Shown one piece after another: positions 1 through 64,000 of a stretch of DNA of 64,000 nt; positions within the stretch are counted from its first letter, which is position 1, and every line of letters starts with the position of its first letter. The notes beneath the pieces were generated by a model. That model worked only from the letters and a program-made list of their open reading frames with translations, ran no database searches and was not told the DNA's origin. The DNA comes from Convolutriloba macropyga (taxonomy: Eukaryota), in contig NC_134481.1 of NCBI RefSeq assembly GCF_964194025.1, forward strand, positions 46,252,001-46,316,000, read 5' to 3'. The position numbers and the translations under genes were made by a program.

Positions 1-479
1 GATAGGTTCAGTTAATGCACATTACGAAACCTGTTGCACTTTTAGTCTGCAAGTCCATACCACAGGACTCCAAAAATTTTGTGAAACCTAAAAAAGAAAA
101 TGAAATTTCAATTAATGTTACGAAAACTCAGAGTCGAAGCCAAAAAGAACATGAGCGATTCCTTGAAAGCGACTTTTTTGTTCATTGGGCTTCATTTGAC
201 TGTAAATGAGGTTCGTCATTAACGAAACATCGATGTGAAAAGTGACTAGCCTCTAGGTGACTTAAAAAAACAAAAAAAAATTTGAAACGTTTTCTAAAAA
301 AGGAGCTCTCTTAGAATTCGGATTTTTCATAATAAACTTTCCTATGAGACCAGAACTAGTCTTCTTATCGCTTTTTGTCATATTAGGAACAAAAAATTGA
401 TTAATTTTGTGTCGTGAAATGTAATTTTGACTTAATATTTTTTTACAGAAAAGGTCTTATTTTGAACGAAAATTCCTCT

Positions 480-720
480 AAAATTGAACAAAATCACGCC
501 AAACATCGCGTGTTCACACAAAACTTTAAACCTTGATAACTCGTCGAAAAAAAACGAATTTCAAAAAAATCTTTTTAATTTCGCATTCTACGCTGGACGA
601 GCTTTTCAATGATACTACTAACGTTTTTCTACGATGAATATATCGATCGGCCAAAATTCACGGAACAAAAAAAAACCCATTTGAGTATATAGTTCCTCCT
701 CCACAAGTGGGTCGGAACAA
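480..720 (-). mobile_element. End of a Helentron/HINE-like non-autonomous element (family B); probably continues off the left edge of the window
   Basis: Colinear similarity to 18990-19240 (ttctacgctggac...acgatgaatatatcgatcggccaaa...aaaacccatttgag..tatagttcc...gggtcggaac). Confidence 0.65.
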
Positions 721-950
721 TTAAGATATGTTTTGTGGAATTGAAAAGGTAAAATTGACCAAATAGCCTTTTTATTTGCTAGGGGATCTGGGTCGTTATG
801 TTTTTGGAGAACTTATCTGCAAATATAAAATATTGAATAGTTGATAAATCTAAGAGCGTATCCTCATACGTACCAAAAACAATCATGAACAATCTTTCGA
901 TTTAATGAAGAACAATTTCAATGTTTCAGTTATATTATGAGAAGCTAGTT

Positions 951-1421
951 ATGAGCTCTATGAACAATTGGAGGTATAAACTTCTTCTGTACAGAAGTCG
1001 ATTATCCGTATTTTTTGACAACAACTCCAACTGGTTACTTCCGTCATCTGCCTTGGTATTTGCTGGGTGGACTGCTTTCTTCTTTTTAAAATCCAAAGAG
1101 TTACGAAGGAAAAACAAAACGGAACGATCAAACTCAGCTAATTCTAAGTTTGAAGATTTCTTGTCTGGGATGAGTGATACCAAAAGCGTGCCTAAAGATG
1201 CAATCAAGTTTTCTCCCATGTCGGAGGAGGATAAGAAAATTGCGATTTCAGGACAGGTTATGAAAAGAAAATTAAGTGATGAAGAAATAGCGGCATCGTC
1301 TGCGGGTAAAAGCAAATCTGCGTATAAGAGTAGAACTCGATCAATTGATAGTGATTCTGTATTAGATGTTCAGAATAATAATTATGTGTTTGATTACCTT
1401 ATAAACTTGTTCAAAAAATAA
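951..1421 (+). CDS. Uncharacterised ~156-aa single-pass membrane protein
   Basis: Open frame of ~470 nt in AT-rich DNA; acceptor gtttcag ending 929 precedes ATG 951; hydrophobic segment WLLPSSALVFAGWTAFFFL followed by basic KSKELRRK; AATAAA overlaps the stop (1417-1422). Family not recognised. Confidence 0.6.
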   Translation: MSSMNNWRYKLLLYRSRLSVFFDNNSNWLLPSSALVFAGWTAFFFLKSKELRRKNKTERSNSANSKFEDFLSGMSDTKSVPKDAIKFSPMSEEDKKIAISGQVMKRKLSDEEIAASSAGKSKSAYKSRTRSIDSDSVLDVQNNNYVFDYLINLFKK

Positions 1422-1895
1422 AGATTTAATGAAATTTTCTCTGTCCAGAATACTTCGATTCAACTGATCCAAGAAATGATCAAAGAAATGATTTTGTCAA
1501 TGACAATTTTATTGACTTTCTGATTATTTTACTTCGGGTGTTCATTTGAAAGAGTTATTTTCCCGATTGGAATGGCGTTCATGAGACGGTTCTCCATTAT
1601 AACTTTGCGCAAATCACTCTTGCTGGAATATTTTAAACTTTTCCTTTTTTTTGTTTTGAATGAATGATTGAATTCAGCCAGAAGTTACGAACAACTTGAG
1701 TTATTTTTACAGAACCGAATTTTCCAATTAGGACGCCTGAAAAATCACTAAGTCTCATGAAAGGGGCGACCTTTTAATACGCGTTTGAAGGTACATCGGC
1801 GTTGATTAGCACCTCATTTGCATGGACAGATCAGTCGTTCATTAAATTAAAACTTTCCGATTTTAGATTAGTTACGGTTTTCTAAACGTGCAACA

Positions 1896-2102
1896 ATGGT
1901 CAATGCTTCTGCAGTTTCCAAAATGATGCCTGGTGCAAAAACAGCCCGCATGATGAAAATATGGGGCAAAAGGGGAATGGTCTGGGGAGGGGTCGGGGTT
2001 GTAGCTTTCATCTGGATTTGTGACATCAAAATGATCCAACAAAATATCCCATTCTACGGCAGGAAGTACGGCGAAGAACACGGAACGTGGAAACAGTTTT
2101 AG
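1896..2102 (+). CDS. UQCR11: Cytochrome b-c1 complex 6.4 kDa subunit (UQCR11/QCR10 family)
   Basis: 68 aa; W-x5-WGGVGVVAFIWICDIKMIQQNIPFYGRKY matches the recalled family pattern W..TWGAVGAVGLVWATDWRLILDWVPYINGKF; acceptor ttttag ends at 1866. Confidence 0.8.
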   Translation: MVNASAVSKMMPGAKTARMMKIWGKRGMVWGGVGVVAFIWICDIKMIQQNIPFYGRKYGEEHGTWKQF

Positions 2103-2557
2103 ACTTCAATTTGTGACTCGTAACCTCCTTAATGACGTCATAGGAAATTGAAAGATGTAACAGATTTCATCACTGCTATTCGACTCTGAAATTCGACTTT
2201 GAATGCCACTGATGTCAAGGAATTAATGAATAACAGACAGAGAACTTATATTATAGCGACTGGTGTTATGTAATTTTAATGCATTCTTTTACAATTTAGG
2301 ATATATAACCCGATCATTTTAAGATGTCTTTAGAAATGATTTTCTATGAGAGTCCTGGAATTACAGTGGGGGGGGGGAGTGGTGAGGGTCTGCTTGCTTG
2401 GGGAGGGCGTCTGCTTGCCAAAAATAGAATGGAGCCCACCGGTTCTATCAATTTTATTGGCTGTGGCTGGCAGATTAATTATTAATACAGGCTTTTTGCA
2501 ACCCTTCTGTGTGATCAGTTAATAGTACTGTGCTAACCTTGAGGTCACATTTTTCAG

Positions 2558-2694
2558 ATGTAAATAATGACCTGATTTGGAACACGCGGTTGGTGTTGAC
2601 GAAACTGCGCTACTTCAATAGGCTGACAAGCTGCTCCAACAAAAGACACATGCGAATATCTTCCACAATTTCGTGAACAAGTATCCGGATCGAG
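2558..2694 (+). other. Putative non-coding 5' exon, probably of PHKA
   Basis: Bounded by tttttcag| (ends 2557) and gag|gtaaat (2695); higher GC than flanks; no open frame through it; the next clear coding acceptor is 7405, directly before the PHKA ATG. Confidence 0.4.
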
Positions 2695-3324
2695 GTAAAT
2701 ACACCTTCTATTCATATCCTTAAATTGTTGAAGGCAAATATAGCGTTACAATTACAATAACAGTGTTTTCTTCCTTATGCTCGAAAATTGAAGTCAACTA
2801 ACTTGATTCACTGACACCAAAAAATATTTTCGAATTCGTAACAATTTTGAAAATTTCGTTTTACTAGAGCCAGCGTTTAGTATTTAGACTTTGGTATAGG
2901 AAACGGGTCAATGGGATTTTTACCCGGTTGTTTGATGCTTCTGTCTTGTGAAACAAAAATACCGAACTATATCAAGTACTCGAAAACTGCGAAAATGATT
3001 TTTTTTTGTAGTTAACAAAAGTATGCCGACAATTCTATCACGTATTTTGTATGCGACTCCTATTGTTTTATTCCTCAACGACCAAATCAAGCTGAAATGA
3101 CAATTTTTTCGTTAAAAAGTAAAAAAAATATATATATCTATCCTTTTGTAAGTGATACAATTGGAAGATATTTCAAAAAAAATATTCAGTGAAGTGATGG
3201 ACCGACGGTTTATCAATCTTCAATTGCTCCCGAACGAGGTTTAAGCAATTATTGTTAACGTAGGTGTCTTGATTGAAAGTGAGGATAATTAGCTGTCCGT
3301 GCGCGTAGATAGTTCCATTCAAAG

Positions 3325-3495
3325 TCGGTATAATTCAGTGGCTAGGATCATTGCTTGGAGTTCGAAGACTCTTGTTGGAACTACCCATATAAATTCTCTA
3401 GATTGTGCCAAATGTGTTTTTGCCTTTTACCTCGGCCGCCACTTCCATTCTCTCTAATTTCCCCTGTCATTCGAGAGCAATTTTTCCGACGGTAG
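3325..3495 (+). mobile_element. Degenerate tRNA-derived SINE-like element
   Basis: Degenerate A/B boxes (taattcagtgg...gagttcgaaga); tail cctgtcattcgagagcaatttttccgacg shared with the 15461-15628 copy. Confidence 0.4.
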
Positions 3496-4586
3496 AGTTG
3501 TTTTATGTTTTTAATGCATAATATCTTTAAAAACAGTTTGTGGACATTATAAACAACTTTCTTAGAGTGAAATTTTTATTGTTCCATATTAAGTTCGTGT
3601 ATAAATCAAATGAATTCAAATATAAATCGGTAAGTTTTTTCACCCAGGAAGGCTAACTTCCTGCTCCAGATTTTGTTTCGATTCTTTTATAATAGGAGAC
3701 AAAACATTATATCACTTCATAAAAACACAGATCATATTACTGAAATGCATCTGGTTTCTCAAATTTGAGGCTCAGCTAATTGTTATCAATGGTTAGTTAT
3801 GGACAAGAAATGGAACCGTTAGTTGACCAAATATCAACGATCACCAATTGCGAAAAAATCTGAATTTTTCAATCTGGTGTTCGTACAGAGGTCTTTGTAA
3901 TCGCAGACTACCCGTACGATGTTAGATTTTACCGTGAGTTGTGCAATGTATTCGTATGCACTTATTAGCATAAAAACAATGCAGCAAGATTGCACCAACA
4001 AATTTAGAAATGCATTAAAAGTATGTTTTAATGGCGTTTTTCACGAATACGAGACCTAAGTAAAATACAAATTTATTTTCTGTAATATTCTATAATCTTA
4101 TGCTGTTATTCATTACGTAACGAAAATGTTGCAGACATTTTTAAGCAGTTACTTTCATTTTAAGTGGCTTTGCTTATACTTTTCCCAAGTTTAATGTATT
4201 TTTCGCTCGTCTATCACTGAAACTGTTGAGATTTATGAGATTATATTTTGATTTTGATTATATTTTGATAGTTCTGCTGATTTTATTTGAAAAAATGATT
4301 TCAACTTTCGTCTTTTTATTTCTTGTTCACAATGGCAGTAAGAACGTTAGCGAGAGCAAAATCGATGTTTGAATCAAATAATCATCATTACCAAAACCAA
4401 TTACAAAATCAAACATTGAAAGTGGTTTTTAATGGAAAAGGAAGAGATTAGTTACAGTTTCATAAAATTTCATCTCAATTTTTGTCATTTTTTTATAGTT
4501 CTTGTGTAATAGATAGAAAGTTTTCTTGATCACACGGGCAAATAGACCATTCTTTGGTTTGCAGTTAATTACATACTCTTACGCGT

Positions 4587-5930
4587 TATTGCTAAAAGCT
4601 AAGATCTCTAGCTGCGATAGTGATAACGGAGCGGAGCTTTTATTGGCCTTCTTTTATTTTCTTACATATCAAACAATTTGAAATGTATATCCTTCATTTA
4701 AAATCTGTTCACGCATTTTTACGATTTTTGCTGCCACATTGGAAGAGTGATCTTTGTTACGCCAAGAAAAATGGGGAAATAAAATGGGTGGTATGAAATT
4801 GTGGCATGAAATTTATCACTCCAATTTCCAGAACAGTGAGAGAAAACGGTGGTTGAACCAGCATTCCGCTTTCTCTTTTTTCGTGTAGCAATCTTTCATT
4901 TTTTGTGTGTAGCAATCTGACTTCTGTTACCTATTTTTTCTAGTGCTTTAACTGCTTTTTCCAAATGGTTTGCGAAGTTCCTAGGTTACTTTTGGGACTT
5001 AGTTTTTGTTAAATTATCAAAATTTCTTTTAATTATTGTTCATGACTTGTGATTGTATGTTTTTTATTTAGTCTCGCTGATTTTGAATCAGCTTTTGTTC
5101 ATTCTTGCTTTTTAAAAAAAATGGAAATGCTAGCTTTATGATGTTTTCACCCTTACTGGAGCAAATGTTTTGTTCATCGGCGCGATATTTTTTAGTTCAC
5201 ATACTCTAAAGTCGATCGTTGAATTATAGAGTCGAGGTCAATTGAGGATATCTTGTTCTAAAAAACCTGCCTTGTGGAGCATGTTTAGTAATATTCCAAT
5301 TTCCGTTTTCCTTGATTTCTAGGTGATTCCATTGAAAATGGATAGAATTTTAAATGCTCTAACTTCTAGCAAAATGACAGAATTTCTTGCGGAAAAATTT
5401 ATATTGATTTTTGCGATTTTACCGTATAACGCAGTTAGTTGAGTTCCATGCGAAATCGGTTCCTCATCATACATCTCTTGAATATACAATGCATAAAACT
5501 GCTTGAAACAATGGATGCATGGTTAAGATGAAGAGATCGTACGCGGAACTGAACTGACTTTTTAATACGTAAAACTGGAAGTTCTATCCGGATTTTTTTT
5601 GCTTATATGCTTTTTGTCATTTCTCTAGAATTTGGAGGAACCAAATTGCTGTCTAATTTCAATTGGGTTATTTATATTTAAGGGAAAACGGAAATAGGAA
5701 TGTTAATGAAAGTGCTCTTCAAAAGCAGGCAATTTACTATGTAGTTATACGATTTGAAGTAAATAAGTCTTTGAAGTATATAAGTCTAAATCAATTCAAG
5801 ACATCACAACAATCCGTATGAAAACTTTTTTCAAAATTGTTTGACTCATTTTTTACTTGTGGTTTGAAACTACATGTATACGAAGTTACCGGGGCTTTTT
5901 TCTGGTAATCTGCCATCTATGTTTATTGGT
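4587..5930 (+). mobile_element. Helentron/HINE-like family A copy with nested fold-back element
   Basis: Head ...gcttttattggccttc; body homologous to 41820-41970 and 35815-35920; tail ggcttttttctggtaatctgccatctatgtt. Confidence 0.55.
5190..5795. mobile_element. Fold-back/MITE-like element with ~200-bp imperfect inverted arms
   Basis: Left arm cctgccttgtggagcat...attccaatttccgttttcctt...ttctagcaaaatgaca is the reverse complement of right arm tgtcatttctctagaa...agggaaaacggaaataggaat...gtgctcttcaaaagcagg. Confidence 0.6.
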
Positions 5931-7405
5931 TTTTAATTTTTGTCATTCTGCTTAAAAAATTTTACTTTGGCGTTTTTTTGCCATTTTGATTGACGTGGGC
6001 TTAGCTGGACATTTACGTAGTCAACATATCGGCCACATGAGGTGCATCTTATTCAACCGATCAAAGTTTAGCATAGTCTTAATGTTTTTGTTCCAGCACT
6101 GGATACTATCAACTATTTCGGAAAGTACTGGTAAATATTAATTACGCTTGGGATTTTTATCAATTTAGGCTTTTATTTCAGCCTTATATTAATATAAAAT
6201 CTGACTCGATTTTCTTCTAAAAACAGCTGGAACTTCATTCTCTTAAACCAAGATTCTCTATTTGAACTGATAGTTATCAGCTTGATTTTTTTAGATCTTT
6301 AATTCCCAATGGTAAACTTACTTCGGATGATAATTCTCATAATTTGTGTTGCGTCGGCTTGAAATTTAATTATTCCTCTGTCAATATTCATGTAAATATT
6401 CTTGTTTGCATGCATTAAATTAACACTTTTTTAATCATTTTCATCTGAAATAAAATGTGTAAGGTTACACTCTTTATCATACGCGTGGGTACAACAAACA
6501 ACCGAAATTAGAAAAGTCAAACATGACTACGTCTTTGTGGCATAAAATGCAACAGGCTATATAGCAGAATATCGCTAAACGGATCATGAGTGGTCCATTT
6601 GATGGTATTCCCTGGGACCGGGCAATAGAGCGAAAGGACAAAAGATCGGAAACAGTAAAGTTGGCATAGTAGATAGAAAATTTATCTATTCTCATTGAAT
6701 GAAATTTTTAGGCGAGCTTACAAGAGAATAGCGGGATTTTATATCAATCTATCACAAATGAATCTGCTTCAATTGAACTTAATGAATTTCTTTTTGGATC
6801 TTGTGTTTGTCACAATGTTGCTTCTAATTTTCTGTCTTTAATCTATTGTCACAACACCTTCACATTTGGAGTCGTTTTATATTTCGAATTATACACAGTC
6901 AATATGGAGTTATGCCCCTACCCCACCATCTGGCATTTTTTGTTTATACGTGTGAACGAGGGTGGTCCAAAGGGTGGTTAATTTAAGCATTCAAGAAATT
7001 GGCTACAAATGATGCGAACTAAAGTCACCGTTTTCAGCATCAATAAAAATACCGTCTAACATGTTAAGCAAATACAGCATTTACTTAAACACTTCCTCCA
7101 GCAAAAAATCAAGGGAATTGGTGTAAAGGTTTTTGAGAAATCGATTCTCAGCTGTATTCATTAAGACTTTGATGATTTGGCTACACACATACCACACAAC
7201 TAAAATTCCTGAAGGGTTTTTTTCTCCACTAGAAAACGAATCCTTATCAGTGTTGTATGAATAGATAATGAAATATACAGTCTGAAGTGTCGGGAATAAT
7301 AAGAATGAGAAAAAGGGCAGCTGAGAACAAGCCACTGTGACCTAATGCTGTTCCGCTGCGATTACACAGAAACTGCAGTTATTATCATTAGAATGACCGT
7401 TTCAG

Positions 7406-10400
7406 ATGCGGAGTCGCAGCAACTCGGGTGCAATGTTGGACGTGTACCACCACCAACTCACCAAAGTCCTCTTGGAGTTGCAGCACCCTCTCACTGGCCT
7501 GGTGTCGCCCAGGGATACAGAGTCTGGGTATTTCAACCATGCTTGGATAAGAGATAACGTATATTGTTGTCTGTCAGCGTGGGGACTGAGTCTGGCCTAT
7601 AGGAAGTGCACAACAGACCGAGATAGCGAATCCAGAGTCAAGTTAGTTCACGCGTTTTTGAATGTCTTCGGTTTGATTTTATTAGTTTACGTGGAAGTTT
7701 AAAGGTGATATAGCACTTAGCTATGGTATCAATTATGTTAGAGCCTGTCGTGAAACCCAGTAGTCGGTTGGAGAAAATTGAGTAACTATTGAAAGGGCTT
7801 TATTAAATCATAGCTTAGCTACCGAATCAAAGCTACCGTTGTTACTATCACGTGTGTTTTTCACTTTTTGTCATTATGAATTTTGTGGGAGTTTTAAAGG
7901 CACGATGTTATTTGTAACATAGCCTTAAAGTGGATTTTGAAGAGCTTTCAAAAATATTTTACAGAATGTTAAATTTGAATTAAATTAATTTGATTCTGAG
8001 AGCAGTTTGAGTATTTGAATTGTGAACTGTCAATAGGTAAACAGTTAATAAAAACATCAGCTGCGATTTGCTCTCCACCTCTTTACATTTCAAAGTTAGC
8101 ATTTCTACATTGCTTCGAAGCAAAGTTGAGAAGGTTGGGACGCCTTTTTCAAAATTGATGTGAAGTACTAAGATTTTTCCTCTTCATTTCTATAGCTGAG
8201 AAGCGGTAGCTGAGTGAGGTTAAATGCATTTGTTTTGACGCTTGTGTTTCTTTCTATTACGCCTAGTTCTCGTTTTGCATTTTTCACTCGCGAAAACGAA
8301 CCAATTTTATTTATGCCATTTTTCTCCATTTGCTCTGTCGGCATAATTTGGTAACATCGATCTTCATACAAAAGCACGTGGGAGTACTTTTTCACCATTT
8401 TGTTGCTCCATCGCACTTTAAATGACCGTATTGTAACTTGACTTCCATTCCAGTCAATTTTTCAATTATAGGGAAGGTATCTCAATACAGCCGTAAAGAC
8501 TATTTTTTGATAATCTAATGGCTAGGCTTTTGTTGGCACTTTTTATGCTTCTTACCTAAAAGTCAAAAAATATTGGCTAGCAAATATTTTATTAGCTGAA
8601 GACGTTTTTTAATCATACACCGTCCTAATACAATTTTATGAATTTTGTAACCGGTAACTCTCACCCCGTGGCTTATAAGGGATAAGTAGCCACAAAAGTG
8701 CAGAGTTTGAACATTTTATGCCTCAAATTTTTACTAGCTATAATGATTTCAAATTTGGTGGTTTTCCAGTTGCTTAAACCTTTTGCATTTAGTACAAGTT
8801 GTGCCCTAACTTAACGGCAATAATATGTTGGTTTTTGGGTAAAATTTACTAATAGTTGTGATTTATTCAAGTTCTTCTGCACGTTTTGAAAGATTTTTTT
8901 GTTGCTTGGAACTTTGCTAGTTTTTAATTAAATTTTCTAAGGTACACTAATTCGGTACTTCGGCGTTGTGTGAGGATTTTATGGTCATATGTTGCAATGA
9001 TCATTGATTTTAGGAAGTCAGCTGGCAAGCACTCTTGATTACTCGTGAGTTGCAAGATAATTACTTCTAAATTTGCTATTTGAAAAAAATGACCGTAGGT
9101 CGACTTTTTATTTTATTTTTGCCTAGATAACATACTATTCCCGCATTCTTTCAGAACATAATGTTCTCCTGTGGTAATTTTACCAATGCTGGCTTTTCTG
9201 ATCTGATCTCTATGAGACTTTGAAGTCATTTTCTCGGTGAAGTACATTTCAATAGTTGTACGTACTGAAACAAAGAAAAAAATTGAATGCGCCTAATACA
9301 TTGGGAGTTCTGCCATTCCATGTGCCATTTTAACAGAGTACTGTGCAAGTTCAGGAGTTTTTATTATCAGAAAAAAATTTTGTTCGGCCCGCATTAAAGA
9401 TGTTCCGAAAACTTTTTCAAAGATCTTTGGGCGGCGTAGATCACGTTGTATTTCAACCCCCATTTTCTTAACCTTGTGGTCAACTATGCTTTTTGTAATG
9501 CTTTTACAACTTTCCTCAACGTAAACGGTTCGTGACAGAGGAAAGAATGTTTCCTGCATGCTTTCAGCATAAATCCTTAGCCTTTTTGTTTTATTAAGTT
9601 TTGATGTTTTTGAATAGTTCGTTTTTTTCGATGTAATTGTATTAGGACCATTGCCTTATCCCAGCTGGGGTTTACAACGAAAAAGCCTATTTTTGTGAAA
9701 TTCTTTTTAAAGAGTGCGGATGGTTGAGGCTTCGAAAGCTTTTTTGGTACAGCCTTTTTTTGTTTATTAATAGCTGCAAAGCAATGGGCAGAGCTTTTAT
9801 TGGCCTCCACTTGTTTTTTTTCTCGTCAAGTTTTGTCACAACCATACGATGTCATGATCATTTCAATTCTTTTTTGGTTCGTTTATTCATGCAATTTCGA
9901 TTGAATAGCATGTGTGGACGTTATTTGTCATTTTTTACTAATAGTGGAGCGAATTTTTTCTAATTTGCGTAATTAAGCTTTCGAGGTGAAAATAAATTCT
10001 TGAGGTGAAAACAGTGATTCGAGTCCAATGAAACGTCTTCAATGTTAATTTTTGGAGATATAAATTATTTGGCTGTAGTAGAATTTTGTAACATGTCGTC
10101 ATTCTTAATTCTCAATGGTCTATTTTGCTCGATCACTTAACAGAGTTCATCGTATTGGTTTTTCCGCCTCAATTTTCTAAATTTCCGAATACATAAATTT
10201 TCCTTGTGAAACAACTCTTGTTGCGAAACAACAATTACATAACTTTGGTGAAATAACTTGTTAGCACCTAATGCATACTTCGAAAATTTAAAACTTGTGA
10301 AACTCGGCTCTGCTATTATACTATTTTTCTGCCAGTCTTTTCTGGCGTCTGTTGCTATTCCAAAGTAGTCTAATCAGTTAAAAAGTGGGGCAAGGTACCC

Positions 10401-13400
10401 GACTAATCGCTAGGAGAGTTGATTGAACACACTACCACATGGTTGTTATGGCCCTCTAGAAGTCATTCAACAATTTGGCTTTGGCTTGGAGCGTTATAAC
10501 CTCTCGATATCGTGTGTTTATTTTCATAATGTGTTTCTATCTGCAATACCTCACGGTAATAATCAAACGCTGCTGCTTAAAAACGTTGTCCAAATGGTAA
10601 TCTGCCCTCGTCATGTTGTAATTTGTTCTTTTTTGCAATCATGCCCGGAGTTTGATGATAATTTGATTATTCTTTGTTTCAGTTATCTGGAGAAAAGTGT
10701 AATCAAACTGATGAGGGGACTGATGACGTGTATGATGATGCAGTCAGAGAAGATCGAAGCTTTCAAAAAGTAAATAACAACCCCCCCCCGCCCCCCACCT
10801 CACTCGTATCATTCACGTCCGCATCGGTACAATTATATACATACATTCACACGCATACCACAGCCGTACACTTCAGAGCAATTGGCATGATGGAAAATTG
10901 GTCATGAGATTGTATTTATAGTAGCATTACACATGGTTTACGGGTTTTACGATTATATCAATTCCCATTGTTCAAGTAAAAGGCAGTAATCATAGTATGA
11001 CATGTAATGTGAGACTAAATAATTACTCGTTTGTGATTTCAGAAGCCAAAATAAGTACGACTCAATCCACGCGAAATTTGACGCCTCCAACTTCAGAACA
11101 GTAGTCGGTGACTATGAATGGGGGCACTTACAAATGGACGCAGTTGCCTTCTATGTGCTTTTGCTGGCTCAAATGACAGTTTCTGGGCTTGAAATTATCT
11201 ACACCCACGATGAAGTTGCATTCATCCAGAATTTGGTGTTCTATCTAGAAAACGCTTACAAAACGCCCGACTTTGGAATTTGGGAAAGAGGTGACAAGAC
11301 GAATCGAGGTCATGTTGAACTGAACGCGAGTTCTGTAGGAATGGCAAAAGCTGCCCTGGAAGCTATCCAATCGGTGGATCTTTTTGGTGCGAGAGGGTCT
11401 TCACAATCTGTTATAACGTGCATGCCTGATGAAGTAACGCAATGCAATATTGTACTTCATTCGTTGCTACCGAGAGAATCAAACTCGAAAGAATGTGATC
11501 TATCTTTACTTTGTTTGATAACCTACCCAGCTTTCGCAGTTGACGATGCAGCTTTAAGAGATCAAGTCCGAAATTCAGTTTGTGAAAAGTTAGAAGGTCA
11601 TTACGGATGCAAACGGTTTTTACGAGACGGGTTCAAAACTGTAATTGAAGACCCGGACAGGCTATATTACGAATCGCACGAGTTGAAACTCTTCGAAAAT
11701 ATTGAATGCGAATGGCCGATTGGGTTTTGTTTCCTCTTATTAGACGCCCTCTATAAAGACGATAAAGATTTGGTCGAAAAATACCGAAAGAAGTTAGACA
11801 CCTTGATGGTTCCGTGTCCTGAACTTGGGTTCCACGTAATGCCTGAACTGTACTTTGTGCCCTATGATAATATAAACCAGGAGAAAAAGAACCCAAAAAC
11901 CCAAGACCGTCTTCCCGGTGGCAAAATTCCCCATTTATGGGGTCACTGTTTATGGATTGTGACGTCTCTGATCTGCGATGGGCTTTTGACCATTGGAGAG
12001 ATTGATCCTTTAAATCGAAGGCTGGCGACTCAAGAACGTTTGGATGTTATTGTTCAAATAGCTCCGGTTGCCGAAAACGATGACGTCAAATTGGCATTGG
12101 AGAATGAGAATATTCAAGTTGAAACGGCTGAAGAACTCGCCAACTCGGAGATGAAACTTCGTTTGTTCCATTCGCACGTTTTGAGCACATTGTTGACAAA
12201 ATTGGGCGAATGCCCTAAAATGGGGCTGACTGGGCGTTTTCCTCATGACATCATAGGATACGAGGGAACGAGTAAGTTCTATGTTGTGAAGGAAAACCTC
12301 GTTGCTTTTGTTCCGTTCTTTTTGAACAAACAAAAATTCTATCTTGCCTTGGATCATTCCTTAATTCTAACTCAGTTGAAATTAATGGTTCAATATTTCA
12401 AACTAAACTGGCGCAGTTTGGGCAGACCAACTGTGATTTTATTAATTACCAAAGAGTTCTTGGATCCGAATACGGGAAAGTTATCCCAGTTGTACCTGGA
12501 CACATTGCATAAGTTGAGATCTGGGTTACTAGATGGTTTACGAGTCGGTTTCGGAAGCGTGTCTACATTCTACGCAACATCAAGTATCAGGCGATTAGGA
12601 TTCTTGGAACGAATCATTGACGAAGACGCTTCTAATCCACTTGACCACCATCAGAGCATCAGCAGTCAAGGTCATATCACACCTTTGCTCTTCAGAATGG
12701 GATCCTTTAAAGCGCCCACAGATTTATCAAGAAGAATATCAGTTTTCAGATCTCTCTGCACAAATCGAGACATGGCTATTGGAAGTCCAGGAGAATTTGC
12801 AGAAGACTCAAATCGGTTGCCTAAGAACTCGACCGTAACTTCTTTTCTCAGAATAATGTCAACAGATTCGATGCCGGACGAAGAGTCTTCGAGTGTGAAG
12901 AAGTCAGCAATTGACTCGGCCAGTGAAAGTGACCTCGTGAAGTTACTACATAGCACTTCATCATTGAGTGAACAACTCGACGTTCTGGTTTTTATGTACA
13001 ATAAATATGGCAGTAATCATAAAGTTAAGATTGGTGAGCAAACACCGACAGTTCGTATGCTGTTGAAGGAACTGTACAGGAAAAGCTCAGAAGTTCTGGC
13101 GTGGAGCGTTTTGAGGTACAGTGCCAGTTTGCTACAAAAGACGCTGGATAATATTACGTCATCAATTCTGCAGATTCTCATCAGACGTAAAGCGGTGACA
13201 ATCGGAATGCCTCCGGAACCTCGCGAGAAGACCATTATCAAACCAGTTACGCTTGAGGTCTTTAATGATATGTTGTACGATGCGTGCGGCAGTAGCAGTC
13301 CTTTGGCAGCTTTGACTCAAGAAATCATCAAGTTCACTGCCCTGCTCGTTGAGACCCAACTTGACCTGTTCGCAGGTATGATGCGAATCAGGATGGGTCT

Positions 13401-16400
13401 GATTATCCAAGTATTGACTCAGGAAATTGCAAGATCTTTGAACGTCGACCTGGACACAGGTATGGACCACTTGCTCAAACTGGAACCCTACTGTATTTAC
13501 GAGTTGGTTTGCAACCTATTCTCTGGTCACGAGATCAAACTCACATTTAGTAATAAAAAACCGGCAGAGGGACAATCGGAGCTAACGCTGGTTCGCTTCA
13601 GCAAGAAAGATATGAGTCGCATTAAGCTTTCAGTCAAACATGAATTGGAGGACGATGATTCCGATGACAGTAACAACGATGACAACAGTGGATACAGTCG
13701 AGGCACTTGGTTGCGAAGGCGCAGAATTGACGGATCCTTGACTAGAGTGCCCTGTGGGTTCTATCAGTCTGTTTGGCGGTTACTTGATAAATGTGAAGAA
13801 GGCATTTACGTTGAAAATAACATGCTATACGCTGGATGGTTAGTCGTTATTTCGCTAGTATAAACGCAACAATAATTATAGGTACTATTATTGTCTGATC
13901 AATTGCCCTCGGATGACGTCTGACGCAATTATTGTAGTCGTGCGTGTCTTCTTCTTTATGCTAAATTTTGCTTGATCCTTTATGACATCGTTTGAATTGG
14001 CATAAACTCAATTGCAAAGGCTGCTCAGCTTGAACATTTGAAGCAGCTGAAGAACTGAAATTTGGTATGCACGAAACTATGTGTTCTGAATTGGAACATC
14101 ATTTGTGCCTCTTTGCTTTTGTGCCTCTTTGATTTTGTGCCTCTTTTCATTAACTTTAAAATCGAAAACAATCGTCGTCTTAACCTACTATAGATGTTTC
14201 TTGACTCAAGGTAATTCCGTTGTTTTTATCAGCCTCGTTTTTGCAATTATAGATGCAGCTACGATGCTTTGTATGATGCAGCTACAATTTAGTATAATTC
14301 ATTGCTCTTTAACAAAGTTTGAAGCAATTAATGAAACGTGTTTTTTTGGCAAAATTTTTTGCTTGACCGTTTTCTTTTAGAACCTTCTTTCACTTCTTGA
14401 GTGACTTCATCAAGCTTGAATTTAAAAAAAAAATTTTTGAGTGATTTGAATTGCGAGCATCCAGAAAATACGTCTCTTCCCAAAGCCGGTTGTGAACGCT
14501 CAACGTACATAGCCTATAGAGCGTCGAGGTTAATGTCGACAACTGCATCCGAAAGGTCGCTTGCTCCAAACCCTCCGCGTCCAAGTTTTCGCAATATAAT
14601 CGTTTCTCTAGCCTATATCCCCCTCTAAATTGTTTGCCTCGTCTGAGGGTTAGAGGTCTGCGCTTCCCTTACAATTCAATCTTAATTTTGAGGTTTTCCT
14701 TAAGAATAATAACGTACTCTTGTAAACATAGGCTGATACATTCCAAATCCAGAAGTTTCAATTTCAGTGAAGTGTCATTTTGGTGAAAGAGTCACAGAGC
14801 TCGCATTTTTTGTGATCTCAATTTATTTGATTGTGCTTATCGTGTAAACGTCAGTTCCTTTTATCTCCGGGTTAAATATTTTAAATTGTGATTGGCCGAC
14901 ACTCACAGTCTTTCATATAGTCTGTCTGCCGTTCTGAATTAGATTTTTTAGTGGTGTTCTTTAGTTTCAGGGTTATTGTTGTTTGATTGCAGATTTTCTT
15001 ATTGACCTCTTAAAGCAGCCGAGCTAGCTTATCAGCAGTCTACTTCCAAAGTTCGTGCAATTTGGTGCCCTGTAAATTGTTAATTGCTCTCGAACGAATT
15101 TTGACGTAATCATTGTAAACGTCTTTGTTTTCATGCAAAATTTTTGCTCGACCGTTTTGTTCTGGACAATTCTTTCGATTTCACTTCTCGAGTGACCTTT
15201 TCACGCTTTTTGCTTGAATTTGTGTAACCTAATTTGCTTGTGTTCAGATTTCAGATCTTTTATTTTTTACCCTCCCCCAGCTTGGTGGGCATATATCTTT
15301 TACACCCCCGGCGCGCGTGCTGGTTTTATATAGTAACCTGCTATATAACAATACAATTTGTAATTGGGTGCATAAAAAACTCTGGGGGCCGAAACAGAAT
15401 TTATACCAGAAATTAAGTATGGTCCTAAGAGAAAAGCAATCGTAGGGTAAGCTGACACAAGGCTCTGATAGCCGAGTGATCAATGCGTAAGTTTATTAAG
15501 ACGGAGGTTGGGGGTTTCGAGACCCTCCGTGATCGGAATTTATTGCACCCATAAAAATTTTTCTAGGAATCAGCCTTCTTTCTATTAAATTGCCCCACCT
15601 GTCATTTGAGAGAAATTTGTCCGACGTTTGTTGGTTTATTAATAGCCGCCCTCATCTTCTCAGCCGGCTATTATAGCGCTCCTATTTTGTTTACTTCGTC
15701 GAATAAAAAAAATGTTTCGCTTTACCTCATTTTGCCGCTTTTTCAACATTTTGCGTGATATCTTTTTGACTTCTCTAGGCTAGTTTCTCTCTTCTCTCAT
15801 TCTGCTAAAAGTGATTTTGAACATCAGTTGCTCAGCAAAGCAATTCAAAATGAACAGAGTCAGTATAAAAAATTGAAGTCAGAAGTAGAAACGGGATAAA
15901 CCCATAAAGCCCAATTTTAGATGCCCGCTATTTGAACGTCGTTCCTATAAGTCTTAGTTACCATCTCTAATGCTTATTGGTATTGATAGTAGCCCCTGTA
16001 GCCTCTCTCTAAGAAACAGAAGTACGTTATGTTTAGCTACGAAATGCCATCAAAATAAATCGGACTTAAAAAATGTTTTTGTACAAAAATCTTGTTTTTT
16101 CAATATCTTCTATTCTTTCAATCCCAATCATGCTTATTGGAATCAACGGCGGCTGTTTTCCGGCAATCTGCCGGGTATGTTTTAGAAATTAGTACTAAGC
16201 TTATTGCTCTCCTATTTAATAGGTGATTTCACTATAGTTGTTTAAACTAACGACATTGAACGAAGGAATTAGAACATTTCTTGGCAGTTAGTAAAAAATA
16301 GACTGGGTTCATTTCTTCGTTTTAATTTTCTGTTTAAATTCCGGTGCTGGTCAGTGGGCTGAACAGCGGTTATTTTCCGGCAATTTGATGGCTATGTTCA

Positions 16401-19400
16401 AAGTTTTTTCCTGGGTAGTTTAATGTTTTTGGCTTTTTCTACGAACATTTTTTGCTTTCTTATTCAGTTTATCTGCTTTTTTCTTATTTGCTAAACCTAT
16501 CGCTGTTTTCTCTTTTTTATGGAGTCCCATTTTTCCTCGTTTCGAAGTCGCCATTTGGACTGAGCGGAGGTAAGATCATTTCTAGAAATAAAAGGCTTTG
16601 TAGCAAATGGGAGAAAAGTGGAGTGAGCGGAGTCGAAGTGGTCAGCACTGTCAATGCTAGAATCTCTGTCAGAATCTCTATTTATTATGCAGCAGATGTT
16701 ATCAAGTTTGAGTTTTTTCGACGTTTTTAACGTTTGGGTTGAAAATTTTTGTAAACCTCAGGGGATATAGCTCAGTGATAGAGCATTCGATTGCAGGTCG
16801 AGAGGTCCCCTTGTTTTATGCTTAAGTGAACTGATAATTTTTCTCAGGCCGAACTCGAGCTTCGCTGGGTTTGAACTCGCTCAACGTAACAGGAACGCGT
16901 TTTGTTTTTCGTTTTAATTCATGTATGTTTTTATGTGCGTGACGTAATTCGTTATATTCTCTAGACGACCTGCTTTTGAATTTGAAGTGCTCGATTAGTT
17001 TGTTCGTGACAAATGAATTAACCTCACTCACTTGCGTTAACACTAATATCAAGGTCATTTGAGGATGCTCTAACCCCTTTCAAGGTCAGTGAAGGACCCT
17101 ATCCTATCTGAAAGATATCTATACTATGCCTGAAAAACATTAACAAATATATAAATGTCACTAAGACAGCGAAATAAAAAAGAAGTGGTTGAAGTAGAGA
17201 GATGACTGGTCGAAAATATTCAAAACTAAATCGAACCACGATCTGAGGGCTTTCGGCTAGTCAATAAATATCGTTCATTTAATTATTCACCGTGACATTT
17301 TTAAAAGGCAAAATGTTAGGTTCTTATTCAAGCTCTCGGAATGTTTTTACACAAGTTTAAACCAAATTATGAAAAAAAAACCGAAATTTTGCTAAATACG
17401 AGGTTCGATTTAGAGGTCGAAATTGATTATCTTTTGACAATTTCGTGTTGATTACTTTTTTAGGACTCAAGAGATGACACAGGACGAGCTCAAGTTTGAC
17501 CTGAAGGTGGAGGAAGTGTTCAGCAAAATCACAGAGCCAGAATACAGACAGGTATTGAATATAATTACAGGGTTTTCTCATCATAGCCCCAGCTTAGTGG
17601 ACGTAGTGTTTACCCCATGGCATCAAATATACCATTATGGGAGCTATAATGGAAAGACGCAAAAAATTTTAATACAAAATTACAATATTAGGAACAGTCT
17701 AGAACATTTCGAATGCGATATGTTATTTCATCTGGATTCAAAAGCTAAGGTTATTGCAGAATTTAAATTATTAAAAACCACCGGTCTCGTTGGATGTTAT
17801 TAATCACTGATATTTTTATAATAATGTGCGCTATTATCAACGTTAAACATTATGAGGATGATCTATCCCCTTTCAAGCTGTGTGCGTATAAAACTAAAAC
17901 AAGGAGGCTCGGTTATGTGCGTTCGCACATAAAGTTCCGATCCCGCTCATCCGCATTTTTGGCATAAATGTCTACCAAATGAGGAACAGATAGAAACCCC
18001 CCAAAGATTCAAATATTTTTCAAAAAAAAATGTGTATGAAAAACAAGATGGCATCCAACGCAAAAAACTCAGTGCAGTTAAAATTGGCGCATTAGATTGA
18101 TGAGATCAGCCATTATTAAAAAAGCAAACCGAAACGAACAGCAAAATCAAACAACAATAACAAACTTTAATTACATCCAAAACTTACGAACAAAGTCAAA
18201 AAATAGTGTCAGATTAAACTGAAACTAAACAAAATAATTTTTTACTTCACTAGAAAAGATACGGATCAATCCATTATTAGGCTCTGTAACATTTAGACAA
18301 AAAGGAACAAATGAAAACAGCAAAGTTAATAAATTCGCTTATTTTAAAAAAAAAACACTTTCAAAGTAATGAAAACCATTAGATATCAATTGAAGTTACC
18401 CAAATGGGGATTTGGAACTGCATAGGAAGCAAAATGGACCTATCAACGGTGAGCTTTGATTTGAATTGTTCGTTCTTTATTAATATTAAAAAGAATGAAA
18501 TTTTTAAAAAAAGAACGACTGATTACAATCCGAATTATTTTTCGATTTTAACATCCAAGATTTAATCAAAATTAGCCTTGCTATTGCTGTTCGTGCATTA
18601 AGAACGCTCAATTCTTTCGAATGTTATATATCTAGAAAATTTGTTAGTGAAAAGATCAATAAATGTTTCGTTTTTGATATTCTTAGAGTAAAGTTAACAA
18701 AAAACGGTAAAATTTGAATTGCAGACTACTCTCAGTGGAAGTAAGAATGGCTCCCTTTGTAGTTTACAAAGATTGTGTTAACGGTTTTTGGGTGTGTACT
18801 TCCGGCAAAGTTAATCAAAGTGGACTAAGGAAGCTTATTTCGGCAATTTTTGAAATATTTAGCCAAAATTTAAGCCAAAAACAAATTAAATCAAAATTGT
18901 CAAGAATTCTTTTTGTCATTGAAAATAAATCAACGGTACTTTTTTTTTACATATTTTAGCGAAATTGACGAAAAATTGGTCAAAAATTACGGAAAATGTG
19001 AATAAAAACAACATAATTCACTCTAAGTTTTCTCAAAAGTTTAAACCTCGATAGCTCCCTATAAAAAACGAAAATAAAAATCTTTTTAATTCCGTATTCT
19101 ACGCTGGACCAGCTGTCTATTGATCCAGTCTCAACTCTCAACGATGAATATATCGATCGGCCAAAGTTGTCTGAACAAAAAAAACCCATTTGAGCATATA
19201 GTTCCCCCCCCCCCCCCCCTCAATAGGGGTCGGAACTGTTATTACGTCCCCGAGCACACGCTACTTTCTTTCACAACGCTTGGTTTGTGTTGGGGTCTAT
19301 GCATGTGGAGCTACTGTGAAAATGGACCAGTACAATTTACATTAGGTTGTTCTCTCTCAACCTTCTTAAAATTTGTAACTGCGGTCTTCAACAGCACTGG

Positions 19401-19777
19401 GGAGTAGGAGCAGAATAAGTCAATTAATAAAGAAATTGTGGGACCAAAATTTTGCTTTGTAGGTACTGATTGAAGCGATGATGGTGTTGGCAAGTCTTGT
19501 TGACCACCACTACGGACAGAGATTGACCTCTGTGATGCACATTGAGAACCTTGCCAAACATGCAAACCACCTGTTCCTCATTGACATGTCCAAGAAGAAC
19601 CCAGATATCCCCTACGAGACCCTGTCCAGTGGTATCAAAGATCTATCCTATTACTTCTACGATTCAGCTCCCAGTGGGAGATTCGGAACCTTGACCTACT
19701 TGATTAAAGCCACTGTTATGTATCTGGAGGCCACTAGTCCCTCCCACGCCGATAAAGTCACTTGCAAAGTCAACTAG
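7406..19777 (+). CDS. PHKA: Phosphorylase b kinase regulatory subunit alpha; join(7406..7641,10683..10769,11043..13838,17464..17551,19463..19777), 1173 aa
   Basis: Diagnostic N-terminus MRSRSNSG; AWIRDNVY, WGHLQMDA, PDFGIWERGDKTN, LPRESNSKE, GCKRFLRDG, IECEWP, WLRRRRIDGSL, PEYRQ, YDSAPSGRFGT; C-terminal CaaX-like CKVN. All four introns are GT-AG and phase-compatible (2,2,2,0). Confidence 0.96.
9765..10370 (+). mobile_element. Helentron/HINE-like family A copy in PHKA intron 1
   Basis: Head taatagctgc...gcttttattggcct; body (ttcatgcaatttc..ttgaatagcatgtgtg..agtggagcga) shared with 35410-35480. Confidence 0.5.
15461..15628 (+). mobile_element. tRNA-derived SINE-like element
   Basis: Starts GGCTCTGATAGCCGAGTGAT (A box) ... 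GGTTTCGAGACC (B box) with tRNA-like spacing but no intact cloverleaf; tail shared with 3460-3495. Confidence 0.55.
15638..16740 (+). mobile_element. Helentron/HINE-like family A fragments in PHKA intron 3
   Basis: Head taatagccgc...ggctattat; tail motif gcgg(c/t)t(g/a)ttttccggcaat..g..gg.tatgtt at ~16148 and ~16366. Confidence 0.45.
16761..16810 (+). pseudogene. 3'-truncated tRNA-Cys(GCA) pseudogene
   Basis: GGGGATATAGCTCAGTGATAGAGCATTCGATTGCAGGTCGAGAGGTCCC differs from the first 49 nt of the intact tRNA at 48041-48112 by 3 substitutions; T arm and acceptor 3' strand are missing. Confidence 0.85.
17896..19240 (-). mobile_element. Apparently full-length non-autonomous Helentron (HINE/DINE-1-like) element, family B, in PHKA intron 4
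   Basis: Subterminal inverted repeats agttccgatccc (17933-17944) / ggggtcggaact (19226-19237); 9-bp stem hairpin ttatgtgcg-tt-cgcacataa next to one subTIR; extra internal IR agttcccc (~19200); T-rich end on the minus strand; no coding capacity. Confidence 0.7.
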
Positions 19778-20408
19778 ATAGATTAATAGAATACTTTTAA
19801 TAAAATTTTCCCTATGCAGTCCCCTCTCACTCGCCAAAAAATTGTGCTGTTCTGGTATAGTTTTTTCTCTTTTTTTGGGTGGGATGGGGGTGGGTGGGTC
19901 ATCTATAGAGAAATAACCGTTTCATCTATAGTGGGAGAGTTAATAAAATTTATCTAATTAGATTTTTTCAAGTGATAGATGATTTTGTAATTGTTGAAAT
20001 ATTGAACTTTCAATCAATTTCTGTATTTCAATAAATTTCATAGTATTCACAAAACTTAACTTAGTTTTATATGTATTTGATGAATAGATTTTGGGTAGTT
20101 TCATGTTTTAATCTTTAGAGAAAACAACATCAGAATCAGTTTGTGTCGGTCGTTGAGATGCTTTATTATTGCAAAGATTTAAACTCACACCAGCTGAAAT
20201 TGATGCCTACTATCAATTTTTGACTTTCAGATGAACAATGACGCTATTATGAATAACAGAAGGTCTAATATCAAAAGTACTGACGACACTAAATACAATT
20301 CAATACGAGCATACAGCTGATTATTATGTACAAGTTTATATTTAGTGCTCTCTGCTTGTTCAAATGACGAAACATCTTTCATTGTGACTTGTAATTATCT
20401 CCGATAAC

Positions 20409-21737
20409 ATGTTTACTTCTGCCAATATTCCCAACATGCAATCTTCACATGCGCTACCATCAGGCTATCAAACTCACCACCAAATGTACGTGAACAACCG
20501 CCCCTCTTCGACAGTTTACCCTCAAAATGTTGGTTCCAATTCTCAATTGATGCAGCAATTGGGACAAGGCCCGGCACATCAGACTATATCCGGTTTTCAG
20601 AATTCCGGAAGAGATGCCAAAGCGGTGAACTGGGAAATGTACGAAGCTAAGAACAAAGCAAGATCTGGACATTTGAATAAAAAGATCCACAAAATGATTT
20701 ATGAAGAACGAGCTCACATGAAGTACATTGTATCACACATGGGTAATGTTCATCAACAACAGCAACAATGTCAACAAGCGTTCCTGCATCAAAGTCATCA
20801 CTCGATTCCCAGATCTCTTCTTGGATCCAATTTGCAGACAACCCGGGAACCCACGAGTCCAACTGCGGCAAGTATGGTTCCTCAGACTCCCTACAATGGT
20901 GCTATGGTTCCCAACGTCCACCAACAGAGCTTTTCTTACGATTCCTATCCAAATAGCCACATTCCGTCTTCGTTTGTTGGATCAAACTTTGGAACTCCAA
21001 GTCATCAACAAAACTTATCGCCTGCCTCAACGTGTACGCCAGTCAACCAAAGTTTCTCCTCAGTTTCAAATGTGTCAAACGGTGGGAGTCCTTGTTCAAT
21101 GAATGCATCGTACTCTTCGACACCGCCTGCGCATTTATCTCCAAGTGCTAACTCGACCAGAAGTGAGGCCAGTTCGTCGTTGAGTGGCCTGTCATCGGCA
21201 CAGAACCGAAATATAACCAACTCGGCTATCGGAGCGCAAGAGCAAAGCGCAGTAAACTATTCGCCAATATCAAATGTTAGTACAAATCAACCTCTTCAAG
21301 AGAACAGTAATAACTTCTTCCCCTCAGTACCTCAGTCTAACAACTTAGTTTTCTCCAATGACCATGGAGCCATCGGGAACTTGCCTCAGTCGTCAGGTAA
21401 TCAAAATCAGGTGTTAGCGAGTGTCAACGACTTGTTCGATTATATTTCACCTGGGCCTGATCATAATTCGCAGTCGCCTTATAGCCAATCAACTTCATCA
21501 AGTGGACATGGTTCGAGACATATTGATTGGACAGTTTCGGATGTTAATGCGATTCCTATTGGTCAGAGTCCCTTAGCCAATCAGAACAGTCCCTTGGTTG
21601 ATATGGAGATGCCGCCTGATTTAGACCTAAGTGGAAGTTTTGAAGAGGATCTCTTTCGTCCCGACGAATCCGCCAATGAAGTTTTAAACTCCACCAATGC
21701 CACCAATACTGATCAGATATCAGGCGGATTTTTCTAA
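20409..21737 (+). CDS. 442-aa low-complexity S/Q/N/P-rich protein with one basic helix and an acidic C-terminus; possible transcriptional co-activator
   Basis: Intronless 1.3-kb ORF; acceptor ctttcag ends 20230; only ordered-looking segment is ~aa 68-112; acidic-hydrophobic tail DMEMPPDLDLSGSFEEDLF. Confidence 0.75.
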   Translation: MFTSANIPNMQSSHALPSGYQTHHQMYVNNRPSSTVYPQNVGSNSQLMQQLGQGPAHQTISGFQNSGRDAKAVNWEMYEAKNKARSGHLNKKIHKMIYEERAHMKYIVSHMGNVHQQQQQCQQAFLHQSHHSIPRSLLGSNLQTTREPTSPTAASMVPQTPYNGAMVPNVHQQSFSYDSYPNSHIPSSFVGSNFGTPSHQQNLSPASTCTPVNQSFSSVSNVSNGGSPCSMNASYSSTPPAHLSPSANSTRSEASSSLSGLSSAQNRNITNSAIGAQEQSAVNYSPISNVSTNQPLQENSNNFFPSVPQSNNLVFSNDHGAIGNLPQSSGNQNQVLASVNDLFDYISPGPDHNSQSPYSQSTSSSGHGSRHIDWTVSDVNAIPIGQSPLANQNSPLVDMEMPPDLDLSGSFEEDLFRPDESANEVLNSTNATNTDQISGGFF

Positions 21738-22145
21738 ACAACATGACGTATATTTAATGCTTCGTTTGCCTAGGTCTTTAGATATTTATTTAAGCTTAAT
21801 AATATCTAATATTTATACCTTTGAAATCAATATTTATACATTCCTTGATAATACACTCTTAGTACAGCTTTTATAGTTAATTTTTGACTAATAATCAGTT
21901 TTGCATCAGATGAACATTATGAACTTTTGATAGAAATTGAGTTTGAACTTTTGTGTATATGGTGTGGTAAAGAATATATAGAGCGCCTACTTGAGAAAAG
22001 TATATATGCACAGCTCAAATAGCACGTTTTAGAACGAGATCTTTATCATCGCAAATTTAAGTAGGCCACGCTAAAGTTAAGTATAGCCAAAACTTAATTC
22101 GAACACGTTTGATCTTAATCATCTTACACCTCATAAGTAATAGTG

Positions 22146-23633
22146 ATGGGTTGCGACTTCGTCCATAATATTAATCAAATGAAATCAATTGAGTCATGTT
22201 TTGGAACAAGTAGTGAAGTTTCATTGTTCTCATTGCCTCTTGAAATTATCCAAATTATTTCCCAAAATTTGATAGATTCTGAAATTGCGTCCAGATTTTT
22301 TGGACGGGGTTTGAGTCATCTGCTAAATCTGAGAACAACGTGTGCTTATATGAACAATGTTGTATTAAATATCCCACTAAATCTAAAATTCCAACTATCA
22401 AGTTCCTCTATTCCAAGTCAAAGTTCGGGTCTGTATTCTCTTATCGAGTTCATGGCTTCGGAAACGATGTGGCGAGTAGCGACCTTAATTCTCAACGATT
22501 CCAGTCCGAACCTTAATAGTTCCAAACAGTTGATTGGGTTCCTGGGAAACTTCGGTCAAATTTTTGAGGCCTCCTTGAAAAGTGTGACATTGAATTACGC
22601 ACAAAGTGTCTGTTTTGCAGACGAACTTCTCAGTTTTCTCAACAAATTTGCATTTACAAACAGAACTGTTGTTACAATTCGTTATTCTCTGGGGACAACC
22701 GATTCTGAATCGTCAGATATTCAACCTTATCGCGACTATGTTCGAGATGTTATCATCGCCAGACGTGCACAGTCAAGTATCTGTATTCCTTCGTTGATTC
22801 AAACTTTTGCGAATGTTAGGGTTGTTACCTTGACCTGCCCTCTAATTTTATCATTAACAGTTCTCAGCTCTCTCAAATATCTACAATGCTTGACATTCAA
22901 AATATCTGTCATCATAGATGAAATATCATCTTATGGCGTGAGTTTAGAAAGTGTTCAAAAGTTGGAAATGGATTTACATGCTTTCAGGCGAAAGGATGTT
23001 CCCAATTTATCCATGGATTTTATACCAAAACATTTTCCAAATCTGAGATATTTCAGACTCTCGTCGTGTATTCCGACAACTTTCAACTTTGAAGTTGAAA
23101 ACTCGGTTGCCATTTGCCTACCCGATTCTTGCGAATCTTTGCACGTTCACTCGCAAAATGTTCTGAGCTATTTCGGAAAAGCTAAAATTAGAAATTTAAG
23201 TTTGCTCTCTGCCGATGTGGACAACGAACTGTTATCGACAAAGGATTGTTTAGTTTCTTTGAGTTGTTTGGTAATTGACACGGTATATTGCAACGATGTT
23301 TTCGAAGTCCTCGGTTTAATATTTGAGTTACTGAAGATCAGAGTACAATTGAAATGTATAGCTTTTGATGTCTCTGAATTTTCAGCTCGCAAGCAAAGAT
23401 TTATCTCAACTGATGATTTTGAACGAATTCGCGGCTGGTTCAATGAAAGAACGCTTTTCTTCGAAGCGCATGAGAATTTTCAGTATTTGTTAATTGGTAA
23501 ACTTCTTTTGACTTTCAAGACTAACACGGTATCTTCTAAAGAGTGGATGATTATGAAACATTTCGATGCCTTCCATGACTGGTCTAGAAAACTACTTCCG
23601 AAAAATGTGCAAATAATTGATGTCTCAGCGTAA
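22146..23633 (+). CDS. F-box protein with LRR-like C-terminal region (~495 aa; alternative ATG at 22179)
   Basis: SLFSLPLEIIQIISQNL...LLNLRTTC is an F-box-like motif; LRR-like segments LSSLKYLQCLTF, LESVQKLEM, FPNLRYFRLS; AATAAA at 23665-23670; intronless. Confidence 0.75.
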   Translation: MGCDFVHNINQMKSIESCFGTSSEVSLFSLPLEIIQIISQNLIDSEIASRFFGRGLSHLLNLRTTCAYMNNVVLNIPLNLKFQLSSSSIPSQSSGLYSLIEFMASETMWRVATLILNDSSPNLNSSKQLIGFLGNFGQIFEASLKSVTLNYAQSVCFADELLSFLNKFAFTNRTVVTIRYSLGTTDSESSDIQPYRDYVRDVIIARRAQSSICIPSLIQTFANVRVVTLTCPLILSLTVLSSLKYLQCLTFKISVIIDEISSYGVSLESVQKLEMDLHAFRRKDVPNLSMDFIPKHFPNLRYFRLSSCIPTTFNFEVENSVAICLPDSCESLHVHSQNVLSYFGKAKIRNLSLLSADVDNELLSTKDCLVSLSCLVIDTVYCNDVFEVLGLIFELLKIRVQLKCIAFDVSEFSARKQRFISTDDFERIRGWFNERTLFFEAHENFQYLLIGKLLLTFKTNTVSSKEWMIMKHFDAFHDWSRKLLPKNVQIIDVSA

Positions 23634-24739
23634 ATTGTACCAATTGTAAATAGTGTAAATTGTAAATAAAATTTGTATTCTGATCTTTGTTCAATGTAGA
23701 GGAAATTGTCGTAAAAACTAATAAAATTTTGTCATCAATTACTGACGATAATCGAATCAGATATGAAAACAGCTAAGTGTGTCCTCAAGAATAGAAGAAA
23801 AGAAAGTTCTTTATAATTCAGGAGTTGATTGAGAAGATGCAAACGAATTATTGTAGAATTAATGTTCTCATTTCAAGCTGTCGTTTTCATGCTAGACTGG
23901 CAAGCTCACGCTTTTTTCAAGCCTAAGAATTATTACACTTCTTTCAAAAAGTTTAAATGATGGTTTCCGCTGAAAACAATTTTTATCGTACCCGCATCAA
24001 TTATGGCTCTATATTATTAAAGTGACTGATGTATGGTCTCGCCATATTCTTGCCATACGAGCAAACAGAAAAGCAATATATGCAGCTGTAGTTTTTGTCG
24101 GTAATTTTTTTTACTTCATTGAGATAACGAACTTGAAAAAACGAAAAATGCAGAAGCGCTTTTTTATGTTTCTTCACATGGATCCAGGAATTTCCGGCAG
24201 TTTTCAAAATTTGTTTTCATAACCAGGTGACGTGACAGGCACTGTTGATGAATTTGTTTATACTGATGTTTGTTTCTAATGGCAACTTTTTTCTCCAGTT
24301 GTAAAAGTGTCTTTCAACGAGGTTTATTTTTCTAGGGCACTGTTAGGTTTTGTTTTCTCGTATTTTTGAAAGTGAGCAATAAGTTAAATGCCTATAAAGG
24401 AAAATCTACAAGTGGGCAACCATTCCCAGGATCTATGCACACTGCTCGCAAACTTCTTTAAAATATATGTTTCCGAAAGCAAAACAAGCAAGTCAGTCTT
24501 CGGTCCCTTGTGTGCTTTTGATTGGAAATCACAACTGTCTTGCTTCTCCGTCCTCCGTGCAATCGATGCGCAATCGGTCGCAAGAGCTGGTATCAGTATG
24601 GTATGTGGTGTGGCTGCTTTGAATGGGTACACCCAAAAGGAACATTCAAAGATAAATGAAACGATAAGTTTGACTGTATGCGCTGCATCTGACGCCCTCC
24701 TAATAAAGGTTCTAATTTTTGCAAAAAATAGACTTGTTT

Positions 24740-27700
24740 GAAATGTGCTTTTTACGAATTTTGCAGGTTCTTTTTTGATTTTTTTGAGTTTAGAAGCTCG
24801 GATCTATTTTCTGTTCACGGGAAAACCATGCCCAAACTATAAAAATGCAAAACTTGAAAAATGCTAGCTTGCTGAAGAACTGTTCTCAGATCATTGTTCT
24901 CTCTGTTGCCTATTTATTGCAACTCAAGGTTCTCAAAAAGAAAAACATACGAAAACGCTGTAAATAAACCACGTACAATCTACGCAATTTTTTTGACCAA
25001 AATTGTGTTATTGCGAATGCTGATATTTGATTCTATCTTTATCTAAGTATAACTGGCCTGCGGAACGGACAGTATTGGTAACCAACAAGCTGGATTTAAC
25101 GGCAGGAGTCCAACTCAACCGTACTGCATAGAGACATCCGCTGCTCTTGTCCCTTTTCCCAGAGAGTTATTATTCCCTTCTAGCCTCTTAACCTGGGGAT
25201 AGCTGTTCCAGATCGAGGCGTAAATGACGAAAGGGCGCTGCAATGAAAGCAACTTGCGCATCGGTGGTCACACTACCATTTATCTTATTATAAGTGTAAT
25301 GAATTGATAGTGACCAGTGGAAAAACATCAAATGAGCGCTAAAGGCTTGCTGACGTTCACAATGAATTGGAAATAAGTGCAGCAGCTGCAACATCATTAT
25401 CATAGTCTAAATTAATTTTTTTAAGCCATAAAGCGATGGCTGAGCCTATTATTGGCCTTCTCTCGGTTTTTTTTATTTCGTCAACAGGATTTTTGTTACG
25501 TACATATGGCGTCGCAAATCTCCTTTCTGTTCATTCGTTCAAGCAATTTCACTTGATTTCTGTGCGCGAAGTCATTTTTCACTCTTGGCGAGTATTTTTG
25601 GTTCATTCTCGTTTATTATTATTTTGGTCACACGTGACTTACCTCACTCTCAAAAATGACTTCCTAGCTCTGAAATTGACATCTTTGCTTTAATTGCAAA
25701 ATATAAGGTCAATTGAGTGCCTGTCACTCAACTGAAGGGTATTTGAGGACGACTAATGCAGCAATGAGTTAAACAGATTTTTAATGAAAATATAACATCG
25801 CAGCTTTTAATTTTTTTAAAAAATTTTTTTGGTCTGTTTCTTTTACTAAGGTTCTGAGACTGCAGATTTACCAAGCTATTGCGGCTATTTTCTGGCAATC
25901 AGCCAACTATTATGGTAATTGCGGTCCAGATCTGCTTTGTTTTGGTCAGGGAAGGGCGAATTAACTGTGGTCTTTAGAATGCAACAAGATCGGTATGTTT
26001 TTGTTTTTCGATTTTGATATTTGTTTTGATTTTTATCAATTTTTGGGCAATTTGGAATCATTTCTCGCAATCTTAAGTTTAGTTAAGCAAAATGTACATG
26101 GATACAACGTTGCGCTATGCAAAGACTACAAAAATGTGACGTTTAGGTAAAAATGATGTTCTTGCGTGAAAGGTGCTTTTATGAAGTTGGCTGATTTTGT
26201 TGTGCTTGAAAACTTTGGTTCTATTTTTTCTGTTTACAAAGAAACAATGCAAAAACTGGAAATTTGAAGACTGCGGAATTTTGAAAAAAAAATTAATAAG
26301 TTGCTAAGGAAATGCGGTTTTTAATCACTTTCGGCTTTTTACTTTCGGTCTTGTCTATTTATTGCAAAGTTTTCACTACGAAATAAACGCTGTAAATAAA
26401 TCAGGTAGAAGCTGCGTTGACACTTTTGACCCAAAATTTGTTACAGACAAGGCGGCTGTCTATCTTCAGTTGAGCTGATATGTTGTATCTACTATTTGTT
26501 CTGATAGTTTTTACAGTTTCTTCTGGCGTGAAATTTTGTAACAAGATCAAAATTGACCTGAATGAAAGAGACTTGAATGTCTTAAACAGACTTAATTGAA
26601 CTTTTTAGGAACTAAGCAATATTGTTTTTTATCTGATTACATTGTTTTCTTATGCAATACTTTTTTTCCGAACGGAAAACTCTGATTGTGTCGTAAACTT
26701 GAATTGTTCTGATGTCATTTGCAAGGGGGTCAGTGTGTTAACGTAAATGTTTAGCAAAATCCAACTGTTTTGACATGGCGTATTTTCAGCAGATTCCAAA
26801 AAAGTTCATAATCTTTTCGGTTCATCTCGTTGGATCGCATCTGTATTTTAGTTCTTCAAAGAATAAATTGATTGCCTTTTTGCTTCGTATGAAAAAATTG
26901 CTCATTAATGTTCCCAGGCTTGAGGTATTGAGCTTGATTGAAAGCTGGTCACAAATTACATTTATTCAAAAAAAGTTTTTATTGTGAAGATGTTGTTTAA
27001 TGATAACTTTATAAACGTTCATGACACTTTTTTGTGCGTAACTTTTGTGTATATTTCATAAATTGATTGCATTTTTGCATCTTTTTTGCTTCGTATGAAC
27101 AAATTGCTCATTAATGTTCCCAGGCTTGAGGTATTGAGCTTGATTGAAAGCTGGTCACAAATTACTTTTATTCAAGAAAAAGTTTTTATTGTGAAGATGT
27201 TGTTTAATGATAACTTTATAAACGTTCATGACACTTTTTGTGTGTAAATTTTGTGCATGTTTCTTTGGGAAGTTTTCACTTTATCGTAATTGACTGTCAT
27301 GTCCCTATTGCGTGACTTATATTTACGTAATGTTTTCCCCTAAATATCCATGTTTCTTCTTTTAGTATCTACTATTTGTTCTGATAGTTTTTACAATTTT
27401 TTCTGGCGTGAAATTCTGTAGCCTGATGAAAAGAGACATAAGTAAAAGAGTCTAACTTTTTAGGAACTAAGGAATATTGTGTTTTTTATATCTGAGTCCA
27501 TAGTTTTTTAAGCAATACTTTTTTTCCGAACGGAGAACTCTGTTTGTGTTGTGAACTCTGATTGTGTCGTGATTGCAAATGACATCACAACAATTTTTAA
27601 TTGTTCTAATATCATTTGCAATTTGGTCAGTGTTTTAACGTAAATTTATCAGACGACAGTTCAGCAAAGTTATAACGTTTGGACATGGCATTTTTTCTGC

Positions 27701-28060
27701 AGATTGTAAACGTTTCAGAATCTTTTCTGTTCATCTCGTTTTTATCGCGTTTGTATTTTTGTTCTTCAAAGAATGAATTGATAGACTTTTTGCATCTTTT
27801 TTTCTTCGTATGAAAGAATTGCTCCCTATTTTGAGTACAATATTCCCAGGTCTGAGGTTTTGAGCTTGATTAAAGGATTGTCACAACCTAACTTTGTCCC
27901 GAGAAATTTTTGATTCTGTAGATGTTTAATGATAATTTGATGAACAATCTTGACACTTTTTGTGCGTCACTTTGTTTTTTTTATTTTGTGTTTCTATCGT
28001 TATCTACTGTCCTGCCCTTACTTCGTGCATCATAGTTACGTATATTTTTCCTTAAGTTTC
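24740..28060. repeat. Block of nested, locally duplicated repeats
   Basis: 24800-25020 resembles 26220-26450; 26485-27050 resembles 27365-27970; near-identical ~210-bp tandem copy 26875-27060 / 27083-27260; family A element at ~25420-25915. Confidence 0.65.
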
Positions 28061-29461
28061 CTTATAAATTTCTCAATGCCATATTTAGTCCGTATTTCCA
28101 TCTAGAAGTGTGTCCTCTAATTTGTTTCTGTCTATTGAAAACAACCGCAGATTGACAGATAACTAATAAAAAATATTATGTACCCAAAAGCCTAAATAGT
28201 TACTTTTTAAATTCGTTGAAGATGAATTTTGTATCTTTGGTAATTATAGTTAAGAAAAGTCATCTACTTGATATGAAATAATTATACTGATAATGTGTGT
28301 ACTAATACGAAAATTGTATATATACCTGACCAACATTAGGAAACGTAATAAAGCCTAAAATTGCTCAACTTGGAGATCAGTTATTATTTACGAAGAACCA
28401 ATACAGCTCGAGGTATAACACTGCGGAATCGACAATCACCAGAACACCGGAGAACCAGCCTGATGGTCAGTTGAAAGCTTTGTCTTGAAACTCTCATAAT
28501 ATCTTGTAAAATTTATTCTTTCTTGAAATATTATTTTATAAAATAAAAGAATGATTTACCTTGAAAATCGTTGTCCAATTTCTAAGTTGTAATAGACATT
28601 AAGGGAGCTCATATATAGCAGTGAAAAGCTATCAAATTACACGGCAACTAGTGGATGTATCACGAATTCGAACCGCTCAAATAAAGGCTATTACTAGCTA
28701 ATTGAATTGAAATTATATCCGCTTAAATTGCACTATTAAATTGCACAATTATAATAAGTCCTTGTAAGATGGCGATATTTCTTATTAATTACTGTGAATT
28801 TTAACTCCAAAACACCCACAAAATAACCCTCAAAAGTTAGTGATCCAGGAGTCCGTAACCCGGTGCATACCGTGATCCAGGTGCATACCGTCTCAAGCAG
28901 TTACATTTACTTGTGCTGAAGCTAAAACAGTTTTTATCGTTTGAATTAGAAACACATTCTGTGTGAAAATTCTGACAATCCGTTTTGTATGTGAATGTAG
29001 TTGATGATTACGTTTTAGAAAATAATTACAAAGTTGGTGCATGTTTTGTCAAACTTTGTGCAACGCTTGCGGAGAGTTTTAGTTCCTAGTCCTGCAGAGC
29101 AGTCGAGTGGGGCCTATTTTCTGAAGTGGGTTACTATTTCAAGAGCAGGTTTTAAAAAACGAATCCTACAGTGAACAAAGTTGCCGTTTTGATAATTTTC
29201 CACGAAGATGACAGGTTTTCTCAAAAATGGCAGCATTTTTAAGCCGGCATTGATGAACGAAATGTCGCTTGGAGGCTATATATTATATTGAATGGCCTGT
29301 AAATTATCATGGCCACTCTCAAGCCACTTTTAAATTATACCAGCGAGGGTTAATGTTTTCATCAGCAGAGAAACAGCCCAATGAACCATTAGATTATGTT
29401 TTCAGGTTTTGATGAAAAATAATGAACTTGTTATTGAATTGAGTGGAATCTTAATCTATCC

Positions 29462-31973
29462 ATGATGCTTATCAATTTGCAAGATAGACTTAAAAAGAAC
29501 TGGTTTCTTGTCAGCATTGTAGTTGTCATCTTGTTAGCCAGATACGAACCATGGATTGGAGCCAAAGACGGACCTTTGATGCCAGAGATCACTGTCAAAT
29601 ATCTAGCAGTGTTCATTATTTTCTTCAACAGTGGACTCTCAATCAAAACTGAAGAATTTTCAAGAGCATTTTATCAACTCGAAACCCATGCATTCATTCA
29701 GTTGTTCACTCTGTGTTTTATACCACTATTTGTGAAATTCTTGATTCCATTTTTGACAAAGCTTGGGATTTTGGAGCAACTTTTGACGGGGTTTCAGGTC
29801 GTAGCGTGTATGCCACCTCCGGTGTCTTCGGCAGTGATTTTGACCAAAGCGGCCGAAGGGAACGAAGCGGTGGCGATTTTCAACTCGGCTTTCGGAAGTT
29901 TTCTTGGAATTTTTGTCACGCCGATGTTGCTTTTACAGCTTGTCGGTAAGTTTTCAATGCGATTAAATTTTATTAACAGCATAAAAATTGTCATTTTCGG
30001 TAACATTGTGGATGCTTAAACGTTTTGAAAGATTTGATCGCAACTGATTCTTTTATTTTGTCATCTTTGACTCCAAACTAAATTTATCAGTAACAGTTTC
30101 AACTTAACACCTGGTTAATATCAAAATGTAAATTAATGAAATCTTGGTTCACAGCCCATCATTGTTACTATTATCCATTCGGCCCGAAGTGGCTTAAATT
30201 GCTGGATTCAATTTTCTAAAAAAATTGCTCCTCATTTTCCTTAAATTATAACCTTAACTTCAAACTCGTGTCTTGTTTCAGCAATGTAAGTTTCGATCTA
30301 TCGATTATAATGTTCTATTTGTTAATGTTGTTATTTATATGCTTTGCTTCATTTTGAGACTGTTGTTCTGGTCCAATTTAAGTTGGGGGAGGGACTGAGA
30401 ATTTTATTTTCTAGATGGCAATTTACTTTGTCATGAAACTCATGGTCGATGGTCATAATACGGTCATTTGACGGAATTTCAGTCAGATGTGGATGATTGA
30501 TATATGCTATGGTAACAGAAAGCTTCATACAGTATAATTTTTTTCTCTTTAAGTATGATCAGTGCCTAGTAAGCATGATTTTTGCTCGTTTTTTTGTTGA
30601 ATTTTAAGTGATCTCGTTCGCATTGTCTCTCAAGCAGAAACGATGACTAAACCGCTTGGCGCTTTTACTGTTTGCCAAGTTTTACCGTGCGCGATATCGG
30701 ATGTTCATGGACAACTATACAAGAAGAGCTCAACCTAAGATCAAGTCATGCATAGTGCGGGTTCTTTTGAAATTTTGTTCACTAACTTTTTCGGCTTTTT
30801 TCGTACATTATCGAGATTTTTCTATTTTTTTGCTACAAAACTGTGTTTTATATTACCTTTGTGTATGCATATAAACACGACCTAAAATAATAGTTTTTAG
30901 CCAGAAAAAGTCAAAACTCGCCATAATTGTCACAAAATTGAAAAAGTTAGTAAACGTTGTCATAAAAGCACCGAAAACCACAATAACGCAGTAGGTTTGC
31001 GCAAAGCATTTTACGATGAAATTTTCTGGAAGTACAGTTAGACGAATGCGCAAACAATGTGGAGTTTCTTCAAGAAATGCGGCAAAAATCCAAATTGAAG
31101 AATAAAGCGTTTTCGATTGAAATGGTGCTTTAATATGCTCGAAAAGCTTTTCTAATTTTGGTAGAGTTGTTTTCAGTGATGAGAAGAGTCGTCTCCAGCG
31201 ATGAAATCGCTCATCACCAATTTTCAACTTAAAAACCCACATGGACCTTCCTAATCTTTATATAGATCGTTGTTAGACTTCAGGTTTAAATCACTAACAG
31301 ATAAAATCTCTGCTTTAAAGTAATGAAGGTGGCGCTTACTATGAAAATTTCATGTAGTTTCGAAGGTTAATTTAATGTTTTTTTTACAGGAACGTCTAGC
31401 TCTGTGCCTCTTAGCAAAATTTTCAACCAGCTGTTCTTGACTGTTGTGCTTCCAATTATTCTGGGTAATTCAATCAGAAGAAACTTCAGAGAGGTTCTGG
31501 ACAAACAGAAAATACCCTACAGCCTGATCGGGAACTTAGTTCTACTTTTAATAATCTTCACTACTTTCTGTGACACATTCAGCAGTTCAAACTTCGAAAT
31601 GGACAGAATAAGTTTAGCCCAAATCGCTTTCATTGTTTTGTCATTTCAGCTGTTTGTTTTGAGTTTATCCTTTTATCTAAGCACACATCCAAATTTGGGC
31701 AAGAGGTTGGGCTTCCAAGCTGCAGATACGGTGGCAATTATTTTCTGTTCAACGCACAAATCCCTCACGTTAGGAATTCCGATGTTGAAGATTATCTTTA
31801 GCCAGGATCCGAACTTGCCTTTATATTCGATTCCATTGCTGGTCTATCATCCTACGCAGATACTACTGGGAGGGGCTTTGGTTCCGACTGTCAAGAAATG
31901 GATGGTGAGAGAGCAGAGGAAGAATGGCGGAAGTCATGACTCGGAACCAGTTTCTGAGTTGCCGGATGTGTAA
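29462..31973 (+). CDS. SLC10A7: Sodium/bile acid cotransporter 7; join(29462..29945,31390..31973), 355 aa
   Basis: GPLMPEITVKYLAV..IFFNSGLS, CMPPPVSSAVILTKAA.GNEA.AIFNSAFGSFLGI, FCDTFS, FCSTHKSLTLGIPMLKI, PLLVYHPTQILLG; phase-1 intron g|gtaagt...tttacag|ga. Confidence 0.96.
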
Positions 31974-33037
31974 ATGAGGGAGGGTGAAAATGTACTAAAT
32001 TTAGTGCTATGAGAATTGTTTCCTTATTTTTCTCCAAAAAATGAACACCCAGTATTGTCCGCTGCAAATTTTACCTAAATTGAAAATGTTTTATATTGCT
32101 CCGCACTCAATCCTTGGAGAATGAATGCTTACCCCTGTCAATTTTTGAGAAAATTTTACTTAAACTTGATTTAGAGTATTTGCGTATGGGTAATATTTGA
32201 TAAAAAGCATGCAGCAATCGTCTTGTGACTTATTTGAAAAATTTCGCTGCCTCTAGTACGAATCACCTTTTTGCTCGTAATAAATAATTTCACAGGCATG
32301 TCATAAATGTTGCATGCCTTGACAATATTTGACACTTTTTCAAACATTTTGATTGTATTTGACATTTTCGCGCGTATTTTACGACTTTTAATTTTGTGAC
32401 AGCTTTTTCCTGTTGGTATATAATAAGTTGAAGAACAACAAGGAAGCAGTTTTATCATATAAATAGTCATCAGAGTAATTGAGGGCTTGTTTGGTTGTAA
32501 AAAAACATATCACTGATGCCGGTGTGGTAATGTGTATACACGTGTCGATTTACATGGAGCGGTTTGTTCTCGTATTTCGTATTGAAGTGTGTATACTTTA
32601 TTTATATTTTCTGAATTGTAAAATTGTCTATTTGGTCAACTTAATTGTACAGAATTAATTTATTGGTATGACACGTGTTCTTAACCTCCGTCGAGTTAAT
32701 GACCCCAGACCAAATAAATTCATCAAAACTTCTAGTTTCGTTAATTCTTTTTTTTGAGTACACGTAAGTGGAAGTCTATTTCTTTTGAATAGTAATTTTA
32801 ACACAACAACCGAAAGTAGCTTGCCATTTAACAAGGGCGGGATCAGTAATTGCTCGACGAGAAAGTTTATAAATGTCTATAAATGGTCACATTTTAACGG
32901 CACGTGATATTAAAAGGGCTCATTCAGATGAACGCACATCTGAATCTGAAATGAAATTTTTCAGGTTATTTTGTCACTTTTAATAGTCGGCTGGCATATT
33001 CGCAATATTCTTTGCTAACCGTGTTATCACAACAACT

Positions 33038-36000
33038 ATGGGCCGAGGCATTCAACAGAAATCTCTCAAGAGGACGAAGCGTGAACGAGTGAAAAACCGA
33101 TTGGCTAAACTGGAAGCTGTACAGAAAGCCAAAGATGACGGTACCTACATTCCGAAACCCTGGGAAAACAGACCTCTGATCCAGGAGTTATACTCGTTTG
33201 CAATCAAGAGTCACAAGACACAGAAGGCTGCAGATGCGGAACACCAGAATGGCGATGGACAGAGCACGGCTGGAAGTGACGGTGATTCTATCATGGATCT
33301 CGGTAAGAACTTTGTAAGTGGGGGTGGTAGAGTCGGGGGGGGGGGGTGGTTTCGAACTAAATTTGAAACAGTTATTGTAGTCGTATGCAAATTTGACGGT
33401 TCTATCGACTGATACGCCCTTGAGTTCTTGAATTCTACATAAAGTCGAAGCAAAAATTGGCCGAAATTGGTTTTACTTTTTCACTAACCATATTACTCCC
33501 GGTCTTTTAACTTCTGATAAAATTTTTAAATCAAACTGTAAATTTCACTTATATAATCAAAAGAGAAACACCTTACTGTCACGTACATGCGAATCACATC
33601 ACAAGGTATCATTTGAAAGTTTAAATAGCAAGGGTTATTCATATTTGGTTGTTCGTGTTTTCAACGTAAAATTTGGGCATAGATGATCTCGATTTTTTGC
33701 TCAATTGAATATTCTGCTGTTTTCTTAAAAATTTGGTTAAACTTTGTTTATTAACAGCTGCGTTTGCGTTAGCTGAGTGGAGCTATTATTGGCCTTCTGT
33801 TGTTCTTTACAATTCAAAGTGCTGTCTCTCCACTCATTTTTAATAGCCGCACAGCGATAGCTGGGGCTATTATTGGCCTTCTCTTGGTTTTTTACAATTC
33901 AAAGAATTTGAAAATTGAATTGTATTGGGGCGCTGTGTTTTTTTTAAGATGTGTTCACACATTTTTCAATGACTTTGATCTTTCAAAACGGGATAAACAG
34001 TTAAAGCCCAGCGGGCATTAAGTTTCATTAGAGGCCCAAAGTGAGCTTCAGTAGCCCTTCAAGTGCTTAGAGTGGCGCAGCTGCTGAAATGGCCTTAATT
34101 AAAGGTTAAAAGGTCATTTTTAGGTGTTTTTGGGCTCCAAAATGTTGCAATTTTTCATTTTTTTTGTAATTTTTTTAAATTTTTTTTGTTTTAGTCTTAC
34201 TTTGAAGTTTTTGAAAAAGGATGAAGGCCTTTTGTGAGCCAAAATAACTTGTTATGATCTTTTAATGAGCTATATGTTTTGGTACTACAAATACAAACAT
34301 GCAAAATGATACTAATTTTTAAATTTTTTGTTTCAAGTTTTTTGAACATTTTTGTCATTTTTGAGTTTTTCAGCTTCAGGGGCCAGGAATTTTCCTTTGT
34401 GGTTTGAGACTAGAGCACTGCATGGTTTCTAGTAATAACGAATTGGTTTTCAACATTTTAATGTCTCGAAATTTGGCATTTTTCATATAAAATTTGCAAT
34501 TTTTTCAAGGTTTCCTAAAGTTTTTGTTAATTTTTGATATTTGTCCATTTTAAAGTGCCAGAAAACCTATTCCACTGTCTGATTAAAAGTTACTGAATGG
34601 TTGTTGGCTTCAATAGATTTGTTATCAACAATTTAGCTTTTCGATTTTTAGAAGTTTTTTGATAAAATTTTCTATTTTTTTTCAAGTTTTTTCAAAACGT
34701 TTGTTTTATATTCAGTTTTTCTTGCCTCAGTAGCTAACCTCATCCAGGGTTTGATTATAGGTTATTAGATAGCTGCTAGAGGGCAATTGAACGATTTTCA
34801 ACATTTTAATATATAGAGTTTCTATTTTTTGAAATTTGAGATTTTTTCTAAAAAGTATTGCCTATCGATGTTTGAGCCAATGGAATTTTTAATGCTTGGA
34901 ATTGGGTCAATGGATAGCCTCTGGAGACACAGAAATGATTCTGGAAATATTAATAGCACATTTGTCAGTAAAATTTTAATAAATTTTGCAATCGATTTCA
35001 TTTTTTATATTTTTAGGTCATTTTTGAGTTAATCGATCTTCAAGGGCCAATGAATTTTTTCAGGTCATGCAGATATAATACTGGACCGATTTCAAAAACA
35101 AAAAATGGCCTTGAACATATTTTTGAAACATGTATTTTTAAAGGGATGAAATTTTGCCAAAGGGAAAAAAGCTTCAGGAGTTTTAGTAATGAGTATGTTT
35201 TTGTTTGATTGTTTTAGTTTCTCAATTTTTTGCGATGATTTTGTTTGTGTTTTGGCTGTCTTTTTTCCAATTGATCTGCTGGTCAGTCAGAGTACTTTAG
35301 TTTTTCATTCAATTCTTTGTATTATTTTTTTAGGACTTGTCCTGCTATGTTTTTTTTTTCGTCGTCATGATTTTTGTTACGACCTTATGACGTCACAGCC
35401 ACTTTTTGTTCATTCGTTCATGCAATTTCAACTGAATTGCATGTGTGACGTCATTTTTCGCTCTTAGTGGAGCGAGTTTTTTTTGTTCATGCGCGTGATT
35501 AAATTTTTGGTCACACTTGACTTACCTCACTCTCAAAAATGTCTTCCTCAATTTGAAATTGACTTTTATTTACTTAAATTCAAAGAGATAAGGTCAAATG
35601 GGTGTGTGTCACTCTAAATGAAGGTTATTCGAGATCAGCTAATAGAGGTAGCAATAACTTATACAGATTTTTAATCAAAATATAACATCAGCCTTCAATG
35701 AAAAGACGAATTTTTTTGGTCTGTGTTTTTTACTGTTTTTTTTAGACTGCCGGTCTACGAATCTATTGCGGCTATTTTCTGGCAATCTGCCAGCTATGTT
35801 CATGATTTTTGATGTCAAATTGAAGCGATTATTTTGGTCACGCCGAAACAGGAAGTGGAGCGAAAAAGCGAGGGGTTTTGCGGCGTAATTTTTTTCACTC
35901 CAATTTCAAAATAGAGTGACTCTCCTTTGTAGTTTTTTGTTTACATGTGGCAATTTGATTTTCATTTTTTCTTTTTCAATTTTTTTATCTGATTTTTTTT

Positions 36001-39000
36001 CTAAGTATTTTTCCCAATCCATTTATTGTCGATTCTAGGTCTAGTTGTTTGCTTAGTCAAAGAAATTCTTTGAATTGTATCAGGAATTGTCCCCCTATGT
36101 ATTTTTTACTTCGTCGTCAAGATTTTTGTTGACAAGTGACGTCACGTTTGCTTCAAATCAGCGGTAAGTTCATTCTTTCTTTCCAATTTTGACCGAATTG
36201 GGTTTGCCACTTCATTGTATCTTGTGTTGCAGCGAGCTTTTTTGTTCATTTGGGTATTGAAATTTTTGTCACAGGTTCTTTGCTTAATTTTCAAAGATGA
36301 ATTTTTTAACCCCGAAGATTTTGCTTAATTCAACCGAAATAGATTAAGGTCAGCTGAGTATGTTACTCTGCTTGAAAGATATACGAGGGCAGGTAAAAGA
36401 AAAACAAGTTATACAATTTATTCTAAGTGACATAAGCACTTAAGCAATAAAACTGAATAGTGATCTGTTTTTCATATTCTTTTGGCAGCAAAAAGCTCAA
36501 ATTTCAGTTTGCAGTCTTTTTTCATATTCTTTTTGAGACTGAATGTCTACAAATCTATAGCAGATTTTATCTTGGAGTCTGTGATCTAAATTAATTTAAT
36601 TTTGATCTGGTTGACCTTGTCCTACACGGTAGCTTATACAATTTCCGGACGCTTCTCGGGAGTTCTCGGTAACTCTCTGGAGTTTTAGTTAACTAATCTT
36701 TAAAATGAATAATTCCACTGACAAAATTCAACTTTCAGCAGATTAATTTGAGTCTGATCAAATTTTTGAGGCATATGACGAACTTGTGCAGCAATTTTTT
36801 AAGCTGTAAATTGTTCCTGATAAACTTTTTAACGAGTACGACTGAATGAAGGATGCGCGAGCGCAATCAATTTGAAAACATAAGACCTACTTTCCGGTGG
36901 AATGTGACATCCGACATGGAGAGAATATCTATAGCCTTTTCAGGACAAGTTTAAACTTGTTTCAAAGCTTTGATCTTTGTCTTAACACTTTAAAAAAATA
37001 TCCGGCTTCCAAAAAGTAAAGAGGTTCTATCATGTCTACGTTTATTGCAATTTGTTTTTCCTGTAACGATCTGTTTTTGTCGATGTTTTTTTTCTCCTTT
37101 TTTAAAAGGATTGGAACCATTTTCTCAAAATAATTTGTCAGCAATTTGGCTAGCCTCGCAGTAATCTTTTACTCTTTTGGAGATGTCGTTAACATGTAAA
37201 GGAGAGTCTAAAATTCTTAAAACTATTTACCTAGAAACGCCATTGTTGAAATTGATATTTGCCGGAATACAAAATTTGGAAGCGTTCTAAGCCATTTTTC
37301 AATCATATTTGTAACGAAATTTTAACGCTCCGTCATCTGTCAGTCACAAGGAAACTTAAAAGAGCAATAGTTGGCGTCACGAAATTAGAATATAGCTGTT
37401 CGTTGCACCCGCTTTTTGGGAAAATTCTTGTGCGAAATTTAGTGGAAATATTTTCCAGGACTACTTGTATTTTTTGTTTTCTAATTTCTCATTGTATTTT
37501 CTAATGATAGCATCTTTTGTACATTTTTCTTTTAAAAAGAAAATTGTTCCTGGTTTTGAAATGTGTAATATTTGTAATCAATTTGTTTTGAAACCAAATC
37601 GCTTCCTGTTTTGAAGTGTATTTCGGTCTCTCATTTTGTTTAGGTGAACTCTCTCAAAAATTTTTTTAATTTAAAACTGAAGTTGGGGTGATGATTTGGT
37701 CGAAGCTTTGTGTTGATCCTTTCTGGTGAATAAGCGTGATATAAGCTTGTTCAGGACAGTATGGAAAACATCGTTTGCAATGCAATCTTTAGGCAGGGTA
37801 TGCGAATGCTATCCTTTTGAGTACTTTCAGTTATGGCACTCCAGTCATTTCCAAATCCCGGACCTGGTATTTTTTGTCTAATTTATTAATGGTATGAGAA
37901 TAGCTTTCAATTAAAAGCTCGTAAAACTAAGCAGTTCAAATTGTTGTTTTATCAATGTCAATAAAAAAGGTTTTTCCGTCGCAGTTGCGCATTTGAGCAG
38001 TTTTTGTTGAAAGCGCTGAAAATAGTTGTCAGATATGTTGTCAGTTATGCTGCATTCACCTTATATTCTTTCTCCGACATAGTGCTGAAAGTTTTTTTTG
38101 TCAATTTGGTCTATATAAATTGCCGTTGATTGGTGGTTTGAATGATTTTTTTCTGTTAATCATGTTTTTGTGGATCTGAAAGTAGTTTTGTTCTCCATAG
38201 ACAATGGCGGGCTCTGTTCAGTGTTTATCGACATTAATTTGTCTCCCGAAGGAAATTTTGCTCTGCTTACAATAACAGGCTTGTCTCGAGTCTCTCGACT
38301 CAGTTTAATAAATTTTTGTCATAATGCAATGGTTGGTTGTTGGTCTCAACAAACAATAAAGTTTTGTCTTTTGAAGAATGTGCTCTGGAACCTTAAGAGC
38401 TGAGTTTTTCAGATAGGGTCTGATAAGTTGTACTAAGATTTTTGCAAATTTTTTGTCGAGCAACTCTATCTTAACGGTTCGCCCACTTCAAGCAACATTG
38501 ATTCCGAAAAGTATTATTTTTAACTCGGCAAACATTTGATGTTTTACGTTTCACTCTGGGGCTTCTCTGGAAATGCCGAGAAGTCCAAATGCCTAGAGGT
38601 CAGTGTTCTGAGTCTTTGTAAGAATTTTCCATTTATCTAGTTGCTGGAGCAAATTTATGAAGTCTTTTTTTTTCGTTTTCAGCGCTACCAGCACTATTTA
38701 AAATTTTTAACGATCATTATTTAAGATTTTCAAAGCTTTTCGGGAATGCGTTAGTACCTGATCTATAGGATTTTTCGACACCTCGAGAATGATTTTGGGT
38801 GATATATTTTACAAAGATTGAGAGAACAATATTGTTTCAATTAGTCTTCTGTTTTTGTGGAAATCGACGCAGTTTTGTTCTAAATAGACAGTGGCTGACT
38901 CTGTTCCATATTTATCTACATTAATTTTGTCTCCAAAAGAAAATTTTGCTCTGCTGGTTATTAGGAACGTGTTTTGAGTCCCTTCCCTCAGTTTCCTAAA

Positions 39001-42000
39001 ACTTTTTGAAAAGCAAAGGCGACAGCAAGTTGTATTGTCAAAGGTGACAGCAAGTTGTTCCATCCGCAATTGGTTTTGTCATAATGCAATGGTTTGTTGT
39101 TTGTTTGACTCAATGTGTTTTATTCGGGTGTTCATGTTAAAACTTGTTCAGAACCAGCTCAGAGGTAAAGTCTCGGAGCCTTGTTGCTAATTTGTTCTTC
39201 GTTATGTTCCTCCATTTTGCAATCAACAAACAATAGAATTTTTCTTTTGATGAATAAGCCCTGGAAACATTAGCTCTCATTTTGTTGAGATAGGGTCTGC
39301 TAAGTTTTACAAAGATTGTACGAATTATTTATCAACCAACTGTATTTTAACGGCTCGTCCACTTCAAGCAATATTGATTCAAAAGTTTGCTTTGAACTCG
39401 TTAAGTAATTAGTTCCTTTGCATTTCACTTCAAAATGCCGAGATGTCCAAATACCTAAACGTCAGCCACGTTGAGCTCGAGTTTTCTAGAATTGTATTTT
39501 GTAAAGTCATTCTATTCGTTTTTAATGATACTATTTTAAATTTTCTGTGAACTATTTAATTATTTTAACGCCTTTTGGGGAATGCGCCCTTCCCTGCTCT
39601 ATTGGATTTTTGTACGCCTCGAGAATAATATTTGGTGAGATATTTTACAACGATTGCACAATCTTTTTTTTTCTAACTGTACGTTTTTGGGGATCTCGAT
39701 AGCAGATCTTTCTCCACAGACAGTGGCTGACTCTGTTGAAAATTTCTCTTTTTTAATTTTGTTTCCAGAAGAAAGTTTTGCTCTGCTTGCAATGAGGTCG
39801 CCCTACTTTCCTAAAACTTTTTGAAAAGCAATATATTGATGAATTTTTAAACGCAACAGCAAATGTTTTAGTCCAAAATCTCTTTTTGTCATAATTTTTG
39901 TCAATATGGCGCAACATAAGGAAGAACACAAGAGCAACAAAAGCTCCGGGAGTTTATCTCTGATCTGGGTCTGAACTTAAAAAAGTAACATGAACACCTA
40001 AATAAATAAGAACAGTGAGTCACACAAGCACCCTTGTGTGTTTCATTGTTCTTATTTATGCAGGTGTTCATGTTAATTTTTTTTAAAGTTCAAACCCAAT
40101 TCAGAGATAAACTCCCGGAGCTATTGTTGCTTTTGTGTTTTTCCTGATGTTCCGCCATATTGTATTAACCAAACAATAGAGTTTTTGTATTGACGAATAT
40201 GCTCTGGAAACGATAGAGCTGAATCTTTTGATATAGGGTGTGCTAAGTTTAAATAGGATTGCACAAATTATTTATCAAGCATCTCTATTTTAACGGCTTG
40301 TCCACTTCAATATACATCGATCCCAAAAGTGTTTTTTTATCTCGGTAAATATATGATTCATTTGCTGTTTTACGTTTGACTTCAAAATGCCGAGAAGTGC
40401 AAATAACTAAATGTCAGCCGCGTTGGACTCCAGTTTTCTATAATCTTGTATTGTAAAAAAGTCAGTACTTATATTGGCGAAAGGTTTTTCGTTGCTGTGT
40501 GATCCATGTTTGTCTTTATAAGAATTGCCTCCTTATCTAGTTGCTGGAGCAGATTTATGAAGTCTTTTAATTCGTTTCGAATGCTAAAAACACTATTTGA
40601 AATTTTTAACGAGCACTATTTAACATTTTTAACGATTTTCAGGATTGCGCCAGTACCTGATCTATAATATTTTTTGACGCCTCCAGAAAGACGTATTTTT
40701 GTACTGATAATTAAAAGATCATTATGAACAGCCACTGAAGTCAAATTCACTTTTCTTTAAACATATATACCAGACTGGACTGACTTCATTTTATTTGAGT
40801 AAAACTTCTGATTGAGTTGTTTTTAGTTGACAATAGAAGAAGAGTTTTTTCCTGATTAGCTAAAAACGGACAACACGAAACTCATATCTGTCACCTAAAG
40901 CAATTTTAAACTTTACAAGCCTGAATTATATTTTGCGATGTCGGCAAGTTGTCAATTCTCAAAATTATAACCAATTATAATAACCCGAAACATTTTAAGA
41001 TTGACCCCAATTGTGCGTCATTTTTTTAAAACTCTTTTTCGTTTGCGCCAACATAATAGTGGATTAAATTGTATGAGGAAAGTGGACCTCGATTTTGAAT
41101 GTCTTTTTAAATTATTTTTTCTTTTTAATTTGTTCTAAAGTAATCGCATGCGAAATGTTTTTGAGAGTGACTGAGCCAAGCATATGTAATTTCTGGCGCT
41201 CATTAAATAATGCATATTTGCTTTCAGATCTAAGATCTCCCGGTACTCCCCGAAGTGTGAATGAAGAAGAGACAGGGTCTGTTCACTCGAAGGACGACAA
41301 CAGTTCTCTCACCTCCCACAGTAGCAAGTACTCCCTCCGCAACATAGAAAAGCAGCTCCTCTCCAAACTTCAATCAGCCAGTTCCATGCCAGACTGGCTG
41401 TCCAGGAAGGACAAAAGAAAGGTGCACACTTTACCCGAGTTGAAGATCATACCAAAATCGTATTTATAATAATACAAGGTCATGTGATTTGCATGACTGT
41501 CTGCTAGTTCACTGATTATAAAATAATCATTTTTCATTTACTGGTCCGGATTATATAATTTTAAGGTTCTCATATCAATATCGCGCTGCGAAACAAGAAT
41601 TTGTGTATCATGCATGACTAGTGCATGGTTTCTTTGAATTTTCTATGACCCGGGACTTTTCAGCCCATTTGTCTTTGATTGTCTCATGTGTGTTGTCTTT
41701 TTAATAGCTGTGAAGCGATAGCGGCTATTATTGGGGGCATCGTGGTTTTTTTACAATTCAAAGAATTTGAATTGTATTGGAGCGCTGTCTTTTTTTAAGA
41801 TCTTTTCACACATTTTCATGATTTTTGAAGTCAAATTGGAGTAGTGATTTTGGTCACACCGAAACAGAAAGTGGAGCGAAAAAGCGAGTGGTTTTGCGGC
41901 GTGAAATTTTTTCGTTCCAATTTTAAAGTAGAGTGAGAAAACGGTGTTTGAACAAAAATTCGCTTTCTCGCGACTGGTTTTTTGTTCACATGCGGCAATT

Positions 42001-43414
42001 TCACTTTGATTTTTACTGTTTTTTCGATTTTTTGGATTGGATTTTTTTCTAAATGAATTTCCCAATCTATTCATAGTTCATTCTTGTCCTAGTTTTTTTG
42101 TCTCAACCAAATTTCCATTTCTCGCTCGTGGTTTTTGTCCACATGCGGCGTTTTGATATTGATTTTCTGTTTTTTTTTATTTCTGATCTGATTTTTTAGA
42201 AATGGTTTTCCCAATTCACTCATAGTCCGTTCTAGGTCTAGTTTTTGGTTTAGTCAATGAAAATTCTTTGGATTGTACGGCAGGAGTTGTCCTGCTATGT
42301 TTTTTTAATTCGTCTTCTTTATCGATGATTCTTACGACCTGACTTCTGGAAATTGACTTTTTCAGTGACTGCAGTGACTTCTACTGCTTTTCAGTTAAAA
42401 TTTGTGTACGTGAAGTCATTTCTGTTTTAGGTCAATTGTGTGACTTACCTCACTCAAAAAATGACTTCTGAACTCATTTATGGAACTTCAAATTTTATGA
42501 AAATTTACTAGTTAAATCAATAGTGTGCATCTAAGTAGTGCCAAACTTATATGCCCTAATTCTTGAGTATTAGTCTTGAGTTTTTAATTTCGAATATCAA
42601 TTTTGAAAAAGATTTTTTTCATTATAGACCGTATTTTTCATAAATTTGACAGTCCGATTAACCGAAAAAGTCTAGTGGTTTATTAAAGGATTGGTGGTCG
42701 ATCTGTCTATCTTATTTCTTTAGTTGTTTCAATTAATGGAAGGCCACAGGCGGCGTCTATCGCGGTTATTTTCCGGGAATCTGGCGGCTATGTTACTAGA
42801 TTTATTTCAATTTTGCGTGTACGATTTCGAGCAGGTATCTTGTGATGCTTTGTTATGATTGTATTCTTGCAATTTTCTGATCAAATTTTGCAATTTTACT
42901 TGCTACTCAACAAGATATTACATTGGACATTAATTCTTTATTTAGGATAAAATCAGCAACGTCCTTTTCACGTCTTAAAACGCTAGTGCGAGTCTCTATA
43001 TTTTAGTATTACAACAATATCGTGCAAGATGAAGGATTTGAATTGACTCTCTATATTTAATACGATTTAATTCTCCTAATAACTTAACGACCATTTTTCA
43101 ACCAAGGCGGAACATCATCTGTAATAACATTCTTTGTAATATGAGGAGAATTGTGGCCATTTCAGCATATTACCGAGTGTTTACTTTCAACGTTGCTTTT
43201 TAACATCACTTGCACTATGTTGTAAAGCATGTGTTTTGTTCAGGTGTACAGAAACATGCGGAAGATGAAGAAAAAGAAGACGCCTCGATTCCAACGGATC
43301 AAACGAAGATTGCAGGCGAGAGAGAACAGCAAAATGGACCAGCAGACGACCTCTGATCAGTCAGTGGAAAATAAAAGCGGAACAGAAGATGCCGCCTCAA
43401 ATTCTGTATCATGA
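33038..43414 (+). CDS. LLP homolog-like basic protein; join(33038..33302,41228..41421,43244..43414), 209 aa
   Basis: Basic N-terminus MGRGIQQKSLKRTKRERVK resembles LLPH MAKSLRSKWKRKMRAEKRK; acidic/Ser-rich linker; MPDWLSRKDKRK|VYRNMRKMKKKK resembles LLPH YPIWMNQRQRKRLKAKR; phase-compatible GT-AG introns (1,0). Family call is from memory and weak. Confidence 0.6.
33750..36600 (+). mobile_element. Nested/tandem family A Helentron-like copies interrupted by an insertion at ~34000-35180
   Basis: Two heads (33751, 33841: taatagccgc...ggctattattggccttc); body resumes after 35180; tail gcggctattttctggcaatctgccagctatgtt at 35769-35800; another body copy 35810-36590. Confidence 0.55.
34200..35150. 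repeat. Degenerate tandem repeat of ~170-180 bp
   Basis: Recurring units with g(g/a/t)gcca(g/a)..tgg..caac(a)ttt and T-tracts at ~34381, 34556, 34733, 34875, 35046. Confidence 0.4.
36650..38130 (-). mobile_element. Highly decayed non-LTR (LINE) retrotransposon RT region
   Basis: Minus-strand translation near 37130-37250 gives NNGVSR*IVLRILDSPLHVNDISKRVKDYCEASQIADK, resembling GVPQGSVLGP..LYVND...FADD; LKAILIPL near 37890-37915. Confidence 0.55.
38140..40690. repeat. Three diverged tandem units of ~0.65, 0.84 and 1.05 kb, probably LINE-derived
   Basis: Markers repeated three times: aattttgctctgct (38254, 38942, 39775), agatagggt.tg.taagtt (38410, 39287, 40230), aaatgccgaga.gt, gg.a.tgcg....cctg.tctat (38742, 39579, 40641). 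Confidence 0.75.
39902..40161. repeat. ~260-bp imperfect palindrome (fold-back insertion)
   Basis: caatatggcg...gctccgggagtttatctctga...aacatgaacacct..cacacaag | cacc | cttgtgtg..aggtgttcatgtt...tcagagataaactcccggagc...cgccatattg. Confidence 0.85.
41701..42799 (+). mobile_element. Helentron/Helitron-like family A element, apparently complete
   Basis: 5' ttaatagctg...gcggctatta; 3' subTIR gcggttatt + GC hairpin remnant + ctatgttaCTAG terminus. Confidence 0.6.
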
Positions 43415-44008
43415 CATAAGGACAAGTTTTAGAGAATATAACTCTGCTGATTGAAAGTTTTGATACGAAGTGTTTGTGTAATGAGGTCTTCAGTAATTTA
43501 ACAGCTTCTAAAATTACGCTTACTGTTCTTCTGTAAGTTATGTGAGTTGGAGTCGAAATAATTGTCTGCGATAGTCGAGAGTGAGGTCAGGCTATTCTCC
43601 AGACTCGAAATAGAAATCAGTTTCAAAAAAATCTTTTTAATTGCTCTCGAACATGGGTCTTTTTCAACGAAAATTTTTGCTTGACCTTTTTGTGCTCTTG
43701 TTCTAGAACATTCTTTGACTTGAATGCCTTTTTTTACAATTCAGCTCTTCATTTTTGAGTGATCTAAGTTGATCTCGTTCTGAAATAAGTTCGCAGCTTA
43801 AATAGATTGTGAGGGAACGGAAGTCTAAGCATTTTTAGCTGCTTAAAATAGATTGTCCCCGTCTTTCGCTCGAGAGCAATTATCCTGACGTTATTCGGTT
43901 TATGTTTACGCTTGATTATGCTAGTGCTAAAGGGTACCGCAGTGTAATTGTAATTAACGTGACTAAAAAATAACATGTAAACATATTGAACAGGTAGAAA
44001 GATATCCA

Positions 44009-44117
44009 GCTGCTTTCCCATTATGTCCGCCCCCCAGCTTACAGGTCAGATAATATATACCCCACCAATCACGGTAAACATACAAAATGGGGAGGTGGGC
44101 TATAATGGAACAGACCC
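44009..44117. mobile_element. Degenerate GG-ended poly(C)/poly(G) MITE (duplicate at 45673-45782)
   Basis: ctttcccattatgtccgcccccc...ggggaggtgggctataatggaacagaccc; flanks gatatcca / gatattaa. Confidence 0.55.
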
Positions 44118-44903
44118 GATATTAAATGGGGCAAAATTATCATCACCATTGTTGCTGTTGGCGGGATATCTGCGTTCCAGTTTTAGAATAACGTACCCAC
44201 AGCAATTTCCGCACTCAGCACAATCGCAGCATATCTGCCAAGAACACATATTTGTTGTCTAATACCCTTGTACGCGGAATTTTCAAAGCAGTCTTATACT
44301 GCTGTTTCCGGCCTTCTTTAGTTTTAAACTCAATGTAACTGTCAATGCGACAAATTATGAAGAAAACTTGGTTTTTGACTTCTCAGTTCTTTCAATTAAT
44401 GGAAGGCCACAGGCGGCGTCTATCGCGGCTATTTTCCGGGAATCTGGCGGCTATGTTACTAGATTTATTTCAATTTTCCGTGTACGATTTCGAGCAGGTA
44501 TCTTGTGATGCTTTGTTATGATTGTATTCTTGCAATTTTCTGATCAAATTTTGCAATTTTACTTGCTACTCAAGATATTACATTGGACATTAATTCTTTA
44601 TTTAGGATAAAATCAGCAACGTCCTTTTCACGTCTTAAAACGCTAGTGCGAGTCTCTATATTTTAGTATTACAACAATATCGTGCAAGATGAAGGATTTG
44701 AATTGACTCTCTATATTTAATACGATTTAATTCTACTAATAACTTAACGACCATTTTTCAACCAAGGCGGAACATCATCTGTAATAACATTCTTTGTAAT
44801 ATGAGGAGAATTGTGGCCATTTCAGCATATTACCGAGTGTTTACTTTCAACGTTGCTTTTTAACATCACTTGCACTATGTTGTAAAGCATGTGTTTTGTT
44901 CAG

Positions 44904-45077
44904 GTGTACAGAAACATGCGGAAGATGAAGAAGATAAAGAAAACGCCTCGATTCCAACGGATCAAACGAAGATTGCAGGCGAGAGAGAACAGCAAAATGG
45001 ACCAGCAGACGACCTCTGATCAGTCAGTGGAAAATAAAAGCGGAACAGAAGATGCCGCCTCAAATTCTGTATCATGA
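44904..45077 (+). CDS. Duplicate terminal exon of the LLPH-like gene (alternative last exon or pseudo-exon)
   Basis: Intact acceptor gttttgttcag| and stop; MKKIKKT versus MKKKKT (one extra codon, frame kept). Confidence 0.5.
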   Translation: MYRNMRKMKKIKKTPRFQRIKRRLQARENSKMDQQTTSDQSVENKSGTEDAASNSVS

Positions 45078-46125
45078 CATAAGGACAAGTTTTAGAGAAT
45101 ATAACTCTGCTGATTGAAAGTTTTGATACGAAGTGTTTGTGTAATGAGGTCTTCAGTAATTTAACAGCTTCTAAAATTACGCTTACTGTTCTTCTGTAAG
45201 TTATGTGAGTTGGAGTCGAAATAATTGTCTGCGATAGTCGAGAGCGAGGTCAGGCTATTCTTCAGACTCGAAATAGAAATCAGTTTCAAAAAAATCTTTT
45301 TAATTGCTCTCGAACATGGGTCTTTTTCAACCAAAATTTTTGCTTAACCTTTTTGTGCTCTTGTTCTAGAACATTCTTTGACTTGAATGCCTTTTTTTAC
45401 AATTCAGCTCTTCATTTTTGAGTGATCTAAGTTGATCTCGTTCTGAAATAAACTCGCAGCTTAAATAGATTGTGAGGGAACGGAAGTCTAAGCATTTTTA
45501 GCTGCTTAAAATAGATTGTCCCCCTCTTTCGCTCGAGAGCAATTATCCCGACGTTAGTCGGTTTATGTTTACGCTTGATTATGCTAGTGCTAAAGGGGTA
45601 CCGCAGTGTAATTGTAATTAACGTGACTAAAAAATAACATGTAAACATATTGAACAGGTAGAAAGATATCCAGCTGCTTTCCCATTATGTCCCCCCCCCC
45701 AGCTTACAGGTCAGATAATATATACCCCACCAACCATGGTAAACATACAAAATGGGGAGGTGGGCTATAATGGAACAGACCCGATATTAAATGGTGCAAA
45801 ATTATCATCATCATTGTTGCTGTTGGCGGGATATCTGCGTTCCAGTTTTAGAATAACGTACCCACAGCAATTTCCGCACTCAGCACAATCGCAGCATATC
45901 TGCCAAGAACACATATTTGTTGTCTACTACCCTTGTACGCGGAATTTTCAAAGCAGTCTAATACTGCTGTTTCCGGCCTTCAGTAGTTTTAAACTCAATG
46001 TAACTGTCAATACGACAAATTATGAAGAAAACTTGGTTCTTGACTTCTCAGTTCATGTTTTCTTCTGAACAAAACACTCGGCAACTGTCGTGTAGCCTGG
46101 AGGCTTCTGGGGGATTTCGATATTG

Positions 46126-46347
46126 GGATCTATTATGTCCCCCCCCCCAAAAAAAAAACATAATTACACATAATTTGTAACTGGGGGTCATTCTGTCCCC
46201 CCCCCCCGTGTTTTTATGACCCTCAGTTACAAATTATACGTTGTTATATAGCACGTTACTATGCAAGAAAATGGCACGTGCGCGTGGGGGTCATAAAAGA
46301 TTTATGCTCACTAAGCTGGGGGGGGGGGGGCAAAACAGAATAGATCC
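46126..46347. mobile_element. Compound GG-ended MITE
   Basis: GGATCTATT(A)TGTCCCCC...GGGGGCAAAACAGAATAGATCC with an internal second left end at ~46185; no matching TSD. Confidence 0.7.
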
Positions 46348-46359
46348 GCATGAACAACG

Positions 46360-47110
46360 CATTTAGTGGGAGAATTTATTCGAACTAGCTCAATTTTTTG
46401 GCCGCTAACGCATTTGAGCAATTCCATGACTTCCATAACTTTGATATCAGAGTGGCTGATGTTGAGACAGAGATTCTAGAGGAGTATCGGCAATTTCAAA
46501 GGCTTGTACACGCCGAGTTTGACAAAAAGTCCCAGTTTGATAGGCGATGTGTCGTCTCACAGGTTAAAGGAGTCCAGTGGTTTTTTTGAGCCGTTCGTTC
46601 AAGTGAAGGGACCCACTTAGGTCGTGTCTCACAAACACACCCAAATCATTCGTCACTTCGCATTCGTCAAATAGAGTGCCATTTAGCAATGTTCAATGTT
46701 CTTTTCCTCTAAAGACTAGATCCATGAATCGCAACATCCGTATTGTTGTTACAGACGCAGTTGTCAATTATAGACGCGATGTGTCGTTGGAACTGCATTT
46801 CCAATGTATTCTTGATTTGCAAAGATGCAAAACAGTAGAGGAACTAATATGTGGGACAGCTCTTGAGGCTTTAATATTTTCCGAATGGTAGTTACCGAGT
46901 CTAACAAACTGGTTTTCAAATCATAGAGCATTTCGAGAATATATCCACCAACGCCCGGAGTGCTCAGTTTCTTGAGCAATGGATCGTGGTGTACTCGAGC
47001 GAAAGACTTGCATAGAATGCGTCATCTTTGGAACGAGGTTTTCGGCATGCCGCAATATCATTTACCTTTTATCGATAATCTATGAGATGTATTTCGATCA
47101 AATAATTGAA
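46360..47110 (-). mobile_element. Decayed CR1/L2/Jockey-type LINE RT fragment
   Basis: KSFARVHHDPLLKKLSTPGVGGYILEMLYD (cf. KAFD.V.H..LL.KL), PQ..ILVPLLFCIFAN (cf. PQGSILGPLLF.IF.ND), NDLGVFVRHDLSGSLHLNERLKK. Confidence 0.8.
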
Positions 47111-47171
47111 ATCTGTTCTGCTGGGGGGCAATAAACGGGACGACAAATCAAATGGACTACAATGTATTTTG

Positions 47172-47325
47172 GGGTCTTTCCCATTATAGCCCCCATGAAA
47201 TTATAGCCCCCCCCCCCCCATTATGGTATAATTATGATGATGGGGGGGGGGCTATAAGTTATCTGCCCACTAAGCCCGGGGGGGGGGGGGGGGTTGGGGT
47301 GAGGGGGCTGTAGTGGGAATGACCC
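47172..47325. mobile_element. GG-ended MITE with 8-bp TSD
   Basis: TIR GGGTCTTTCCCATTATAGCCCC / GGGGCTGTAGTGGGAATGACCC; TSD gtattttg / gtattttc. Confidence 0.75.
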
Positions 47326-47735
47326 GTATTTTCCAACTGGACAACGATTGCCTGTTTTTTTTGTAAGTTACTTACTAAGCATTTCTACTTTTTTTTAACG
47401 ATTATGTAGTTACAAGTATCAACATTGATGGGAAGAAATTAGTAATATCAAAAGCAACATCATGCGGAAAAGTTGCGGATCGCTCTCCGTGGCCATTCCT
47501 TTCACGCTCTGTGGGATATAATCCGGACACAACGGGCCGCTTATTGCGGCGAAGCGCGTACACCAGCAATTTAACTAGGACTAAATTATCAGCGCATAGA
47601 GATTTTGCATGTATTAATTACTTTTGTCGTCCACTTGATACAAAATTTTGCTGTCGTACATTTGAAACATTGTCCAATTGAAACGTCGACCATTTGAGAA
47701 GGCCCTCGTTCTGTTACATCAGTAAAACAGTACCG

Positions 47736-47912
47736 GGATCTTTTCCGTTTGTGCCCCCCCCCCCCCCCCCCCCAGTACGTTATGCTCCCCCAGTGACAGA
47801 GCACGTGTCATTACATAGTAAATCATTGTAAAAATATTGCACGTGCGTCTGGGGGTTGCAAATAATATGCACCCACTAAGCTGGGGGGGGGGGGCACAAA
47901 CGGAAAAGATCC
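47736..47912. mobile_element. GG-ended MITE with perfect 8-bp TSD (Merlin-like)
   Basis: TIR GGATCTTTTCCGTTTGTGCCCCC / GGGGGCACAAACGGAAAAGATCC; TSD cagtaccg on both sides. Confidence 0.9.
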
Positions 47913-48040
47913 CAGTACCGCGCTAACATCCCCTAAAGATGGGTGCGTGTGAGGAACAGATCGAAATAAGTCGAGGAATTAAACTTCAGTTTAAACTAGG
48001 TTGCTCCTATCGAAAAAAATTCTCATTCAGAATAAAAACT

Positions 48041-48112
48041 AGGGGACACCCGGGTTCGAACCAGGGACCTCTCGATCTGCAGTCGAATGCTCTACCACTG
48101 AGCTATATCCCC
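48041..48112 (-). tRNA. trnC-GCA: tRNA-Cys(GCA)
   Basis: GGGGATATAGCTCAGTGGTAGAGCATTCGACTGCAGATCGAGAGGTCCCTGGTTCGAACCCGGGTGTCCCCT: full cloverleaf, GCA anticodon, U73 discriminator, TTTTT Pol III terminator 2 nt downstream. Confidence 0.95.
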
Positions 48113-48203
48113 TTTTAGACAGTTGAAATCTTCAGAAATTTTACCATCACCAATTCTAAGCCGAAGTGATGTTAGAAGAAAAAACTCCTTTGTAGCATGA
48201 AAC

Positions 48204-48229
48204 AGTGGACACCCTGGTTCGAACCAGGG
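48204..48229 (-). pseudogene. tRNA-Cys 3' fragment (T arm and acceptor strand)
   Basis: agtggacaccctggttcgaaccaggg versus tRNA aggggacacccgggttcgaaccaggg (2 mismatches). Confidence 0.6.
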
Positions 48230-48367
48230 GAGGGGGTTCTCCCCTGAACAATATTTTGAGCGTGTGTTTAAATGGCGTTGTTTAACAGATAGACTCAAAT
48301 AGGATGAGGTAAAATCTGACACCATAGTGGATTCTTGCGTTCAAGCACTTGAATCCTTTTGTTTTTC

Positions 48368-48520
48368 GGATCTATTCTGTCCCCCCCCCCAGTGTTTTTT
48401 TTGACCACCAGTTACAAATTATATGTTATGAAGAAAATATCACGTGCGTCTGGGGGTCATAAAAGATTTATGCTTTCTAAGCTGAGGGGGGCGGGGGGAG
48501 GGACGAAACAGAATAGATCC
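48368..48520. mobile_element. GG-ended MITE with perfect 8-bp TSD
   Basis: GGATCTATTCTGT...ACAGAATAGATCC; TSD tgtttttc on both sides. Confidence 0.88.
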
Positions 48521-48646
48521 TGTTTTTCTTGTCTTAGCCCAAAATCAACAAATTTGAGAGTTCAGCGTAAACTGTGTAAACAAAATGGTTTGCGCTGTTA
48601 TGCTTTGCTTAGCCCAAGATGAGGTGGGTGATCTATTATTATTCTT

Positions 48647-48813
48647 GGATCTTTTCCGTTTGTGCCCCCCCCCCCCCCGCCCCCAGCTTAGTGGTTGCAT
48701 ATTATTTGCACCCTCCCCAGATGCACGTGCCATATTTTTACACGATGATTCACTATGTAATGGCACGTGCTCTGTAACGGGGGGGGGGGGGGGGGGACAA
48801 ACGGAAAAGATCC
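48647..48813. mobile_element. GG-ended MITE, inverted relative to the 47736 copy
   Basis: Same TIRs and reverse-complement interior; TSD ttattctt / gtattctt. Confidence 0.88.
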
Positions 48814-49322
48814 GTATTCTTATATACTGTTATCAAAGTGATATAAGAGCATTTTTTGGGGGGGGGGGGGGTTCATAATCTGCCGGGTCGGAAAAAGTAG
48901 TGACCGACAGCTACTGACTCAAATAAACGCTGCTAGCGCTTAAGAAAAATAAAAGTTCATGAACTGTGACGTTTCTACCTAACAGTAGGTTACGGCTTGG
49001 CTTGAAGTTACCGATCTTTCAATTGCATAGAATCATGCATAGGCACGTTCAAGTGTCCGCCTTTTCATCTCTAATGGGGGAGGGGTGTAACGTGGAAAGG
49101 TAGTACAACTCAGATATTTAGTCACGAAAGATCAGTCAAAATGAGCGTGCTAGAACGGGAACTAACTGACGCAGGATCACAAAAATACGGCAATCAATTT
49201 TCTTGCTTTTGTCTCTATTAAAGAGTATTTTTGGAGAACAGTCCCCCATAGTCTTGGATGTCTGTTAACACTATGCTACCACCGATGACCTTATTACGCA
49301 AGAGTACAAGTCAATGTCACTA

Positions 49323-49510
49323 GGATCTTTCCCGTTTGTGCCCCCCCCCCCCCCCCCAGTACGTTATGCGCCCCCAGTTACAGATCACGTGGTGTCATTA
49401 CATAGTAAATCACTATATAAAAATATGGCACGTGCGTCTGAGAGGGGGGATGCAAATAATATGCACCCACTGAGCTGGGGGGGGGGGGGGGTCACAAACG
49501 GAAAAGCTCC
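49323..49510. mobile_element. GG-ended MITE with perfect 8-bp TSD
   Basis: Same family as the 47736 copy; TSD tgtcacta on both sides. Confidence 0.88.
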
Positions 49511-50529
49511 TGTCACTATGCATAGCTAAATCGGATCATTTAGCGAGTGTTGTTAACAGATGAGAATCATATGATAGACAATCCTTTCAAACAATTTTTG
49601 AACAATTTAAACACAACAATGCTAAATATTCAATAATTCTTTTTGTTTTTTTTTGCTCGGATTTCATTTAGGTGTCGGTTGTGGTGAGTCTACTTGCGTG
49701 GGCTCTTATGTAGGTTGATTTCCCACAGCTACTTGTTGTATCGCATCGAACTTGTTTTTCGTGATTGGAATGTAAGAAAAATTTGTCGGAGCTTGCGTTT
49801 GGGTTGTTTTGTGTTTGGGGTTGGGATCTTTATTCCTGGTTCGTCATTATATTCACAATATCCGTGTGTGGTGTTTACACGGTTTCGGCACAACGGCGCA
49901 GAATCTAAAGAGTTACTTCGTCTCCGCCAATGTTTTGGTTGATCAATTTTGCTCAATTGAAGACGATCGAGTCAGAATTAGTTTTGGAGGTATCGGAGTG
50001 GTTGGAGTTATGTTGTGTCGGGTGTGGCTCGTCATTTCTGACTTTGAATGAATTCCGTATTTTTCTTGTTTGGCACGAATGCCTTCATGGTGGCATCACC
50101 GTTCGATTTTCTCGCCTTTTTTCACTCTTTTTTCGAGTTTATGCTATCTTGCATTGCCTGATTTTATCGTGGCTCTTTTCTGATTTTGGTTTTTTTGAAA
50201 ATAATTTTTGATTTATTTTTTTAAAAATTTAATTAGATGTACGATCTAGATTCCTTTTTACGATTTACTCAACCATAATACTTTACTTTTAACCGAAACT
50301 GGATGCACCTTCAGTTTGTTATTTGGCGGATTTTTGAGGTTGCTCAACTTATTTTGTTCCTTTAGTGTTCCCGAGTCAAATTCAAAATTTTCCTTTATTA
50401 TTGGTGCTGTGGTTCTTTGGCCGAGTGTTTCGGACTGTTGCTATAACGGACGCATGTTGCGTGCCAAAAGGGTCAGAAATTGGTTAAATTATGTTTTAAA
50501 TGAAATTTCTAGGAGAAAAAAACTATCGG

Positions 50530-50700
50530 AACGTTTTTGAATTCGATAAGCAAGGTGAGTAGGCAACTGTAAGTAACGTAAAATCAAGGCAAAAGCAAAA
50601 CTGCATCAGCATGGCATATATTGCAACATTTTTTGCCTGGACTTAGTCTGAGATCAATCTCCGAGAAGTTTTTTGAAACCTGAAAACATTAAGCCTGAAA
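50530..50700. repeat. Dispersed repeat shared with 63200-63350 (flank of a hAT-like element)
   Basis: aggcaact.taag...aaactgc.tca...gcaacatttttt...agtct.agatc.atc.ccgag...ttttgaaac.t.aaaa.a.taagcc occurs in both places. Confidence 0.6.
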
Positions 50701-53700
50701 CAAGCGCAGTCGATTTATTATCTTAGTGGGTCCAACGAAAATTATGTTATTTGCACTTTTTCCGAGCTCTCTACGTACAATAGAACAGATTCTATGTGGA
50801 TTTAAATTTTTTTCATGTGGTTACAAAATGACGTCATACTTTCTCGCTGCTCTTTTATTTAAATAGCGCATTGCTCATTTACGCGGTAACATCCTCGGGC
50901 CCGGAAGATGTTGGGAGGATAGGTACAAGCTTACCAAGCGTGCGGACGAGAGATCTGGACGATGTGCGAACGACTGTGGAGCTGGCGAAGCTGTTGGAAC
51001 CGTACCGGAGCACTTCAATCTGAGCAGAGGGATAAAACCCCCGGCTTGTTTTCTTCCACTGCCCGAACTAAACCACCGACCTTGAGATGATGCTCGGCAG
51101 TTGTCTGCCACTTAGATCTACGGTTCAAGGTAGATACGTACTCCGTAATTCAACGTGCATTAATTGAATTGGCGTAGTACTGCGCGTGAGCGTACCGCTT
51201 ACGATGATCAAACTCATCAACTCCAACGATTGACAGAATTCCTGTTTCTTGGTTACCAAATAGAGAATGATTGGGTATTATTGCGCCTAGGTCAGATGGG
51301 TCAGCGCTTACGGGCTATAGAGGACTTGCGTTCAGTGCATGTTCAACTAGACATATTCAAAACTTCAACTGTAGGGCGATGTGTACCGAGGATTTTATGC
51401 AATACTATCTTGAAATTACGGACCAACCTTTCCCAGATGCCACCTTGGTGTAGCGCACTGGGTGAATTGAACCTCCACTTAATGCCCTTATGCGCAAGTT
51501 CAGCGACGATATTGAGCGTGTTCTATTTTTCAATGTTTTCACGCAGCTCGTTTTCCGCTCCGCTAATGTTTGTACCATTATCTTACTTAATTTTTGTTTG
51601 TTGTCTTTCCAACTCTTTCCGATAGTCTGATGAACGGTAACGTAGAATGGAGCGAAGTAATCGACCCCAGTGTTGGTGAGTGGAAGAGACTGGTATGCGA
51701 GTCTCTCCTTTGGGAGATCTGCCATGATCGGTTGATTGGTTGCCGCGCGCAAATTTCTGCACAAGACGCAGTTCCACTTGATGGAACGCAACGAAGAACG
51801 TATTTTAAGGATTTTATAACGTTCCTTTACCTTTGATCATAATTAAGCATTGCCATCATGAAATTTAATTTAAATGAGCCTCAAAAACATTTTGACAAAC
51901 CTACGACGCTCATCGAGCACGATGGGATGCTTACTGACAAAGTTAATTTCACTAGCCGTCGGAGCTGCTAAGGCCCAATAAACGGTGTAAACTGAGCAAT
52001 GCGGCCGTTCTTCCTGACGAACTTGTTGACAAGAAGGTCTTTCGTTCAGCACTAAAGGATTCTGCTTGAAGCAAGTACTGGTGATGACGCTCGACTTCGT
52101 GAGATGGTAAAAGATGGAGCATGTATGCCGTAACACGAAGTAGTTTCTGATAAGAACTGAACTTATCAAACAACATTCGAATAAATCTGTTCCTTAGCGA
52201 ATTTGGTTGCTTATGATGCTAAAGTTGAGATGGAGTCATCATTTTCTTCCTTGATTACAACGCTAAGTTTGATGTTATCGACGACATCATTATTTGGTAC
52301 ATAGGGGAATTGCTTAGTTCTCAAGAAGTCAGGACCCCTCACCCAGTTACTTGGTTGTCAAACTTCCGCGGACATACCACGCGTGCCGACATCTGCCGGA
52401 TTTTTACAGGTGACGACACGATTCCATTGTTTGACGTTAGTGTACTCCAAGATTTCGCTTACAAGATTTGAAATAAGGATGGGGTGTTAGTTATTTGTAT
52501 TTAACCACTGCAAGACGATGGTATTATCTGTCCTTATAAACAATATCCACAGTAACGGTCAGTGCTCGACAGATTTCCCCTTTTAAACATTGTGCGAGGA
52601 GAGCGGCTTATATTTCCAATTTCGGAAGGGTTTTCACCGTCATAGGTGCAACGCGGTTTTTGCCCAGGAAGAACGCCAGCTCTGTTTTTATCTCTTCGGA
52701 GGTGCAAATTACTTGGGCTCGAAGAAAACCTACACCACTGAAACGTCTTGCGAGCTATCACCAAACATGTGGAGTTCAAGATGTTTGAACGGCCCGGAAA
52801 ATTAATTTCATGCTAAACTGATTTTAGCCAAATGCTGCAGTTTGACACGACATGCAAAGAATTTCTCAGTTGTGTCTTTGGGTAACTCGTCATCCGAACT
52901 TTGTCCATTGACTCGCCAAATACCTTTCAAGATTAAACGAGCACCTACAGTGAACGGTGCTACGAGGCCAATTGGGTCGTAGACCTTTGACACAGGACTT
53001 AAGAACAAACGCTGTGTTAAACTTCTTGTAATGGAGCTGTAAGTACCCCTGTTCAAAACCAGAGTATCGTTGTTGTGATCGCTCTTGAGCGCACGTGCAT
53101 TGGTTCCTCCTTTGATGAGACGATGACTTTCGGCTCAATTAATTGAGGAGACCCATTAATTCAGTCAACAATATCTGGGCAGATAGTACCCTACGCAATT
53201 GAATTATTCTCCCTGAAATGCTGATCTTTTGTAAGCTGCTTTCCCAAAGTTCTAAATTGAACCAGCGCTGAGAAGTACTTGTTGGTTAATTCGATGTTAT
53301 TTTTAACCCATGCTTTGTGGTTTGTTCGAGATTTTCTTGCACACGTGCATCCGCGGCGGATCGTGGGTCTACTTGTTTAAGTGCGTCATACGACTCCATG
53401 TTGTGCAAAGACTTCAACTGACTGGTTAGTTCAAACTCCTGCTCCATATTAGTTTTGAAACAATTCGAGACTGATTTTGAAGATGATAGTTAAGAACCGC
53501 TTAAAACCCAGTCTATGGGCAAGCGAACAGGAAATGGCGAGCAATTGTCGTCGGCTGCGAAGTATTCCTACGGGCGGATGGCGTGATACACATCCTGTCC
53601 AACTGTCATCTCGATCTTTGCACAGCAATATGTAACCGGGTCTACAACTAGTTATTGCGGATATGTTTCTTGAAGTGCATTAATGCTGATTAAGTCGGCG

Positions 53701-56299
53701 CAAATTTTCCTTCAGGTAGAGACTCACTAAAAAAGTTCGACTGCTTGTTTTTGGCGTAATTTTACAGTTAATTCTACCAACTTGGTGTCAACAACCTCCT
53801 CGGTATTTATACCCTCGACTGTTACTTTCAATGCTGTACCGTGCAAGCCAACTTTATTTGCGAGACTACTGGACGCCCAAGAGTTACTGCAAGCGGTATC
53901 GCACGAAACTAAAGCCGTGGTATCTTTACCCAAAGATTTTTTCAACTGCAATCCGGTCGCCTGAAGAGGTCTTTTACTGACAGATGACATTGTAGTGCTC
54001 ATACCCGATTATCGCCCACTAGAAGGTTTAATTGGACTTGCGGCAGCATTATAACTATTGTTGTTGTTGTTTGAATGGGATCTTGGTGGATAAACCCTCT
54101 CAGCTCTATGAAGAAGTGCGCTCTGGGAGCTGTTGCAAACATCTCTACTACATTTTCTGGAATTTGCATACAGCCGGAACATGTGTTTTTTCCTCAAAGG
54201 TTTTGCTCCGGCCACAGTTTTGCAGAGATTTGCTTCGGAACGGAAGCACAGTTTTGCTTAGGCCTCTACCTTGGCAAGTTGAGTGGGAGACATTTCTATA
54301 AATACACGACACTCCCAGATTCTGTGGTTTCCTTGTATGTGCTTTGTTGCTGTGTGTTGGCACCGATTGTCCTTGGGACAGCTTTGGTATTGGTTACAGA
54401 GTTGATGTTGTCAGTTCTTGCCTTTATTGATCTTTGTTTCGTCAAGTAATGTGCCTCGGCCCTTTTTTCAACCAATCGTTGAACGTGTCGAGTGATGGCT
54501 CTACCCAATGTTTCTGGACCGTAATGGTTGACCATGACTCTTTCACAATGGGCAGCAATTTTGGCGCTGCTTTTTTTAGAATTGAGGCGCTCCTCAAGTC
54601 AGTGTCGTATACGAGAGACTTAAGGACCCCGAAATGACCTAAGATGATTTCAGAAAAGTTTGTTGTTATCACTATTGTGCATCTTTAGTGGTAAAAAAGT
54701 GCTGAGTTTGTCTAAATGTCCACCGACAACTGCCTGTGGCCGGGCGAAATTTACGTTCAAATGTTCTAAGTGCATCTTTATACAATATTCCGCAATATTA
54801 ATTTTTTGTGAAAGCGGTATTTGCTTTTCCAGTTAGAGTTTTTAAGTAAGTCAGCTTGACATATTCAGTCATTGACTTTGAGTCTATGTCGCTTTTGAAC
54901 TGCACACAACATTCATGCCCCTGTAGGGGGTCACCATTGTACAGTGATAATTTCCACTCGGACAGTGGGTTGTTATTTTTAACGAGTAATTGCGTCCGCC
55001 AACGGTTTTATCGAATACCCGGAGTCCAAAGAAAGAGCCGAAGACGTGGGACGCCTCGTGAGGCACCCCAAAACAACGGGTTTGGAACGATAGCTCCATT
55101 CGTTGGAGGAACGATCTAAGTGACAAAAGTTGGGACAGTACCGTTACAAGAACTAAAAAGATTCAATTACATGAAATCTGATGTTACGTAAGTTTGAGAC
55201 CTAGCTGCTGCCTGTGTATGAGTAGTGGAGCTAAGCGATGTAGGAACATTAAGGTTGTAAAACAGGGGCAGTGGTACGCTGCCTATGTTTTTTGATGTTC
55301 CAACAAAAGTGATCGACTAAACTAGAACGGATGTCGGGAAGCGCCAGACGTTTGGATCCGGCAGAGGGAAAGCTGCATCGATTAAGGGGAATGAAATTAG
55401 GGGCGTGTACCTATGCTGTGGGGCCGGTGGATAATTCAGGTGTGGTTTAAAAACATTTGCAGAAGAAAGAAATGTTCTGTGTGGGTGGAGAGGGCAAAAA
55501 CTGATTGGCATTGTTTGCCACTTGGTTATTGATATTTAATGGAGGTGCTGGAGCTGCTGATGGTGCTGGAGCAAAACGAAGGGACGGTGGAATTAACGGG
55601 AGTTGCGGGACTCTTGGGTTAGAGACCAGGGATTGAACGGCGGGCGCATTTATTTGTGCTTGTGATTGATTAAGGGCTAGCTGATCATTAGCAAGCGCGT
55701 TTAATGTTGGTAAACGAGGAGGGCTGACCAGGTTGAACTGTCACTGTATGCTTGACCTGCGGCCTATTTGTTTGTCCAAATGCAGACCATCGAAATGCAG
55801 GGTAGGCTGAGAGAGCTGTCGGGCTGTGTTCGGGTCATTTAATTGTGCTTGCATGCCAAAGTTTTTTTTTGTTGGTGATAAATTGGCATATCGAGGCTGT
55901 TGCTGTTTGTGATTGGTGTTAGTTTCAAGATGTGCATTATCATTTACAAAATTCCTGTTACTTGTCTCTTTCGGCCCTTTGACAGTGAGGTTGATATTAG
56001 CCTCAACTTGACCATGTATATTGAGACCCAAAGGATTTGAGTTAAACGGTTGAGCTGAAGAAGCACGATTAGCAATGGCCTGATTTGGTTGTGTGATGGA
56101 ACACGAAAAGTGCAAACATCGGTCATTTGCGACATCTGCCAGGTTCCTGACTGGTGATAAATTGACTCAATCTTGAACAAGTTTCTTGCTCTTTATTGTG
56201 TTTCGTTCAGTACAGAGCTCGCTCAGTTTACCAGTGTCGGAACCGTCTGCTGATGACTTTTTCATCAGCTCAATTTCCTCAAGAGTTGCTGCAGCTAAC

Positions 56300-59200
56300 T
56301 GTTTACGATTCTCTTCCTTTTAAGCTGCTGAATTTTCGTTTCTCTCAATTGTTTTTTTGTTTCAATTTAAAGGCGCTTTTTGGCGATGCGCAGCTCTGCC
56401 TCGTGTTGTTTTTCCAGTTCCTGCCATGTCCTACCAGTTTTGACATTTCTATTTCACGTTGACGCTGGCTTGATCTCTTTGAGGAGGCCAAGTGCGACCT
56501 TGATTTTATATTGTGAGATGTATATTCCGCCGCTGTCTCTTTGTCTCGGGCCGAATCAAATAACCCTCGAGCAGCGGCAATTATTTCGTTACATTTTTTA
56601 GTCAGTCTCTAATCATTGCTCCGGGATGCTACAGGCGGCGTTCGGATCTTCAGTATTTCGCGCAAGATCAGAGAGCTCTTCATTCTCTTCATTTACACTA
56701 GTTAAGGCATTTTTGCACTTTACAATCAGACCTTCGATCTTAACTTTCCTGTCCTGCTTATCAATAGAAATGTTCCTGTCGCTATAGATGTTACTAAGCT
56801 CAGCCTCTTACATTACCCTCTCTGCATAAACGTTCTGGAACTATTCATGGAATGCTGCTTCTAAAAACAAACAGGAACTAAAGTTTTTTTGGTACTACTA
56901 CAAAATAACACTCATTTGCACACAACACAAATGGATTAAATTGAAACCTAGTATGACGGTTTGCTCAGCAAACCGCCAAAAAGCATAGGTGTTCGTCTAG
57001 TAGAGAACTACACGGCGAAAAAAGGAAAGGCGTTAAGCGCACAGAAGCGCCAGGCGCAAAGCAATTGGGAGCGGTTTGAACGGGAAAAAGGCCGAACGAG
57101 GTACGGGAGGCGTAACAGGAAACGCGACGGAAAGGAAGGGAAACGCTGGGCAAAATATGCACGACGAGGCGGAAATTGGAACTGGCGCAACGGAAACGCG
57201 GAAAAAAGGGTGCACAACGCCGCGGCAACACGAGACAGACGGGCTGGAAACGCCGGGCGCACAGCTCACGAGAAAACAGGATACGAACGGGACTGTACGC
57301 CGGGGGCGATCGGCGCACGACGAAACGGGAATAAAGCGGGAATAAACGATATGGACGGGATGCAAGCGTCGAGCGTATTGAGCACCAAGAGACGTGAAGC
57401 TGAGATAGAACAGGCGTGTAACGAAGAAGAAACGAGCAAGGAGGCGGGAGGGACTTTCCCTACAAAATACAGCCACAAACAACCAAACAGACAAGCCTTT
57501 ACTCCAGAACAAACATGAGTAACACCCTAGCAAACCACCAAACCCATAAAACCTAAGTTATTACACAGCAGCAGCAGCTACCTGTTTATGATGTCAATTG
57601 TCAAGCTGCTGAGTTGCCTGTTCTCTCAATTGCTTTTTTTTAGTATCAAGGCGTTACCTGCCAATGCGCAGCGCCCTCTCTCAAATTGTTTTTCAATTTC
57701 CTCCCATTTATGTTTTGGATTTTCATTCTAGTTGACGCTGGCTAGATCTTTTTGAGGAAATCATATCCGATTCTGACTTTGAATGGTGAGATATATTTTG
57801 CTCCCCTGTTTCTTTGTCTAGGAGCGAACCAATATCCCCTCGAGCAGCAGCGGCTATTTCGTCATTTTTCTTAGTTAAAATTTCTAACCATTGCTCCAGG
57901 TTTATACAAGCGGCGTCCAGATCTTCAGTCACATGCGCAAGATCAAAGAGCTCCTCATTCTTTTCAATAACACTAGTGAAGGCGTCTTTGCGTTCGATCT
58001 TAATTTTCCAGTCCTGCTTATCAATAGCAATGTTGCTCTTGCTATAGATGTTACTAAGCTCAGCCTCTTATCTTTTCCTCTCTGCAAAAACGTTCTGGAA
58101 CTTTTCCTGCAATGTTGCTTCTAAAAACAAACAGGAAGCAAAAGTTTTTTGGGGCTACTACAAAAGTACACTCAACACAAATGGGTTAAATTGAAACCTA
58201 GCATGACGGTTCGCTCAGCAAACCTCCAAAAAGCAAAGATGTTCGTCTAGTACAGAAAGACACGGCAAAAAAGAAAAGGCGTTAGGTGCACGAAAGCTCC
58301 AGGCGCAATGGAATGGCGAGCGGTTTGAACGGGAAAAAGGCCAAATGAGGGACGCGAGGCGCAACAAGAAACGCGACGGAAGGAAGGGAAACGCCGGGTA
58401 AACTATGTACGAGGAGGCGGAAATTGGAACTGGCGCAACGGAAACTCCGAGCAAAGGGTGCATAACGCTGCGGCAACACGAGACATACGGTTTGGAAACG
58501 CCGGGCGCACAGCTCACGACAAAACAGGATACGAACGGAACTGGACGCCGGAGGCGAACGGCGCACGACGAAACGGGAATAAAGCGGGAATAAACGATAT
58601 GGACGTGATGAAAGCGTCGAGAGGATGCCGCACGAAAAGACGTGAAGCAGAGATAGAACAGGCGTGTAACGAAGCAGAAACGAGCAAGTAGGCGGGAGGG
58701 ACTTTTCCGGTAGAATACAGCCACAAACTTAACCAAACAGACAAGCTTTTACACCAGAATAAACTTGAGTAACACCCTAGCAAACCACCAATCCCAGACA
58801 ACCGAAGTTATTACACAGCTGCATGTACCTATTTATGATGTTCATTCTCAATCTGCTGAATTTCCTATTCTCTCAATTTCATTTTCTTTCAATTTCAAGG
58901 CGTTAACTGGCAATGCGCAGCGCCCTCTCTCAAATTGTTTTTCAATTTCCTCCCATTTATGTTTTGATTTTTGATTCTCGTTGACGCTGGCTAGATCTTT
59001 TTGAGGAAATCATATCCGATTCTGACTTTGAATGGTGAGATATATTTTGCTCCCCTGTTTCTTTGTCTAGGAGCGAACCAATATCCCCTCGAGCAGCAGC
59101 GGCTATTTCGTAATTTTTCTTAGTTAAAATTCCTAACCATTGCTTCAGGTTTTTACAAGCGGCGTCCAGATCTTCAGTCATATTCGCAAGATCAAAGAGC

Positions 59201-59950
59201 TCCCCATTGTTTTCAATAACACTATTGAAGGAATCTTTGCTTTCGATCTTTACATTTCAGTCCTGTTTATCAATAGAAATGTTGATGTCTCTATAGATGC
59301 TACTAATATCACCCTCTATTTCTACCCTCGCAGTAAGAACTTTCCTGAACTTTTTCTGTAATGCTGCCGTGATCTGACCGAAACAGCAAGCAAAAGTTTA
59401 CTTTCTTGTTAGTACAAAAGCACACAGATATGCATACAACACACAACACAAGTGGTTTAAAGTCAACCTTAGTATGATGGTTTGCCTAAACAAACCGCCA
59501 AAGAGCAAAGGCGTTCGTCGAGCACAGGTATCCGGCCAAACAAGAGAAAAGGCATTAAGCGCACGAAAGCCGAATGAAAGACAAACGACACCGCGGCAAA
59601 ACGAAATGGAAGAGTTCACAGTGCACGATAAAACCCGATATGATCGAGACGGAAACGCCGGGCAAACGACGCTGGACGGGACGGAAAACGAGACGGATAG
59701 CACGGAAAATTTTGGCGGTGGTCGCACAACGTGGCTTGAAAAGCAGACGGACTGAACGGGAACGTCGAGCAAGTTGCGCGCAACGTAAAGGGAGGGCGGG
59801 AGAGAACGGGCAGGAAAGGAGAAAGCAATTATCAAGGAGGCGGAGAAGTACTCTGAGACGCGGAGAAGAATAACAGGCCACAGCGACAAACTCAACCAAA
59901 CAAACTAGCCGTAACTCCTGAACAAACTTAAGCCACACCGTAGGAAGGAA
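56300..59950 (-). repeat. Three tandem ~1.25-kb copies of leader plus gag N-terminus
   Basis: Markers gttgacgctggct at 56458, 57731, 58980 and aaacc(g/t)ccaaa at ~56970, 58220, 59492. Confidence 0.9.
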
Positions 59951-60421
59951 GAGAGAAGCTACTGCAAGACAAACGCACAATTTATATGGGCTGAATATAT
60001 CACAAAACTAAACTACAGTAATGCATTAGTGTACTAAAAGGACAGAAGGAGAACGAAATTTACTAGCCGTTACTCCAGAATAAAGTTAGGTCACACCCTA
60101 GCAATACCCAAACCTAAACAACCAATCAGCACACTAACAACTTTAAACAAACTACAGCAAAAGTGAAATAAACTACAACAGTGTGTTCGTATTTTATGGC
60201 AGCTAAAAAGTCAAAAAACAATCTAGCCGTAACTCCAAAATAAACTTAAGTCACATCCTAGAAGGCAACAAGACCAAACCAATCAATAATCATACATAAA
60301 CACGGAAATATACAGCAGAAAATTTAATATAAAACAACAGAAGAGCCAGTAATTTAATAAAGTTGAAAAATTCCAAAGACAATCCAGCCGTAACTCGTGA
60401 ACCAACTAAGTTACACCCTAG
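59905..60421 (-). repeat. Array of four 38-39-nt hairpin repeats with ~160-nt period (plus copies at 57492-57530 and 58742-58780)
   Basis: Plus-strand consensus ctagccgtaactcc.gaa.aaactt.agt.acaccctag starting at 59905, 60063, 60223, 60384. Confidence 0.85.
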
Positions 60422-60653
60422 AAAGCTACAAGTCCAAAACAACAAAACCAGCGTACTAGCATCAACAACATACTGGAAAATTATCAAAAACTTGTTTCCT
60501 CACATATGACAATATACTACAGCGTAAAATAGATATACGGGGACAAGGAAGACACGGCAAGAGCGAGAAACGTTATGATTGAACTTTTTAATAATAATCT
60601 TGATTACTTGAAAGAATAAGAACGCACGTCTCTACTGCTAAATCAACCGAAGA

Positions 60654-61032
60654 AAATGGGGAGCGCAACATGGTGAAGGCAGAGGTGCTAGTGACAGAAG
60701 ATGAAGATGAAGAATATGGAGGTTATCTGATGAAAGAACAGAATGACTACCTACACAATGGAGATGGAGAAAACGTCGCTTCACTGAAGTTGTGCATTCA
60801 GGAAGTAACACACCAGATCTTGCCTCAAGAATGCCTGCCTTTGGCAACCAAAGGCAACCAAAGAGATTGGGGAGCGCAAAGGCAAAGATGCTAGTGACAG
60901 CGAAGAGCAAGAGGATTAAGGTTATTTGATGAAAGAACTGAATGACTGACCAGCTACACAATGGAGATGGCAAAAACTACGCTTCCTTGAAGAGGTTTAT
61001 GCAATAAATAACACCAGATTTTGCCGCAAGAC
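60654..61032 (+). repeat. Two diverged ~200-bp tandem copies of a coding-like fragment
   Basis: tggggagcgcaa...gctagtgacag...ggttat.tgatgaaagaac.gaatgact...ctacacaatggagatgg...acaccagat.ttgcc.caaga occurs twice. Confidence 0.7.
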
Positions 61033-62559
61033 CACAATTTGAGTTTCTAAAGGATTCTAGAAGACTCGCTTGAATGAGTCCTCTACAGATGCACACGTTG
61101 CATTCAATTGATTAGTGTCTATAGAACTTTTGGCTTACAGAGGGACACGATGAGCCGTTTGACACAACTAGGGAGAGGCGCCATGCTCAGACGTTTAGCA
61201 TTGGAGACAAACAGATCATCGAAAGAATTGAGTTGTGTGTAACGACAAGGAAAATGGGGAGAGCAAGTTTTTATTAGAGCGCTACTGAAATTAACCCGTA
61301 ATTCGTGAGTAAACGGAGTCACACGGCCAGCGAATGGGTGCACTCCAACAACAACTCAGAACTAGTTTACATTGGGATTACCAATGGCTTCAGTAAATTC
61401 CGCTTCCTCAAAAGCACAGCGGTTCCGAAGCGTTTTCTGACGACGCTTAGAGAGTTTTTTCGGTCATGAGCGCGAGTTTAGACACCGGAGATTGTTCTTA
61501 TGTGCTAACACTATAGTGAGCGTTTTCAGCTCAAGCGCAGGCTTTTGATGTAATACTCTGTACTTTTTATGTAAACTAGGTTCTTTCTGTTTATGTTTAG
61601 ACACAGTGTCTTTCGCTATATGGATAGTAACTAGAGTACCACGCTTGAGCGGATCGTAAATGTCAAGAGTTCCTCTCTGGGGCAATACACTATAGCTCCG
61701 CTGCGCTCCTGATACTTTTCAAGCACTGTAATAAGTTGCAAAGGTGTTAAAGGCTCATTATTGTTGCGGCGATGACGTGAAAGCGCGTTATTCACTACTT
61801 AATGCCATATATCTAGTAGCTTTTTCTCTTAAAAAAATGAATCAACTGGAACTGCGCTGTTTTTCAAACTTTAGCAGCGTTAGGGTTGAGAGTGAATCCT
61901 GGTAATGCGTAAGCATTATGTTGGTAGCGATTTTGTGTTATTTATGGCGCAGTATTTACGGCGCTATGAAGTGAACTTTCAGCGTGGATAAATACCATTA
62001 ATTTTTTTTTTCAGTACATCAGTGAATGAAATTTGCTCGAAATTCGAAAGTTCTTAATCAGAGTTCGACTTTCAGACTTTTTTTCCCAATTATGCCGATC
62101 TTATGTAGATAAATCCAAGATAATGTAGGTAAATCCAGGAATGAGCGAAAATTGGAAAAACCAGTTTTCTGACTTTTTGCAAAGTTTGAAAAACTTGACC
62201 AATTTTACCTTTTTTTTCAAATCGACCACCTTATGCAATTGTTACATCCGCAATTAATCATTTTTCCCATAAATTGTTTGGGACAAAAATTTTTTTCAAA
62301 ATTGTTCAAATTTTTTCAATTTTTTTTGCTACGTTTTTCTGTCAAGAACAGCAAAAAACAAGGCAACTTGATTAATTCTAGACTTTGACCAAAAAGTGTC
62401 AAAATGGTTGTTTTTCAAAAAATTGCAATGAGTGGGTTATCGGTGACCTGAGAAAACTACCCACGGGCCCCTGTAAGTTAAGAGGGGTTAGCTAGATTTG
62501 CCGCTTAAAGTAGTCAATTTATAACAATTTGAAGTTTTATCAGCAAGGAAAGGTTTCTT

Positions 62560-63100
62560 CTGGATGACTCTTAGAGTTCAAACTTATCGGATCCAATATC
62601 ACAAGGTCGTTTGCGTTATAGTTTGTCCAACCTTGCAAAAAGTTTTTGGTGCCGGTAATAGCGCTTATTTTGTTATTCGAATTTCCTGCGAAAGCCGGGT
62701 TATCCTGGCGTTTCTCTGGACACCTGGACTCTGTTCTCGTCTCGCGCTAACGACAGAGTGACCATGAGATCTTGTATCTTGTTCACATTGATCAGAAACC
62801 CCACATTCCACAAGTGTCGAATTCCTTTATCCCAATTCTTGAACCCTGTGTTTTGGTGCGCCCTCTAGGCGCAGGTGTCGTTTTTGGAATTGATACAGTA
62901 AACAGAAATTATCAGCACACGTCTATTCATAAAACGGCAAGTTATCAATGTTGCCCATAGTAAAGTAAACGTATTCTCAGAACTTTCTTGTGAACCATGA
63001 ACCTGTTCACACAGTGGAAAAACCGTATTGATAATTCGATCAGGATAGTACAAAAATGTAAACAGGAATTTGAATAGCCAGCTGAGTTGCTGCGAGTTTA
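62560..63100 (-). mobile_element. hAT-type (ZnF_TTF-containing) transposase remnant
   Basis: Minus-strand SWLFKF..FLYYPD...NTVFPLC and NTGFKNWDKGI resemble the TTF zinc-finger pattern W...F.WL.Y....D.VFC..C...GF.NWK. Confidence 0.5.
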
Positions 63101-64000
63101 TCTCGTTTAGAAGCAGAGTCGAGCCCCTCGTTGGTCGCTAATATATAGCGGTATCAAAGTAAAGGTGACAACGACTCTTTCGACTGTAAATTCAAACGTT
63201 TTTAGTATGCTATAACATTAAGGCAACTATAAGCAAGACTCAGGTTCAACAAACTGCTTCAAAGCCGGCGAATCTAGCAACATTTTTTTGGCAGGTCTCA
63301 GTCTAAGATCGATCACCGAGACTTTTTTGAAACGTAAAAATAATAAGCCAGTAGTAATAGCTAAGCAATACAGGGGGGGGGGGGGGGGGGTAAAAGGATG
63401 TACCTATGTATTAACATTAAGTACAGCCATTTTTCATCTAATTACCCAAAGATGTACCTAAAAAGAGAGTGAGAACAATAGACCTGTCATCTTATCATAA
63501 TTACCCAGGGGTAATTATCTTAATTACCCCCAGGGGAAATGCATCCAGTTTTCCACTTTAATGCACTTCAGCTAATCTTATCTACCTAACCTTTTTTTTC
63601 AAGAAAATAATTTTTTATCGGATAGATCCAGCAGGTGCACGAGCTTTTTGAATAAAAATGTATAATATGACATTTTCTTTTCTTTCCATTTGTTAGTTTT
63701 CGAAAAGAAACAGTTTTCATTTTTTTGAATATTCATGTTTAATTAAAGAGATTTTTTTTTGATAATATTTTTAATTTATTTAAAATATTTTTGATTGAAA
63801 AATGTCGTTTTTTACATAACGTTTTTGATGAGAAATGCATTATTTGATACTTTCTTTTTTTTCGATTTTTCCACCTTTTAGTATTTGAAGGTTCTTTAAA
63901 GCAATTATTATTTTTAAATTATTTTAAATACGAAAAAAGTTCAATTTAAATAAATAGTATTTGATTCAAAAATGCTGTTTTTTACATAATGTTTTCAACA

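What the first reader, a model, noticed from the sequence alone, without database searches (positions are those of the whole stretch)
921..33100. Candidate metazoan operon: seven unrelated co-oriented genes, short gaps and acceptors lacking evident donors (SL trans-splicing?)
Seen: every host gene is on +, and their functions are unrelated. Stop-to-next-acceptor gaps are similar and short: 1421->1866, 2102->2557 and 19777->20230 (each ~450 nt); 21737->ATG 22146 is ~410 nt. AATAAA lies 195 nt before the 20230 acceptor and ~250 nt before the 32964 acceptor. Six of seven genes have a TTTCAG/TTTTAG acceptor just before the first (or first coding) exon: 929, 1866, 2557/7405, 20230, 29405, 32964. 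This leaves little room for promoters. Known: this layout typifies SL trans-spliced operons in nematodes, tunicates and flatworms. Inference: ORF951-UQCR11-PHKA-ORF20409-Fbox and SLC10A7-LLPH-like are polycistronic. An operon with multi-kb TE-filled introns but tightly constrained intercistronic gaps would be unusual. Caveat: UQCR11 has a possible local donor at 1791, so some acceptors may belong to cis 5'UTR introns.
Basis: partly seen in the sequence, partly recalled or inferred. Interest (0 to 1): 0.8.

Follow-up and report, generated by a model that had tools for sequence, protein, structure and literature searches.

The report
Spliced-leader gene cluster, possible acoel operon
In the acoel worm Convolutriloba macropyga, three neighbouring same-strand genes demonstrably receive the animal's shared 31-base RNA leader at the predicted splice sites, and the first two or three look like a conserved operon, but a shared transcript for all seven genes is not shown.

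Summary

The genome is the acoel Convolutriloba macropyga: size and scaffold count match PMC13650328. Its relative Symsagittifera roscoffensis is known to trans-splice 30% of its genes to one spliced leader (SL), per PMC9911081.

- **SL RNA genes:** the same leader is encoded here in canonical SL RNA genes inside the 5S rDNA repeats.
- **Trans-splicing:** contigs from the project's poly(A)+ RNA run carry the SL tail joined at exon starts 930, 1867 and 2558. That is three of three acceptors tested. The 7405 acceptor is an ordinary cis acceptor, paired with the donor at 2695.
- **Bridging RNA:** one RNA contig runs unbroken from the ORF951 coding sequence across the whole 445-nt spacer into UQCR11. 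No RNA contig covers 2308-2555.
- **Conservation:** the order, strand and tight spacing of ORF951-UQCR11-PHKA are kept in S. roscoffensis. The other spacers are 3.7-7.1 kb there, and ORF20409 and the F-box gene are swapped.

SL trans-splicing is shown. An ORF951-UQCR11(-PHKA) operon is likely but unproven.

The scan noted similar clusters in other windows of this genome; their follow-ups had no RNA data.

The parts
928..929 (+). AG acceptor; SL trans-splice site of ORF951 (exon starts at 930)
   Evidence: The RNA contig of run X5 carries the loose 5' letters GTGATAAACTTATTAAAT ahead of position 928. This is the SL tail; its last AG coincides with the genomic AG.
951..1421 (+). ORF951 coding sequence (156 aa, one predicted membrane helix by eye, acoel-restricted)
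   Evidence: One search lists the ORF. The S. roscoffensis homologue is 37% identical and syntenic. A whole-library phmmer search found only 3 relatives. There is no Pfam hit.
1422..1866 (+). Spacer 1 (445 nt), single copy, fully covered by poly(A)+ RNA. It holds AATAAA at 1417 (overlapping the stop) and ATTAAA at 1841/1846, just before the acceptor
   Evidence: X5 contig record 29 runs 951-1893 without a break. The S. roscoffensis counterpart is 260 nt.
1865..1866 (+). AG acceptor; SL trans-splice site of UQCR11 (exon starts at 1867)
   Evidence: X5 loose end TTGTGATAAACTTATTAAA ahead of 1864.
1867..2307 (+). UQCR11 mRNA body (CDS 1896-2102, 68 aa). The RNA contig ends at 2307
   Evidence: Pfam PF08997, E=6.7e-9. 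X5 record 30 covers 1864-2307 at depth 437.
2308..2557 (+). Spacer 2 (250 nt from the end of the RNA contig, 455 nt from the stop). Single copy, with no RNA contig over it. The 9-mer ACCCTTCTG at 2501-2509 is conserved at the same offset in S. roscoffensis
   Evidence: The depth arithmetic leaves zero X5 depth over 2308-2555. The motif is not recurrent in the window.
2558..2694 (+). PHKA non-coding exon 1. It is SL trans-spliced at 2558 and cis-spliced from the donor at 2695 to exon 2 at 7406
   Evidence: X5 record 31 has the SL tail ahead of 2556. Its loose end behind 2694, ATGCGGAGTCGCAGC..., is the start of the ORF at 7406.
7406..19777 (+). PHKA coding exons (phosphorylase kinase alpha/beta regulatory subunit), including the 909-aa exon at 11134-13863
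   Evidence: Pfam PF00723 and PF19292. 72% identity to the S. roscoffensis PHKA-like protein.
20229..20230 (+). Candidate SL acceptor of ORF20409 (not tested with RNA)
   Evidence: TTTCAG 178 nt before the ATG. The S. roscoffensis homologue has an equivalent TTTCAG about 215 nt before its ATG.
20409..21737 (+). ORF20409 coding sequence (442 aa, S/Q/N-rich, no known family)
   Evidence: The S. roscoffensis homologue is 41% identical but sits next to SLC10A7 there. It is single copy here.
22031..22032 (+). Possible acceptor (TTTTAG) 114 nt before the F-box-like ATG (not tested with RNA)
22146..23633 (+). F-box-like gene (495 aa)
   Evidence: No Pfam hit. Atlas neighbours are F-box/LRR families. 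The S. roscoffensis homologue is 32-34% identical.
29404..29405 (+). Candidate SL acceptor of SLC10A7 (not tested with RNA)
   Evidence: TTTCAG 57 nt before the ATG. An equivalent acceptor exists in S. roscoffensis.
29462..31973 (+). SLC10A7 coding exons (29462-30019 and 31404-31973)
   Evidence: Pfam PF13593. 81-83% identity to S. roscoffensis.
32963..32964 (+). Candidate SL acceptor of the LLPH-like gene (not tested with RNA)
   Evidence: TTTCAG 74 nt before the ATG at 33038. An equivalent acceptor exists in S. roscoffensis.
33038..33298 (+). First coding exon of the small basic 'LLPH-like' protein
   Evidence: 76% identity over 62 aa to S. roscoffensis. The family name is not confirmed.

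Best explanation
This is a cluster of co-oriented genes in the acoel Convolutriloba macropyga whose mRNA 5' ends are made by spliced-leader (SL) trans-splicing.

**Shown.**
- A 31-nt leader (GCCTAATTGTTGTGATAAACTTATTAAATAG) is encoded by SL RNA genes inside the 5S rDNA repeats on chromosome 9.
- That leader is spliced onto the AG acceptors at 929 (ORF951), 1866 (UQCR11) and 2557 (PHKA exon 1).

**Inferred.**
- It is probably also spliced onto the acceptors at 20230, 29405 and 32964, and perhaps 22032.
- ORF951 and UQCR11, and less surely PHKA, are transcribed as one precursor from a promoter upstream of 929. 3'-end cleavage of the upstream cistron and SL addition to the downstream cistron then cut the precursor into separate mRNAs. 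That is a single-SL operon of the flatworm/tunicate type.
- The remaining genes (ORF20409, F-box-like, SLC10A7, LLPH-like) are most likely SL-accepting genes that sit close together here. They need not share a transcript.
For: **Species and system.**
- G000 has 1,175,981,408 bases in 4,694 scaffolds. This matches the C. macropyga assembly note, which also lists separate PacBio, Hi-C and poly(A)+ RNA-seq specimens. Those correspond to samples S1, S2 and S3 of runs X1-X5.
- The published S. roscoffensis SL occurs about 2,600 times here, against 0 for the control pattern.
- SL + GT copies lie in arrays interleaved with 5S genes on C9. They fold as a canonical SL RNA: the donor sits in stem-loop 1, followed by a U-rich single-stranded stretch and a second stem-loop (z = -6.0).

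**Trans-splicing.**
- X5 behaves as RNA: it has no depth over intron 1, and it joins exon 1 to exon 2.
- Its contigs carry the SL tail at 928, 1864 and 2556. That is 3 of 3 acceptors tested.

**Operon.**
- The genes are on the same strand, and the downstream genes are SL-accepting.
- The spacers are single copy and measure 445 nt and 250-455 nt. This meets the operational criterion used for Macrostomum lignano: under 1000 bp and a downstream gene that is SL trans-spliced.
- X5 contig record 29 (943 nt) is continuous from 951 to 1893. Every 31-mer from the ORF951 CDS through the unspliced acceptor into the UQCR11 exon therefore exists in poly(A)+ RNA. The equally unique stretches 801-927, 2308-2555 and 3200-6000 have no RNA contig, so genomic DNA contamination is unlikely.
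- ORF951-UQCR11-PHKA keep their order, strand and short spacers (260 and 436 nt) in S. roscoffensis at 37-74% protein identity. The distance from the upstream Hobbit gene to ORF951, by contrast, varies from 2.8 kb to about 9 kb.
Against: - A contig built from overlapping 31-mers does not prove a single molecule. An ORF951 3'UTR that overlaps a UQCR11 outron started inside the spacer would look the same.
- No RNA contig covers the UQCR11-PHKA spacer, 2308-2555.
- Spacers of 250-450 nt are longer than the roughly 100-nt mode reported for C. elegans and M. lignano. They leave room for compact promoters.
- A 9-mer, ACCCTTCTG, lies 55 nt upstream of the PHKA acceptor at the same offset in both species. 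It could be a promoter or start element.
- Contig depths differ (35, 437 and 110), although contig depth is a poor measure.
- In S. roscoffensis, PHKA to F-box is 7.1 kb, the ORF20409 homologue to SLC10A7 is 4.5 kb, and SLC10A7 to LLPH is 3.7 kb. ORF20409 and the F-box gene are swapped there. So the tightness of those pairs is not conserved.
- Four of the candidate acceptors have no RNA test.
Confidence: 0.6

Rival explanations
1. Each gene has its own compact promoter in the spacer, or in the 3' end of the upstream gene. Each is transcribed as a monocistronic pre-mRNA with a short outron, which SL trans-splicing removes. The tight head-to-tail layout is gene clustering, not an operon.
For: - Most SL-accepting genes in other phyla are not in operons. 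In M. lignano, 30% of genes are trans-spliced but only 15% are in operons.
- There is no RNA contig across 2308-2555.
- A conserved 9-mer lies 55 nt upstream of the PHKA acceptor in two species.
- The spacers of 250-450 nt are long enough for a core promoter.
- Spacing of four of the six pairs is not conserved in S. roscoffensis.
Against: - Continuous poly(A)+ RNA coverage runs from the ORF951 CDS through the unspliced 1866 acceptor. The outrons of ORF951 and PHKA have none.
- The two short spacers persist at 37-74% protein identity, in two repeat-rich genomes of about 1.1 Gb (61% repeats in S. roscoffensis) where other distances at this locus changed by kilobases.
Confidence: 0.33
2. There are two long operons: ORF951-UQCR11-PHKA-ORF20409-Fbox and SLC10A7-LLPH-like. 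Each is transcribed from a single promoter and resolved by SL trans-splicing.
For: - All seven genes are on the + strand, and a TTTYAG ends within 200 nt upstream of every first coding ATG.
- 3 of 3 tested acceptors take the SL.
- Acceptors just upstream of the ORF20409, SLC10A7 and LLPH homologues are kept in S. roscoffensis.
- Divergence between the two haplotypes in the three spacers compared is as low as in CDS: 1.3% against 1.05%.
Against: - There is no RNA test for the acceptors at 20230, 22032, 29405 or 32964.
- In S. roscoffensis the corresponding spacers are 3.7-7.1 kb, and ORF20409 and the F-box gene are in the opposite order.
- A PHKA precursor of more than 17 kb followed by two more cistrons is a long unit.
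- The low haplotype divergence is not decisive. Repeat-poor intron stretches are also only 1.4-2.4% divergent.
Confidence: 0.15
3. The acceptors belong to ordinary cis-spliced 5'UTR introns. Each gene has an upstream non-coding exon, for example one ending at the donor at 1791 for UQCR11, and no trans-splicing occurs.
For: - A GT at 1791 (AAG|GTACAT) could serve as a donor.
- The 7405 acceptor is indeed a cis acceptor.
Against: - For 929, 1866 and 2557, the RNA contigs carry the non-genomic SL tail rather than upstream genomic exon sequence.
- No X5 joint into these acceptors is among those listed.
- This reading remains possible only for the four untested acceptors.
Confidence: 0.05

Closest known systems
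SL trans-splicing in the acoel Symsagittifera roscoffensis (Martinez et al. 2022, PMC9911081)
   Same: - The leader sequence is the same. Here it is 31 nt and ends ...AAATAG. The paper's 32-mer has one more A.
- Both have an SL RNA gene with a donor site and stem-loops.
- The orthologous genes at the S. roscoffensis locus have equivalent acceptors just upstream of their start codons.
   Different: - This is a different species, C. macropyga, whose genome note mentions neither SL nor annotation.
- The S. roscoffensis paper and its preprint never mention operons, polycistrons or intergenic distances.
Operons of the flatworm Macrostomum lignano (Ustyantsev & Berezikov 2021, PMC8629364)
   Same: - A single SL type is used on both first and downstream genes.
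- The operational definition is same strand, downstream gene SL trans-spliced and repeat-adjusted spacer under 1000 bp. ORF951-UQCR11-PHKA meets it.
- Both genomes are repeat-rich.
   Different: - The phylum differs: Platyhelminthes against Xenacoelomorpha.
- The modal spacer there is about 100 bp, against 250-455 nt here.
- That study is a genome-wide statistic. This is one locus.
Caenorhabditis elegans SL2-type operons (Blumenthal & Gleason 2003, as cited in PMC8629364; otherwise my own knowledge)
   Same: - A polycistronic precursor is resolved by 3'-end formation coupled to SL addition.
- The clustered genes are functionally unrelated housekeeping genes.
   Different: - No specialised downstream leader is seen. 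ORF951, UQCR11 and PHKA all carry the same SL tail.
- The spacers are 2-4 times longer.
- No Ur-like recurrent element was found.
Chaetognath (Paraspadella gotoi) operons (PMC12460157)
   Same: - SL RNA genes lie in ribosomal DNA clusters.
- Operons are called from short same-strand distances plus SL evidence.
   Different: - The criterion there is under 250 bp. Only the 2307-to-2558 distance (250 nt) is borderline.
- That species has three leaders, against one seen here.

Membership tests
SL trans-spliced gene | A common leader that is not encoded at the locus is joined to the mRNA exactly at an AG acceptor | tested here: met
   X5 poly(A)+ RNA contigs carry 18-19 nt of the SL tail ahead of 928, 1864 and 2556. 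The last 2-3 SL bases coincide with the genomic (T)AG.
SL trans-spliced gene | The genome encodes an SL RNA: leader exon, GT donor, Sm-like single-stranded site and flanking stem-loops | tested here: met
   SL + GT copies lie in arrays within the 5S rDNA repeats on C9. The gene reads ...AAATAG|GTAAAA and folds into two stem-loops around a U-rich stretch, with z=-6.0. Binding of Sm proteins was not tested.
SL trans-spliced gene | The acceptor has no cis donor partner in the mature RNA | tested here: inconclusive
   No X5 joint into 930, 1867 or 2558 is among the joints listed, but 19 joints were not shown, and contigs drop rare isoforms.
SL trans-spliced gene | The leader is also joined at 20231, 22033, 29406 and 32965 | not tested
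There is only sequence evidence, plus conservation of the acceptors in S. roscoffensis.
SL-resolved metazoan operon | Adjacent genes are on the same strand, separated by a short spacer free of repeats | tested here: met
   The spacers are 445, 455 (250 from the end of the RNA contig), 453, 409 and 991 nt. Those covered (both trio spacers, within 801-3400) are single copy, at DNA depth about 51; one search found one genomic match for 1700-2200.
SL-resolved metazoan operon | Downstream cistrons receive the SL | tested here: met
   Shown for UQCR11 and PHKA. Not tested for the other four genes.
SL-resolved metazoan operon | One polycistronic precursor spans the cistrons | tested here: inconclusive
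   An RNA contig is continuous over 951-1893, from ORF951 through spacer 1 and 27 nt into UQCR11. None covers 2308-2555. Contigs cannot prove single molecules.
SL-resolved metazoan operon | There is no promoter or transcription start inside the spacers | not testable with these tools
   This needs CAGE, ATAC or nascent RNA. The bacterial-type promoter scan says nothing about this.
SL-resolved metazoan operon | Linkage and tight spacing are conserved in relatives | tested here: met
   Met for ORF951-UQCR11-PHKA, with 260 and 436 nt in S. roscoffensis. Not met for the other pairs, which are 3.7-7.1 kb apart there, with a swapped gene order.
C. elegans-type (SL2) operon | A specialised second leader is used on downstream genes | tested here: not met
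   The same SL tail is on the first gene (ORF951) and on the downstream genes. Only the last 18-19 nt of the leader are visible.

The most novel reading that the evidence does not exclude
ORF951-UQCR11-PHKA is a genuine tricistronic operon, resolved by SL trans-splicing and conserved between Convolutriloba and Symsagittifera. That would be the first RNA-backed operon in Xenacoelomorpha. Together with the many similar clusters the scan noted in this genome, it would mean that operons are a genome-wide feature of acoels, despite their 1-Gb repeat-rich genomes.
Probability: 0.45. Interest if true: 0.65.

Novelty: new member of a known kind. Interest (0 to 1): 0.55.

Why it matters
SL trans-splicing and operons are scattered patchily across animal phyla, and their origins are debated. 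Acoels sit at a key position in bilaterian phylogeny.

SL trans-splicing has been reported for one acoel. No paper in the searchable library describes acoel operons.

This locus gives RNA-level proof that a second acoel uses the same leader. It also offers a concrete, conserved two- or three-gene candidate operon that existing public RNA-seq, or a simple RT-PCR, could confirm.

For annotators there is a practical consequence. Gene models in this still unannotated genome must be split at SL acceptors, or neighbouring genes will be fused.

Tried and rejected
- **Rfam SL1 search of the genome:** no hit, and the control genomes were silent too, so it says nothing.
- **Looking for mRNA contigs through the look-up of encoding contigs:** it returned only DNA contigs or nothing, so there is no extra RNA evidence.
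- **SL + 'AGA|GT' as the SL RNA gene:** the five hits are retro-copies. The true gene ends ...AAATAG|GT.
- **S. roscoffensis as the source genome:** rejected. Its PHKA is 72% identical, and this genome has no such copy. Assembly size and scaffold count match C. macropyga.
- **Recurrent spacer motif:** the conserved ACCCTTCTG occurs no more often than chance in the window.
- **Bacterial promoter/terminator scan:** no enrichment, and irrelevant to a eukaryote.
- **Haplotype divergence as a test of spacer constraint:**
  - Spacers are 1.3% divergent, CDS 1.05% and pooled introns 4.5% (Fisher p=1e-9).
  - Intron divergence is very uneven, from 0 to 11% per 500 nt, and repeat-poor stretches are at 1.4-2.4%.
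  - The result is therefore only suggestive.
- **A third acoel for synteny of the trio:**
  - The UQCR11 search found no candidates.
  - The only further ORF951 relative comes from a marine metatranscriptome with no genomic context.
- **Cis donor at 1791:** no support in the RNA contigs.

Full report
**What the genome is.** The window lies at C15:46,252,001-46,316,000 of a 1,175,981,408-base assembly in 4,694 scaffolds. These figures match the published genome note for the acoel Convolutriloba macropyga: 1,175.98 Mb, 4,694 scaffolds, 15 chromosomes (PMC13650328). The best named relative of the PHKA exon is a Symsagittifera protein at 72% identity. This genome holds no such 72% copy, so that protein is an orthologue in another species. 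They fit samples S1 (runs X1, X3), S2 (X2, X4) and S3 (X5).

**The observation.**
- Stops end at 1421, 2102, 19777, 21737 and 31973.
- AG acceptors end at 929, 1866, 2557, 7405, 20230, 29405 and 32964.
- Gaps are 445, 455, 453, 409 and 991 nt.
- AATAAA lies at 20030 and 32713.

UQCR11, PHKA and SLC10A7 are confirmed by Pfam. ORF951 and ORF20409 have no family but have syntenic homologues in S. roscoffensis. The 'F-box' and 'LLPH-like' names are not confirmed by Pfam; the first has F-box/LRR neighbours in the protein atlas.

A TTTYAG ends within 200 nt upstream of all seven first coding ATGs, including one at 22032 for the F-box-like gene. The chance is 0.27 per gene, or 0.002 for at least six of seven.

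**The leader and its gene.** SL trans-splicing is published for S. roscoffensis. There, 30.2% of genes take one leader, GCCTAATTGTTGTGATAAACTTATTAAATAGA (PMC9911081). That 32-mer occurs about 2,600 times in this genome with up to 3 mismatches, against none for the reversed control.

Every copy I read (17) is followed by mRNA-like or transposon-like sequence rather than a donor.

The true SL RNA genes end ...AAATAG|GTAAAA. They sit in arrays on C9 interleaved with 5S rRNA genes. The 94-nt gene folds with the donor in stem-loop 1, followed by a U-rich single-stranded stretch and a second stem-loop. Its free energy is -30.2 kcal/mol, z=-6.0. The leader is therefore 31 nt. The paper's extra A is probably the first base of many exons.

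**RNA evidence (window 1-6000).** X5 behaves as RNA.
- It has no depth from 3200 to 6000, inside PHKA intron 1.
- One of its contigs joins 2694 directly to ATGCGGAGTCGC..., which is the start of the exon at 7406.

So the 7405 acceptor is a cis acceptor paired with the donor at 2695.

X5 contigs carry loose 5' letters at three places:
- GTGATAAACTTATTAAAT ahead of 928;
- TTGTGATAAACTTATTAAA ahead of 1864;
- GTGATAAACTTATTAAAT ahead of 2556.

With the coinciding genomic (T)AG, each is the 3' part of the SL, joined to exon starts 930, 1867 and 2558. About 18 nt is what a 31-mer assembly graph can retain of a leader shared by thousands of mRNAs. All three acceptors that could be tested are thus SL trans-splice sites, and all three take the same leader. 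No cis splice from the suspected donor at 1791 is among the joints listed.

**Is it an operon?**

*For:*
- X5 contig record 29 (943 nt) is continuous from 951 to 1893. It covers the ORF951 CDS, the whole 445-nt spacer and the unspliced acceptor, and it reaches 27 nt into UQCR11. There it meets the SL-bearing path.
- The table depths are fully accounted for by the listed contigs. This leaves zero RNA contigs over 801-927, 2308-2555 and 3200-6000, so spacer 1 coverage is not background DNA.
- The trio meets the operational operon definition used for Macrostomum lignano: same strand, downstream gene SL trans-spliced, spacer under 1000 bp.
- In S. roscoffensis the same three genes lie in the same order and strand, with equivalent acceptors and spacers of 260 and 436 nt. 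The distance from the upstream Hobbit gene, by contrast, differs: 2.8 kb there against about 9 kb here.

*Against:*
- A contig cannot show one molecule. An ORF951 3'UTR running to the ATTAAA at 1841/1846 and overlapping a UQCR11 outron would give the same picture.
- There is no RNA contig across the UQCR11-PHKA spacer.
- The spacers are 2-4 times the usual 100 nt.
- A 9-mer lies 55 nt upstream of the PHKA acceptor at the same offset in both species. It is not recurrent elsewhere and could be a start element.

**The other genes.** The acceptors at 20230, 29405 and 32964 have counterparts just upstream of the orthologous start codons in S. roscoffensis. They are therefore probably functional and probably take the SL, but this is inference.

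The whole cluster is syntenic and on one strand in S. roscoffensis; one 52.6-kb contig carries ORF951 through SLC10A7. Three things differ there:
- PHKA to F-box is 7.1 kb.
- The ORF20409 homologue lies after the F-box gene, 4.5 kb before SLC10A7.
- SLC10A7 to LLPH is 3.7 kb.

A more distant ENA contig from another assembly (probably a third acoel; SLC10A7 60% identical) also has an ORF20409-like gene directly upstream of SLC10A7.

**Haplotype comparison.** A second contig of the same assembly project (L032) is about 95% identical to the window.
- Mismatch rates are 1.3% in three spacers, 1.05% in CDS and 4.5% in pooled introns.
- Intron divergence ranges from 0 to 11% per 500 nt, and repeat-poor stretches are at 1.4-2.4%.

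I treat spacer constraint as suggestive only.

**Comparison with what is known.** Mechanistically this is ordinary metazoan SL trans-splicing, already known in acoels. The candidate operon resembles the single-leader operons of flatworms and tunicates, not the SL2 system of C. elegans.

No paper in the searchable library mentions operons in acoels or Xenacoelomorpha. Other windows of this genome were flagged for the same pattern, but their follow-ups had no RNA.

**Verdict.**
- SL trans-splicing at 929, 1866 and 2557: shown.
- An ORF951-UQCR11 dicistron: likely, about 0.6.
- PHKA in the same unit: about even odds.
- The full seven-gene model: unlikely, about 0.15.

Noticed in passing
G000 genome-wide, e.g. 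L014-L030 position 1501: About 2,600 dispersed copies of the SL are followed by mRNA-like or transposon-like sequence, not by a GT donor. Several share the same downstream sequence (e.g. GATGAGCCAGCGAGGCATG). They look like retro-copied trans-spliced RNAs or retrotransposons that acquire the leader.
   Followed up: partly
L004:525-618 (G000:C9:23205578-23205671) and arrays at C9 23.1-23.8 Mb and 62-64 Mb: SL RNA genes are embedded in the 5S rDNA repeat (1,444 nt in the copy read), on the opposite strand to the 5S gene. The unit also holds an internal tandem repeat of about 188 nt.
   Followed up: partly
window 20409-23633 versus L037:27873-29781 and L054:3263-4525: ORF20409 and the F-box-like gene are in opposite order in C. 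macropyga and S. roscoffensis, while both stay on the same strand. ORF20409-SLC10A7 adjacency looks ancestral, because a more distant ENA contig from another assembly has it too.
   Followed up: partly
window 2558-2575 and 20231-20320: The SL-accepting 5'UTR exons begin with upstream ATGs right after the leader. PHKA exon 1 starts ATG TAA. The ORF20409 5'UTR starts with a 29-codon uORF. PHKA exon 1 of S. roscoffensis also has ATGATG a few bases after its acceptor.
   Followed up: no
window 2501-2509 and L037:9500-9508: The 9-mer ACCCTTCTG lies 55-56 nt upstream of the PHKA SL acceptor in both species, inside an otherwise unalignable spacer. It could be a start, branch or processing element.
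   Followed up: partly
window 1-800: A very high-copy repeat (DNA contig depth up to about 736,000, against about 51 for unique sequence) ends about 130 nt upstream of the ORF951 SL acceptor. The promoter of this unit is therefore either very close to the acceptor or inside or beyond a transposon.
   Followed up: no
window 7266-7391: A dispersed element of about 115 nt with many copies at 83-88% identity sits just upstream of the cis acceptor at 7405, in PHKA intron 1.
   Followed up: no
window 2172-22675 versus L032: A second haplotype contig differs by about 5% overall, and by up to 11% per 500 nt in parts of introns. This heterozygosity is very high; the cause was not examined.
   Followed up: partly
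window 48040-48113 (-): A tRNA-Cys(GCA) gene (Rfam 67.5 bits). A tRNA-like match also lies in a PHKA intron of S. roscoffensis (L037, about 20163-20309).
   Followed up: no
window 950-951: The X5 RNA graph has a second, unlisted path entering the ORF951 exon at 951, where contig record 29 starts. Its origin is unexplained; it could be an allele, an alternative 5' end or an artefact.
   Followed up: no
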